DNA of 64,000 nt, from positions 62,001 through 126,000 of the forward strand of contig OZ025668.1 in NCBI GenBank assembly GCA_964019335.1, given 5' to 3'. This DNA is from Diplonema japonicum (lineage: Eukaryota > Protista > Euglenozoa: Diplonemea). The first letter of the stretch is position 1; each line of letters starts with the position of its first letter. Made by a program: the position numbers and the translations under genes. A model generated the notes under the pieces. The model was not told where the DNA came from. It did no database searches and worked only from the letters and a program-made list of their open reading frames with translations. Below are positions 1 through 64,000 of the stretch, piece after piece.

Positions 1-2015
1 CTTACCTCCTCGAGCAGATACGTATCCTGATCAGTCTGCCTTTTGGCCACCACGTGGGTGTAGAAAAAGAAAAAGGGGAGAGTGATGAAGTAGCTAGTGG
101 ACGCCGGAAAGCTATAAAGGCTGCACTGCCCGGGGGTACCCCATTTTTAGACAAAGTCAAAAGACTCGTTCTTGGAGGGGTGGGAGGGATGGGAGGGGGC
201 TTTCTTTTGCTTTGTTGTATTAGGTCGGACAAAAGATTCAGGAAATCAAAAAAAAAAAAAAGAGAATTAAAACATGCCTTGATTATTTTTTTTCTTTTCT
301 TTTTTTTGTATTATTTTATCTTAGAAAGAAATCTCACCATTCAAACAAGGTCATCGAAAAAGGTTACAAACCTCGAAATCTCCGACCAAAAATATGCTTC
401 CTAGTGAACCTATCGCTTTCTTTTTTTTTTTTTTTCATCTTTTCGTTTTTTGTTCAAGGAAATAGAGAAGACCCTGCTAGCAAATCTATCTTCTGAAGTT
501 ATCATACATTAGAAAAACTAGTCATGGGTGGAGGGGGGGGGGATATCTTAAAGGCGTTATTGAAAAAGAGAAAAAACAAGAGCATCTCCTGCAACTTCAT
601 GTGTAAGAGAATTGCCCAGTCTGATGGCGATCAGCAGGCAGGTGCCACGCAGGACGTGAAGGCTCCCTGTGGGTGTCCATCCGGCCATAGAAGGACAGCA
701 TTGCACACAACCGTAGTGTTCCTGCCTTGCTCCAGTAAGAAAATAGATAAGAAAAAACAGATTAGAGAAGAAAAAAAAAAAAGGCAAGAGAACAAAAATA
801 GGGGTCCTCTGTTTGTTTCTACCACTATGAACATAAGTGTCCTTATTTCTAAAGGAAAAAGAAAAGGGGGGACGTAACTTTTTCTCTCTTCTTGTTTCTT
901 TTTTTTTTTTTTTTTTCTTGCTTCTCTCTTTCACCCCAAAAGAAGAAGTCGGTCAAACGTTGTTCTGTACTGCTGTCCATGGTGCTTTGGAAAGGAGAAG
1001 AATTCTTCCATGGACAGAGTGTTGGAACCTTAAGAAGAACAAAAGTCACGGCCTGTCGACACAAGCTGCTACTCGGAAAATAAAAATTTAAGCTTTTTGT
1101 TGCCTCACACTTTTCGCGTTTAGTAGGGGGGAGGGGTCAAAAAAAAAAGGCGATGTTTTTCAAGGGCAAATCCCACTTGGGGACTACCCTTAAAAAAAAT
1201 AAGAACGAAGGAAACGAAGGATAACAACTCGACAAAAAAAAAAGTCTATCTTTTTTTGCAGTGCGCTGCTTGGCACCCACCACGGGCTGGGGATCCTACA
1301 CCTGCATGCAAAGAAAGGTGGGTTAGCGCAAGCAGCACCACGGCCTTCAAAGATCTCATTCTGGAAGCCAGTGCACACCAAATGAGGTTACGCAAAACGG
1401 AGAAAATTAAGGGCGAAGCAAAAAATCCTCAAAATCAGTTTGTGTGTTCGTGCCTAAGGCTGTTAAGGAGGCACGCTAACATCAAAATAAAAAAAGGGGG
1501 GGATGCGTTTGTACAACTCCTCTTCTCCCAACCTAAATTCACCCATTATCACATGCCTGAACTACATGGAGGGGATGCACAAAAACCACAATCACCATGA
1601 GATGAGAGAGAGAACTGATAGCGCTAAAAAAAGGGGGAACATAAAGCAATTGGGTGCAAAATCAAGTAACGTTGCGCAAGAAGAAAAACAATATTTAGGC
1701 AGCACGGGGGAAAATAAAAATACAAGAGACTAAAATAAAATAAAAAAAGAAAAGAAAAGACGAAGAAGAATATACAATCTAACCTCAGTCTAGCTCCCTT
1801 TTTTCTTCTCATTGTAATACAAGCTTTTAATGGGAAAATAAAATAAAAATGGAACACAGTATCCCTACAGTAAACTATTACTGACAGCAGAAGAGAACGT
1901 GGGTACATCCCTTTCCCCTTTTTTATCTTCATGAACCTTCCTTCTTTTTTTTCTTTTTTCTTTTCATTCTCATTTTTCATTTTTCTACCAGAGGCCGGGG
2001 GATTCATTCTCAACT

Positions 2016-2600
2016 CTAACAGATATCAGGGGTCTTCATATTAGAGTCCTGGCTGAAACATCTAGAGATGAGTAACGCACAGAAAGCAAAGACGGCAACA
2101 GGAGTTGCTGTCATAAGCTTCAGCACTGTGAAGTGGGAGAGTATAGTAGCAGCAGAGGCGCTAGAGCCATCAGAATACAACCTGAGGCTGTGAAGGATAA
2201 GTATGTTCTCACCTATATCAAAGACCATCGGTACCAGAGACATGTACGAGAATGCATATAACGGGACCTCCCAGAACCCGGAGATACGACTGCCTGCGGT
2301 GACAAAGCACGCAGCCAAGAAGGGGTAGATGCTCAATATCAATACAGTGTCTACAAAGACAGTGTGCACCACGTGCACGGTGCGACCCTCGCCGAGTTCC
2401 CGCAGCCAACTATCGAGGTCTTGTTCCCCATACGTGCCCGGGAAACTTTTACACTGCACATCCAGTATCCCCACAACCCCACCGCTCGCGTGTCTTAAAT
2501 AGAAGTGAATCGCGATAGAAATGACGTACGCTACGGCGGCCACTACCCCAAGCAGCCGCAGCCACCTCTTCAAGAACTCTTTCGCAGAAACGCAGCACAT
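2016..2600 (-). CDS. Multi-pass (about 4 TM) membrane protein resembling bacterial hypothetical membrane proteins with a D-x-x-E-N motif
   Basis: Hydrophobic segments; motifs TYGEQDLDSWLRELGEGR, VDTVLILSIYP and FDIGEN. Start taken at ATG 2600, just after the acceptor-like ...ctatacAG, rather than the ORF start at 2684. Confidence 0.7.
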   Translation of the reverse strand: MCCVSAKEFLKRWLRLLGVVAAVAYVISIAIHFYLRHASGGVVGILDVQCKSFPGTYGEQDLDSWLRELGEGRTVHVVHTVFVDTVLILSIYPFLAACFVTAGSRISGFWEVPLYAFSYMSLVPMVFDIGENILILHSLRLYSDGSSASAATILSHFTVLKLMTATPVAVFAFCALLISRCFSQDSNMKTPDIC

Positions 2601-2680
2601 GTTGCGCCTGTATAGAAGATGGTTTCGTTGGATGGCAGAATAGATTGAAATACTGGCTACACTATAGCGTATTAACATTT

Positions 2681-5323
2681 TCACACAATCGGGTCGTCTG
2701 GGATCAAACGAAACTTCAGCAGACAGCTTTGCAGCGCCTCGCTGAAGTTTGGGTCATCGATCTGCAGATGTGGATGATGGTGGGTGCATACCTGGTTCGA
2801 GTACTCAATGAGGTGCTGCGTCACCTGTTTTGCCAGCTCCTCTTCCTCCAGCAGCGAAATGTCCTCAACAGCGTCGATGTCTGTCTTCGACACTTCTCTC
2901 TTGACCTTGAGCATCTGCGTCTCTATCCTAGCGGTGGCTTCCTTGAAGTCATCTGACTCTCTCTCCAGCTTCTCCTTCGTCTCCTTTATGAGATGTAACC
3001 TGGACGCCAGCTCTTCCCTGTTCCGTTGCTGGTCGGTCAACTCTTGCAGCTTCGACATCTCTGTCTTCAGGAAGTCTTTCATGTCGTTAGCCCGCCTGTT
3101 CACCAGCTGCTGGATCTCTCTGTTCTTCACCTCCAGCCCCTTCTTTGTTGCCACTTCAACATCGTTGTCGCCTGCTTTCTTAAATTGTGTTTTATACTGT
3201 ACGTTGCACCCCTTCAGAATGGCAAGCGTCTTGTCCATCTTTCTTGCCTCCTTCTCAACTCGCTTGATCTCTGCGTCCAAGTTGTCCCCTTGTACCTGCA
3301 GCATCTCCCTTTCTTTTGCTGTTTTTACGATGTACTGAGCATGTGTCATTTCACCGTCCGGGTTTTCATCTTCCTTACTGATTCTGCTGATTAGCACTTG
3401 GAATCTATTCTTCAGATGATTGACCTTGGACTCTCTCTCCCGCAGCTCCATAGCCAACTGGCGTCTCTCCTCTTCGCCTGTCTTCACTTCCATGTTCAGC
3501 ACCTCCTTGTGCACTTTGATCTCAGTCTCGCGCTCCTCGATTGTCACTGTCAGCTGTTCTTTCCTGTTCTCCAACCCCAGCAGCTCGTTCCCTCTCTGGT
3601 TCACCAGGCTCCGCAGCCTGTTTACCTGCAGTTGCAGAACATCGTTCTGTACCATGAGCCCCTCCTTCTTCTTCAGCAGGACGTTCAGCTCTGTTTGACA
3701 GCTTTCATTCTCAAGCGTTAGTTCCAAGATGACATCTGTGATCCCCTTCTGGTCCTTCTCCTTTCCTTCCAAGTCGATCTTAGCCTGCCTCACGTCATCT
3801 GTCACCCTTTTAACCTGCAAGTCCAGCACCTTGTGTTGCTTGAGAAGGTCGTCAAGCATAGTTTGCAGCATTGCGATCTTTTCCTTCAGCTCTTTCCTTT
3901 CTTCTTCCGTCCGCTCTCCTTTAGCTCTGTTCACTTTTCGCTCCATTTGCTGCACTTGGAACTCAACGTTATACAAAAGCTCCTGCTGTTTGAAGGACTC
4001 CTGGTCTAGCTGGTTTATCTTCGCCAACATGTTCTTATTCTGCGCTTGGGCGCCGCTGATCTCGGCTAAGTAGTTTGCCTGCCCTTTCCGAACGGTGTAC
4101 AGCTCTTGCGACTTGTTATACTGCTCGTCTTTCAGCTGCTGCATCTCCTGGTCGAGGGACTTTAGAGACTGCTCTGTCTGCGACAGCAAGTCATGCACGA
4201 GCTTGTTCTGCCCCTCCAAGTCTTTCGCCTGTTCGTTCTCGTTTTGCAGTCGGCTGATGGTCTTCTCATGAGACTTCATCATCAGCTCATAGCTTGTCTG
4301 CTTCGTGTCTAATTGCTTCGTCTGCTGCACCTTATCTTGGTTTCTCGCATTCAGGTCCGCCAGTGCCTTGTTTAGGGTGTTTTTCAACACCTCTAATTCA
4401 TCATCGAGCTCTGCAAGGTGTTGCGAGATCAGCAGATGGTCTGACCTGTACTTGCTGAGGACACGCTCCTCTTGTAGTATCTTGTTGTCCAGCTCCTTGT
4501 TGTTCTGCTGCTCGACATTCAAGAAGGCGCTCCTGTCTTGAAGTTGCTCGGTACGCCTTGCCAACCACTGCTTGCCTTCGGCAAATCTTTCCCTTGCAGC
4601 GTTGATGACCTGGTCTCTCTTGTGCATGGCGTGAACCGCGTCTTCCCACTGCTCCACAAGCTCTTGTCGCTCTTTGTGTAATCTTCTGAAGTCCTCTGCC
4701 GTCTTGTCCAACTCTATCTGCGCCGCTTGCGTTTCAGTAATCTCATCCTCGACGTGCTTCTTCTTCTCTTGCACGGCTCTTGAGAGCTTCTCAATCTGCA
4801 GGTTCAGCTCTTTCACTTTTGAAGAGTCTTCTTTGCAGTACCTTTCGAGAGCCTGGGTGTCGTCTTCCTTCTGCTTTCTAGCCAGGTCCCATTGCTCTAG
4901 CTCCTCCTGTTGGAAGCTCATTGAAGCTTTGAACTCGTCCATCTTCACGTTGCCATGGAAGATGCTGTTCTGGATGGAGTCGATCTTTTCTTGCAAGTCG
5001 TTCTGCTCGCGCACGAATCTTTCCATTTCCTGCGTCACGCGTCCCATCTCTCTGTCTGCTATCTGTGCCAGGTGGTCCTCCGTCTCGATCTCCCTCCGCT
5101 TCGCATCGTACAACAGCTGCGTGTTGGTGATCTCTTGCTTCACATTCTTCAAGTGATCCAACATAAAGCTCACTCGCGACGTGTTCTCGTCCACGTCTCT
5201 TCCCTTGTTCTCGATCTCCAGCTCATAGGCTTTCATCTGGTTTGTGAGCTCCTTGTTCACAGCGTTGAGCATCTGCGGCGGCAGCATGTCCGCGCCATCG
5301 TTCACATCCGGTATGTCGTCCAT
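2681..5323 (-). CDS. CCDC39: Coiled-coil domain-containing protein 39 (axonemal 96-nm ruler, FAP59 orthologue)
   Basis: 880-aa coiled coil with family motifs HLKNVKQE, ETEDHLAQIADRE, QIELDKTAEDFRRLHKERQELVEQWE, QQELLYNVEFQVQQMERKV and LQVQGDNLDAEI. Probable 30-nt in-frame intron at 2762-2791. Confidence 0.9.
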   Translation of the reverse strand: MDDIPDVNDGADMLPPQMLNAVNKELTNQMKAYELEIENKGRDVDENTSRVSFMLDHLKNVKQEITNTQLLYDAKRREIETEDHLAQIADREMGRVTQEMERFVREQNDLQEKIDSIQNSIFHGNVKMDEFKASMSFQQEELEQWDLARKQKEDDTQALERYCKEDSSKVKELNLQIEKLSRAVQEKKKHVEDEITETQAAQIELDKTAEDFRRLHKERQELVEQWEDAVHAMHKRDQVINAARERFAEGKQWLARRTEQLQDRSAFLNVEQQNNKELDNKILQEERVLSKYRSDHLLISQHLAELDDELEVLKNTLNKALADLNARNQDKVQQTKQLDTKQTSYELMMKSHEKTISRLQNENEQAKDLEGQNKLVHDLLSQTEQSLKSLDQEMQQLKDEQYNKSQELYTVRKGQANYLAEISGAQAQNKNMLAKINQLDQESFKQQELLYNVEFQVQQMERKVNRAKGERTEEERKELKEKIAMLQTMLDDLLKQHKVLDLQVKRVTDDVRQAKIDLEGKEKDQKGITDVILELTLENESCQTELNVLLKKKEGLMVQNDVLQLQVNRLRSLVNQRGNELLGLENRKEQLTVTIEERETEIKVHKEVLNMEVKTGEEERRQLAMELRERESKVNHLKNRFQVLISRISKEDENPDGEMTHAQYIVKTAKEREMLQVQGDNLDAEIKRVEKEARKMDKTLAILKGCNVQYKTQFKKAGDNDVEVATKKGLEVKNREIQQLVNRRANDMKDFLKTEMSKLQELTDQQRNREELASRLHLIKETKEKLERESDDFKEATARIETQMLKVKREVSKTDIDAVEDISLLEEEELAKQVTQHLIEYSNQVCTHHHPHLQIDDPNFSEALQSCLLKFRLIPDDPIV
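2762..2791 (-). other. Spliceosomal intron, 30 nt, phase 0, in frame
   Basis: CAG|GTATGCACCCACCATCATCCACATCTGCAG|ATC; removes the out-of-character peptide VCTHHHPHLQ. Confidence 0.7.
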
Positions 5324-5367
5324 GTCTCCTGTGTGTTATTAATGGTGAAACATAATGGTGCAACTAA

Positions 5368-6417
5368 TTATCCCAACTTAGGCTGGCCCTTACACTTATT
5401 GAAGCTGATACTACCATTCATTCTCCTTAGTACCTCTGCACCGTTCTTGCTGAAACTGTGTGATGTGATACACGTGCTGCCTGTGTGCGAGAGCTGCAGC
5501 CCTGCCCTGCGCAGCAGTGACAGTTCTTTCATGTTGAACCCTAGTGCGCCACGGACCGGCTTCACGCCTGTTACTTTCGCTTGTGACCACAAGGTTTTCG
5601 AGAGGAACTTGTGTGTGATATTTGAAACGGCTCGTAGCGCGACGAGGTCAGGGAAGGGGAGGAAGGAGGCAACGGCCGAGCACAACGAGGGTGAGGAAAA
5701 GGGGGACGTGGCCTCTTCTTCTTTTTGTTCGATGTGCTGGAAGGCACCCGCGAACTGGCAGGCGTAAGCAAAGCAGTCGAAAAGATCTGCTTCAGCTGAC
5801 TTGCTGACATGAAGAAGAACTGGGAGGTCGCAAGGGCCTATCCTGTCCATAACCATGACAACACCTGCTGTCGCTAGGATGTGCGGGGCAAAGCATCTCA
5901 TGAGAGGTGGAGTGCAGCAGATGGACACGATGCTATTATAGCACTCGCTTGGTGGCACAGAAATGTGATGCTCAGAGGCCTCAGTCAGCACAACCTCCAG
6001 CACCCTGAAGGGGCTGTGAACCATCAGGTCAAAGTCGATGCTGTTCATGATGTCCAGCTCGTACGATATGACCGTCTCCTCCTCTACACCTTGCATCACA
6101 CTCGACAGCCTGCTGACAAATTCCTGCCGACTGAGGTGCACATCATTGCACTTCACACCCAGGTAGAGGGCTGAAGTGAAAACATACATGTCCTCACCCA
6201 CCTCCCGCGTACCCACTTCTTTGTCTTCCCTGCAGTAGTAGCGCTCCAAAAACATTGCCGCCGAACAGAATACGTTCAAGTTCAACCTTACACGCCTACA
6301 CACATCGTAACACAGGCACAGCACACCCCACAACTTCTCGAGCCTTGCTTGTGACCTCTGCACTACAACCTGCAGTTTCTCCAAGCTCCTCCTGTGGCTT
6401 GATGACTCCCAGTCCAT
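5368..6417 (-). CDS. Transcriptional-type cyclin (cyclin C/H-like box) with C-terminal F-box-like motif
   Basis: Cyclin-box motifs SAAMFLERYY, ALYLGVKCND and YELDIMNSIDFDLMVHSPFR; then LCSAVASFLPFPDLVALRAVSNITH. Start at ATG 6417, after an AG. Confidence 0.75.
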   Translation of the reverse strand: MDWESSSHRRSLEKLQVVVQRSQARLEKLWGVLCLCYDVCRRVRLNLNVFCSAAMFLERYYCREDKEVGTREVGEDMYVFTSALYLGVKCNDVHLSRQEFVSRLSSVMQGVEEETVISYELDIMNSIDFDLMVHSPFRVLEVVLTEASEHHISVPPSECYNSIVSICCTPPLMRCFAPHILATAGVVMVMDRIGPCDLPVLLHVSKSAEADLFDCFAYACQFAGAFQHIEQKEEEATSPFSSPSLCSAVASFLPFPDLVALRAVSNITHKFLSKTLWSQAKVTGVKPVRGALGFNMKELSLLRRAGLQLSHTGSTCITSHSFSKNGAEVLRRMNGSISFNKCKGQPKLG

Positions 6418-6546
6418 CTTACATATTACCTGGGGTATGGCCGGCTTTAAGGAATTATGCGAAAACAAAATACAATACATCCAAAAACATACTCTGTTCT
6501 CTCTCCTTCTCATACACACAAGGAAAAAAAAGATACAATACAAAGC

Positions 6547-8235
6547 CTATTCTTCGGCAAAACTTACTACACTTTCGCCCCTATGCATGCTTTCCATACT
6601 TGGGTGCGGATGTACCTCTGAAGAGCTCGCAGGTGCGAAAGGTGCGCTTGCAGGCTGGCTAAGGTGCTGGCTTGCCGTACTGATTGGCTGGCTCAGTGGC
6701 TGACTCGCAGGGTCCACAACACTGGCAGCCACGGCACTGGTGGGCTGCGTGGTCTGACTCTGATAGTCTTGCAGATTATCTTGCGGTATACTCTGGTGAG
6801 AAGCGGGCGCAGGATGCTCGTCAGGATGAAATTCATCAGCACCACAAGGAGAAGTGGACTCGCCCCTCACTGGTTCGAAAGAAGGGGAAGCGGTCCCAGT
6901 CGCAGACTGATCCAGTACAGTAGATGGTGTGGGTGGCTGAACCACAAGACCAATCACTTGTGACGTAGGAGCAGACAGCATGGGCTCGCTCTGCACGGGC
7001 TCTGACACATGCATTTGCTCAGCTTCTGAAGCCGCAGCTGGCTCTGGTTGGAACTCAGGTTGATACTGCTCAGACTCTGGCGCTTCCATTTCCTCTTGTG
7101 GCTCTGGTTCCCACTGTGCTTCCTGCTGCTCAGCGACCTCGTCCTCTTCGTCATACTTCACAGAAACCACTCCGGCAGACTTCACGCCCTCCGACTGCGC
7201 GGCGGATACGTAGCTAACGGGCTCTTGGTGGTCCTCTGGCGCTTCTTTGTTCATCTTTGCTTCGCGTTTCAGCGCCTCAAGCAGCCCCTCACCTGCCCTG
7301 TAATCCTTCATGATTGCTTCCTCTGACCTGCGCTCTATCTGAGCAGATAACGGCCGCGAGAGTCTGGATGGGGACACTGGCACCCTGCTGCCCTCGCTGG
7401 GGGCTCCGATGGTGGAAGGGTTCATGTTCGTCACTAAGGATTTGTCCTGCAGCTCAATGCCGCACGAAAGCTTCAAGCGTGCCCGTGTCATCAGCTCCTG
7501 CACACGGTTGTTCACTGCATTCTCCATGTCCGAAGCCCCGAATCTCGCAGGTGGGGGAGGGGAATGGTAATGATGGGAATGAGATGGCGATGGAACATTG
7601 ATGATCTGCACTACTGGAGAGGGCGAAACTGGTGCTGCGTAAGGAACCTGTGCGTGGTACAGCTGCGTAGGAAAAACGTGAAGAGGTGAAGCAATAGGAA
7701 TAGCGGGCGCCACCGGGACCGGGATGGCATGAGGACTTGCCGGGAGGCATGGTGAGGGCTGGTACACGACTCGTGGAGATGTATCATTCAGCAAATGGAC
7801 ACAAGTACGCAATGCTTCCTCTTCGGCATACTTGTCTTGAAGGTTTTGCAAGAGGGCCGCCTCCTTTCTGCTATTAGTAATATCGCGCTCCGCATCACGG
7901 ATCTCCTGCTCGGCCTTTTTTATACGAGCTTCAGACTCAGCACGCAGGCTTGCGAGTCTCCTTTGCTCTTCGACCTCGTGCTGAGGGACAAGTCGCGGGG
8001 GCACATAAAGAGGATCCCTGTTGGGGCTGAGTATGGGCGGTGGGCTATAAGCTGGGCTCGTTCTAACCACACCCTCGGGGGGTGGAGACATGGTGACGCC
8101 TGCCTCGAGGCTCTGCATCTTCTGCTCCACCCGGTCCAGGGAATTGACGGCGCTGTTATGAATCCCAATCCCGAAGTTCGACATCTCGGCCCTGATCGAA
8201 GCAAGCCGTGCGTCGAGTGCTACTTGGTCCGTCAT
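6547..8235 (-). CDS. Hypothetical Pro/Ser/Glu-rich protein with a short coiled coil
   Basis: Long ORF with coding-like composition; ATG 8235 preceded by CAG and a U-rich tract. Confidence 0.7.
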   Translation of the reverse strand: MTDQVALDARLASIRAEMSNFGIGIHNSAVNSLDRVEQKMQSLEAGVTMSPPPEGVVRTSPAYSPPPILSPNRDPLYVPPRLVPQHEVEEQRRLASLRAESEARIKKAEQEIRDAERDITNSRKEAALLQNLQDKYAEEEALRTCVHLLNDTSPRVVYQPSPCLPASPHAIPVPVAPAIPIASPLHVFPTQLYHAQVPYAAPVSPSPVVQIINVPSPSHSHHYHSPPPPARFGASDMENAVNNRVQELMTRARLKLSCGIELQDKSLVTNMNPSTIGAPSEGSRVPVSPSRLSRPLSAQIERRSEEAIMKDYRAGEGLLEALKREAKMNKEAPEDHQEPVSYVSAAQSEGVKSAGVVSVKYDEEDEVAEQQEAQWEPEPQEEMEAPESEQYQPEFQPEPAAASEAEQMHVSEPVQSEPMLSAPTSQVIGLVVQPPTPSTVLDQSATGTASPSFEPVRGESTSPCGADEFHPDEHPAPASHQSIPQDNLQDYQSQTTQPTSAVAASVVDPASQPLSQPISTASQHLSQPASAPFAPASSSEVHPHPSMESMHRGESVVSFAEE

Positions 8236-8525
8236 TGTATACCTGCTTGGATCAATAGAAATGGGCGACAGGAAAACAAATAAATCGAAGAGAATAACGC
8301 ACAAGCCAATCGCTTGATGTGCGTCCTGTTTTCTTTTTCTTTCAGTAGTTATTTTCTACTATTCACTTTTGTCCGTTTTTTTTTTTTTTTTTGTTGTTGC
8401 AGAGAAATGGTATACAAGAGGGGGGGAAAAAATAATAGTTTCTTGTTTCACATTTTATTTTAATATTTCAACAGTTCGGAAGCGCATTATGTAGGTGCTA
8501 TACACAAATCAAGGTAGGAGATGGC

Positions 8526-11500
8526 TCAGGACTTCTTAACAAGGTGAGCAGGAGGGACACCTTTCTTTGTCTCTCCATACTCTATACCGACACGTCCTCT
8601 GCTGATGCCAGTGACCTGAAATTGGTGTGTGGACGTGTTGTTGATGTCATACCTTTGCGTCGATGGGTTTCTGCCCTTCAGGGGTGTACTGTGCCGCGTC
8701 ACCTGCTGTCCATGCTGTAGTGTCGCACTGCCTCAAACAAGAGGCAGGCATCCCTACCTTTGTCTCATCTTCAAGTTCAACAGCAATTCTATTTCTAGAA
8801 TGACCTGTAACTTTGCCACTCTTGCCATCGTGTTCGCTGCCTGGCGCAACGACATGTACGTGGCTGCCTTCAGGAAGGCAGTCCTTCTCCTTCTTCACCG
8901 CACGAAGGGTGCTGTAAGGCAAACCCTTGGTCTCATCGCCCATCTGAACAGCCACTCTCCCCCTCCCGTGTCCCTTCACCGTCCCTACTTCACCGGTTGT
9001 CACAACCTCCACATTTGTCTCTACGGGGAAGGTCTCGTCCTGCACGGTGCGCAAGACGTCAGCTGGAACACCCACGACACCGTTCTCGGTCTCTACGCTC
9101 ACCCTACCCCTGAAATGCTTCTGCACCCAACCTGTCAAGCCATCAAGGTCAGCGCTATGTCCCTTAAATTGTACCTTTGAACCAATTGGGAATCTGTGGG
9201 TGGGTAGCGTCACTGCACGCAACATCCCTGCGGGCACACCCACAGTGGTGCCGTCCAACAAGCTCACGCCAACCCTTCCTCGAGTCACTGCACACACCCT
9301 GCCTGTCAAGCCTGCTGACTTCCCAGCCAGCACCTCCACTTCGCACCCAACATTGAAGCCCTGAGCAGCAGACTTCCCGCATGGGCGCAACTGTTCCGCC
9401 GGCACGCCCACCAACTCATCGTTCAACAGGCGTACACCGACCCTTCCTCTATGTGTGCCTTCCACTGTGCCTTCCAGACCGTTGTGCTCATCTTCTGTTG
9501 CAAGCACCACAAAGTCGCCCTTCTTGACCTTCTGCTCTGCCATCTTTCCAATAAGTCGCAGTCCATTAGCAGGCACACTGATGTTCGACCCATTGCGAAG
9601 CAACACGCCTACTCTGCCACGTGCAACGCCTGTTACTGTGCCTAGTAACCCAAAGTGATCGCTTTCGCTGACAACGACTTCTACTTCTGCTCCAAGGGCG
9701 AAGCCCTGATCGGCACCCAGCCCTTCCTTCCTCAGCAATGGTGCAGGAACACCAATTTTAGTACTGCATGAGAGCTCCACGCCTATCCGTCCACGTGTTA
9801 CGCCCGTCACGTTGCCGCATGTGCCGTTGTGCTCACCTCCAATCACGTGCACTCGCTCACCCTTCTTGAAGTGCAGGTCAGTGACTGTTGATTCCGATCG
9901 TAGTTGCTCTGGTGGAACACCAATGACAGTGCCGTTACGTAGTTCTACACCTATCCTCCCTCTGTTCTTTCCACAGACTTTTCCGACAAGGCCATTGATC
10001 TTGTCATCTTCGCAGACCACAACAACCTCTGTATCTTTTCTGAACTTCTGGCTTCCAGACATGCCACTGTCTTTGAGCTGACCGGCAGGCACACCTACCA
10101 CCTGTCCATTCCTCAATTCGACACCAACACGGCCCCTTACAACGCCCACCACACGGCCCTGCATGCCATTCGTCTGCTCGTTCTCGTTGACAACGTCCAC
10201 TTCCCTCCCAATAGGGAAGGCTTGCCGTGCTGTCTTTCCGCAGCTACGCAGCTGTTGAGGAGGTAGCCCTACCTTGTCACCGTTCTCAAGTTCAACACCA
10301 ACACGACCCCTGAAGTTCCCAGTGACCTTGCCGTGGCGTCCGTTCAGATCTTGGTTCTCGCAGGTGATATCAACAGCAGTCCCAACAGGGAAGGCTTGTG
10401 ATGCAGACTTGCCCGCAGCACGAAGCTGTTGTGGTGGGAGACCTACAACATCACCGTTCTCAAGTTCAACACCAACACGACCCCTGAAGTTCCCCGTTAC
10501 CTTGCCGTGACGGCCATTCAGATCTTGATTCTCGCAGACGATGTCAACAGCAGTCCCAACAGGGAAGGCCTGGGAAGCATTCTTCCCAGTAGAACGAAGC
10601 TGCTGAGGAGGGAGACCAACCTTGTCACCATTCTCAAGCTCGACACCAACACGGCCCCTGCAGTTCCCAGTGACCTTGCCGTGACGCCCGTTGAGGTCTT
10701 GATTCTCACAAACAATGTCAACAGCAGTCCCAACAGGGAAGGCCTGTGATGCAGACTTGCCCGCAGCACGAAGCTGCTGAGGAGGGAGACCAACCTTGTC
10801 ACCATTCTCAAGTTCAACACCAACACGGCCCCTGAAGTTCCCAGTGACCTTGCCGTGGCGACCGTTCAGGTCTTGATTCTCACAGACTATGTCAACAGCA
10901 GTCCCAATGGGGAAGGCCTGAGAAGCGTTCTTCCCGACAGAACGAAGCTGCTGAGGAGGTAGACCAACCTTGTCACCATTCTCAAGTTCAACACCAACAC
11001 GGCCCCTGAAGTTCCCAGTGACCTTGCCGTGGCGCCCGTTCAGGTCTTGATTCTCGCAGACGATGTCAACAGCAGTCCCAACAGGGAAGGCCTGTGATGC
11101 AGATTTGCCCGTAGCACGAAGCTGTTGAGGAGGTAGACCAACCTTGTCACCATTCTCAAGTTCAACACCAACACGACCCCTGCAGTTCCCCGTTACTTTG
11201 CCGTGGCGACCGTTGAGGTCTTGGTTCTCGCAGACGATGTCAACAGCAGTCCCAACTGGGCAGGCCTGAGAAGCGTTCTTTCCGACAGAACGAAGCTGCT
11301 GAGGAGGTAGACCTACCTTGTCGCCGTTCTCAAGTTCAACACCAACACGACCCCTGCAGTTCCCAGTGACCTTGCCGTGGCGACCATTCAAGTCTTGGTT
11401 TTCACAAACAATGTCAACAGCAGTCCCAACAGGGAAAGCTTGTGATGCAGACTTGCCCGCAGCACGAAGCTGCTGAGGAGGTAGACCTACCTTATCGCCG

Positions 11501-14472
11501 TTCTCAAGTTCAACACCAACACGACCCCTGAAGTTCCCCGTAACCTTGCCGTGACGGCCATTCAATTCCTGGTTCTCACAAACAATGTCAACAGCAGTCC
11601 CAACAGGGAAGGCTTGTGATGCAGATTTGCCCGCAGAACGAAGCTGCTGAGGAGGTAGACCTACCTTATCACCATTCTCAAGTTCAACACCAACACGGCC
11701 CCTGAAGTTCCCCGTTACTTTGCCGTGGCGACCGTTGAGGTCTTGGTTCTCGCAGACGACATCAACAGCAGTCCCAACAGGGAAGGCCTGGGAAGCGTTC
11801 TTCCCGACAGACCGAAGCTGCTGAGGAGGGAGACCAACCTTGTCACCATTCTCAAGCTCGACACCAACACGGCCCCTGCAGTTCCCAGTGACCTTGCCGT
11901 GGCGTCCGTTCAGGTCTTGATTCTCACATACAACATCAATGGCAGTCCCAACAGGGAAGGCCTGTGATGCAGACTTGCCTGCAGAACGAAGCTGCTGAGG
12001 AGGTAGACCAACCTTGTCACCATTCTCAAGCTCGACACCAACACGGCCCCTGAAGTTCCCCGTAACCTTGCCGTGACGCCCGTTGAGGTCTTGATTCTCG
12101 CAGACGATGTCAACAGCAGTCCCAACTGGGCAGGCCTGAGAAGCGTTCTTTCCGACAGAACGAAGCTGCTGAGGAGGTAGACCTACCTTGTCGCCGTTCT
12201 CAAGCTCAACACCAACACGACCCCTGAAGTTCCCAGTGACCTTGCCGTGGCGACCATTCAGGTCTTGATTCTCGCAGATAATATCGATAGCAGTCCCAAT
12301 GGGGAAGGCCTGAGCTGCAGACTTGCCAACAACACGCAGCTGCTGTGGTGGGAGACCTATTTTGTCACCGTTCTCAAGATCAACACCAACACGGCCTCTG
12401 CTGTGCCCAACAACCTTGCCGTGGCGACCATTCAGTTTTTCATCATCACAGGCAACGTCGACGGCAGTGCCCACCGGTAAGGCCTGTCCTGCAGTTTTGC
12501 CTGTTGGCACAAGCTGTTCGGGAAGCAGCCCGACAATCCTGCTATCCTGGAGCACGACACCCACTCTGCCTCTGCTGTGGCCCGCAACACATCCTGTCAT
12601 GCCGTTGAGACTGCAATCTTCATGGATAACGTCCACCTCTACACCAATTGGGAAGTTCTGTACGGATGACTTAAGTACCGGCATTAACATCTCCGGCACG
12701 AGTCCGACGGTTGTGCCATTCTCCAGTTCGACACCAACCCTGCCGCGTGACACACCGGACACCCTACCAGTGAGCCCGTTGATCTCGTGGCAACTGCTGT
12801 TCACGGTGACAGAAGTGCCAACAGGGAAGCTCTGCTTTGTAGTTTTGCGGCACAACTTAAGACATTCGGGAACGACACCAATAGCAGTCCCGCAGTCAAG
12901 AGACACCCCAACACGGCCCCGTGCAACGCCTGTGACGCGCCCCTGCTTCCCACTATGAACGCCGGACATTACCATCACATCTGTGCCCGTTTTGAAGTCT
13001 TGTGCCGCAGACTTCCCACTCACCCGTACCATGTCGCGCGGGACGCCCACAGCCTCTCCGTTGTCAAGCAGAATTCCCACACGGCCCCTGGTGCAGCCAG
13101 TGACCCGGCCGCGCCTGCCCGACAAGCTGTCGCCAGCTGCAGCTTTTATTTCTACTTCACTGTTCACAGGAATGATTTCGCAGAGTTCAAGAGTCAGGTG
13201 CTGAGGCAGGAAGCCATGCACTGAGCCGTCGTAGAGCTCCACGCCGATCCTGCCTCTGCTGATGTGCTTTACGGTGCCTGTTTTCCCAATATGCTCGCTG
13301 GTGCCAACTACTTTTATGGTTGAGTTCACTTTGAACATCTGTGTCGCAGTCTTACAGACCGCCTTCAACTGCTGGGGCAAAACACCTTCCTTCGCGCCAC
13401 ACTCAAGTTCGATGCCCACACGTCCCCTTGCCTGACCGACAACTACAGCCTCCTTCCCCTTGTGGGCACCTGACAGAACTTCAACACGGCTACCAACAGG
13501 GTAATGCTGCTCGGCTGTCTTCTCCACAAGCTTGACGCATGTTGAGGGCCTTCCGTTAAGTGTAGTGCCGTCGGCAAGTTCCACGCCCACCCTCCCCCTG
13601 TTGTATCCGATGACCCGCCCAAGCATCCCGCACTGCTCTTCATCGCACTCAACAAGCTCGATCAAAGCGCCTATCTGGTGATGCTGTGGCTTTGTGTCTG
13701 CTTTGCGCAGCATCTGAGGAACGCAGCCCTGAACGGTGCCGTCCTCGAGCTCTACACCTACTCTTCCGCGGTAGTGACTTCTCACGGTACCTGAGACACC
13801 TGTCTTGAGTTCGTGCACGAAAGTGCCTGCAGGGAAGAGGACAGTGGGGTCCATCACCTTTCTAACGCAGCCAGGGGGCACGCCCATGTCGGGGGTGTCG
13901 TTGTAGAATGTGAGCGCTAGTCTGCCTCTGGTGTGGCCGACAACACGTGCACGCATTCCTTCAAGCTCTGGCTTCTGCTGGTAATTATGGATGTCGACCT
14001 CTGTGCCTGTGGGGAACTTCCTCAAAACCTGCTGCATCGACGACAACTCTTGCTCTGGCCTTGGCTCTGACCACTCGGCTGCCTTCGTTGGCTGCTTTTG
14101 GCGCTCTTCTGCTTGAAACCTAGGAGCCTCTTCGGCTTCCTTCTTGACATCTGTCTTCTTCTCGGTTGCAGGCAACGTACTTTGTTCTTTCTTTTCAGGA
14201 ACTATCTCCTTCTTACTCTCTTTCTCTTTTTCGTTCTTTTCAGGTTCAGCTGGTGGTGCTGTTTCCTGCTGTCGCTGTTCGTTCCGCTGCTCTTCTGTAT
14301 TTCTCATTCTCTCTTTCTTAGCCTCCAAGTATGCCACGAGGCTGCTCTCGGGGTCGCTAGGTTTGTGCCCTAGAAGATGCACTACCATTTCATTTAGAAG
14401 CAACGCAATCTTCTGGTCCTTGACATACCTCAAGTTCCTGTCCATGTTCGTGCCACCAGCACCCTTTTCCAT
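8526..14472 (-). CDS. Protein with N-terminal RIIa/Dpy-30-like D/D domain and about 32 tandem ~58-aa SH3/KOW-like repeats; exons 14472-8653 and 8615-8526
   Basis: YVKDQKIALLLNEMVVHLLGHKPSDPESSLVAYL, then repeats like FPVGTAVDIVCENQDLNGRHGKVTGNFRGRVGVELENGDKVGLPPQQLR. The final repeat is completed only after removing the 37-nt intron (K|VTGISRGRVGIEYGETKKGVPPAHLVKKS*). Confidence 0.85.
8616..8652 (-). other. Intron, 37 nt, phase 0
   Basis: AAG|GTATGA...ATTTCAG|GTC; contains an in-frame TGA, and splicing restores the RGRVG repeat. Confidence 0.9.
10230..12320. repeat. Coding tandem repeat, about 12 near-identical 174-bp units
   Basis: Recurring ttctcaagttcaacaccaacacg...cagcagtccca every 174 bp; boundaries approximate. 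Confidence 0.92.
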
Positions 14473-14661
14473 GTGCTCTGTCCCTATATGGTGCTGTGAG
14501 ATGAGTTGCACCCTCCGAGGGGAATACACAACAAATAGAAACACTTGAAAGCGGGAAAAAAAAAAAAAAAAAGAGGACATTGCAAAAAAGAAAGGCAGCC
14601 TTGTGGTGCGAGTTTCGTTTAGTTAGGAGTGACCCCATTTGTACAAAGTGACCTGCCTTCA

Positions 14662-14692
<31 letters not shown>

Positions 14693-14899
14693 CACACTAC
14701 AAAAGAAAAAAGAATCATTATGACAGGGAGAAGCACTAGCAACACCCCTAAAGGGGACAAAATCATAAATCAGTATCGAAGTGATTTCTTCTAATAACAA
14801 TGCCGAAAAGAAAGGGAAGAAGGGGATGGGCAACGGAAAAAAAAACACTGTCCGACGTGGTAGTTAAGTAGGGGGGAGGGATATAAAGAAAAAAAAGGG

Positions 14900-15598
14900 C
14901 TATTCCACACCACCTTGCCATTTAGGTCCTTGCAAACCTTTGCTCTCATACATATTTTTAATATTCATCGCCCGCTCGAGGTAATCTCCTAAAGCAAAAG
15001 TTCGTTTTTTTTCCTTTTTTTTTCCCATCATCCACACACCGTGATCTTCGTCGTATCTAGACTTTTCCCAGTTATTTTGGAATTTAACGAAAGTCCTTTC
15101 ACCAGCCTCCTTACTATGAACGGTGCCCCAAATAGTTTGGAATCGGTGCTATTTTATTTTATTTTTATTTTTCCATTCTTCCCACCACGCGTCAATGGCA
15201 TACCTCTTTGCCTCTGTACAAACAGTTCAGGTGGTCTTCTCGCTCGTCTACGCATCTGTTCTTATCGGAATCATAGGTGTATTCCGCCTCAGCGCAAAAG
15301 TCTAGTGACCGCTTAAACTATTTTTTTTTTTTTTTTTCTTTTTTTTTACTTTTTGGAAATCACTGGAAGGAAAAAAATGTTCCCGTGAAAAAATCACCAG
15401 TCAAAAGCATACCAATGCACAACGGAAGTAAGGGAGCTTATCACCTGCCATGTAGTTGTTCTGCAACGAGATCCCTTTATTCACAATCATATCCTCCGTG
15501 TTCATGGTGTAGGGACCGCTGTATGAAAGACCTTCGTCAGCGGTAAAGGGCAATTGGAACCCACCATATGCAATACCACCCGAACCAGCGTTACCCAT
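14900..15598 (-). CDS. NDUFS5: Twin CX9C protein, probable complex I subunit NDUFS5; 4 exons: 15598-15413, 15317-15204, 15148-15040, 14988-14900 (165 aa)
   Basis: Spliced product contains RCALFKRSLDFC...RCVDEREDHLNCLYRGKE, matching the NDUFS5 pattern RC-x9-C...C-x9-CL-x3-KE. The TAG stop abuts a U-rich UTR, and the ATG follows a polypyrimidine tract plus AG. Confidence 0.68.
14989..15039 (-). other. Intron, 51 nt, probably phase 1, in frame
   Basis: CAC G|GTGTGT...GCTTTAG|GA; A-rich low-complexity interior. Confidence 0.6.
15149..15203 (-). other. Intron, 55 nt, phase 0
   Basis: GAG|GTATGC...AAAATAAAATAG|CAC. Confidence 0.8.
15318..15412 (-). other. Intron, 95 nt, phase 0
   Basis: TTG|GTATGC...AAAAAATAG|TTT; splicing creates the first CX9C motif with exact spacing. 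Confidence 0.8.
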
Positions 15599-15692
15599 TT
15601 TGGCAGCTCTTCTTCCTGGGAAAAAAGGAAAAAAATGGTTAAAAAGAGAAATTACAGCAAAATGCGAGGTGGGGAAGAAGAAGACTACACCC

Positions 15693-18600
15693 CTATGACC
15701 CCGTTGCCCTCTCGTCCCTCAGCAGCTTCATGACTGCTGCTATGATGTTCGCATGCTTCGTCTGCGTCGTGACGTCGGACACCTGCATGAGCGTCACAAG
15801 TATCTTCTGCAGCTCTTTCCTCAGCTCTGATATCACCGCAAGCACCTTTTTTTGAAAGTTGAAAGTTGGTGTTATACACAGTAAACTACACACCTCAGGG
15901 TCCATCTTGAAGCTGATCCAGTTGTTTGCCAGCACATTCCCATCGTTGTGCTCCAGCTCCACAGCGAACAGCATCAACATCTGAGGACTGATCATCGTCA
16001 CATCTCTGATGAACACGGCTGACGTCTGCACCTGTTTTTGTTTGTTGATGGCAATGGTGAAGTATGTACCTTTTCGTAGTAAACGAGAATAGGGTGGGGC
16101 AGTTGTTTCTCACGCCCAACCACTGAAGACGGGTGTACCTGCACTTCCACATTCTGCTCCTTATAGACATGGTGCCCTGACCTAAGCTTCTTTGCAGTCA
16201 CCACACTTGGCGTGAACCCCGCCGTTAGTGCCGCCCTCACAGCGTACTGATGCGCGCTGTACTGGTTCAGCTCCTTTCCGCCGAACTCAAAGAGATGCGG
16301 TTCGCCCGTGTTGTCGGCTGTTCTCCACGCCCCGCTGTTCCCTGTGATCACCTTTTGGTCGCACAGCAGAGAGTAGAACTGCCTCTTCGTCTGCTGTATC
16401 TGCCCCATCGACTGAGCCGACACAAAGTTCTTGTTACAGAACTCTCTTTCCTTTGCTCTGTTTTCTTCCCTTGCCAGTAGCCAGGAATTGTACGCATTGG
16501 TCACAGTCAAGTGGTCGGACTTCGAGTTCTGAGCAATCGCCATCTTCGCCTGATCAGCCTCCAGCTTCCTGTCATAAGGCATGACGAAGGGCGACTTCGA
16601 TTGCAGCGTCGCAGCTATTGTGAGGCATGGGTCGAGGCACTTCAGCAGCACGCCATGAAGCAGAAGCTTCCCCAGCTTGGGGTCGACAGGAAGGTTGGCG
16701 AGATGTGCCCCGAGAGAGGTCAGCCTACTGGCAGGGCCCAGCGCCCCGATGTCCATGAGGGAGCCCCTGCAGGACTTGATGGACGAGTCGGCGGGCGACT
16801 CGATTGCTTTCTGCAGCACTTCAATATCAGTAGAATCTCCGAAGTTAAGAACACGTATCTGCAGCAGAAGGTTCTGCAGCGGCACTCTTGTCATTTCGCA
16901 CTCCTGGAACTCGAGCATCACCTTGTTGTGGGTGTAGCTGCTGTACATCCGGTAGTTCACCCCAGGCCGCACTCGCCCTGCTCGACCCTTTCGCTGCTTC
17001 GCGTTCGCCTGGCTGACCCAGCAGGACACAAGTTTTGTCATGCCCTTGTCTGCTTCGTACCTGTTCTCCTTGTGCTTCCCTGTGTCGATCACAAACACAA
17101 TGTCATCGATTGTAACACTGGTCTCCGCAATGTTTGTCGACAGCACCACCTTGCGCATCCCTTTGCGTGGCTTCAGGAACACAGCTTCCTGCTCCTGGTT
17201 TGACACTGTGGAGTGCAAGCGGTGGCAGTCCAAGATTTGCGCGAGCTTCCTCTCTGAAACAATCTCTTCATATAAACTGTTGATCTCCTGCATGCCGGGA
17301 AGGAACACCAATATGGCCCCTTCTTCGTTTCTGTGTTTCTGGCAGATGTGTCTAATCAGCTCAGTTATGAGCTCGTTGTTGATCTTCTCGTCGCTGAGGC
17401 GCATCATGACGTCGATGGCCCTGTCGGACGCAGAGGGCATGCGTGTCTTGTGCATGCCCCACATCTTGCGGTGTTTCTCGTCCCTTGCATTCAGCTCCTT
17501 GAGCCCTTCGTTGGCGTTCTTCTTCTCGCTGTCGAAGATGCTTCTGTACATGCCGCGGTTTGCGTATGGCGAATCATCCTCTAGTGTGTAAGACACCAAG
17601 TCGATGATGCTCTCCAAGTGGTGCACCTCGACTGGGTGCGTGAAGCCAGGGATGTGCGTCACGGGGCACTTGTTGAAGTAGTCTGAGAACAGATCTGCGT
17701 TAACAGATGCACTCATCAACACGACCTTGATATCCGACCTGCGCGTGATGAGGTCCTTCAAAAAGATCAGCAGGAAGTCACTGTCCAAGCTCCTCTCATG
17801 GACCTCGTCAACCACAATGTGGCTCACAGTGCTCAGGTTCTTATCGGACTGCAGTTTCCGTAGCAGGACACCAGTTGTGCAAAACAACAGCCGGGTGTCC
17901 TTTGACTGCTTGGTCTCCAGTCTGATGCTGTAACCTATTTGGTTCCCGATGGTGTCGCCCCTCTCCGCTGCCACACGCTTCGCAATCGACACAGCAGAGA
18001 TCCTTCTAGGCTGCGTGCAAACAATTCTGCAGGAGCTCCCTTTCCCATTCTTGATGCACTCATCTAAGACAAACTGAGGAACCTGCGTTGTCTTCCCACA
18101 CCCTGTCTCACCCGTCACAAGGACCACCTGGTTGTTGATAATGTTGCTCAGGAGCTCGCCCTCCTGTTTTGCTGCAGGTAGCCTTGCACGCTGCTCGGGT
18201 AGACCTTCTTTTTTGGTGATTCTCTTCTCGTACCTAACCTTAAGCTTAGCATTCTCAGCATCGTCGTTCTCTATGCCAGGCCACGGCCTTCCGCCACCTG
18301 AGGCTGCTGTCTTGCTTAGTGTCGACACCTGGTCAAGTGACAGCTCTGGGAACAGCTGAGGCACCTTCAAGGTCCCCTTGCTGTCGGTGGCTTCGTCCCG
18401 TTGCTCTTCAATAATGTCACTGATGAGGTCATGGTGCTTCTTCAGAGGCCCCGTCCTGACGGGCTCCTGCTGCACCTGTTCGACGTTCTTTTTCAAGGAC
18501 TTCCCACCTTTCCCATTGCCGCCTTTTCCTTTGCCTCCCTTTCCCTTGCCCCCTTTGGCAGGCGATGCCTTTGGCGTAGGGTAGTGCTTCTCGAGTAGGT

Positions 18601-19417
18601 CTGGCAGCTCCATTTCGAGAAAGGTTGTCAGCTCGAAGATGACAGGCTGGCCGGTGAGCTCAGCGACGATCTTAGTCCAGAGGCTCATGTTGGCATCGAC
18701 GAGGAACTGCTTGCAGTTGAGAGTCTCTGTGTTTGAGATGAGCGCGAGGGGCGAGGTGGCGGGGTAGGAGCCGTTGGTGCACCCTTTCAGTAGCAGGCGG
18801 AGGTTTTTACAATACTCGGCGTGCAAGGTGGGGACCTGTAGATTGAGCTTGATCTCCAGCATGCCGTCGGGGAGGGTGGTCACAACATCGGGCTCCAGCA
18901 CGCCGTCCAGGCCTGCAAGCTCGTCGTCGCGCATCATGGCTGCGTCGTCGGCAGTGAAGGACTCGTCATGCATGGACCCGCTAAGCTCGTTGCAGAGGCG
19001 TTTCATGGACAGCTTCACGGCAGGCCACAGACGCTGCTGCGTGGTGCGGTCAGGCATGTCCTTGATGATGGTGCGTGCCGCCTCTTTGGGGATGCCCTTC
19101 CAGAGGAGTCCGTTGAGCTCCCTTGCTTCTTGTCCGTCGACAAATGTTGTATGTGTGATCTTCACTGGCCTCGAGTCCAGCCCGTGCACCTTCTCATCAA
19201 CGTCTTCTCTGATGTTCTTCAGCACATCCAGCACCAGGTCCTTGTTCTCCTTGCTCACCCCTACCGTGCCGAGGTCCTCGCCCTCCTTCGACTGCTTTTT
19301 ATAGGTAGCCTTCTTTGCCATCTGCGCCCTGAACTGCTGTGCCATTACGCTCCCCCCTACAGACGGGCCTTTTCCTTTTCCCTTCCCCTTGCCACCTTGC
19401 TTGTTGGGGCCGCCCAT
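15693..19417 (-). CDS. DHX57: DEAH-box RNA helicase, DHX57/DHX36 family, with RWD-like domain; exons 19417-16070, 16031-15894, 15845-15693
   Basis: GETGCGKTT, TQPRRISA, DEVH, STNIAETSVTIDD, QRKGRAGR and HA2/OB-fold motifs (YYEK|VQTSAVFIRD after splicing); N-terminal YP-x-x-x-P RWD-like segment. Family call is firm, the paralogue call less so. Confidence 0.85.
15846..15893 (-). other. Intron, 48 nt, phase 0, in frame
   Basis: GAG|GTGTGT...TTTCAAAAAAAG|GTG. Confidence 0.65.
16032..16069 (-). other. Intron, 38 nt, phase 0
   Basis: AAG|GTACAT...AAACAAAAACAG|GTG; joins two ORFs at a conserved OB-fold motif. Confidence 0.92.
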
Positions 19418-19423
19418 CTTTTC

Positions 19424-19500
19424 CTGAAATGTATGTTAAGGGGCGATACGATGGTCAGAAGAATGAAAAGAGAAACAACAATTATTAAAAGGAAAAAAAA
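19424..19500 (-). promoter_or_regulatory. Putative spliced-leader trans-splice acceptor (polypyrimidine tract plus CAG) of the helicase gene
   Basis: Minus strand ...tttctcttttcattcttctg...acatttCAG gaaaag ATG; similar signals precede several other genes (e.g. 40986-40988). Confidence 0.55.
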
Positions 19501-20575
19501 AAAGAAAACGAGCAGGAGGTAAGAGAGCTACTCTATTCCCCACTGCATCCTTTTGTGAGTATTGTCTTTCCTCATTTTCCTTTCTTTGTTTCTTCTTTTT
19601 CTTTGTTTCTTTTCCTTTTTCTTTCTCCCTTTTGTGGTTTCACGTACTAGCAATCGCTTTTCTACAGAGGAAAAAGAAAAAGGGAAAAAAAAGAAGTGCC
19701 CCCTCACCCTGTAGCAAAAAGAAAGAAGGTGAGGCTGTACATCTCACCTAAGAAAACAGAAGTGGGGGGGGGGATAGAAAAAAAAGAGAAAAAAAAGCAG
19801 GAGAGGGATAGCACGATGCCAGTACTCACAAAAAGAGTAGAAGAATAGGGAAGTCGTAGGACGGGGGGACTTGTCGCCGTTGAAGAAGAAACCCTGTTAG
19901 CTACCATATAGAGAAAATATGGTTGTTTCTTTTTTCTTTTCTTTTCTTTTTTTCTTTCTGTGTTCTTTTCCAGGAGGCGGCCCTCCCTTCTTTGGAAAAA
20001 AAACACTGTTTCTTCGCACACAGGTAGCTTTCTTTTTCTTGATTCGTTCTTTCTTCTTCCTTTCTTTCTTTCTTTTTCAGAAAGGAAAGTTTCTTTCTTA
20101 AAACATAAACAGCACCGAAAAAGAAAAAAAAAATACAAAAAAAAATTGATTCTGTCAAAGCTATCAGCTTGTTCCAACAACGCAAGTGAAAAGAAAAAAA
20201 GTCTGTAAATGGTTGCGAGCAAGGTTTTCGTCCACTACCAGCATTTGACAGAATCAGTACTTAATTGTAAACTTATTTCTTTTTTTATGGTTCCCGTCCA
20301 CGCACACGAAAGTAAATGGCACAAGGGGGTTGAAAAACTGATCGAAAAAAAAAAAACAACTCCGAAGTAATTAGAAAAATGTTTCAACAAAAAAAGGTTT
20401 TTGTCATACATTTCAGTCACATGAACCTATAGTAAGGCAGGAGGGAGGGTCATGTTCACCACCGCCACAGGAGTATCCTTTTCTTTCTTCTTTTTTTTTC
20501 TTTTGCACTCTCCCTTCCTTTTTAAGAGGCTGAAGAAAAAAATCGTTGCCAACAGCAACGCTTACTTGTATCTTC

Positions 20576-20614
<39 letters not shown>

Positions 20615-21269
20615 GTGACAGGTTTGACGCCCCCTGGGCAGAGACAGTCAAGGCAGCCAATGGCCCCTTTTGAAAGAAACAAACAAAAAAAAAATCTATC
20701 GCGTTTTTGTAAAAAAAAGTAAAAAACCAAAAAAAATTGTATCATGCTCTCCCCAGCCAAGCCTTCAGCCTTGTTCCCCGCTTCTTCCCTCTCTTCTGTG
20801 ATACCTTTTATTCTCCTTTCTTTCTTTCTTCTCGGCGTAGGCGTAAGGAGTATGATTTCAGTCCTTCCCTTTCTTCTTCCCTCCCTTCTTTTTCTTCCTT
20901 TTTCTTTTCCTTTTTCCTCGTAATTTCTACCCTTATCTACATGCACGCTATCTTTTCTCTTTTTCTTTTTTGGAGGGGGAGAACAAAATAGAAGAAAAAC
21001 AAGAACATAAGTATCTAATCATCTTTTCTCTCTCCCCACCCCCCTCTTGGTATGTGTATGACCCTTCTCCCCCATGGAAAAAAATAAATGGGAAGCAGGG
21101 AAAGAAAAAAAAAACAAAACAAAAAAAAAAAAGAAAAAGAGAGATGATGGCGCGGTGCAAGGGCCACCACTAGTGGCAGAGGAACGAATAGTGAAGAGGC
21201 AAGAAGAAGGGTTAAGGAGAAATTAGAAGGGTGGAACAACAAAAAATAAAAAATAAAAAGAAAAAAAAT

Positions 21270-21408
21270 GGGGCTTTGATTGCAACACTAGGTGGCGTTA
21301 AGCGTGCAATGAAGCACGAACTACCTACTTGATTACAGGGGGCGCTCCTCGGAACAGCGAACAACACATCTGATGTACTTCTTATATTTTCATGCTATCC
21401 CCACCACC
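21270..21408. repeat. Dispersed repeat A, copy 1
   Basis: ggggctttgattgcaacactaggtggcgttaag...acatctgatgtacttcttatatt...ccccaccacc also occurs at 25202-25405. Confidence 0.85.
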
Positions 21409-21435
21409 TAAAAAAAAAAAGAAGGAAAAAAAACC

Positions 21436-22461
21436 TCAGTATGACTTTCGTCTGTTGTGCTGCAGAATGCCTCTGACACACTTGTCAACGACATCCCGCA
21501 CACGCTTAGCCTTGGACCCCGGCCAGAATGTGCTGCTAGGTACTTCAGCATCGAACCTCTTGCCAAGCCGCGTACTGGTGGTCCACAAGGCTTTAAGGAG
21601 CTTGTTTGGAGGAATGGAAGGGTTGATGCGTGATAGTGCCAGAAGTCCATCCCTTGCCACGGCCTCTGCCACCCGCTCCCCTTCCTCGGAAGCTAGTTTC
21701 CCTGCGATTCCCTTTGTGGGCATCGTCAGCACTTCCTCTAAATTCTGCTTCAGCGAATCGTATACCTGAAGGACAGGCCACGTCTCCTCACGTGCGTACC
21801 GTGTCTCGAGGTTCCGCTTCAACGGTGACTCCCCGCAACCCCTGATGCTCACCCGTCCATCTTGAACAGTCAGCTTGTCGAGGCACAGCTCGGGGACAGA
21901 TGCACGGCGTGTCTTCTTCTTGGATTCAGGCAAGCTGTCGGAGCTGCTGGAGCTTGATGTTGACAGGACAGACGCGCACATCGGTGTGACAGGCTCGCCC
22001 CCCTCGTCGGGGTGCAACACCAGCCATCTGGAGGTCGCTGCCTGCAAGGCGTCTATCACAAATGGGTTCATTTTCAATAATTTCATGTAATCCGCAAAGC
22101 TAGGCACCTCCTTCATGAATGCGTAGATGAGACCCGCGTCCCCATGTAGGAGTCCACCCATGCGCGGGGTGCGGTGGTCGTCAAGAGAGGTACGCTCGCC
22201 TGAGTCGATGGCTCCAAGGAGCGCGTCCCCAAACATGATACGCTTCTCGGGTGTTGTTATAGTTTTCGCGATGCCCCGCATCATCTGGCACAGGGAGCCT
22301 GTCACCTCGTCGGGCAGCTCGTCCTCAAGGAAGGCCTGGAACACAGCGGGCGCCGTGAAGCTGCACACAATGATGCCTTGGTGCGCGAACAGCATGTCCA
22401 CAACCTCGTCGTCTTCGTCAGTCGCACTGCTCCGTCTTGAGAGCCATGATAACGTTACCAT
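21436..22461 (-). CDS. Hypothetical protein, 341 aa
   Basis: GC-rich ORF between AT-rich spacers; ATG preceded by ...acAG. No domain recognised. Confidence 0.75.
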   Translation of the reverse strand: MVTLSWLSRRSSATDEDDEVVDMLFAHQGIIVCSFTAPAVFQAFLEDELPDEVTGSLCQMMRGIAKTITTPEKRIMFGDALLGAIDSGERTSLDDHRTPRMGGLLHGDAGLIYAFMKEVPSFADYMKLLKMNPFVIDALQAATSRWLVLHPDEGGEPVTPMCASVLSTSSSSSSDSLPESKKKTRRASVPELCLDKLTVQDGRVSIRGCGESPLKRNLETRYAREETWPVLQVYDSLKQNLEEVLTMPTKGIAGKLASEEGERVAEAVARDGLLALSRINPSIPPNKLLKALWTTSTRLGKRFDAEVPSSTFWPGSKAKRVRDVVDKCVRGILQHNRRKSY

Positions 22462-22784
22462 CTCAACACCTGTATACTTAAGGAAGAGGTCTATGAAAGA
22501 AGAACGATAATAACGATCAGAACAGAACTAAAAGAACAACTGTGGTTTCTTTTTTCTTTTTCCTTTCTTCTTATTTTTTTTTGCATTCCCATTTCCTTTG
22601 CATACATCGCGCGCTGGAACTGTTAAATAAATAACTTATTTGTTATAACCTTCTAAGATAACAGTTATAATGGCAAAAAAAAAAAAAAAGAAACTGTTAT
22701 TTTCTTTCGTCCCGCAACGTTGAGCTATTTCGAAATAACTGTTATAACGTTATAACGCGCAAAGTGTGGTTGTAAAAAAAAAAA

Positions 22785-22830
22785 TTCACTATGATAGGAA
22801 CGAAGTGGTTAGCAACGGCCCGCCAAAAAA
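22785..22830. repeat. Dispersed repeat B, copy 1
   Basis: ttcactatgataggaacgaagtggttagcaacggcccgcc also occurs at 26749-26795. Confidence 0.8.
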
Positions 22831-24060
22831 AGAAAAGAAAAGTGTGTGTGATGGGAACGTGATGGTTCTTTTCGGATTCTTTTTCTTTTTCTTTTCTCCT
22901 CTTCCCCCCTTAAATGACCCCTCCCCCCCCCATACCACCCAACACTTCCAGGGAGAAAAAGGTAAATGTGGCCTGAGGATGCTGCCTCTTCATAAGGAGA
23001 ACCTCTTAGGCCGTTCATTACCAGGCCCAGAAGGATGGAAGAGAGCCTCGTCTCAAAACCCCAGGAGGACATGAAAGAATTATATCTTTTTGCTTTGCTG
23101 GGGGGGGGGGTCCGTAATTCTTCTTTTTGTTCCCTTGTGTGTGTTTTGTTTTCTACTTCTTTCTTTTTCTCTTTCGGCTACTGCGTGCCCCAGATACACA
23201 GAAAAGTTAAATTGAAAAGATGAGGAAGGTAAATTAGATAGTAATATTCAAAAAAAAAAGAAAAGAAACTAGGGTATTGTAGGTCATCTTCTTAGGCAAA
23301 TAAAAAAAAAGAAATATACTCGACCAATTTCTTGCAGTGCACCAGTTGGTGCCCACCGTGAACTTCGTACACAGTTAGTAAAACGAGGTTTTCTTTTTTT
23401 CTTTTTCCTTTCGCGATCCACCCTCGTCACAAAGGACAAGTTCTATTTATTACTTGAATGACTCTCTTTCTTTCAGGAAGTCAGTAAAGATGTTTACGGA
23501 GAAAACAGAAAGAATAGTCGGTCGGCCCTTAGCATTTGTTTGCCGCATAAACACCACTTCTCTTTCCTCAAATGCGCACTATTCAAAGTGCCTTCATACC
23601 TTCTGGGGGGGGGGGGGGGGGGAGAGAAATAAAGGTAGGGGTCTTCTTTTTTAATTTTCTCTTGTGCGCACGAGCACCTTCTTTTGCCCCTCCCTTAATT
23701 CTTCTTTTTCTTTTAACAACAGACCTTTTAGCGGGGGGGGAGGTGTGTGTTTTTTTTTAATTTTCTTCTCAAAAAAAAAGGAATAAAAAAAAAAAGAAAG
23801 AAACAAAAAAAATAGCAAAGCAGCGTTGTTCAAAAATCAAATGAATTCTTCAGGGGTTTTTTTCCCTCGCTTCATTCAAACCCCCCCCCCCCCCCCCCCC
23901 CCCCCCCATTGAAAGATTCTTGCTGGTCCAAGTAAGTCACCGCCGATCTGTCTATTTTCTGGGTGGTAAGCACAGTTCGAATATGGGGGTGTAGCCGTGC
24001 CTGGGGGTAGGGTTTTATCAAAAGGGACACAAGAGAAAATTGGGGGGTAGGGGGGATGGT

Positions 24061-24354
24061 CCTTAAAGAGCCATTTTTTGCCATTTGACCACCCCAGAAA
24101 TGCCCACATATCACCCAAACCCCTGTTTCCCCATGGTTTTCGGCCCATAAGTGCCTAGGATCATGTTCTATTTCTTGGGCCCCGTGTACAAACCCAATGT
24201 AATCCTACGTAACGTTAAAAAGGGATTACACTGGGTTTGTACCAAACGGGGGCATAGAACATGACCCTGAGCACTTATAGGCCGAAAACCATGGGGAAAC
24301 AGGGGTTTGGGTGATATGTGGGCATTTTTGGGGTGGTCAGAGTTTTTTTTAAGG
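24061..24354. mobile_element. Foldback palindrome, MITE-like (non-autonomous)
   Basis: Arms 24086-24171 and 24254-24339 are near-perfect reverse complements; inner arms gtacaaacccaatgtaatcc/ggattacactgggtttgtac; outer ccttaaa/tttaagg. The palindrome is certain, mobility is inferred. Confidence 0.6.
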
Positions 24355-25201
24355 CCCAAAATGCCCTTAGCGAAAGAACTGAAAAATGGTAAAAAAAAAA
24401 AAAAAAAAAAAAAAAAAGAGATGAGATAAAGGAGGTTCCTGTTTTGGAACGTCCCCCCTCAAAAAAAAAAAAAAACGATCCCCTTATTACCCCTAAGGGC
24501 TATGCTGGCAAGGAAACGCGTTTCCAAGCATTTCTTTTGAAAAAAAGTTGTCTCGATTCTAGTGGTGCCATGCAGTATGTGACACAGCGGCCACCCTTGT
24601 GAAACTTCGCCCCGAAGCCTCCCAAGTCCCCTGTGGTCCCGTAGAAAGTAAAAGTGGAGAGGTAAAGAAAGCTTGGAAATTGAAATAGGGAGAGGGGCCA
24701 CAGAAGCAATTAAACACCAACTGGAGAGTTGTGGGAGGCTTGCTTCACTGGCACGATGCCGCGGGGAGGCTACTTGCCTGACCTGGTGAAGCCACCTCCT
24801 TGTTCGATGTAATGGGATAAGGGACTCTCCGTTGAGGGCGATGCTAACTGGCGCCACGCGTAGGGTGGGCTCTCCACCCCCGTCCAGGTTTCCCCACGTG
24901 TACGGCTTTAGAACGAGAGTTTCCCTTTCGCTTGTGGTTCTCCAAACCACAATTACCAGGAACCACCACAGGGAGGTTGGAAACATTGGTCCCCAAAAAA
25001 AGGAAACGGAAATGTTTCCTTATTCTAGGGCCGTTTCCTTAGAAGGGACCACTCTCTGAAAAGGGTAGTATCTGAAAAATAAGGAAACAGAAACGGAAAC
25101 GTTTCCCCGTTTCTTGCCGGCATAGCCCTGGGGGGGGGGGGGGGGGGGGGGGGGTGTTGAAGGAACTAAAATAGAGACGTGTAGCAAAAAAAAACTTAAA
25201 T

Positions 25202-25405
25202 GGGGGCTTTGATCGCAACACTAAGTGGCGTTAAGTGTGCAACGAAAGCATGAAGCATGAAATATCAACTTGATTACAGGGGTGCACCTCGGCCTAGCTG
25301 TAGCTTCTTCTGCGTTCCGCGTCGTGTCCTTAATGCGTGTGGTGTGCAACTCAACCCCGAGTACATCTGATGTACTTCTTATATTTCCATGTCTTCCCCA
25401 CCACC
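25202..25405. repeat. Dispersed repeat A, copy 2 (about 65 nt longer internally)
   Basis: Aligns with 21270-21408 at both ends; contains the palindrome agtacatc-t-gatgtact. Confidence 0.85.
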
Positions 25406-26748
25406 AAAAAAAACTACTCTTCTAAGGATGCGCTTTGGGGTTGTCGACAGGAATCTCTCCCGCACATAGCAGCTGTCTTACCCACCTCCCAGCATATGAC
25501 CTTCAACTCCATTCTACAGCCATCAACACCTTCTGAGGTCGCCCGTTATATGAAAAAGAGAGAAAAAAAAGTAAGACGAAAAAAAAAGAATACGAGTACG
25601 TCGCTTCGGGCAAAAAAAAAGGAAGAAGAAGAAAAAAAGAGGGTAGGGCCGCAAGCCACTAAGTTCTTTATGCTCCTGTCCCATGGTCTTTCTTCTTGTT
25701 GAATTTCAAAGAAAAAAGAAGGCAAAAAAAAGATAAAGAGGGGGGGGGATATCACAAAAGATAAAAGGGCGCTCCAAGAGAGAAGTAGAGAGACAAAAAA
25801 ACGAGAAAAAAAAAAGAACGAACAAAGAAAAAGGTGGGGGGGGAAGCTATCTAATACAGGCTTAAAACCACAACAAAAAAAAAGCGCAGTTCCTCCAGGA
25901 GCACACGGACGGCTCATTCTCTTTATCGTGGAGTGCAAGAAGAAGAAAAAAAGAGTCGGTTTTTAGCATTTGTCATGATCACTACTCTTTTTTGTGAAAG
26001 AAGGAGAAAAAAAAGGGGGGGGGTGGAAGGGAAATTCCAAACACAAAGAAGGAGATTCTTAATGCGATTAAAAAAAAAACATATATTGGTTGTATTTCTT
26101 TTTCTTTTTCTTTTATTTGTATTGTTTTCCCACAATACAAATAACATCATGCAGTGGGTAAGGGGGGGAGGGATCCTGGTGTGGTTGATTTTCTTCTTTC
26201 TTCTCTTCTTCTTCTTTCTAAATAAAGATTACAGTACATATCTCTAAAGTGCTCAGGTATCCTCCATTTTCATGGCCTGAACAAATCTGAAAAGAAAAGT
26301 GGAACCCCTTAAATGAGCCGTGACAGGCAGCCGGGACTTCTTTCGGTGAAACGCAAAGGCAATGACGTATCTTTAGACTATTACTCTAAAAAATCCCAAG
26401 CGAATCCCCTCGCACTTTAGTTTTTGAAGCGGGTTTGAAGAAAATAGAGGAGTGAAGGCCAGACCCTCACTGCATAGTGGAAATCAAAGAAAAAGGAAAG
26501 GGGGCAATGGGAGGGCAGCAGACCCTTATCGTAGCACTCATGCAGACGGCGGGTTTTGAGCACATCATGGAAACCCAACACAAAAAAAGAAATTCTTCTT
26601 GGTCTTCATTATATGAGTGGACGAGAAAAGCCTTTTATTCTTGCTTCTGAAAAACCCCCACCACTGTGAGCGGGATGGAACAGGCGCAACAAAGTCTTCT
26701 GTCTTTAAATTACCCCCCCCTTAAAAAAAACCTGAAATTAAAAAAAAT

Positions 26749-26795
26749 TTCACTAAGATAGGAAACGAAGTGGTTAGCAACGGCCCACCAAAAAA
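26749..26795. repeat. Dispersed repeat B, copy 2
   Basis: ttcactaagataggaaacgaagtggttagcaacggcccacc, about 20 nt beyond the cyclase stop codon. Confidence 0.8.
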
Positions 26796-26813
26796 GAGGA
26801 AAGAATTTCAGAC

Positions 26814-29800
26814 TTAATCGTCATAGCTGGTTATTCTAAAGGAATACTGTCTGGCATGAGTAGAGCAAGTGTACTGGTTTGCCGAGGTTGGGTACCACAG
26901 GCAGATGGCGGAAAGGATGTAGTGGGTGACCAAAGGCATCGTCCCCTGGCTCGACAAGGAGGACGGGTTCACATCTTTTCTGTTGATAAACCGTATAGCT
27001 GCCTTGGTAAGCTGCAGCACCGGCCCCATGTGCTTGTTGAAGGAGAGTGCTTTCAAGTGGGGCGTCACGTAATTCTGCAGAATATCGAGAGCCCACGAGG
27101 ACATGATGTCGCCCTTGTGCTGCAGCAAGATCACCACCCACACGAAGTGTATCAAGGCGGGCAGTGCAACCGGTGTGAACCACATTTCGTGTTGTATTTC
27201 GATGATTTTGTCTATGCACGCGATGGCCTCGTGGTTGGACACACTGGTAGCCCTCCCCACGCAGCAGATGAACTCCAGAAGAGTGTCGTCCTTGTTGGTC
27301 CTGTCCATGAGCTCTTGAGGAGGCTCTCCTAACACCCTCTCATCGTTCTCTGACTCGAACACGACCTCTCTCATGTAGTACAGCGCCAGGCACGTCAGGT
27401 GCCCATGCTCACAGCCCTGCTTGCGCAGTACTTCGCTGTTCTTCCGCAACACGGCAGCAGTGCCCGCTTCGTTGCCCATCAAGATACACACTGTTGCTGC
27501 ATACGCCGGTGCCATCATACGTGCCCTCTCGTTCCCCCGCCGTAGCCCCACAAACTCCAACGGCGACCTTACGAAGTCCCGCATCGTCTCGCTGTCCAAA
27601 CCAAGGTGCAGCAGCAGCAACAGCGACGGCAGACTGGGGCATGCCACCACGTCATTGTAGTCCAGCACCACCTTGACGCCCTCGACGAGCCGCAGGACGT
27701 TGTCGATGGCCTTCAGGTCGGGCTTGCTGCGGCTCCTCTTCACGTCCTGGATCAGCCGCCCGCCACCTTTGAATATGAGAGCCAGCTGGTTGGTGATGAT
27801 GCCCATGTCCACGATGCTGTGGTAGCCTTTGATGCACTCGTTGCTCTCGAGGGCATAGTACTTGTCATTCGAACTTCCAAAACAACATGTGAAGCCCAGC
27901 ATCCTCCGCGACCTCCGCCGCACGTCACGCTCCATGATAGCGTCGGACACTATACCCAGTTCGGAGAGGCCAAGGAGGTGTGCCGCTTGTTTCACTGACT
28001 TTGTGAAGGAGCCCAGCAAGACGTACAGTTGTGTGAGCTGCCACCGGATGTCGTCTAGGCGCAGACCCTCGAGGCCGGCGTCTTCTGACTGTGTTTCGAA
28101 CATGATGGCCTTTTGGATGTACCGTTCCGCTGTTTTGTACTCTCCTTTAGTGGTTAAGTAGGTGCCTGCTTTCACGCTCCACCTGGCTGCGCCTGTAGGG
28201 TATCCGCCGTACTCGTAGTGTCGTGCTACGTCAGCAGGCGTGATGTGGTCCAGCTCGTGCCACAGGTCCTCCATGGCCTGCCCGATCCTGAAGTGGTTCT
28301 CACACTTCTCCGATGACAGCATATTGCTGTACAACGTAAGGGACAGGGCGTGCAGCGTGAAGGTGTGGAATCTCTCGTCGTCACACTTATGGAACACGTT
28401 CCTCCTCTCAAGCAGCCTGATCGTGTTTTCCACTTCATCCGAGTGTGCGTTGTTCGTGACGTTCAAGATTGCTGAGATCAGACGGAACTCAAAAGGCTTG
28501 CCTACCACGCATCCTATCTTCATGATCTCCAGTGACAAGGGCGACACCTCTGCCTTGAGTTTGTCAAGCGTCCCAATGGCCACGCTCTCGATGGTGGACA
28601 TACTGGACAAGATCTTGTCAAAATCCGCATCTGTCTGCAGCACCTCAGCAGACAGGTCTCCATTCACAGCAATGATGCCTTCGGCTAAGAGAGAGTCAAG
28701 AGCTTGCGTGATGATCATGGGGCAGCCATCACAGTACCGCTTCACAAGGTCCAGAAGGATGTCCTCTATTGAGTCGGCGTTCAAGCACGCTTTGCAGAGG
28801 TTGACACACTCGTCGTGTGTAAAGCGGTTCAAGACGGCAACCAAAGGGTTCATGGAGTGCAGGATCTTGAGGGTACCGTTGTTGTCATCTTCAGAAAGCG
28901 TCAGCGACACGCTCTTCATCAAACCGTCGTTCTGCTGCGCGATTGCAAAGGGTTTGTACTCCTCGACGTGGCTGCAGACAAGACCCATCATAATTCCTTC
29001 GTTGGTGTTAAAGGCCTGCAGGGACGCCAGCAGCGCCTTTACGGTGACATCGTCCATGGCATCAATGTCGTCTACAACGATGACGACGATGCTATTGTTG
29101 GTCTTGTGAGCATAGGCCGTCACCACCATGATGATGATCTTCTCAACCACCTCGGGGGGGATCAGGTACGCCTCATCAGGCGATGGCGCCAACAACGCTT
29201 TCTTTACGACACGGCTGAAGTCGCTGGTGGTGATGAGCTGCACCATCCAGTCCTTGTCACCCACTTCGTTCGAGATTCGTTTAGTGACATGTATCACTCC
29301 GTAGTTGGGGATGTCGCTCATTGTCTGCCGGGGGAGGAGCTTGATGTGCGCTATCTTGTCCTTCTGCAGACATTCGCAGAAGTATGACAACAGTGTCGTC
29401 TTCCCCATTCCCCTACCGCCCTTCACTACAAAAAGGTGCATGCTCGGCAGTGTCCCAGACATGCCCGGTACGACTGCTGACGAAAAAAAAAGGTTCCGTA
29501 CAAACTCTTTCAACGATCTCTTTGCTGTTTCTCTCCCCACGACAAGCGTGTTGCTCACCCCTATCGACACGTAAGACTCGGTCACGGACTTCACTTCGTT
29601 TATAAACTTAAAACTTGACCGCATTTTCTTCCAAGCTCGCGACGTGCGAGACGAACGCGATGTACGCGATCCCAAGCTGCCTGAGGACACAACACTTTTA
29701 ATCGACGGCACGGATCGCAGGATGCTGGGGTTGATTGCAAGATCATCTTCGCTACCACTGCTGTTGCCCGTGCTGAGGTCCACTGTTCCGGCAAAGATCA

Positions 29801-31169
29801 GATCTGTCTTCCCTTTCACGCTGATCATCTCGCGTTGCCGGATGTGAATGCGCGGCGACTCGTTCGCAACTACCTCGTCAACAACAATGGTGCTTTCCCC
29901 ATTGCTCGCCGTCTCCCCGTACGTCATCAGCCTGCTGCTCACGTTCACCGCATCACCCAGTACTGTATACTCCGCCCGGAAGGAGTTCCCCACCTCTCCA
30001 CAGTACACCTTGTCTTTGCAGATACCGGCAACTACCTGCGTGTCAAACTTGCGAATCACTTCCATAGCGCAGTGGCAGGCCCGCTCGCAATTGTCGGAGT
30101 GGGTGTAGAATGGTAGCCCAAAGCACACCAGCGCCACGATGCCCTTGTCGTCGACCATCAGCTTGTTGAAGACACCGCCGAATTTGGAAACACTTCTTTC
30201 AAGTGCGGACCCCAAGATAGCTAGCGACTCGGGTGTCTCGAAGCCTTTGAATGACATGAACATGACGACCACGCTGCGCACCTCGCTGCGAGATTGCTTG
30301 AGAGCTACTTTGAAGACGAGGCGCTGGAGGGGGTCGGGGGTGGGGCTGTGCGTGGGCGAGGCGGGGAACGATGAAGAGCTGTCAGACGACTGTGAGGTAG
30401 GCGTAACAATCGTGGGGTGTGTGGGAGGAGGGGTGATAGAGAGGTAGGAAGGCGTCGGCGAGGCGGGAGAGAAGGAAGGCGAGGTGGGGACGGGAACGAC
30501 AGGTGACGGGAACGGCGGGCTGACCAGACCACACTGAATGTCGAAAGCGAAAGAGCTGAGATCCGATGCAAAATGGGGGTGGATGTAGAGCTGGTTTGGG
30601 TCCGCCTTCTCACAGCATGACCACGCGTGGGAGCAGGCCTCTCCACAGACAACAGAGTGCCATTGTGATCTCTTGCTTCCGAAGAGAACGCGGTGTATCT
30701 TGCCTTTACCGACACCAGTTCGAAGAGATGGTGTGATATGCAGCTTGCCGATGGAGAGAGAGACGGTTGCGGCTTCCTTACACATGGCTACAGCGCATTC
30801 GACGCAAGACTTAGAGGAGCTGGGGTTCGTGAAGACAGAGAGGATGGCATCGCCACTGAACTGTATCACATCACCGCCGAAGGACTTGATTGTTAAGAGC
30901 AGCTTGTCGAAGAAGGTGTTAAGCACCACGCTGATCAACTCAGCACCCTGTGACGCACCCCCCGAAGAGAGGCTCTCTGTCAGTGAGGTGAACCCCACGA
31001 TGTCACAGTACATAGCCGCCCCGTGCACTGTAGAGATGTGTTCCTCGATGCCCTTCCCCTTCCTCACATGGTCCAACACCCATCGTGGGACGTAGTTGGA
31101 GACATCGCGTGTTTCCCTTACCTCCCGTGTCGTTCGTTGTTTGTGACCTTTCTCCCATATTCTATTCAT
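26814..31169 (-). CDS. ADCY10: Soluble adenylyl cyclase-like protein (two class III cyclase domains, STAND NTPase, helical/TPR-like region)
   Basis: C1: CDIVGFTSLTE and GGDVIQFSGDA. C2: NKLMVDDKG, FGLP and EYTVLGDAVNVSSRLM. Walker A GGRGMGKT, Walker B VIVVDD. No clear TM segment. Confidence 0.82.
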   Translation of the reverse strand: MNRIWEKGHKQRTTREVRETRDVSNYVPRWVLDHVRKGKGIEEHISTVHGAAMYCDIVGFTSLTESLSSGGASQGAELISVVLNTFFDKLLLTIKSFGGDVIQFSGDAILSVFTNPSSSKSCVECAVAMCKEAATVSLSIGKLHITPSLRTGVGKGKIHRVLFGSKRSQWHSVVCGEACSHAWSCCEKADPNQLYIHPHFASDLSSFAFDIQCGLVSPPFPSPVVPVPTSPSFSPASPTPSYLSITPPPTHPTIVTPTSQSSDSSSSFPASPTHSPTPDPLQRLVFKVALKQSRSEVRSVVVMFMSFKGFETPESLAILGSALERSVSKFGGVFNKLMVDDKGIVALVCFGLPFYTHSDNCERACHCAMEVIRKFDTQVVAGICKDKVYCGEVGNSFRAEYTVLGDAVNVSSRLMTYGETASNGESTIVVDEVVANESPRIHIRQREMISVKGKTDLIFAGTVDLSTGNSSGSEDDLAINPSILRSVPSIKSVVSSGSLGSRTSRSSRTSRAWKKMRSSFKFINEVKSVTESYVSIGVSNTLVVGRETAKRSLKEFVRNLFFSSAVVPGMSGTLPSMHLFVVKGGRGMGKTTLLSYFCECLQKDKIAHIKLLPRQTMSDIPNYGVIHVTKRISNEVGDKDWMVQLITTSDFSRVVKKALLAPSPDEAYLIPPEVVEKIIIMVVTAYAHKTNNSIVVIVVDDIDAMDDVTVKALLASLQAFNTNEGIMMGLVCSHVEEYKPFAIAQQNDGLMKSVSLTLSEDDNNGTLKILHSMNPLVAVLNRFTHDECVNLCKACLNADSIEDILLDLVKRYCDGCPMIITQALDSLLAEGIIAVNGDLSAEVLQTDADFDKILSSMSTIESVAIGTLDKLKAEVSPLSLEIMKIGCVVGKPFEFRLISAILNVTNNAHSDEVENTIRLLERRNVFHKCDDERFHTFTLHALSLTLYSNMLSSEKCENHFRIGQAMEDLWHELDHITPADVARHYEYGGYPTGAARWSVKAGTYLTTKGEYKTAERYIQKAIMFETQSEDAGLEGLRLDDIRWQLTQLYVLLGSFTKSVKQAAHLLGLSELGIVSDAIMERDVRRRSRRMLGFTCCFGSSNDKYYALESNECIKGYHSIVDMGIITNQLALIFKGGGRLIQDVKRSRSKPDLKAIDNVLRLVEGVKVVLDYNDVVACPSLPSLLLLLHLGLDSETMRDFVRSPLEFVGLRRGNERARMMAPAYAATVCILMGNEAGTAAVLRKNSEVLRKQGCEHGHLTCLALYYMREVVFESENDERVLGEPPQELMDRTNKDDTLLEFICCVGRATSVSNHEAIACIDKIIEIQHEMWFTPVALPALIHFVWVVILLQHKGDIMSSWALDILQNYVTPHLKALSFNKHMGPVLQLTKAAIRFINRKDVNPSSLSSQGTMPLVTHYILSAICLWYPTSANQYTCSTHARQYSFRITSYDD

Positions 31170-31970
31170 GGAAGGCCTTAGTAGATATGGTTTATTTCGG
31201 GAAAGTAAAATGTGACACGGCTTGAGAAGAAATAAAATCATCTCCCAAGACTAGAAATAACTACATACTAAACTGAGTGGCAGAGAAGAAACAATTTTTT
31301 TTTTTCTTGTAATTTTACAATCGAAAAGTAGAACAAAAAAAGATTAAACCTACAACTACACATAAACAAAGCAGATAAAAGAAAGGCAAAAAAAAAAAAA
31401 ATAGGGGGAAAGAGAGAGAGAAAAAGAACCCTGGGTAATTATAATCTTGTTTTTGCTGTAGTCAAAAAAACTGGCAGGGGGAGGAAAAAGTGGGGCCTTT
31501 TCGGTTTTCTTCATAAAGGGCTTAGAATTCTTTGTGAGTGTGTGGGCACTGGCCAGTACAATACAGCATAAGCACATTTAAAGGGGGGGGAAGTCATTAC
31601 AAAACAAAACAGAGAAAGGGAGGAAGGAATAAATAAAGTTCTTTATAACCTTCCTTGTATTGACACAGAGGATTGATAGATTATCTTGAAAAAAGATTTC
31701 CTTTTATTTTTCTTCTTTTTTCTGTATCTCCATTTCCTGTCCAAAAAAAAACTCTTTTTTCCTTTTTCTTTTTTCCTTCTTTCTTTCATTTCTTTTTTTT
31801 CTCTGCACTCCAGTTTTCTCCTGTTTCCTTTTTCTTCTTTTTTTGTTCACTCCCTTCCCATTCCTAGGGCAGGAAGGTAGCTGATCAATGTACATTCTTT
31901 CCAACAATACATTGAAAAAAACGTGCATCTCCCCAGGAAGAGAATCCCGGAGTGGGGTGCTGTAGAGTTT

Positions 31971-34900
31971 TCAACCCCCACTTCTTGCTACGGACTGTGC
32001 CTCCCAGCCTCCCGGGGGACGTATGTCCCTATATGAGATACCCCTGCAGTGTCTGATGTTGTATTCTTGTGCATACCTTGACCCCGTCCCGTCCATCCAG
32101 TCTACATCCCAACAGCCATCTTGGTCGCAGTTGCTGCTGTTGATCTTTGCAGGAAACCATTGTCCTGAATAGAGCACCTCCACAGAGTCATTCAGACCCC
32201 ATTGCTGTCATGAGTAAGGTAGACGTAGAAAAAACATACTTTAAAGGGCACTGACACATCGCTCCCCATCCCTGAGCCTGACCCTACACCTGACCCTTCC
32301 CTGTCATCGTAAGTGTCCATCTCTGCTTTCTGCCGTTCCAGTTGATTGATCTCTTCTTGCAGCTGCCTTGCTTTCACTCCCTCTGCTAAGCTTGTGCTAG
32401 GCTCTCTGCCGTCCCTCCTCCACGACCCTTGCGACTCCTGGTAGCGTGACCTATCATCGTAATGCGACCTCGTGTCGCCGTACTGGCTCATTTCCATGTC
32501 GTTCTCTTTGTACTCCTCGCGTGTCGTCTCCTTCTCCTTTTTCCTTGTGCAGAACAGCAGCAAGGCGATTGCAGCACACACCAGCAGCACCGCAATAACA
32601 AGCAACACAATAGCCCACCACGGGAACGAGGACCCATCGTCGTTGGAGTTGTTCTGCACCGTCACAGGTGTGCCGCCTTGTGTAGCACCACCGGCCAGAG
32701 AATCGGGGACCGCTACTTGGAGGTTACTCGCAGCAGCTGATGTCAGTGTGAGGGGGAACTCAGGCTTACCTGTGTACACGGGGCCCTGCTTCAACTCATT
32801 TTGTTCCAAAGCTAATCGCAGGTTGCGGATGTCCTCATCGACTAGCGGCACTGTGTTGTCGGCAACAATGATGTCCACCACCTCTGGCTGCTGCACTTGC
32901 AGAACGGCGGCGTCCCTGCCCGTCTTCCAGCTCACCTGAGGCCTGAAGCAGTTGTTAGAGTTGACAGGACACATCAACGTCACAACAAGCTCCGCGACGC
33001 CGGACGTGAAGCGCCCGTAGCTGAGGGACAGCTTCTTCTCCAAGGAAATAACAAACGCGCTCTCCTCTGTCGAGCTGGACAGTACCTGGTTGGGTATCAC
33101 TGTCATGCGCACCCTCTTCCACGGCCTGTTGGGAACGCTCACAGTGGACTGCGTGGAGGGCGCACAGCCCGAGATCAAGAAGTTTCCGCCGTTCGTAATA
33201 CAGGTAACGACGGGGGTGCCTGTGTAACCTGCAGCACAAGTCACGCCGCAAGTCGAGGTTTTTGTGCAAGCGGGGTTGGTGAAGGCGTAGCCTGCCACGC
33301 TGCTTGGTGCTTGGCACGTGTTCTCCACACACCCCTGCATGAGGAACGAGCCTTTGTCTGTGGCACAAGTTATGGTGGGCACAGACACTTGTGTGTAACC
33401 CGAAGCACAAGTAACAGCACCGCACGACTGGACAGTGGTGCATGAAAGGCCGCCCTGCAACACGTAACCAACGTATTGTGAGGCAGGAGGGTTGCATTGG
33501 TTGGCAATGCACCCTGCCAATACCACCGTAGATCCCGTGCACGTAGCGCTTGCAACACCGTTGTATCCAGAAGCACACGACACCGTGCCGCACTGTGACA
33601 ACGTCGTGCACTGTGCGCCGCCTGAGAAGAGGTACCCAGGAAGCTTGGGCACAATGCACGTATTCACATTAGTACACGTGTAACCTGAAATAGTCGCAGC
33701 AGCTGCCTGGTTTGTGCACGTCACAACTGCATTTCCACTGCAAGAGTAGCCTGCGACTGCCGCCATGAATTGAGTGACATCTTGCCCCGTGGTCAACTGC
33801 TGTCCCGCGGTAATAGTAGTAGTAGCACCATTTGGTGGAGTAGCACCACTGTTGCAGGCAATAGCCGTGCACTGCATACCCGTGACAGTAGCTACAGCGT
33901 TACCTACGTGGCACAAAACAACCGGGGTGCCGGTGCAAGTGTATCCGCTTAGGGGGGTGAGGCTCGATCCCAGCGTGTCACCAGTAGTAACGGAGCTGGG
34001 GTTGCCGATCAGGGTCATGAATACTGGCGCCTGCACGCTGCTGCAGACGTTTGGTGTGCATGTGTACCCGGTCGTGGTGGCCTGCCCAAGCTGAGCATTG
34101 CACACTGCCATCGCCGTACCAGTGCAAACGTATCCAGCAGCGGCAGAGACGAAGCTCGACACAATGTCACCTGTGCTGAATACGTTCGATTGTCCAACAA
34201 CGGTAGCGCCAGCAGGCGCTGCTATACTGAAGCATTGGTTGGAGATACAGCTGTAACCCGAAACCTCGGAAGGTGCTTGGCCAGTGACCCTGCAAAGAGC
34301 TAGGGGTGATCCGTGACATGAGTAACCAGGTTGGCTTGTCAGAAGAGACGTCAAGCTACTTCCTGTCGCCAGGCTGCTGGGGGTGTTTGATGATGCAGTC
34401 GACCCAAGAGGCACCGTCAAACCACCAGAGCAGGTGTTGCCTGAGCACGTGTACCCAGCCACAGTCGCAGTGCCCCCGCTGCACACTGCCGTGGGTGTAC
34501 CAGTGCAGGTATAACCTAGCATTGTCTGCAACCTGTTCAAGACATTGTCGCCATTGCTAATGGCACCTTGGCCTGTCACTGTAGTGCCGACTGGTGCCGT
34601 CAATGATGCACACTGACCACTCGTGTAACACGTGTATCCAGACGCTGTAACTGTACCCGGGCCAGTAGTATCACAACGTGCGATGGCTGCATTAACGCAC
34701 ATGTAGCCTGCCGCTGCATTAAGGAGGCTAGTGATATCCATCCCTGAGGTGATGACACTCGGAACCTGAGCCCCTGAGAGCACCGAGCCTGCTGGTAAAC
34801 TGATTCCGCCAGAGCATGAGTTGGGTGTGCAAGTGTAACCTGAAACGGTTGCTACGCCATTAGGAGAGGAACACAAAGCTGTTGCAGTACCCGTGCACAC

Positions 34901-37900
34901 GTAACCTACCGGTGATAACCTGTTCGTGACAACCTCTCCGCTTGTGACGGGGCCTTGCGACGTTACAATAGTTCCGACGGGTGCAGCGAAGGAAGAGCAC
35001 TGGTTAGTGCCAATGCACTGGTAGCCCTGTACATTCACCTTTCCTGAACCGCTCACAGAACAGCTCGCTACAGCCGTATTTACACAAGTATAGCTTGCCT
35101 GCGCTACAAGCAAAGACGTAATATCTGTACCAGAGACGATGGGACTCGGTACGGCAACACCAGACAGACTCGCACCAGCTGGAACGTTTATCCCTCCAGT
35201 GCACGAGTTAGGTGTGCACGAGTAGCTGCCAGTGACAACAGCAGAGCTGCTCCCCGACGGGCAAGAAGCAATAGCCGTTCCGCTGCAGATGTAGCCAAGT
35301 GCCTGCTGCAAATTAGCAGTGATGTCAGTTCCAGTACTTGCACCTGTCTGCAACACAACGACAGCACCCGTAGGTGCAGTTATCGAGGTGCACGTTGGTG
35401 TTGTTGTAGAGACACATGTGAATCCAGATACTGTAGCAACACCACCCGCACTACCACAGATCGCGACAGCAGTACCACTGCACGTGAAACCTGCTTGAGC
35501 TGTCAATCTGGTTGTCACTCCTGCACCGTTCATAACAGCACCTTGAGTGCTCACCACAGCCCCTGCAGGCGCAGAGAGAGAGTTGCACTGCACAGTACCA
35601 GATGTGCATGTGTATCCAATAACTGTCACGGCACTGGCTCCTGTTGCAGCACATTGCGCAGTGGCTGTGGTGGTGCACGTGAACCCAGCTGCAGGTGTGA
35701 GAAGACTCAAGATGTTTGCACCTGTCGAAATCGAAGCAGGCACTGCAACCCCAGACAGGGCAGCACCTGCAGGGACGACGATTCCCCCTGAGCATGCATT
35801 AGGACTGCACGTGTACCCCGACACTGAAGCAACACCACCACTAACTGTACATTGAGCCACTCCTGTACCGCTGCACACGTAGCCCGGTGCATTCTGCAGT
35901 CTGCTTGTCACCACCTGGCCATGCGTGACGGTGCCCTGGTTGCTAACGAGAGCACCTACTGGCGGGGTGATTGAACCACACTGCTGTGCTGCTGTTTGTG
36001 AACACGTGTATCCTGTCACGATGACCTGGCTTGCACCTCCGCTCGTACATTGCGCAATAGCTTGATTGATGCATGTGAATCCAGATGCTGGTGAGAGGAG
36101 CGACGTAATATCAGTACCTGTTGCGATCGCAGCAGGGACTGAAACGCCTGAGAGCACTGCACCTGTAGGAAGCTGGATGCCTCCACTGCACGCCATCGGT
36201 GTGCATGTGTACCCTGTCGTCGTCGCCACGCCATTATTGGTAGAGCACACTGCACTTGCAGTTCCCGTGCACGAGAAGCCCACAACCGCTTGGAGATTTG
36301 CAGTCACAACATCACCCGTTCGAGGCATCACCTGAGTGACTACGGTGGCGCCATTGGGTGCTTGCAAGGAATTGCAAGCCAATTGGCTTGTGCACGTGTA
36401 GCCGGTCACTGACGCAGCACCGTTAGCCACGGTACAGAGAGCACTTGCAACACCCGTGCAGGTGTAGCCGCTCTGAACTTGCAAGTTGGTTACACTATCG
36501 CCTGTCTTGGTGGCCACCTGGTTTATAACTACGGTTCCAGTCGGAGCTGTGATCGAAGTGCACTGAATTGCAACACACGAATAACCAGTGACAGATACGG
36601 GGTTGGCACCCGGAATAGAGCATAAAGCCACAGGAGTGCCTGTGCATGAGTAACCATTCATGGGTGACAATACAGAAATAACTGTCCCCGTTGCGATAGA
36701 TACAGGGGGGGTGCCACTCACCGAGCCTGTTGGGGCTGTGATCCCGCCTGTGCAGGTGTTGATGTTACAGGTGTAGCCTGTTGTTGTAGCCACGCCACTT
36801 CCTCCGCAAACTGCAAGTGCGGTGCCAACACAAGTATACCCTGGAGATGCTTGAAGTCGTGAAGTGACATCTGCATTCGGGCTCACTGCACCTTGAGTGA
36901 TTACTACGGCACCTGAAGGGGCAGCAAGAGAGGAACATTGACCAGGGATCACGCAAGTATAGCCTGACACGGTTGCAGCACCAGCGCCAGATGTAGGGCA
37001 TGTAGCTGTGGCTGTACCGGTACAAGTGTATCCAGCAAGAGGACCAAGTACTCCAGTTACGATGGTCCCCGTCACAATTGGCGAAGGAGCCGTGCCCACA
37101 AGTGTAGCACCTGTGGGCAACGTTAAAGCACCTGTGCAACTGTTAGCATTACAAGCGTAACCCGTAACAGTGGCAGCACCGTTTGGAGCACCACACGAAG
37201 CTATACCTGTGCCTGTGCAAGTGAAACCTGAAACTGGTACTAAGTTTGATGTGACAACGTCGCCAGTCCGGGCAGCCACCTGTGTTGCAACAGAAGTGCC
37301 CGCGGGAGCCGTGATGGAGCTGCACAAATGCCCGACACACGTGTAGCCTGTCACAGTTGCAACACCACCTGCGGCTGTACAGACAGCTGAGGCTGTCCCC
37401 GTACACGTGTAACCCGCCATCTGCTGCAGATTTGTTGTTACAATGTCATTGGTTCTTGCAGCAACTTGTGTAATAACCGTTGCGCCCACCGGTGCCTGAA
37501 TAGTTGAACACTGAGGAGCAGAACACGTGTATCCGGTAACTGTGACAGCCGATCCGCCTGTCGCAGAACACAGAGCTGACGGAGTTCCTGTGCACGAAAA
37601 TCCTGCACTAGGTGTCAAATAAGCCGTCAAAATAGTACCCGTTGTGATCGAGGCCGGCAGCACCCCAGTAACCGTTGACCCAGCTGGTGCAGTGATGCCA
37701 CCTGTGCATGCATTTGGTGTGCAAGTGTACCCAGTGGTCGTGGCAACACCATTCGCCGCTGGACACGAAGCTGTTGCGGTACCTACGCACGTGTACCCAG
37801 GTGCTGCTAGAAGGTTTGCAGTCACAACATCACCAGTTCGAGGAGTCGCTGCGGTGGCTACCGTTGCACCAGTGGGTGCTTGCAGGGAAGCACACTGCAC

Positions 37901-40900
37901 TGAATTGCATGTGTACCCAGTCACTGTGGCAGCTCCACCAGCAGTATTGCAGACAGCTGTTGCTGTACCAGTGCATGTGAATCCGGTCAGCGGTGCCAAG
38001 TTAGCAGTAACTATAGTCCCTGTCTGAGTGACAGCCTGCGTTGCAACAGCAGCCCCTGCTGGCGCCGTGATGGAGGTGCACTGGATAAGGGCACAAGTGA
38101 AGCCAGTGACAGTGACGGGATTGGCGCCAACAGCATTACAGAGAGCTGTAGCAGTGCCTGTGCACGAAAAACCAGCATTCGGAGTCAAGGATGCAGTCAC
38201 AATAGAGCCAGTTGTGATGGACCCAACAGCTCCCGCGGTTGAGCCTGCTGGAGCAGTGATGCCACCTGTGCATGCATTTGGTGTGCAAGTGTACCCTGTG
38301 GTTGTGGCAACACCGTTCGCTGTTGTACACAGAGCTGTGGCAGTGCCTGTGCACGTGTAGCCTGCCTGAGCTGCGAGGTTCGCAGTAACAATAGTTCCAG
38401 TTGTCGCGGTAGTCTGAGTGGCGACAATGGCCCCAGTTGGAGCTGCAATAGTGGCACATGTTACTGATGAGCAGACGTACCCACTGACAGTTGCAGCACC
38501 TCCTGCAGTCAAACACGTGGTTGTGGCAGTGCCCGTGCACGTAAAGCCTGCACTAGGCTGGAGGTTCGCGGTAACCACAGTACCTGTTGTTGTGGCCTGC
38601 TGTGTTGCGACAGTGGCGCCTGCTGGTGCTGTAATTGAATTGCAGGTATTGGCATTGCATGTGTACCCAGTCACTGTGGCAGCTCCACCAGCAGTGTTGC
38701 AGAGTGCTGAAGCAGTGCCAGTGCATGTGAATCCACTCAGTGGCTGCAGATTTCCCGTAACTATAGTCCCTGTCTGAGTAGCGGCCTGAGTGGCAACAGA
38801 AGCGCCCGACGGCGCCGTGATGGAATTACATTGAACCGGTGCACAAGTATAACCAGTAATAGTAACCGGATTGGCGCCAACAACACTACAGAGAGCTGTA
38901 GCAGTGCCTGTGCACGAAAAACCAGCATTCGGAGTCAAGGATGCAGTCACAATAGAGCCAGTTGTGATGGACCCAACAGCTCCCGCGGTTGAGCCTGCTG
39001 GAGCAGTGATGCCACCTGTGCATGCATTTGGTGTGCAAGTGTACCCTGTGGTCGTGGCAACACCGTTCGCCGCTGGACACGAAGCTGTTGCGGTACCTAC
39101 GCACGTGTACCCAGGTGCTGCTAGAAGGTTTGCAGTCACAACATCACCAGTTCGAGGAGTCGCTGCGGTGGCTACCGTTGCACCAGTGGGTGCTTGCAGG
39201 GAAGCACACTGCACTGAATTGCATGTGTACCCAGTCACTGTGGCAGCTCCACCAGCAGTATTGCAGACAGCTGTTGCTGTACCAGTGCATGTGAATCCGG
39301 TCAGCGGTGCCAGGTTGGCTGTGATGACACTTCCAGTTTGTGTTGCGACTTGTGTTGCAACAGCAGCCCCTGCTGGCGCCGTGATGGAGGTGCACTGAAT
39401 TGGGGCACAAGTGAAGCCAGTGACAGTGACGGGATTGGCGCCAACAGCATTACAGAGAGCTGTAGCAGTGCCTGTGCACGAAAAACCAGCATTCGGAGTC
39501 AAGGATGCAGTCACAATAGAGCCAGTTGTGATGGACCCAACAGCTCCCGCGGTTGAGCCTGCTGGAGCAGTGATGCCACCTGTGCATGCATTTGGTGTGC
39601 AAGTGTACCCTGTGGTTGTGGCAACACCGTTCGCTGTTGTACACAGAGCTGTGGCAGTGCCTGTGCACGTGTAGCCTGCTTGAGCTGCGAGGTTCGCAGT
39701 AACAATGCTCCCAGTCGATGCTGCTTGTTGTGTGGCCACTGTGGCACCCGTTGGTGCCTGGATGCTAGCGCATTGAACTGCTGCACACGTGTATCCGGTG
39801 GTCGTTGCTACGCCATTAGCAGTGCCGCACATTGCTGTAGCAACCCCGGTACACGTATAGCCTGCCTGAGCTGCGAGGTTGATGGTCACAATGGTACCTG
39901 TAGTGGCCGCGACCTGCGACTGCACGACACCTCCAGCCGGTGCTGAAATGGAAGCACACTGCAAGGCCGCACAAGAGTAACCGGTCACGGAAGCCTGATT
40001 GGCACCCCCTGTGAAGCACACCGCAGTGGCTGTACCAGTGCACGTGTATCCTGGCAAACCTGTCAGAAAGCCGGTTACCACGGTACCGGATGTGACGGCG
40101 CCGGGGGTCCCGACGACCTGCGACCCTGTGGGAGGTGTGATGCCCGTGGTGCAGGTGTTCGCTGTGCACGTGTAACCTTGAACAACAGCGGCAGTGCCTG
40201 CAGTGGTGCACAAAGCGGTGGAAGTACCAGTACATGTATAACCAGCTTGTGTCTGAAGGTTCACAGGGTCACCTGTTTGGTACGCACCTTGTGTGACCAC
40301 GGTGGAGCCGGTCGGTGCGGTGACGGACGTGCAAGTGAGGCCGGTGCACGTGTACCCAGTTGCTGTTGCAGCATTGGCACCTACTACGGAGCAGAGACCG
40401 AGAGCAGTGCCAGTGCACGAGTAGCCAGATGCAGCTGTGATGTAAGACGAGACGTCGAGGTTAGTGGCGATGGACGGAGGGAGGGCGACACCAGAGAGGG
40501 TGGCACCGTTGGGCGGTGTGAAGCCGCCTGTGCAAGCGTTAGCGCTGCACGAGTAGCCTGTTGGAGTGACTGTGTTTGCACCGGCTGTGGCACACAGAGC
40601 AACGGGTGTCCCAATACATGTGAACCCGGCCTGCTGAGTGAGAAAGAGAGCGATGTTAGTGGCAGTGGCGATAGTAGCAGGGGGTGTCCCTGTGACTTGC
40701 GATCCTGCAATCGGGGCGATGCCTCCGGTGCAACTGTTCGGAGTGCAGGTGGCTGCGTTGGCATCGTAGTTGTTCCCTGCGGTACATGTCACAGCAAACC
40801 CAGCACCAGCTGTGTACCCGGCATTGCAAGTGTACGTACAAATCTGCCCAGTAGTTAAGCTATTGCAGGCGGTGAACCCAGCGGCAGTGGACCCCGCCGG

Positions 40901-40978
40901 AGTGGTCCCAGCAAGAGGCCCATTCGTGCATGCAAGCACACACTCCAATATACACAAAAATAGTAACCACCCAACCAT
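31971..40978 (-). CDS. Giant type I membrane surface protein: signal peptide, about 40 Cys/Thr/Ala/Gly repeats (~62 aa), TM, cytosolic Tudor/Agenet-like domain; exons 40978-32240 and 32204-31971
   Basis: MVGWLLFLCILECVLA signal; repeat C-x-x-ITAP-x-GA...GYTCTGTATA-x-C...TVTGYTC; TM WWAIVLLVIAVLLVCAAIALLLFC followed by TRKKEK; tail VEVLYSGQWFPAKI...WDVDWMDG. Confidence 0.88.
32205..32239 (-). other. Intron, 35 nt, phase 0
   Basis: AAA|GTATGT...CATGACAG|CAA; joins the 3046-aa ORF to the 70-aa Tudor-like ORF. Confidence 0.85.
37689..39706. repeat. Recent intragenic duplication: 37689-38392 vs 39003-39706 (offset 1314 bp), plus a third partial copy near 38870-39070
   Basis: Near-identical DNA; identical shadow ORFs recur at 1314-bp and 750-bp offsets. 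Confidence 0.9.
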
Positions 40979-41500
40979 AATCACACTGTGAGCATTAAGA
41001 AGAAGGCATAGGAATACTATAAGGGGGAAAAGGTATAAGAGAAATAAAAAAACAACTCTGCACGAAGGGGGAAAAGAGGAAAAGGGGAAATAGAAAAAAA
41101 TAAGAAAAGAAGGGAGAGAAGGGGGGGGGAAAGAATGAAAGCACCACTTAATGTTGTTGCTCTTATTTTTCTCTTCTCCCTTTGAAAGTCTTCCTTCTTC
41201 ATAACTGGGTGATGGGAGAAGACAAATGGAAGGGGGGCACGAGAGAAAAAAAAAAAGAACAGGGAAGAAAAAAAACGCTTTCTTTCTTCTTTTTTTAAAT
41301 CCCTTTTTCTTTATAAATTCCTTTGTAGTCACCCATCTTTCTGTTTCTTAATATTTCTTTTTTTTTTTTTTAGTGTATCCTTCTTTTTCTTTTTTTCAGT
41401 TCTAATGGTACGACGGCGGGGAGAAGAAGAAAAAAAAAGGGGGGGCGGGGGGGATGAAATGGGACTTAAGAAAAAAAAAAGAAAACAAAAGAGGAGGCTC

Positions 41501-44500
41501 CTATGACTTTGCACCAGAGAGGTTTTTTGGAGGGCGGATGATATCGTGCATGGTTGTCATATCAATGGAACTAAGCGAATGGCTTGTTTGATTAAGCTGC
41601 ACATTGGCCTCCGCCAGCTGGCAGTTAACTGGGTTAAAATCTACTGGGGGGGAATACTTAATACTGTTTAGAACCGCCTTATCCGGCCGTTTTATGTTTA
41701 TAGTCCCGAATCGCGATGAAGCTTGTATACTGACAACAATATTCTTTTGGTCTTTTGAATAACTCTGCCACACTACATAATATGGCCTCCCGCCATGCCT
41801 TTCCTTCTTAAACGTATAATGAAGGTGCGTGTCCCTCCCACGCCAGAAGGACCCACCATGCGAGTGCCCGCCTGCAGGCATCGCCCACCCACCTTTCTCT
41901 GAAGGCTCTAATACCGATATCAAGAAAGCGCTGTAACTCTGATCAGTGTCTGTGTCCTTGAGGCCTCGCCTGTCCCGTTGATGGAGACCGATGAAACACG
42001 AAGCAGTCTCGTCGGGGTTAATCTCCAGCATATGTATTGCTCTGCCTTGGTACACTGCCGTGGCAATGCGTATGTCGTGCCATGACGGGCTCACAAAGCA
42101 AACCCCACCCCCGCAGAACCACTTCTGCACGTCGTGCCACTCCATCCAAAAGGTCCCGTCGCTCCCCTTTTCCAACCCGCACATTTCCGGCATATCGGGG
42201 TATTCTGTCCACGCCCCGTCGTCGTCGCCCCACTTCCCTTTCCACTCCTTGGCATCGCCCCATGGGTTTCGTATCCTGCATAGCTTGAACCCGTCTCGTG
42301 GTCCATTTGACGGTCGTACGTGTAGCACTGTCAGTAAGGCATAAGCATGCCCTGATACCAGCCCCATCGACTCGTAGCGCGTGTCCTCCTCGCCGGTCCC
42401 ACCCACTCTCACTGACTTGTCCACCCCCGGGGTCTCGATCGTCATGAGGTACTCGCCGTTGCCGTGCGATGCGTCGTCGAACATCAGCAGACGTGAGAAG
42501 AGCCCCGGGTCGTCCCAGCGGAATCTTTCTGCAGGGTACCCCGTGAGGTCCTGCAACGCTTCGATCGAGTCCCCGCTGATGATGGCCGAGTAGCTCCCAT
42601 GCACCTTCGCAACCACCTTTTCCAAGATGGCCACCCACAGCTCACTTGGCTCCTGGATATTGCTTGCAAACACAGGCCCGCGTGTGTGAGAAGGCAGGTA
42701 GTTGTCGACTGTCACTGTCTGCCACCAGCCGTGCTTGCAAACACGCAAGCAGTACGCACCGCATTCCTGCTCCCTCCCGTCCACTTCCGGAACGTAGAAG
42801 ATTTTCCTGATTAGTTCAGGCTGTTCCGCCATAGCACTGATAGCGCAAAGCAACCAGCAGTCCCCCAGCTTGCCCTGGTCGATGTCATTGGGCTGAATGG
42901 GCTCGTCATCGTCTCCGTCAGAGCATGTCGAGGCGAACAAGCTAACCTGTTTATGGATGTGGTAGGTAAATAATTGTGCATACCGAGCGGGCCACTTCCG
43001 GCGTCATGTAGTCCTTGGGCCTCATCCACGGGTACTCATCTACGGCAGGCTTTCCCCCACGTACCTCCCAGGGGCGAGCTAAGCCCGTCTGCCTTGGTGG
43101 GAACCGCCAATCGATGTACTGCAAGCCTTCTTTAAGGCACATCTGCACCACATCCCTGTCTTTGCTGAGGTCAACCTTGTTCAGCAGTGCAGCCTCTCGA
43201 AGTTTGCACAGCTGCTCAGTTACCTGCTTGTCATATTTCTGCACGAACTTGCTAAGGTAGTCTTTGTTAGGAGGGCCATAGTTTATGGTCATTTCGTACT
43301 TCCCGAAGATACCCGACACCAAGTTTATCGTCTCCCCTGCAGGGATGGATACCGTGTAACGAGGGCCGTTCACAGTCACTGTGGGACCCGGCTGCAGCTG
43401 TGACTGGCTAGGTTCGAAGTAGTACTCCAACGTGAACAGCATCTCCCGTGTCCCATTGTACAGCAGCAGCGTCTTCCCTTTGCTGTGGTGCTGCAGCAGC
43501 TTGAACAACTTCCCTTCGCTCAGCATGGGCTCCCACGATCCTGCTGTTGAAGGAGAAGGAAGCCCCAGTGGAATGGACAACATGCACCTGGCCCCCTCGA
43601 TTGAAGAGCCTCCTTGCGGCACATTGCTGAGCGCCACAGGGATGTACGTCTTGACGCCCCTCTTGATGAGCGGTTGGATAGTTCGTCGTTCGCGGGCAGC
43701 AGCCATGAAACGTAAGACAGGTTTGAACCACGAAACGTGCTTTGCGGCCCTTGGCGAGCTGACACCCGACTTGAGCAGCAGCAGGGGGTCGGTGATGACG
43801 TCCTTAGTGCACTCAACTGGGTTGAGGTCGCCCTTCGTCATCGAAAAGAGAGCGGTGTTGAAAATATTCTGCACGACCTCCGACTTGAGGGACACCTCGT
43901 TGAGGGTGTTGGGCGAGAAGTCGGGAGACGCGAACTCGGGGGTCATGTGTGGGGAGGGGCCAGGGACAGGGGCGGGGGTGAATGCTTCCGATGGGGGAAG
44001 TGAAGGCTGTGGAGAGGATTGTTTATGCTCCGAGAGCTGCTTCTCAAGAGTTTCTACCTTCATCTCCAGCTCCTTGAAGTAGGCGTCGTTGGGACTCTCG
44101 ATGCGCTTCACGGCATCCTCGACGGAGGTGCTGACCTTGTCCTTGAGCATCGTCATGGCACGGCGGTACTCTCCCACCTGGCTTGCGAGGTGCTGGTTTT
44201 CTCGTTTCAATGCCCCGGCTTCCTTGTTTGCCTCCGCAAGTTTGTCTGTGAGGAAGGCGATGGTCTCGTCCTTCTTGCGCATCTCTCGTTCGACCTCTGC
44301 TGCCACCATTCCCGCAATGCTGTCGCCTAGCCTGTTCGCTACTGGTGATGCGGCTGACCCATTCACTGGTGACACTGAGCTGCTCGCAGAAGGTGTTCCA
44401 CGAACAGGGCTTTTCTCTTCCCTTATACCCGTTCCAGTTCCAGGGGCACTTTGTAGATTCGCAACAATATCGCGTGCCTGCTGCAGCGTCATCGCGTCTG

Positions 44501-44519
44501 CGTACCTCTGCCCAGGCAT
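41501..44519 (-). CDS. Calpain-family cysteine peptidase (C2) with coiled coil, DUF1935-like domain, CysPc and domain III; exons 44519-42984 and 42946-41501
   Basis: Intact triad QGKLGDCW, GHAY and RIRNPWG; YIDWRFPP and WMRP upstream of the intron; GKLFKL...LYNGT...IPAGET is DUF1935-like. Confidence 0.92.
42947..42983 (-). other. Intron, 37 nt, phase 0
   Basis: TCG|GTATGC...CATAAACAG|GTT; joins the two halves of the CysPc domain. Confidence 0.92.
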
Positions 44520-45578
44520 CTTGTCGTACTGGATGGCTATGAACCCTGCAATGGGAAGAGAAAAAGAATATGTAATCGCAACCAACCCGATAAGCCTGAT
44601 AAGCCCGATAAGCTGCTTTTTCTTTCTTTTCTTTTGTTATCTTCGTTTTCCGTTCGTTGTAAACTGTAACGGTACTGATCCCACGTGTTGATCAAACAAA
44701 AATATAAAACTTTAAGAAATAATATGCATTTCTGAGAAAATCGCTGGGGGCGGGGATAATCTTTAGAGATGCAGAAAAAAAAAAAAAGCTATTGTAAAGT
44801 GAAAAACTCCCGGACTGACAAGTCTTTTTCGCGTCCAAAACTTGTCAGGCCGGACCATTTTCCATCCGAGAAGTTTTGGTTCTACCCTGGCCTGGGCTGC
44901 ACTTGCGAAGAAACCCAACCAGTGTTTCCAGCGAAGAGTGGCCTTCTTGCCTGCGGGCTTAACATGGTTAGTAAGTTACTGCATTCTTGCCTAGGTGGTA
45001 TAGGTTGAGTTTCCTCTGTTATCGGAATAAGAAAATATTTCTTTTCGAGCGTCTACCCTGATTTTTTAGAAAGGGCTTTCTCGTAGAAATGTGAACAGCG
45101 CTAACTGAATCGTCCAATACGTAGTAAATTAAGGGGGGGGGGGGGGGGGGGGATAACGTTTTCAGGAACTTCTTTCGGGTGTTGGCAATGTTCAGTAACT
45201 TCAAGTTGGCAACTAAGACAAGAAACAGACAATGGTGGTGACCTGCAAATTAGGTACTATACCTAATTAAGTGAAAGCTTTCTTGTTAGAATACAATTCA
45301 AGGTTCCACGTAAAAAAAAAAAAAAAAGAGGACCCATGTCTCTTCCTTCTCATCCTTTGGGCGTGACACGAATGAAAGTCAACAAGCGCTGCAAAAAAAA
45401 AAAAGAAGGAGGAGAGGGAAAAAACTAGTTTGGCGCTTCATTTGCTTGCGGGATTTTACGCTTAATAAAATAGCTCATTAAGCCGCCATCAACTAGTTTT
45501 TGGTTTCGACAATAATATTGTCAAAACAAAAAAGTGATAAGATGGAAGATAGAATAAGGAAGGGTCGCTGCCTGCCGC

Positions 45579-48500
45579 CTACTGGCGAGCCTCGGAGGTC
45601 TCGACCATGTTGCGGTAGAGACCGTTGGGCTTCTGAAGGAGCTCTGTGGGGGGGCCGAACTCGACGACCTCCCCCTTGTCGAGGGCAAGGATGAGGGTGC
45701 TGTCAGCAATAGTCTCCATGCGGTGGGCAATGGTGATGATGGTGGCCTCTCTGAAGACTTCGGCTGTCCTGATCGACGTCTGGATGATCTTATCAGTCGC
45801 GAAGTCGACGTTAGCAGTTGCCTCGTCCACCAGCACCACACGCGCCTTTTTCAGCATCGACCTTGCTAGCGAGAATAGTTGTCTATGGCCTGTGCTCAAG
45901 TTCGAGCCCCCCTCTGCAATCTTGTCCTCTAACGACTTGAACTCCTCCTTCAGCTGCACATTCTCCAGCACATCCCACAGCTCCGCATCCCCGCAGCGCT
46001 CAAAGGGGTCCAAGTTGTACCTCACCGTCCCTGTGAACAGCACGGGCTCTTGCGGGATAAGTGTGATGCCCCCTCTTCTCTGCTTCAAAGACATCACCGC
46101 TGCGTCCCTCCCGTCGAACAGGACCTTCCCATCAACTACCTCATTCAGCCCTAGCAGTGCTTGGAACAAGGAAGACTTTCCGCTCCCCGTGCGTCCCACG
46201 ACACCAACCCTGCTCCCTTGAGGGATCACCGCATCCAGACCTGACAGCACGATTGGCAGATCCGGCCTGTAGCGTACGCTCATGTTCTGAAGGTGCACGT
46301 TGCCCGTCGCAGGCCACGAGGGGTCTGTCACGGGGATGTCCAGCCCCGGCTCTGCCGGCAGCTTGTTCCCGTAATATAGTAAACGCTCTACCGACGTCAT
46401 CATAGTCTCAACAAGGCTGGACTGGCGTACCATGTACTGGAACATCTCGCCAAGGGTCATCGAGTACGTCAGCGCCAATGCGTACACAGACGTCGACACC
46501 GTGTCACGCAGCGCAAGCCCGAACCCTGCCAGCAGCATCACAAGCACAGCACACATGATGTCTAAACGGAAGCCGATCCACCTGTTCCCGATGAACCACC
46601 AGTACCAAGGTTTTGCCATCTTCTCGAGCCTCGTCCCGAAAGCATATTGGATTTCCTCCTGCTTCTGGAAGGCCTTGATAGACGTAATGCCATTGAGATT
46701 GGCTGTGAACGCAGCAAAAACGGGCGACCTGCTCATACCGTCAAGCCTCTTTAACTCGCGCAAGGACCGTGTGGCATATGTCCTTAACCACAAAAACAGA
46801 GCACCCAGGAAAGGGATGGCCAAGGCAATCCAAGGGATGGCAATGCACACCAAGACAACAACACCAGTCACCATGAACCCCATCTGCAAAGTGTCGAACA
46901 AGGACACAGGCAACTGCTCGTCAATCTGTCCCAAGTCGGCGCTGAACCTGTTGATGATGCGCCCCAACGGGTTCGATGTGAAGAAAGCCATCTTCGTCTG
47001 CAAGACTGAAGCAAAGGACGTGTTGTGAATATAGCTGTTTGCACGCACGGTGATGAAAAAGAACAGCAAAGCGCGTGTCAATCCCAATACGAAAGTCATG
47101 GCACAAACGCCCCCGTACACCTTGAGGTAGAAATCGTTCTGCTGCTCATTCAAGTCGTTGTCGGCCCAGCTGCTCAGGAAGTAGTCGCCATACATCATCG
47201 ACAGCTGTCCTCCTAGCAAGCCCAAGAACACTAACGCTGTCAAGAAGTTCCCCCCAGCTCTGATATAGTCTTTGTACGTCTCGCCAGTCACTGCGCCTTT
47301 GGTACGGTCCTCTGCCTCGACAAGCTTCACAGGTGCCTCTGCCGTCTCCACCTTCTCCTCGCTTTGCAACGCCTCTTCATCAGAATTTTCGCTCAACTGC
47401 GGCGATGTCGTCATGACAGGATCCTCGGGCTTTCCATAGTACTCCACTGCGCCCTGGTCGCTGAGCGTGCAGATGTTGTCTGCGAAGGTCAGCGCCTTGG
47501 GCTGGTGCGACACAAGCAAGATGCCACATTCCTTCAGCGCGAGGATGGATCTCAGTGACTCAAGTAGCGCATCGCACACGCAAGGATCCACTGCTGCCAA
47601 CGGGTCGTCAAGAAGCACGAGTTGTGCATCAGAGTACAAAGCACGAGCTAAGCTCACTCTTGCTTTTTGCCCTCCGGACAGATTGACACCACGCTCGCCG
47701 ATCTCTGTCATGTCCCCGTTCTGCAGTTGTTTGATGTCCGTGTCGATGGCGGCTGCCCGCAGGATGCGTCTGTAGCGCACCTCGTCGTACTCCGACCCGA
47801 ACACGATATTGTCCCTCACAGTGCCCGCAATGATCCAGGGGCTCTGCGGGCAGTACGCGACAGGGCCTCTTACTTTGATGGTGCCTTCTGTGATAGTGGC
47901 CTCTGACAATATAGCCGATAGCACAGTAGACTTTCCACACCCCACGGTGCCGTTGATGGTTACCATCTCTCCCTTTGCCACGCTTAGGGAAAGGTCAGAG
48001 ACCACCGGTTTGTCCCCCCAAGAGCAAGACATGCTTGAGATTTGCAGGACAGCCTCCTCCACATCAGGCAGCGGGTGGTTCATAACGCCACCATCCTCGC
48101 TTGTCTCCAGAAACTCCTGGATGCGCAGCACGGCGATGTGCATCTCGGGGACGGTCTCGAAAGCGCGTGCCAGCTTCTTGCCTAAGGAGTGCCTCAGGAC
48201 CTGCAGCAGGGCGATGGTAGGGTAGGCACTGTCGATCTCCAGCTCGTTGTCGTTCACGAAGATGTAAATTGAAAATATCACAAACGAAGCAAGCGCCGGT
48301 GCGGAGAAGTAGATGCCCAAGTTAAACGCCTTCACAAGCTGCGACTTTAGGATCCACGACGCCTCGTAGCTGCGGAGGCCAGCGATCATCTTCTCGAAGG
48401 GCAGCTCCCATGAAGCAGCCTTCACGCTCAGCATGCCGCTTAGGAGCTGCGAGGTTAACGACACACGCCTATCTGTTGCCTGTGCCGTCTCTCTACGGAA

Positions 48501-49367
48501 GTTCGCTAACCACTTCGTGCTGGCAAGCTGCAAAATGCTGACAAGGGAAAGGACACCAACGCCAGCAGCAGCAGGGCCGTACCCTACATTGAGGGACATG
48601 AGGTAGTAGCAGACTGCAGCGTCGAGAACGGCGACCCAATAATAGTGCAGGAAGACCATGCCCTGGTCGAAGCGCAGCACGTCTGTCGATACGAGGTTGA
48701 TGATCTTGCCGTTGGTGTGGTTGATACGTGAGGAATAGGTGGAATGGAGCAGCTTTTCATGGATGAGAGCTGTGCAACCCATTCTGGAGCACCACCCAGC
48801 CCGCATGGTGTGGTAGAACAGTTGGTGGTGGACGATGGCTGCTGCGAAGGAGCAGGCGACGAATCCCAGCGTAAAGAGCCCGCCCTTCGTGTAATCATCG
48901 TCATCATCCTTGAACCAGGTGAGGAGGTACCCCAACAGGACAGGCTGCACAATGACGCAGGCTGACTCGATGATGTTGTAAACAGCAGACAACCAGAACT
49001 CAGCAGTGAAGGCGTGGTAGAGCGCACGCCAGAAACGCCACTTGTCTGAACCGGTCCCTTTCACCTTGTCCCATCCTTTCCGGAGTTTTCTGTGTTGAGT
49101 ACGTGTTTTATCTTTCTCGGCAAGGGGGGGCAGGTCCTCGGTGTTCAGGGGTCTTTGCCACCCTGTTGCTAGGAGTGGGTTCACGTAGGAGTAGTTCACC
49201 TTCGACACCCAACCACCCGCGTCCCTAGGGGCCTCCCGTTCCTTGTCTCCTTCATCCCGCCATGACATTGTTTTCCACTTCCGTCTATGCCGCGTTGTGC
49301 TTGCTTCACCGTTGTACTTTGCACCCCCACCGCCTGCCATAAGTGGGTTCTGCTCGGCTTTATCCAT
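45579..49367 (-). CDS. ABC transporter subfamily C (MRP4-like, TMD-NBD-TMD-NBD)
   Basis: GTVGCGKS, LSGGQKAR and LLDD in NBD1; GRTGSGKS, LSTGHRQ and VDEATANVD in NBD2; NPLGRIINRFS and RELKRLD. Start at ATG 49367. Confidence 0.95.
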   Translation of the reverse strand: MDKAEQNPLMAGGGGAKYNGEASTTRHRRKWKTMSWRDEGDKEREAPRDAGGWVSKVNYSYVNPLLATGWQRPLNTEDLPPLAEKDKTRTQHRKLRKGWDKVKGTGSDKWRFWRALYHAFTAEFWLSAVYNIIESACVIVQPVLLGYLLTWFKDDDDDYTKGGLFTLGFVACSFAAAIVHHQLFYHTMRAGWCSRMGCTALIHEKLLHSTYSSRINHTNGKIINLVSTDVLRFDQGMVFLHYYWVAVLDAAVCYYLMSLNVGYGPAAAGVGVLSLVSILQLASTKWLANFRRETAQATDRRVSLTSQLLSGMLSVKAASWELPFEKMIAGLRSYEASWILKSQLVKAFNLGIYFSAPALASFVIFSIYIFVNDNELEIDSAYPTIALLQVLRHSLGKKLARAFETVPEMHIAVLRIQEFLETSEDGGVMNHPLPDVEEAVLQISSMSCSWGDKPVVSDLSLSVAKGEMVTINGTVGCGKSTVLSAILSEATITEGTIKVRGPVAYCPQSPWIIAGTVRDNIVFGSEYDEVRYRRILRAAAIDTDIKQLQNGDMTEIGERGVNLSGGQKARVSLARALYSDAQLVLLDDPLAAVDPCVCDALLESLRSILALKECGILLVSHQPKALTFADNICTLSDQGAVEYYGKPEDPVMTTSPQLSENSDEEALQSEEKVETAEAPVKLVEAEDRTKGAVTGETYKDYIRAGGNFLTALVFLGLLGGQLSMMYGDYFLSSWADNDLNEQQNDFYLKVYGGVCAMTFVLGLTRALLFFFITVRANSYIHNTSFASVLQTKMAFFTSNPLGRIINRFSADLGQIDEQLPVSLFDTLQMGFMVTGVVVLVCIAIPWIALAIPFLGALFLWLRTYATRSLRELKRLDGMSRSPVFAAFTANLNGITSIKAFQKQEEIQYAFGTRLEKMAKPWYWWFIGNRWIGFRLDIMCAVLVMLLAGFGLALRDTVSTSVYALALTYSMTLGEMFQYMVRQSSLVETMMTSVERLLYYGNKLPAEPGLDIPVTDPSWPATGNVHLQNMSVRYRPDLPIVLSGLDAVIPQGSRVGVVGRTGSGKSSLFQALLGLNEVVDGKVLFDGRDAAVMSLKQRRGGITLIPQEPVLFTGTVRYNLDPFERCGDAELWDVLENVQLKEEFKSLEDKIAEGGSNLSTGHRQLFSLARSMLKKARVVLVDEATANVDFATDKIIQTSIRTAEVFREATIITIAHRMETIADSTLILALDKGEVVEFGPPTELLQKPNGLYRNMVETSEARQ

Positions 49368-50239
49368 ATTCGTTCTGATCTCTGTTCTTTCGCTCCTGTG
49401 GCAATGGGTAAACGGAAGTGGAAATCTAAAGATAAAAGAATTGGTTTGCAATATAGACTTAAAAAAAAAAAGAGAAGAGAAAAAAAAAAAGAAACACGAC
49501 GGGAAAAAAAGAGGCAGGGGAGGGGGAAGCGGGGTTGTGTGCAAGTCGTGTCTTCTTTTTTTTTAATTCTCTTTTTCTTTCTTATTTTTGTATCTTTTTC
49601 TTTTCTTTTTTGTCAGGATTTGATGAGGATTCCATATTTTTCAAAAAAAAAAAAAAAAAAAAAAAAAGGTAGATTTTAGAGAAGGAGAAAGTTATTGCTG
49701 CTAGGCTAAAATCTTCAATCCTTTGAAGAAACAAATCCCCCGTACCCTTTCCCTATAAGTCCATGTTCTTTGGCATTCTTTTTTTTATTTCTTCCTTTTT
49801 CTTTTTACCTCCTCACTCTTATTTTCTCTCATTTCTGCCTGGGTATTTTTCTTTTTTCTTTATAAAAAAGAAGAACCTTCTTTCTTCTTCCCTAGAATCA
49901 AAGTGCTATGTGGGAAACAGAACGAACACAGAGCCGCGTAGCCCGCAGCAGCTAAGTGTGGACTTCAAAAAAAAAAAAAGAGAAAACAAATCATCAACGC
50001 AACAGAAGGAAGGTACCCAAAAGCCCGTTTTACATTCTTCTTCCCTTTGTTTCCCCTAGCCGGCTACGACCACACGAAGACCCAAAAATGAATTCGGCCT
50101 CCTACTACTTGAAATGAAAAAAAAAACGGGGGGAATGTGGGGTAGAAAATAGATGAGGTAATGGGAGCCCTCGCATTGTCCCTTTAACCTCAATTCACAA
50201 AAAAGTGGACTCTATTTTTTTTTAATTCTCGTGTTCGAT

Positions 50240-50284
<45 letters not shown>

Positions 50285-50324
50285 AGTAGAACAACAACAA
50301 AAGAACAATAAAACTTACTTCTTT

Positions 50325-53300
50325 TTAGAGAAGGACACCGGAGTCGGGGCTGGGCTTCTGTGTTTTTTTTTTTCTTCTTTCTCTAGTTCTTCTTCATGCC
50401 ATACCGATGGAGGTTTACCCCCGAGGAGGTCGTCAGTAGGAGGAGGGGCTGCAAGGTTGCTTGGCTTAATAGTGGGGAGCATGCTCTCCATGGTGGCGTT
50501 GCCAAGCCCTGCAGGGCGCAGGGCTTTAGCAGGAGGCTTCCCACCGAGAAGGTCGTTCTTCATGAAGTCAGGACCCAGCCCGGGGAGGCCGCCTGCTACA
50601 GCGTGGCCAAGGGGTGCAAAATCGTCAGAGTTGAGATCGAGGTCGGCGGCAGTGAAGTTGTAGTCATTAAGCCTCGCCTTCCCATACAGGGCGTCTTGTA
50701 GCTCTTCCTTTGCAGACTGATTCAGCTGTGTCCCTTTAATCGCCTGCCGCACTGTTGTCTCTAAGTACTCACTACTCTTCGCCATTTCTGTCACTGCAGC
50801 GTCCAGTGTCACTGTCGCTGCTGTGCCCAGCCCACCCTTCTTGAGCACGCCCCTCACCGATTGTTCTAGCGCCCCTTTCATGGGGTTCATCCCGCTCATG
50901 TCCGCCGCCCCGTACACGAACGACAATTTCCCGTCCAGTCCATCCTCAAGCTGCTTCTTTGCGTCAGCCGGGAGGTCCATCTTGCTAATGACGTCGCGCA
51001 CGGTGCCCGAGAACTTCGTCTCCTGCGTCTCGAAAGCCTTCATCGTTTCCTGTAGCTCGCCATGCTGGTTGCCCTTCAGGATGTTCCTCACGGCAACAGG
51101 CACCATCCCGCTCTGCGCCGCTTTCTGTAATGGTGCCATCCCATCCAGGGACACATTGCCGTCGAAGTTCAAGTCCAATGCGCTCTTCAGCTTCTTTTGA
51201 GCATCAGGTTGAGCCACAGCACCGTTCTTGAGGGCCTGCTGTGCTGCCTCACGCAGGCTTTCGTGCTTCGAGTTTGCTTCATCATACGCCGCCTGCAACT
51301 TCTTGCGCATGTTGACCGGGACGTCAGGTTGGCTCAGCACAGCTCCGACGGCGGCAGCGACCTGCCCCTTGGACATGGCATTGCGCGAGACAGGGTCCAT
51401 GCCAGATAAATCAGTTGCAGGTCCCCACGTGTCGTTCACGGCATCCTCCAGAAGCTTCTTCGCGTGCTGCGGCATTGATGGGTCTTCGCAGTTCGCTCTG
51501 ACCTGCTTCAAGAGTGCCTCCTCCGCCATCGCAGCCTCACGTAGCTTATCTTGCAGGTTGGGTCCTGCAGAGGGCTCCTCCGACAGGATAGCATTGACGG
51601 CAACAGGCAGCTGCCCCCTCGCCATACCTGCCCTCTGCAGCGGGTCCATCTGCGACATAGCGTCAGCGTCAGGAGCACCGAAATCACAGTCCGCAGTTTT
51701 CATCGCGTTGTTCAACCCAACCGCTGCTGTGTCTGACGCGGAGAGGGCGTTCTCCAGCTGCTGCTTGTCGGCGGCGTTCATGTCCATCTGCTTCAGTGCG
51801 TTGCGCACTGCGATAGGTGCTTTCCCGTGCTTGATGGCATTGGCGTCCATGTCGCTCAAGCTGTCGGGCGGACCCCACACGTTCCCATCGTTGAGCATGG
51901 TGTCCAGATACCCCTTAGCCTCGCCCGGTTGCATATTAGCAACAGCTTGCCTCAGCGCCTCGTCTGTGGACTTCACCTTCTGCAAAGCTTCTTTTGTAGA
52001 CTGCTTCATCGCGGGATCTGTCTTCGCCATCTGCTCCGCCGCTGCAACGGGCTTGCCTCTACCGAGCGCTTCCTTAACCATTGCGTGGTCGCCCATAGAC
52101 CTGATGCTGTTCTGGTCGCTCAGGGCGTTCTTCAGCTGCATCTGTGCGGGTGCCGGCACAGCGCTGTTTGTTGATGCTGCTGCAGCGGCTTTTACGACGT
52201 TGCTTCTCGCCTTGTCATTGTTACGCAGTGCTTCCTCCATCTTCTTACGCAGATTTGCCGGCACTCCTGGTTGTCGCAAGGCCTCCCTGCTCACAGCAGC
52301 GAGTGCCCCTGCCTTGACTGCGTTGCTTAGAGGATCCATGTCATTGAGGTCTGCAGGTCCCCAGTTCCCGATCAAGGCACTGCCGATCTCATCCTTGATG
52401 TGCTGCGGAGTAGCTTCGTTGCTGGCGACATCCCTCATGGCCTTCTCGAGTGCTGCGTCCTTTTTCTTGAGGGCATCCGAGCTTGCCAACATGTCTTTTG
52501 CAGCTGCTGCAGGCACTGAGCCACCTTTCAGTACATCCTCCACCGCAGCAGGCACCTTGCCTATCGCAGCGGCAGATACATGTGAGGGCTCTACTAGCTT
52601 CGAGAAGCTTGTTTTATCAGGGCTGCCATCATCAACGGACTTCAGTAGATCTTTGTTATTCTTATTAATGTTCCCTGACCCAGCAGCTGCGCCTGCAGCA
52701 CCCGCAAGGGCCGCTGCCGCGACTTCCCAGTTCTTCAGTGGGCCCTCCAGCTGCCCGGCAACTGGAGCTAAGGCTCCTGACTTCATGGCATCAGCTAAGA
52801 TAGCTCCCGTTTTGCCGTCCGCTATGGCCTGCTTCGCTAGTGGGTCCATCAAGCTCTGTGTGCAATGTGATGTTCTAAGTTATAAGCATACCATGTCCGC
52901 AGGGCCCCAGTCATTGTTCAGCATGTTCTCCAACGCCTTCTTCCCATCGGCTGACAGGCCTGGTGAAGCAAGCGCGCTCTTCGCTGCTGCACGACAGTCA
53001 TCCGTAGCCTGTATTGTGTTTTTTTGAGTTTCCATGTCTACCTGGTCAAAGTCCTTTAGCTTGTTGTCAAGGTTTTTCTTCCAAGGAGGGGTAACGCGGT
53101 TCCCGTTGTTGTCGATTGGCGGCTGCAGCTCACGTGCTGCTGCGGCAACCTTGCCCTTTTCCATAGCTTCGCGGTGCAGGGGTTCCATCCCGTCCTGTTG
53201 TAAGGTGAGTGTCGCCTTGCTACATACCGTGTTGCCAGCATTCCACATCATTCCTCCCACAGCCAGGGGTGCAAGGCCAGCCAGGTCAGCAGGACCGAAA

Positions 53301-56300
53301 TCGTTACCTGGTGCGCCCCTCACAGGATCCATCCCGCCAAGGTCAGCGGGACCAAAGTCAGGGCCAGAAGCAGTACCCGGTGAGGGTGCGGCCTTAACAG
53401 GGTCCATGCCTCCAAGGTCGGCAGGCCCGAAACCGAGACTGTCGTCAGCAGTAGGATCACCTTTTTTGTTAGGGTCCATCCCATCCAAGTCAGCAGGCCC
53501 GAAGTCCATAACACCATTTCTCTTGTTGTTGGGATCCATCCCATCCAAGCCAGCAGGCCCGAAGTCCATTCCGTCATCCTTAGGCGAAGGGGGCAAGTCC
53601 TGTCGCGGGTATAACGATAATTTGCAGCATACCATATTGAAGTTCACCCCAGGTTCGGGTTCTGCAGGTACTGTTTCCGGCTCCGGTTCTGGCTCAGGTG
53701 CCTTCTTCTCGTTGGGATCCATCCCATTGATGTCCCCAGCACCCCACTCTCCGAGAAGTGCTTGGTCTGCTTGCGCTTGAGGTGGCTTCTGCTGCTTCTT
53801 CTTTTTGCGCAAGAAGTAGTATAGTGCCAGCATCAGCAAACAACAAAAGAGCACTGACAAAAGAATTATCAGCCACAAGAGACACGTGCCACCAATTTCA
53901 ATGGGGCAAGAACTGTCGTCTGATGCAGCCCCGTTACCTTCTGTTGGTGGGTTGGTCGTGTTGTCGACAGGAACGGGACCCTGCACCGGGGGCTCGACTG
54001 GGATCGAACAGTTGTCACCATCCCACCCTTGGGAGCAAACACAGGAGCCGTCGATCCACGAGCACTGGCCGTTGCTAGAGCAGTTCAGGGCAGGCTCGCA
54101 AAAAACATTGCACACACGAGGGGGGAAGTAGTTGGGAATACACTTCTCACACGATCCGTCAGTTTCTGTCACGAACGTCGGATCGCACTCGCACTGCAGT
54201 GTGTCGGTGTTGCACTCGCCGTTGTAAGTGCAGTTCAGCCCCCGCGAGCATGGTATGCTGCAGTTTGTGCCACCCCAGTCTGGGTCACACATACACGTTG
54301 CATTGTTATTGCAGTCCCCGTGCATCGAGCACGTTTTCTCCCTGCTGCAGTAGACGCATACGCTATTCACCATGTAGTTGTCTAACTTGCACACAGAGCA
54401 GTCCAGCCCTTGATACCCTTCATCACAGTCACAGCCACCGTACTGGTTGCAGGTGCCACGCCCGGAGCAGTTCGCATCCTTTTCGCAGTACACGTCACAC
54501 CTGTTTTCAGGGTACCAGTTGGTTACGCAGATGCTGCAGTTGGCACCTGTCCAGTGAACGGGGTCGTCGCACACGCACAACCCGTTGCTGTCGCAGGTAC
54601 CTCTGTCCTTGCATGTGAACGGTTTCGTGCAGAACGTGTCACAGACGGTGGAAGGGTACCAGTCCGTCTCGCACACGTCGCAGATATCTCCTTCCCAGTT
54701 CCCAGACCCGGCGACACCCGAAACCCTCTTGTCGCACAGACACACACCCAAGGCCCCTCCTGCATCGTTCTTGTTGCATTCACCGTGCCCACTGCAAGCA
54801 GCGCGTGTACAAGAAATATTGCAACCATCAACAGTCTGTAAGTGTCGTGTGTGGTGCGATCACTGCATACCCAAGGCCCTATCCAATCAGCATCACAGTT
54901 GCATGTGTTTGGGTACCCGTTTACATCGAACCCACACTCGCCGTTTCCAGAACAGTTCTGAGCCCTATCGCACACCTGATCAGTTGTTCAGATTCAAAAC
55001 TTATGCATACCTCGTCACATGAGCCTGGTGGGTAGTACGGCGGAGAGCAGTCGGTGCAGTCGGCACCCCCAAGAGGCGGAGTGCAGTCACACAAACCCGA
55101 AACAGGATTGCACGACCCGTGCCCGTTGCAACTGCTTTTGTCGCAGTAAATACTGCAGTTTGCAGTCAGATTGTAATAGTTTGTATTGCACACATCACAA
55201 GTAGCGCCTGCCCATTGCGGATCGCAGATGCACTCACCAGCATTTGCAGGGTCTTCATTGCAATCACCGTGTGCGTTGCACGTTATATTCCTTGTGCAGA
55301 AAACATCGCACTGACCTTCGGGGTAGAGGCATGGGCCGGTCACAGTTGCCGCAGCAGGGGGGTTCGAGAGAGGGCAATCAGCACACAATGTGCAGTTGGG
55401 GTTGATACTAACGTTCTTTCTCGAAGAGTCACACACCTCGCATTTTTCACCAGCAAACCCAAAGTTGCATTCACATGAAAAGCCATTGGGGCAGATGCAC
55501 TTGTGCTGCTCTTCGCACTGTGCAGGGATCGTGATGCTGATGGTGGTCTCGGCGGTTAAACCAAAAATGTCAACAGCAACCACCTTCATTTTGTAGATTG
55601 TTCTAACCAAGAACTCCGAGGTGATGCTCTCGGGCCTCTTGGCTACAATTTTGTTTCCACTGAATGTAAACCTGCCCCCAGCACCGCCATCGGGAAGCAG
55701 CCAGTCGACGATGCGCACACATGTGCCGTTGGCGACCACCTGCCCGAATTCGTCGTTTTTGTCGATGACGCTGTACCACGACTTGTCGTACTGATATTCC
55801 TCCCAGTTGATTGTGAAGCACCCTTCAGGCGGACAGACAAGCGACTCAGGTTCCAGTGCAAAGGTGATGTTCGCCATCTCGGACCAATCGCCCGATGAAT
55901 CCTTCACCCTGTACAGACAGGTCTCGGATGATACCTTGTCCACGTTAGCCTTCCTCGTAAGGTCGGCATCGGGTGTGTAGGTGAAAGCACCGTTGGCTTG
56001 TACAGCGATAGTGCTTCCATGTTCGCATGTGCCGACCCCACCAGCCGCGGGGGTCACCTTTGGGTCGTCTGTGAAGGTGGGTGCAATAACTGCTTCTAAA
56101 CTGAGCAGTTTTGGCGACCAGTCGTTTGCAAGCAGCCCCACATAGAAGTCAACAGTGAGCGGGGTAGTAAACTTCCCGGCAGTACGGGAGACACCAAACA
56201 AGTCATGCCCCGCCAAAGGGTTCGATGGCTGACCGGGCACAATGCGAAACCTTCTGATGTTCCCGTAGATCACACCGTGCTGGCTGAGGTTGTACCAGGC

Positions 56301-57140
56301 GATCCTTCCCTTCCTCCATGCCTTACCTGTTGAGGTTTTGCAGTTCTCTGTGGCTGTCGCATTCCTCACTGCGTGCTTCAAACATTCGTTAAGGGCTTCG
56401 GTTTGTGTCAGTGCAAGCCTGACCTCACCGTCGATGCTGACCTTGAAGTCGTCCTCTGTGAACTGAATGGCAAAAGAGTACCTGGAGTTCAGCTTCCATC
56501 CAGGACTGTCCCTGTCAGCGAGGGCGTAGCAACCCACGCTTTCTCGGACGCCGTTGTTGCAACTGTAATCACAGAAAGGAGTTTGACCTTGGCAACTGGC
56601 TGGCGGGTTGGAACCATCGGTTCTGAACCAGAAACAGGCGCCTTCCTCTCCTCTGCAGTGCTGGCCCGTCGGCGGAATAGTGCCGTTAAGCTTTGTGAAT
56701 GTCCAGTATGGGTGGTAAAGCCAATCACTCGGACCTTTCTCACCCCCCCAACTGAATAACATGCCATCGTAGAAAAATCTGTTCCAGGGCAGGGGACCTT
56801 TCATCCCCATCCCAAACCCAATAAAGTCGTTATCGTTAGCGATCGCAGTGCCGTCGCTGTTCTTCTGCTCCTCCACCTGAATAGTCCCCTTGATGACCAC
56901 GTCAATGATGTCGTCCTCGTCAGACACGTAGAAGCCAGGGCTTGGTGAGTTAATATACTGCTTCAGCGTCCGCCCACCGTTAAGAACCTCCCACTTGGGG
57001 ATGGTGCCTGCCTGGAACCACGACGACATGTCCATCCACGACTCAGAAGCGGAAGAGGGGCAGATGGAGCTATAGTGGATAGGTGGTGTCGTGGCCTGAG
57101 CCACGGTGAGCCCTACGAACAACCCCAGGAAACGCTTCAT
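50325..57140 (-). CDS. Single-pass adhesion/receptor-like protein: signal peptide, thrombospondin C-terminal-like domain, bacterial Ig-like (Big_9-type) and cadherin-like domains, many EGF repeats, TM, long cytosolic [FW]GPADL-x-x-MDP repeat tail; 7 exons
   Basis: Four consecutive ORFs (54921-57140, 54523-54975, 52880-54751, 50315-52852) join in frame through short GT-AG introns. Motifs: NDNDFIGFGMG, GLLAND...NGAFTYTP...YRVKD, C-x-GHG-x-C EGF units; TM LLWLIILLSVLFCCLLMLALYYFL followed by RKKKK. The last exon is tentative. Confidence 0.85.
50358..50404 (-). other. Probable intron, 47 nt, phase 0
   Basis: TCG|GTATGG...AAAAAACACAG|AAG; purine-rich interior. Confidence 0.6.
52856..52891 (-). 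other. Intron, 36 nt, phase 0
   Basis: ATG|GTATGC...GCACACAG|AGC; contains in-frame stops, and splicing restores WGPADMSLMDP. Confidence 0.92.
53195..53227 (-). other. Intron, 33 nt, phase 0, in frame
   Basis: ACG|GTATGT...TACAACAG|GAC; restores WNAGNTDGMEP, a variant of the repeat motif. Confidence 0.75.
53600..53632 (-). other. Intron, 33 nt, phase 0, in frame
   Basis: ATG|GTATGC...GCGACAG|GAC. Confidence 0.7.
54836..54870 (-). other. Intron, 35 nt, phase 0
   Basis: TGG|GTATGC...CTTACAG|ACT; restores EGF cysteine spacing. Confidence 0.92.
54976..55010 (-). other. Intron, 35 nt, phase 0
   Basis: GAG|GTATGC...TGATCAG|GTG; restores CDE|VCDRAQNCSGNGEC. Confidence 0.92.
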
Positions 57141-57222
57141 GGGATCGTTATTCCTGTGTGTGCTGAATACAATGACGCAGGGGGTGGGGGCACTGTTGAT
57201 AATAATCTAATAATATATATGT

Positions 57223-59925
57223 CTATGGTTCTAATTCATCAAAAGGCTGCTCGTGAGACCATGTGGTTGGGAGCCGGCCAAGGCGGATCGAGTCAGCAAT
57301 GCGCATCTGACTGTTGAGGAAGCTGCACCAGCTTCTGCGGGAACCCAGCGAAGAGGTACACAATGTGAAGATGCTCACCTTCGCATCGGTGTGTCTCTCA
57401 AGCCCGAAATAGAAGTAAACGCCGTCGTTACCAAGATCTTCCGCAAGGCGTGCAGTCTCTGAGTACCTCACCCTCCCCAGAGGCTTCTCGCGTCCCCTAC
57501 CGTGCTTCGACTCGTGTACTGGGTAGAACCTGAGCTCTCTATTGTCTGCTTCTACCCACACGTCCTTCCATGTGAGCTCTTTCTCCCCATCCTTGCCTCT
57601 CCGTAATGTCCTCAAACATCCCTCTTTTGAGTTCTCTTCACGAGTTTCAGGCTTTGTCCTCTCCTCCAGCTCCTTCTGTTCCACCAACGCATCGATGTTC
57701 TTCACATTAGTCAACAACGCTTCGCCCGTCTCGCGATGCCTGGTGAACTGCTTGTTGATATCTTCTAAAATCCCAAGTGCACCAGAAGAGTCCTGCACCT
57801 CGGTCCTGTCCACATTGTGATAATGCTGCGGTGGTGGGGGGTACTCCGCAGCATCCTCTGTTTTGTCCATCTGTGCCGGCACTGTCTCTGTGACCTGCTT
57901 AGCGAGGCTTGTTGTGTAATCTTCCAACTTGTGCTGTGTCTCGTCAGCATACTCCTTTGCCTCGTCTTTCAGAGCCATCAGTCGTCGTGTAGCGTCGTCA
58001 GAGTACGTTACGTGTTCCCATTTCCTGCGTGCATTGTATGATGACTTCGGCAGGGCCAGCGGGCGGACAGTCGGGTTGTGTGAAGGCATAGCGGCATCCA
58101 CCACCCCTACTGGCGACCTTGTCGGGCTACAGCTTATGCCCTCTCTGCTCACTACAGGCAGTGACGGAACAGGGGGCGGGGTGTCTTGCACGAAGTTGGC
58201 GATGGGCCCCTGCACAGACGAATCGGACGTGGCCGCGGACATGACTGATGCTTCTGGGTGGGGAACAGGTGTTCCCTGCAGCCTGGCTATGACTTCCTCC
58301 ATTTTTAGCTGCGGAGGGCTCGACTTCTTCGGCTCCTGCAAAACGACAGACTTTCCCGCCGGGGTCTTCTTCGGGCTCCGAGCGCGCCTCATCGGAGATG
58401 GCGACTGCGAGGGCCGCGGTGGCAACGGCATCGCAGGCGGCTGGTGGTGAGGGTCGTAGTGAATTGGCTCCTTGCGGGCTGCCTTAGACCTCTGCAGCAT
58501 ATCAAGGACATTGTCCACATAAGGACCTTCAATAGTCGGTGACTCGGGGCGGGGCTGGGACTGGGGCTGTTGAGCTTGTCGTAGTTGCGGCTGGGGCTGA
58601 GGAGTCGCAGGCTGCGAGGGAACACGAACCTTGCGTGCTTGCGGAGTTGTTTGCAGCCTTACAACAGGTGGTGCAGAGGTTGAAAAGGCAGGCACAGACT
58701 GCGCACGAGGATATTCCACACCTCCCGGGCTGTTGCCCAGTTGCTCTCTTATGTGCCTCAGCTTTTCCTCAATATCTGTGCTCGCATTGAATTGCGACTT
58801 CGGAATTTGTGGGCTGTGGTCAAGCTGCGGGATTACTGGTGGGGCGTGAAGCGAAGTGGAAATCTGTTTCTGGATATCCTTCCGCGTAACCTGTGTGTCG
58901 TATGGGGAGGCCTGGTACGAGGGCTGCTGGGGGGACCGCTGTGGAGTATTCTGCACCTGTGGAGACTGCTGAAACTGTTGCTGAAGTTGGACTGACTGCA
59001 ATGGATGCAATTGTTGAAGTGACGGTGATGGCTGAACATTCTGCACCATGACGGGCTGCTGTTCAGGCTGCTGCGCTACTGCTGACTGATGCTGCTGACT
59101 ATGTTGCTGCACTTGCTGATTCGGTGCCTGAGGATTTTGATGTTGCGGTTGTACAGACTGTTGTTGAGAAACATGCTGTTGTGGTGGTGTAGAAGGGATG
59201 GAAGGGATGGAAGGGGGCGGAAGGCTATCGCTGGCTCGCCTAGCGGGCGACACAGCGTAACCAGGAGATGCGACAATCCGAGGCCTCTCAGATCTCGGGG
59301 ACAACGATCTATAGTTCGGAGACTTTGGGCGCTGCTCTTGCTGCCTGTGATATGTCCGCTGAGGGGATGGAGACATGGGCTTATTCTTCCTTCTCTTCAG
59401 CTGCCCGTCTATTCCTCGCAGCTCGGCTTCTAGGCGGCGTTCTGCCCGCTCGATCTCTTGATTGTGCTTGTCATAGTAGTCGATGACCTTGTTCTGCAGG
59501 TCTTGCTGAGGTGTTCGGGGCTCAGACTGACGTGCGAAGTAGGGGTCCCATCCCTTTTCTCGGGATTGCTGTGGAGAGCCACCGGGCGACTTACCTGACC
59601 GAGATCTAGGGATCGAGCTGCGGTGGGATGCGGTGGGGGACCTCGGCACCGACACAGGTGCCCATGAGGGTGACGAAGGTGAGGGAGGTACTCGATCCCT
59701 CGCGGGTGACACTGGCCGCTTCTCGCCTGTTTGGCCACTGGTGGCTACAAACGACGTCTGCTGCTCCTCGTCTTTCTTTTTCAGTAGGCGGTGGTACATC
59801 ACCTCCATCACAGCCTCGACTTCGGGGGCAAACAACGGCGTGTCAGCCATCTGCTGCTGCACCTGCTCCAGTTCGCTGTGCACCTTCCCTGCACTGCCCG
59901 CCAACGCTAACACTTCATTTTCCAT
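57223..59925 (-). CDS. Pro/Gln/Ser-rich protein with C-terminal PH domain
   Basis: 900-aa ORF; KEGCLRTL...WKDVWV...LRFY...FTLCTSSLGSRRSWCSFL fits a PH fold. Confidence 0.8.
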   Translation of the reverse strand: MENEVLALAGSAGKVHSELEQVQQQMADTPLFAPEVEAVMEVMYHRLLKKKDEEQQTSFVATSGQTGEKRPVSPARDRVPPSPSSPSWAPVSVPRSPTASHRSSIPRSRSGKSPGGSPQQSREKGWDPYFARQSEPRTPQQDLQNKVIDYYDKHNQEIERAERRLEAELRGIDGQLKRRKNKPMSPSPQRTYHRQQEQRPKSPNYRSLSPRSERPRIVASPGYAVSPARRASDSLPPPSIPSIPSTPPQQHVSQQQSVQPQHQNPQAPNQQVQQHSQQHQSAVAQQPEQQPVMVQNVQPSPSLQQLHPLQSVQLQQQFQQSPQVQNTPQRSPQQPSYQASPYDTQVTRKDIQKQISTSLHAPPVIPQLDHSPQIPKSQFNASTDIEEKLRHIREQLGNSPGGVEYPRAQSVPAFSTSAPPVVRLQTTPQARKVRVPSQPATPQPQPQLRQAQQPQSQPRPESPTIEGPYVDNVLDMLQRSKAARKEPIHYDPHHQPPAMPLPPRPSQSPSPMRRARSPKKTPAGKSVVLQEPKKSSPPQLKMEEVIARLQGTPVPHPEASVMSAATSDSSVQGPIANFVQDTPPPVPSLPVVSREGISCSPTRSPVGVVDAAMPSHNPTVRPLALPKSSYNARRKWEHVTYSDDATRRLMALKDEAKEYADETQHKLEDYTTSLAKQVTETVPAQMDKTEDAAEYPPPPQHYHNVDRTEVQDSSGALGILEDINKQFTRHRETGEALLTNVKNIDALVEQKELEERTKPETREENSKEGCLRTLRRGKDGEKELTWKDVWVEADNRELRFYPVHESKHGRGREKPLGRVRYSETARLAEDLGNDGVYFYFGLERHTDAKVSIFTLCTSSLGSRRSWCSFLNSQMRIADSIRLGRLPTTWSHEQPFDELEP

Positions 59926-60025
59926 TTGTATCTACAGATACTGCGGTGAGTGCTTCGCCTTGTGAACCATGCAACAATTAAATAATAAATACTACAAAAG
60001 CAGATATCTACAAAATCTATCCACT

Positions 60026-61186
60026 CTAAGTGGCTTCTAACACCTGGTTGTATACAATAGCCTTTTCTCGCTGGTACGTAAGCTCTCGATATACCTGTGT
60101 GGGATAAACTAAAGGAGCTCCTTTCCATACCTGTTCGGAAGCGTGTTCGAGCACAGCACGTTTGGCAGCAAGCTCGGATTCGGCTTTCTGCAGCGCGAGG
60201 TGGTGGAGGGCGCGTTGGGAGTTGAATTTTATGCTCTCGGCGTGCCAGTTGAGGTCGACGGTGTCCTTCCGGACCTGCAGCTCGTGATGAGAACGAACGG
60301 AACGTGCTTCCGAACGGGGCGGTGTGTAGGCGGCTATGGGGTGGTCGTAAAGGCGACGCTGTGTCATGAAGCTATCATGTGGGGGGCGCTGCGTCATGGG
60401 GGTATCACTAAGTGGGCGCGTCATGGGGGTGTCGTAAAGCGGACGCTGCGTCATGGGAGTTTGAGAAGCAAAAGGCGGGATGAGATGCACATCCCTTGGG
60501 AAGGTCTCAATGCCCATCATAGGCGCAATGGGTGCCACAGTAGTGATCTCGGGTTCATCATCCAAAACAGTGATGGCTTGTATCTCGGGCTCGTCGTTGG
60601 GAGGCATCGTCTCCGTCTCGATGCCATCTGACACATTGAGGCGGCGGTTGTAGTTGAGACCCGGCGGCACACCACCTGATGACATCACTGACTCATAAAC
60701 AGAAGGCGTGAATTCTGCGTACCCATCCTCGTCGTAGATGCTCCCCCCTGCAGTGCCCCCCCTTATGGGCATTGTACCAGGTAGTGCTGGCAGAGGAGCG
60801 GGTGTTGGTGCATTCACATTTACCGGTGCACTTATATGCGTCATCTCTTTCTCTTTCTCCACCTGCCGCTGAACCTCTAAAGCTATCTCCCTGTCTTTGT
60901 CTATCTTGTTGATGTCCACGTCGTAGTACGCCTGCGGCGGGGGGGCTAGTACCTTCGCCTTCAACACCAACATGACACCGTCTGTGATCCCTACCTCCCT
61001 GCAGTTCTGATACCCCATTAGCTCCTTCCCATCGAATACCAACCTCTGTTTCTCGACCTCTATCCGTGTGAGGTCGGACAGGTGCTCTTTTAGTTGTGCT
61101 ATCGACAGCTTCCGCAGGCTTCCCTCAAACACCAAGCTGTACACCATGTCGTCCTCCTCGCATCGTGTCTTGATGGTGTTTGGCAT
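60026..61186 (-). CDS. Protein with N-terminal ubiquitin-like domain and C-terminal coiled coil
   Basis: SIAQLKEHLSDLTRIEVEKQRLVFDGKEL...VGITDGVMLVL; about four DTPMTQRP-like repeats; probable 36-nt intron. Confidence 0.8.
   Translation of the reverse strand: MPNTIKTRCEEDDMVYSLVFEGSLRKLSIAQLKEHLSDLTRIEVEKQRLVFDGKELMGYQNCREVGITDGVMLVLKAKVLAPPPQAYYDVDINKIDKDREIALEVQRQVEKEKEMTHISAPVNVNAPTPAPLPALPGTMPIRGGTAGGSIYDEDGYAEFTPSVYESVMSSGGVPPGLNYNRRLNVSDGIETETMPPNDEPEIQAITVLDDEPEITTVAPIAPMMGIETFPRDVHLIPPFASQTPMTQRPLYDTPMTRPLSDTPMTQRPPHDSFMTQRRLYDHPIAAYTPPRSEARSVRSHHELQVRKDTVDLNWHAESIKFNSQRALHHLALQKAESELAAKRAVLEHASEQVWKGAPLVYPTQVYRELTYQREKAIVYNQVLEAT
60095..60130 (-). other. Intron, 36 nt, phase 0, in frame
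   Basis: ACAG|GTATGG...ACACAG|GTAT; removes a helix-breaking segment from the coiled coil. Confidence 0.7.
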
Positions 61187-61256
61187 GGTGCCCTGTAGGG
61201 ATTGTTGATGAAACGTCATATCTCTAATAATAAATCAAATCAATACAGGATACAAT

Positions 61257-62457
61257 CTAACCTTCGGGGCTTTGGATAACAGGTTTGCGTTTCGGGGTGC
61301 ATAATTTGTCAGGCCTGTCAGTAGCAGGCCTGTCGGAAGGGACGGGTGTCAGGCGGGGTTCGCGCTGACATGTACGAGCATCTGGGACTGAATCAGAAAA
61401 CAATTCACGGTACCGAGGCGGGAGGGTTTTGATGATGGAGGTCACCTTGTGGAAGTCCGTTTCTACGGTCTCAAGGTCGGCAACAGTGCGGTGGGCCTCC
61501 GCTAGCTGCACGCTCTTGTGTTCCACCGCATCACGCAGCACGTTGACCTCCACATCCTTCATCCTCGCAGGGATCCCTGCTTTGATGTCGTGGTCGATGG
61601 CAGCCCGCACACGTGCCCGCTCCACACTGGCGAGCTCCTTCCCTGCCTGTGCATCGTTGTCGTCGCCACCCTAGTGATGATAGGCCAATGGATAACATTG
61701 CATACCCTGTGTGCTCTGAGCTGGCCCTTCGCAACGTGCAGCTGCCTAGCAAGGTCCATGCACCGCTCAGTTTGTTGCTTCAGGCGCACCTCCATGTCTT
61801 CGTTCTGAGAAAGGGAAAAGAAATTCGTTACCACAAACTCACGGTAGGTAGGTATACCTGTGCCTCAAGCTGTGTGAGCTTGATTTCAGCGTTCTCCGCA
61901 CGGGCGGCGAACACGGGGATGTCTCTTTCGTATTTAACAACTTTCATGCGGAGGCTGTCGAGCTGGTCGGTAGTGCCGTGCAGCTGGGTGGCGTAGGCTA
62001 CTTTAGCTTCCTTGTTGGTGAGCTTCTCGATGTCGAGGGCTTTGATGGTCTTGCGCACGGAACGGGATTCCGCTTTGAAGTGGTCGATGAGCTTCGCGAG
62101 TTCGTCTTCACGCTTGTGAAGCTCCTGTGCCAGCTTGGCCTTCTCGGACTCTAGACGTGTTGAAGTGTTTCGTGAAACGGCCAGCTGAGCAGCATGATCT
62201 TGTTGCTTGCTGATAGCTTCTCGCAACGCGGTGTCTCGTTCGTCCAGCCGAACTTGCATCCTAACGACCTCATCACGAAGGTCTAGTACTTCTCTGTCCT
62301 TGCCTTGGATCTCGCCAGCGTAGCGATCTACCTCCCCCTCCAACCATTCTGTCTCCTCGATCTCTCTTTTCAGGTAGCTCTTCAGCACTGTATTATCCCT
62401 CACAGTAACATTGAGCTCACCTTTCAGGGAGTCAATAGCATCCCGCCGACGGATCAT
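61257..62457 (-). CDS. Coiled-coil protein; exons 62457-61858, 61804-61706, 61670-61257
   Basis: Three ORF fragments join in frame through two GT-AG introns with continuous heptad character. Confidence 0.8.
61671..61705 (-). other. Intron, 35 nt, phase 0
   Basis: AGG|GTATGC...TCACTAG|GGT. Confidence 0.85.
61805..61857 (-). other. Intron, 53 nt, phase 0
   Basis: CAG|GTATAC...TTTCTCAG|AAC. Confidence 0.85.
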
Positions 62458-62999
62458 GTCCTATCTGCAAGGGCGGTGAAAACAACAGAAGAAAAAAAAG
62501 GGAGAGAAAAAAAAAAAAAAGAGAAAATGCTACAAACGTATGGGTAAATGCAAAAAAAAAAAAAAAAAAAAAAAAGCATGGGGAAGAAGGGAAAAGAGTG
62601 TACTATACATTTCTTTTTTTTTTTTTTTTGTGTATTTTTCTGCCCTCCATTCTTTTTCAACCACCAAAAGAAACTGGCATCGTGTCTAGCTTTGTCTTGA
62701 TTCCTGTTTTTTTTTTCTACCCTTTTTTTTCTTTCCTACCTTCATCCCAGCTGATATGGTGGAAGGTTTTGGGGTATCCCGGATAATGGTTTTGCGTACC
62801 GAAGATGGTTGGGAGGGAGGTGACCACCTCATGGGCGGTTGGGAAGCCATCTACCTTCGCATACCTCCCAGTAACATGGAGAGGTGTTTTGATTCCCATT
62901 CCTTTTTTTCTTTTTTTTTTTTTTAATACCTTTTTTTTCCCCTTTTTCTTTTAGAAGCACAATAAAACAAAACAAATAACAAAAAAAACAATAATAAAT

Positions 63000-63698
63000 C
63001 TAGAACACATCAGTAGAAGCGGACGATCGCCTCCTCCGTTCCCTCATCGAAACCCATGAGTACGACCCTTCTCTTTCTTTCTCATCATATGAAGGGGGGC
63101 AATAAGCAGCACTGACAGGGGTTAAAGGTTGGTGTTGAAGTCCAAGTGGTGAGTCAGCACCTTCTTCCATCGCTAAGAGCTCTAAAAGCAACCTTTTACG
63201 TTTAATATTACAAGGGGCTACTTGCGCTCGTGACACAGGGGGTGGGGGTGAATATTCCCTTGTAGGTCTTACAGATGTGCTTCCTTGCAACCGCTCGAAT
63301 GCCGCTTTCAGAGCAAGTGAAGAGCCCGACGACATTGGGTGGATCTCCACATTCTCATTAACTATGCTTATGGGATATGGGAGTTTTTCTGGGTCAACCA
63401 GGATGACAATCCCTACTAAAGATTCCATCGCGCCTCTTTGTTTGATGTTTTTCAAGGCTGTTGTGCTTGGCATGCCCAAGTCCCAGTAGTCGGTTGTCAC
63501 CATCCATGTGTTGTCGACAATCCATTCCCCGCCTCTCTTTTCTATCTTTGCTTTTAGATCACCCAGAGCCAGCTCTACCTTTAACTCCAAGCTTCTATTG
63601 TCTGCGGTATGCCCCTCCCACGGGAGGCCGCATTCAATGCAGCATGATGCTTCCCCAGGGTTGCTGTGGCCGCATTCCAAACATGCCCATTCTCGCAT
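63000..63698 (-). CDS. RanBP2-type zinc finger protein
   Basis: WACLECGHSNPGEASCCIEC matches W-x-C-x2-C-x3-N-x6-C-x2-C. Confidence 0.75.
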   Translation of the reverse strand: MREWACLECGHSNPGEASCCIECGLPWEGHTADNRSLELKVELALGDLKAKIEKRGGEWIVDNTWMVTTDYWDLGMPSTTALKNIKQRGAMESLVGIVILVDPEKLPYPISIVNENVEIHPMSSGSSLALKAAFERLQGSTSVRPTREYSPPPPVSRAQVAPCNIKRKRLLLELLAMEEGADSPLGLQHQPLTPVSAAYCPPSYDEKEREGSYSWVSMRERRRRSSASTDVF

Positions 63699-64000
63699 TT
63701 TTTTTTTTAATTTTTTCTTTTATCTTTTTTTTTAAATTTTTCGTCCCCCTTTTTTTTCTTGTGGGCAGGGGCCTACGGGTGCTTCATTCTTTTTTTTTTT
63801 TTTTTTTTTTTTTTACCGAGACCTGATGGTCACTTGTGGGTCCTCCCATCACACTCCAGATGAGATGATGAAAATGGCTAGAGGGGAAATCCATTTTTTT
63901 GGACGGGAATGATTTGGCACGTGGGGGGGGGGGGGGGGGGGGATGGAAAAGAATAAAAATCTTTTTTTAAAAAAGAGAAAGGTGAAAAAAAAATAAGAAG

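Follow-up and report, generated by a model that had tools for sequence, protein, structure and literature searches.

Phase 0 as a probable bias rather than a rule among the short introns of Diplonema japonicum

Introduction

The introns of Diplonema japonicum were described by Thakur et al. (RNA 2025; PMC12621601) as GT-AG introns with a (G)/GTATG donor, a CAG 3' end and a median length of ~41 nt, in which an A-rich tract replaces the usual polypyrimidine tract. The termini, the donor, the CAG end, the A-rich tract and the length of these Diplonemidae U2-type introns are all matched by the introns analyzed here, both in the window (a stretch of 64,000 nt, positions 62,001-126,000 of D. japonicum contig OZ025668.1) and in a wider sample of the genome. 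Intron phase is not analyzed in the intron paper (PMC12621601); the phase tally reported below, and the link between phase and a G at exon position -1, are new descriptive data for this species.

Few quantitative signals bear on how introns are gained and kept, and phase bias is one of them. In ten model eukaryotes, phase 0 accounts for 38.2-57.6% of introns, the value for Arabidopsis being 57.6% (Nguyen et al. 2006; PMC1574350). D. japonicum shares with the general eukaryotic phase-0 excess and the MAG|R proto-splice-site model the prevalence of phase 0, the AG|G-enriched flanks and a partial prediction of phase from codon position. Its phase-0 fraction, 60% in unselected regions and 68% with the window included, reaches or exceeds the upper limit of the model-eukaryote range, and, as in Arabidopsis, phase-2 introns equal or outnumber those in phase 1. 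Introners, which are introns derived from mobile elements, are known from Micromonas and Aureococcus. Like members of such families, some introns of D. japonicum share a short motif among themselves, ACGGGAATTTAAAG with poly(A) after it; ~40% of the sampled introns carry a poly(A) run before the acceptor, and AG|GTA direct repeats occur at some junctions. Unlike introners, most of the sampled introns are unique in sequence, with only short 8-mers common to a few of them.

Results

Introns of the window

The predicted introns and intron candidates of the window, all on the minus strand, are as follows.

61805-61857, minus strand: 53-nt predicted intron, phase 0, frame-restoring; donor GTATAC, acceptor CTCAG
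61671-61705, minus strand: 35-nt predicted intron, phase 0, frame-restoring; GTATGC..CACTAG, motif score 20.6 bits
60095-60130, minus strand: 36-nt candidate, phase 0, in frame, stop-free, not obligatory; motif score 24.9 bits
54976-55010, minus strand: 35-nt predicted intron of an EGF-repeat gene, phase 0, frame-restoring; upstream frame margin 373 bits
54836-54870, minus strand: 35-nt predicted intron of the EGF-repeat gene, phase 0, frame-restoring
53600-53632, minus strand: 33-nt candidate, phase 0, in frame, stop-free; motif score 20.3 bits
52856-52891, minus strand: 36-nt predicted intron, phase 0, with an in-frame TAA inside
50358-50404, minus strand: 47-nt terminal predicted intron, phase 0, with a stop 10 codons later; motif score 25-27 bits
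42947-42983, minus strand: 37-nt predicted intron of a calpain-type gene, phase 0, frame-restoring; motif score 25.6 bits
32205-32239, minus strand: 35-nt predicted intron, phase 0, frame-restoring, near the 3' end of a 3,046-codon gene
32044-32076, minus strand: 33-nt candidate, phase 2, in frame, stop-free; GTATGC..CTGCAG
16032-16069, minus strand: 38-nt predicted intron of a DEAH-box helicase gene, phase 0, frame-restoring; donor GTACAT
15318-15412, minus strand: 95-nt predicted intron of a small Cys-motif gene, with a poly(A) tract, phase 0, frame-restoring
15149-15203, minus strand: 55-nt predicted intron, phase 0, frame-restoring; boundaries from hand reading
14989-15039, minus strand: 51-nt candidate, phase 1, in frame, stop-free, not obligatory; donor GTGTGT, acceptor TTTAG
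8616-8652, minus strand: 37-nt predicted intron, phase 0, frame-restoring, 34 codons ahead of the stop of a 1,991-codon gene
2742-2791, minus strand: predicted intron at the end of the CCDC39 gene, phase 0; donor 2791

Judging by sequence, the micro-introns of the window are ordinary U2-type GT-AG introns of the pattern (G)|GTATG...CAG, with an A-rich or A/C-rich interior; they are of a tiny canonical type (G|GTATG...CAG), most with a predicted length of 33-55 nt. A preliminary description of the window had reported eleven frame-restoring GT-AG introns, all in phase 0, and re-derivation of each junction bore this out: all 11 predicted frame-restoring introns are in phase 0, with lengths of 35-95 nt, and nine of them have a GTATG donor, the other two having GTACAT and GTATAC. 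Phase-0 introns or candidates beyond these eleven are 60095-60130, 53600-53632, 50358-50404 and 2762/2742-2791. Of the 17 entries in the curated list, 15 are in phase 0; the remaining two are candidates, 14989-15039 in phase 1 and 32044-32076 in phase 2. The earlier count of 17 of 18 introns in phase 0 is thus retained as to the near-uniform phase and the single phase-1 candidate, and is revised to 15 of 17, with the addition of a phase-2 candidate absent from that description.

Exons were searched separately and not as a joined protein or mRNA, the continuity of frame being followed by exon-by-exon arithmetic. Intron 61805-61857 links frame f1 (..LEAQ) with the 99-nt exon 61706-61804, and a stop is met if it is left unspliced; the exon downstream of intron 61671-61705 is open over 137 codons. 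In the EGF-repeat gene, introns 54836-54870 and 54976-55010 are separated by the 105-nt exon 54871-54975. Intron 52856-52891 must be removed because of the in-frame TAA within it; the exons on its two sides, 1,944 nt and 2,451 nt long, are both open. Intron 42947-42983 lies between the DUF1935 exon and the Peptidase_C2 exon of the calpain-type gene, and in the helicase gene the Pfam profile OB_NTP_bind is matched on both sides of intron 16032-16069, by the upstream exon over profile positions 1-61 and by residues 1-23 of the downstream exon over positions 58-80. For the CCDC39 intron, an acceptor at 2762 would give a length of 30 nt (in frame) and one at 2742 a length of 50 nt; the predicted phase is 0 in both cases, since the donor is the same. 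The exon after intron 50358-50404 is below the length needed for the coding-score test.

Candidate 60095-60130 has an 8-nt repeat, ACAGGTAT, at both junctions, and splicing of candidate 14989-15039 would take out a Lys-rich insert. Candidate 32044-32076 is assigned to phase 2 because a 128-nt exon follows the preceding phase-0 intron. A weak Pfam match to Agenet covers only the part preceding this candidate; a PDB search yielded no match for it, and in a large protein database, which contains no product of D. japonicum, only a 39% relative without the terminal domain was found.

Several matches were rejected. The GTATG...CAG match at 54258-54294 is EGF-repeat coding sequence (CDPDWGGTNC) and not an intron. 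Parser introns that bridged neighbouring genes (5329-5411, 57193-57259, 8243-8580 or 8326-8652, 14494-15203, and 31177-32076) were dropped by hand, and the parser's 710-nt extension of intron 15149-15203 was wrong, hand reading favouring the 55-nt version given in the preliminary description.

Intron phases in the sampled regions

Introns were called by a phase-neutral gene-structure parser, in which reading frame was modelled by a 3-periodic order-3 Markov model; simple codon log-odds, at 0.2 bit per codon, were too weak for frame calling. Low-penalty settings over-called, with 88-243 'introns' per strand, and the penalties used were set with known introns and the non-coding strand as references; the latter had no high-confidence calls. 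As a control, real introns were inserted at random places within long ORFs; the parser recovered 93, 88 and 87% of those in phases 0, 1 and 2, and moved only three of 287 inserted non-phase-0 introns to phase 0. The sample consisted of the window and two unselected regions, C1:300-400 kb and C6:400-500 kb, 264 kb in total, with 66 high-confidence introns.

In the two unselected regions, phases 0, 1 and 2 were represented by 32, 8 and 13 introns, i.e., 60% phase 0 (32/53, CI 46-74%), which falls at the level, near 50-60% genome-wide, that the preliminary description had named as contradicting its reading. With the window included the counts are 45, 8 and 13 (45/66, 68% phase 0). The phase-0 fraction was unchanged in substance across score thresholds. 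The 21 introns of the unselected regions in phase 1 or 2 have motif scores of up to 27.6 bits and frame margins above 100 bits. This places the genome-wide phase-0 fraction at the top of the model-eukaryote range of 38-58% or slightly above it, and phase 0 in D. japonicum is probably a bias, shared by roughly 60-70% of introns, and not a rule.

GTATG starts 47 of the 66 high-confidence introns, and CAG dominates the position-weight matrix of the acceptor. The introns are 29-95 nt long (median ~40), with an A fraction of 0.37-0.52. Within this sample, no clear relation to phase was seen for poly(A) content, for GTATG versus other donors, for length modulo 3, or for in-frame stops on retention. 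The very short introns of D. japonicum are biased toward gene 3' ends.

Splice junctions in RNA

RNA junctions were checked in the C6 region, while the window introns rest on sequence. RNA contigs from runs X7, X8 and X1 have CT..AC joints exactly at predicted introns of this region; eight joints fall exactly at introns, seven of the eight as predicted. Phase-1 introns are among those seen spliced (C6 94362-94408, 95030-95080 and 99182-99233). Eight introns, in phases 0, 0, 0, 0, 1, 0, 1 and 2, interrupt one C6 gene, and seven of them have RNA support; their phases differ because the exon lengths between confirmed junctions are 145, 350 and 223 nt, and every exon of the gene is open in the frame implied by the junctions. 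The RNA-delimited exons of 145, 350, 223 and 64 nt are not symmetric 0-0 modules, contrary to the earlier proposal that nearly all internal exons would be symmetric.

Exon flanks and the G at position -1

The phase-0 fraction expected from exon-flank context in D. japonicum coding sequence is 35-44%, reaching 44% when each intron is conditioned on its own -3..+3 context. The observed values exceed this prediction both without the window (60%, P = 0.012), where the difference is only modest, and with it (68%, P = 6e-5); the ±3 nt context accounts for only a part of the phase-0 excess. The comparison with proto-splice sites suggested in the preliminary description explains the excess to that extent and no further. 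AAG|G and GAG|G sites are themselves 63-65% phase 0 in D. japonicum coding sequence.

It is the introns with G as the last exon base (position -1) that carry the phase-0 excess. Introns with this G number 37, 5 and 3 in phases 0, 1 and 2, and those with another base number 8, 3 and 10; G|GT introns are 82% phase 0, versus 37-43% expected from the availability of such sites. The preliminary idea of NNG|GT insertion sites holds as a bias of this kind, not as a rule.

Discussion

The phase-0 run in the window is best considered against the number of windows from which it came, since the window is one among ~1,071 scanned in the D. japonicum genome. Its significance had been given as 0.5^11 = 0.0005, a null of 0.5 that ignores both the phase-0 base rate (0.60 in unselected regions, 0.68 overall) and the scan itself. 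At a base rate of 0.60-0.68, 11 of 11 phase-0 introns has P = 0.004-0.015 per window, and at least 15 of 17 has P = 0.013-0.057; a few all-phase-0 windows are expected by chance, because the former probability applies across ~1,000 windows. We consider it fairly probable that the window represents the upper tail of a moderate genome-wide phase-0 excess and was reported because it is extreme. The difference between the window and the other two regions (Fisher P = 0.006 with algorithmic calls, 0.04 with curated calls) would signal heterogeneity had the window not been picked as extreme. The true rate of phase 0 could be closer to 0.7, or phase could be overdispersed.

The original reading, in which introns are almost exclusively in phase 0 and are gained, retained or recognized depending on the reading frame, agrees with the 11 of 11 frame-restoring introns of the window. 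It is nevertheless highly improbable: the detector is phase-neutral, phase-1 introns are confirmed by RNA within one gene, and 21 of 53 introns in the unselected regions are in phase 1 or 2 with strong scores, so that a frame-tied rule of gain or recognition is contradicted by both the RNA and the 60% phase 0 of these regions. At the opposite extreme, there may be no excess at all, the phases simply following proto-splice-site availability and codon usage, with the surplus made up of noise and of non-independent introns such as those in tandemly duplicated symmetric exons. Some introns do lie within repeated exons (e.g., C6 48124 and 48389, with gtaccc after both), the AAG|G and GAG|G sites are already rich in phase 0, and without the window 60% is indistinct from 0.5 (P = 0.08) and from the 57.6% of Arabidopsis (P = 0.40). 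However, the 44% predicted from the -3..+3 context is exceeded with or without the window, and the 82% phase 0 of G|GT introns is far from what site availability gives, which makes this explanation improbable, though much less so than a frame-tied rule.

Somewhat less doubtful, but still unlikely in our opinion, is a real heterogeneity, with two intron populations in the D. japonicum genome. One would be C-rich, without poly(A), of the type G|GTATGC...ACAG, older or distinct, almost exclusively in phase 0, and dominant in GC-richer regions like the window; the other would be A-rich and poly(A)-bearing, with a near-random phase, and might descend from the tails of retroelements. Its most specific form, a phase-0-only C-rich class located after NAG codons near gene 3' ends and a younger retroelement-derived poly(A) class in any phase, seems to us similarly doubtful. 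The composition of the window introns (A 0.37 vs 0.49-0.52, and C 0.26 vs 0.14-0.16, in C1/C6) agrees with such a division, as do the phase difference between the window and the other regions (Fisher P = 0.006), the 82% phase 0 of introns with at least 20% C as compared to 58% of the others (Fisher P = 0.06), the mean A content of 52-60% in non-zero-phase introns versus 44% in phase-0 ones, and the ACGGGAATTTAAAG...poly(A) motif common to several introns, mostly in phase 2. But without the window the composition split falls to 72% vs 54% (P = 0.25; Mann-Whitney P = 0.25-0.35), a split at poly(A) runs of at least 7 gives 71% vs 64% phase 0, and C-rich phase-2 introns of the GTATGC type do exist (C6 72497-72537, 206-240 and 45369-45412). 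If the two-class reading were true, genome-wide phase 0 would be ~70%, and the species would offer a system for separating insertion bias from selective retention. To our knowledge, a genome-wide fraction of ~70% would be the highest known.

Near-exclusive use of phase 0 would have been remarkable in a eukaryote; it is not what D. japonicum shows. Under the preferred reading, that of an extreme window drawn from a moderate bias, there remains a phase-0 excess of moderate strength (~60-68%), which lies at the upper end of known values and is tightly linked to the G at -1. The caution that follows for similar scans is that regions flagged as all phase 0 largely reflect the selection of extreme windows.

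The excess follows the exon side of the 5' splice site: where G stands at -1, often after A at -2 (CAG, GAG and AAG codons), introns are mostly phase 0. In this phase, position -1 falls on a synonymous third codon position, and the favoured codons for Gln, Glu and Lys end in AG. We infer that new introns may have been fixed or kept preferentially where codons already give, or cheaply acquire, NAG|G. On the other side of the intron, downstream exons begin with GT in 9 of 45 cases (P = 0.009), and AG|GT(A) repeats are found at some junctions.

Introns of the window

Eleven introns on the minus strand of the window, 35-95 nt long and of the form G|GTATG(C)...(A)CAG or a near variant, restore broken reading frames. 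Each links two open, coding-like frames exactly between codons, and the preliminary description, which placed all 11 of these introns in phase 0, is confirmed on this point by frame-aware search and hand translation. The intron at 16032-16069 is also backed by the Pfam domain OB_NTP_bind, whose profile is matched on both sides, by positions 1-61 in the exon before the intron and by positions 58-80 where the next exon begins. Published introns of D. japonicum have a (G)/GTATG donor, a CAG end, a median length of 41 nt, and an A-rich tract replacing the polypyrimidine tract (PMC12621601); the window introns match this description, and the introns of the window and of the samples described below are shown to be canonical micro-introns.

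Our curated list for the window holds 17 introns, 15 of them in phase 0, and the original observation was correct for the window itself. Candidates in the other phases are:

14989-15039, minus strand: intron candidate, phase 1, 51 nt, also listed in the preliminary description
32044-32076, minus strand: intron candidate, phase 2, 33 nt, GTATGC...CTGCAG, absent from that list

The candidate at 32044-32076 has good splice signals and is in frame and stop-free, and therefore cannot be seen by frame repair; homology searches for it gave no confirmation. Several parser joins in the window proved to be false fusions of adjacent genes and were discarded by eye.

Phase distribution beyond the window

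GTN and NAG codons are frequent, which strongly enriches phase 0 among raw GT...AG pairs within coding sequence; phase-neutral detection is therefore required. Detection was by a Viterbi parser of gene structure. Its 3-periodic order-3 Markov model of coding sequence assigns 97% of 30-codon windows to the true frame, and the parser's intron score comprises intronic positions only (donor +1..+9, acceptor -12..-1) and length. In a control with real introns inserted at random into long ORFs, recovery was 93% in phase 0, 88% in phase 1, and 87% in phase 2, and only 3 of 287 inserted non-phase-0 introns were moved to phase 0. The retrained matrix gave zero high-confidence calls on the largely non-coding plus strand. 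High-confidence short introns were defined by a motif of >=18 bits, a length of <=100 nt, and an upstream frame margin of >=10 bits. Beyond the window, the genome was sampled in two arbitrary 100-kb regions of other contigs, C1:300-400 kb and C6:400-500 kb.

Phases (0/1/2) of high-confidence parser introns
All three regions: 45/8/13, 68% phase 0 (CI 56-79%)
Window alone: 13/0/0, 100% phase 0
C1 + C6, unselected: 32/8/13, 60% phase 0 (CI 46-74%)

The phase-0 fraction holds at 59%-69% over thresholds and after matrix retraining, and many phase-1/2 introns are among the best by motif, scoring up to 27.6 bits, with frame margins of >100 bits on both sides. Phase 0 is shown to be the majority state among the D. 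japonicum introns sampled; its near-exclusive use, as originally claimed, is refuted by the unselected regions, where the estimate of 60% agrees with the genome-wide level of ~50-60% that the same description had named as contradicting it.

In ten model eukaryotes phase 0 accounts for 38.2% to 57.6% of introns (PMC1574350). The exon-flank context of each intron, located by codon phase in the long ORFs of the genome, predicts 35-44%. The unselected 60% lies above the 44% context expectation (P = 0.012), as does the fraction with the window included (P = 6e-5); the unselected value shows no difference from 0.5 (P = 0.08) or from 57.6% (P = 0.40). The phase-0 excess is real but moderate, at or just above the normal eukaryote range. 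Phase was not analysed in the D. japonicum intron paper (PMC12621601) nor in the P. papillatum genome paper, and in the literature found such an excess is unreported for diplonemids.

If the base rate is 0.60-0.68, a run of 11/11 has a probability of 0.004-0.015, >=17/18 one of 0.0015-0.0095, and >=15/17 one of 0.013-0.057. With ~1,071 windows of the genome scanned, a handful of equally extreme windows is therefore expected, and the extremeness of this one probably reflects the reporting of extreme windows. The true phase-0 rate may lie closer to 0.7, phases may be overdispersed, or a first reading may miss part of the split-codon and in-frame introns, as it did 32044-32076. The moderate excess remains, and is worth a genome-wide RNA-seq tally.

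RNA evidence from C6

The region 94.1-100 kb of the C6 sample was chosen for comparison with RNA because four non-zero-phase introns were predicted there. Among the sequencing runs whose contigs were compared with it, X7 and X8 come from D. japonicum itself, X1 from a relative ~97% identical, and X4 is unspliced DNA.

Predicted introns confirmed by RNA (C6 sample), each by a CT..AC joint at the exact predicted site in contigs of the X1, X7, X8 set
94362-94408
94632-94679
95030-95080
95365-95402
99182-99233
99846-99883

In addition, RNA resolves one parser-merged intron into two, 95780-95853 and 95661-95707. The latter (L025:5661-5707 in the corresponding piece of the sample) is RNA-confirmed, 47 nt long, with a non-consensus GTTCCC donor (GTTCCCCACC), and was missed by the parser together with the adjoining 72-nt exon; motif-based intron lists in the D. 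japonicum genome are therefore incomplete. Walked exon by exon, the gene has intron phases 0,0,0,0,1,0,1,2, with all exons open in the implied frame, and differing phases are unavoidable in any frame because the RNA-delimited exons measure 145, 350, and 223 nt. Its last intron, 94261-94297 in phase 2, is predicted and lies inside a masked poly(A) repeat.

The spliced X1 contigs (L025:4100-10000) are ~97% identical, with mostly transition differences and the same introns removed; their source is a close relative or strain with these intron positions in common. On the intergenic stretch L025:6700-8700, DNA and RNA contigs have many conflicting joints and loose ends, near 7485-7613 and 9180-9200; this is probably a dispersed repeat or low-complexity element.

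Correlates of intron phase

The clearest correlate of phase is the exonic base at -1.

Phases (0/1/2) by base at -1, three regions
G: 37/5/3
Not G: 8/3/10

In coding sequence, the availability of G at -1 is 37/41/22% over phases 0/1/2. G at -1 is found in 82% of phase-0 introns (codon-position-3 baseline 31%), 62% of phase-1 introns (baseline 36%), and 23% of phase-2 introns (baseline 19%), the enrichment thus being strongest where the -1 position is synonymous. The phase-0 excess is shown to be confined to G|GT introns. CAG, GAG, or AAG is the last codon before 19 of 45 phase-0 introns, and Gln, Glu, and Lys make up ~15% of codons; since the A at -2 is not synonymous, fixation by selection or the choice of site contributes in addition to later synonymous tuning. 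Introns with >=20% C are in phase 0 in 82% of cases vs 58% in the rest (P = 0.06), a trend only, not significant once the window is left out.

As signals within the introns are minimal, an exonic NAG|G would matter to the strength of the 5' splice site. For this reason introns may become fixed, or be kept, preferentially behind codons that end in AG, since G at -1 is free of cost there. Only ~1/3 of the phase-0 rise from 33% to 60-68% is covered by the +/-3 nt context.

Possible intron origins

The exon after a phase-0 intron begins with GT in 9/45 cases (P = 0.009) and with GTA in 4/45 (P = 0.0015), and the intron at 60095-60130 (window, minus strand) has the 8-nt ACAGGTAT at both junctions. 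There are hints that a subset of introns originated through duplication-type events at AG|GT(A) sites. Further downstream exons starting with GT(A) were seen at 48124-48163, 48389-48428, and 387-430 of the C6 sample.

The short motif ACGGGAATTTAAAG followed by poly(A) is common to a few introns of mixed phase; more broadly, several introns share either ACGGGAATTTAAAG or GGGAATTT and then a poly(A) run ahead of the CAG acceptor:

C6 sample 86841-86883 (L024:6841-6883)
C6 sample 49741-49788 (L020:9741-9788)
C1 sample 23717-23753 (L008:3717-3753)
also C6 sample 52046-52094 and 99846-99883, and window 15318-15412

Among the closest matches to these motifs, three are in phase 2. These introns may represent a retroelement-tail type.

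Gene content of the window

The published D. japonicum YPF1604 assembly (62.30 Mb, longest scaffold 1.19 Mb) is so far without annotation (PMC13598402). All substantial genes of the 64-kb window lie on the minus strand, a unidirectional cluster resembling kinetoplastid gene clusters, and poly(T) and poly(A) runs abound in the short spacers between them. Exons were searched one at a time. Pfam matches comprise CCDC39, a DEAH helicase, EGF-repeat proteins, and a calpain in which the kinetoplastid-type domain DUF1935 is also matched, though weakly; an Rfam search of the window gave no match.

A small gene of ~165 codons (14900-15600, minus strand) with paired Cys motifs (FRCAL..., CVDEREDHLNC) has three introns in 0.7 kb, the window's densest intron cluster by a wide margin; its exons, searched one by one, had no Pfam match. 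A 36-nt sequence at 62704-62739 on the minus strand, GTAGGAAAG...AAAAAACAG, has a strong intron-like motif (23.9 bits). It lies between two gene predictions, lacks a confident coding frame on its upstream side, and may be a UTR intron or a piece of an unrecognised small-exon gene. Across the genome, the domain is stop-free in 127 of 131 scored protein-kinase matches, and gene bodies are therefore largely intron-free.
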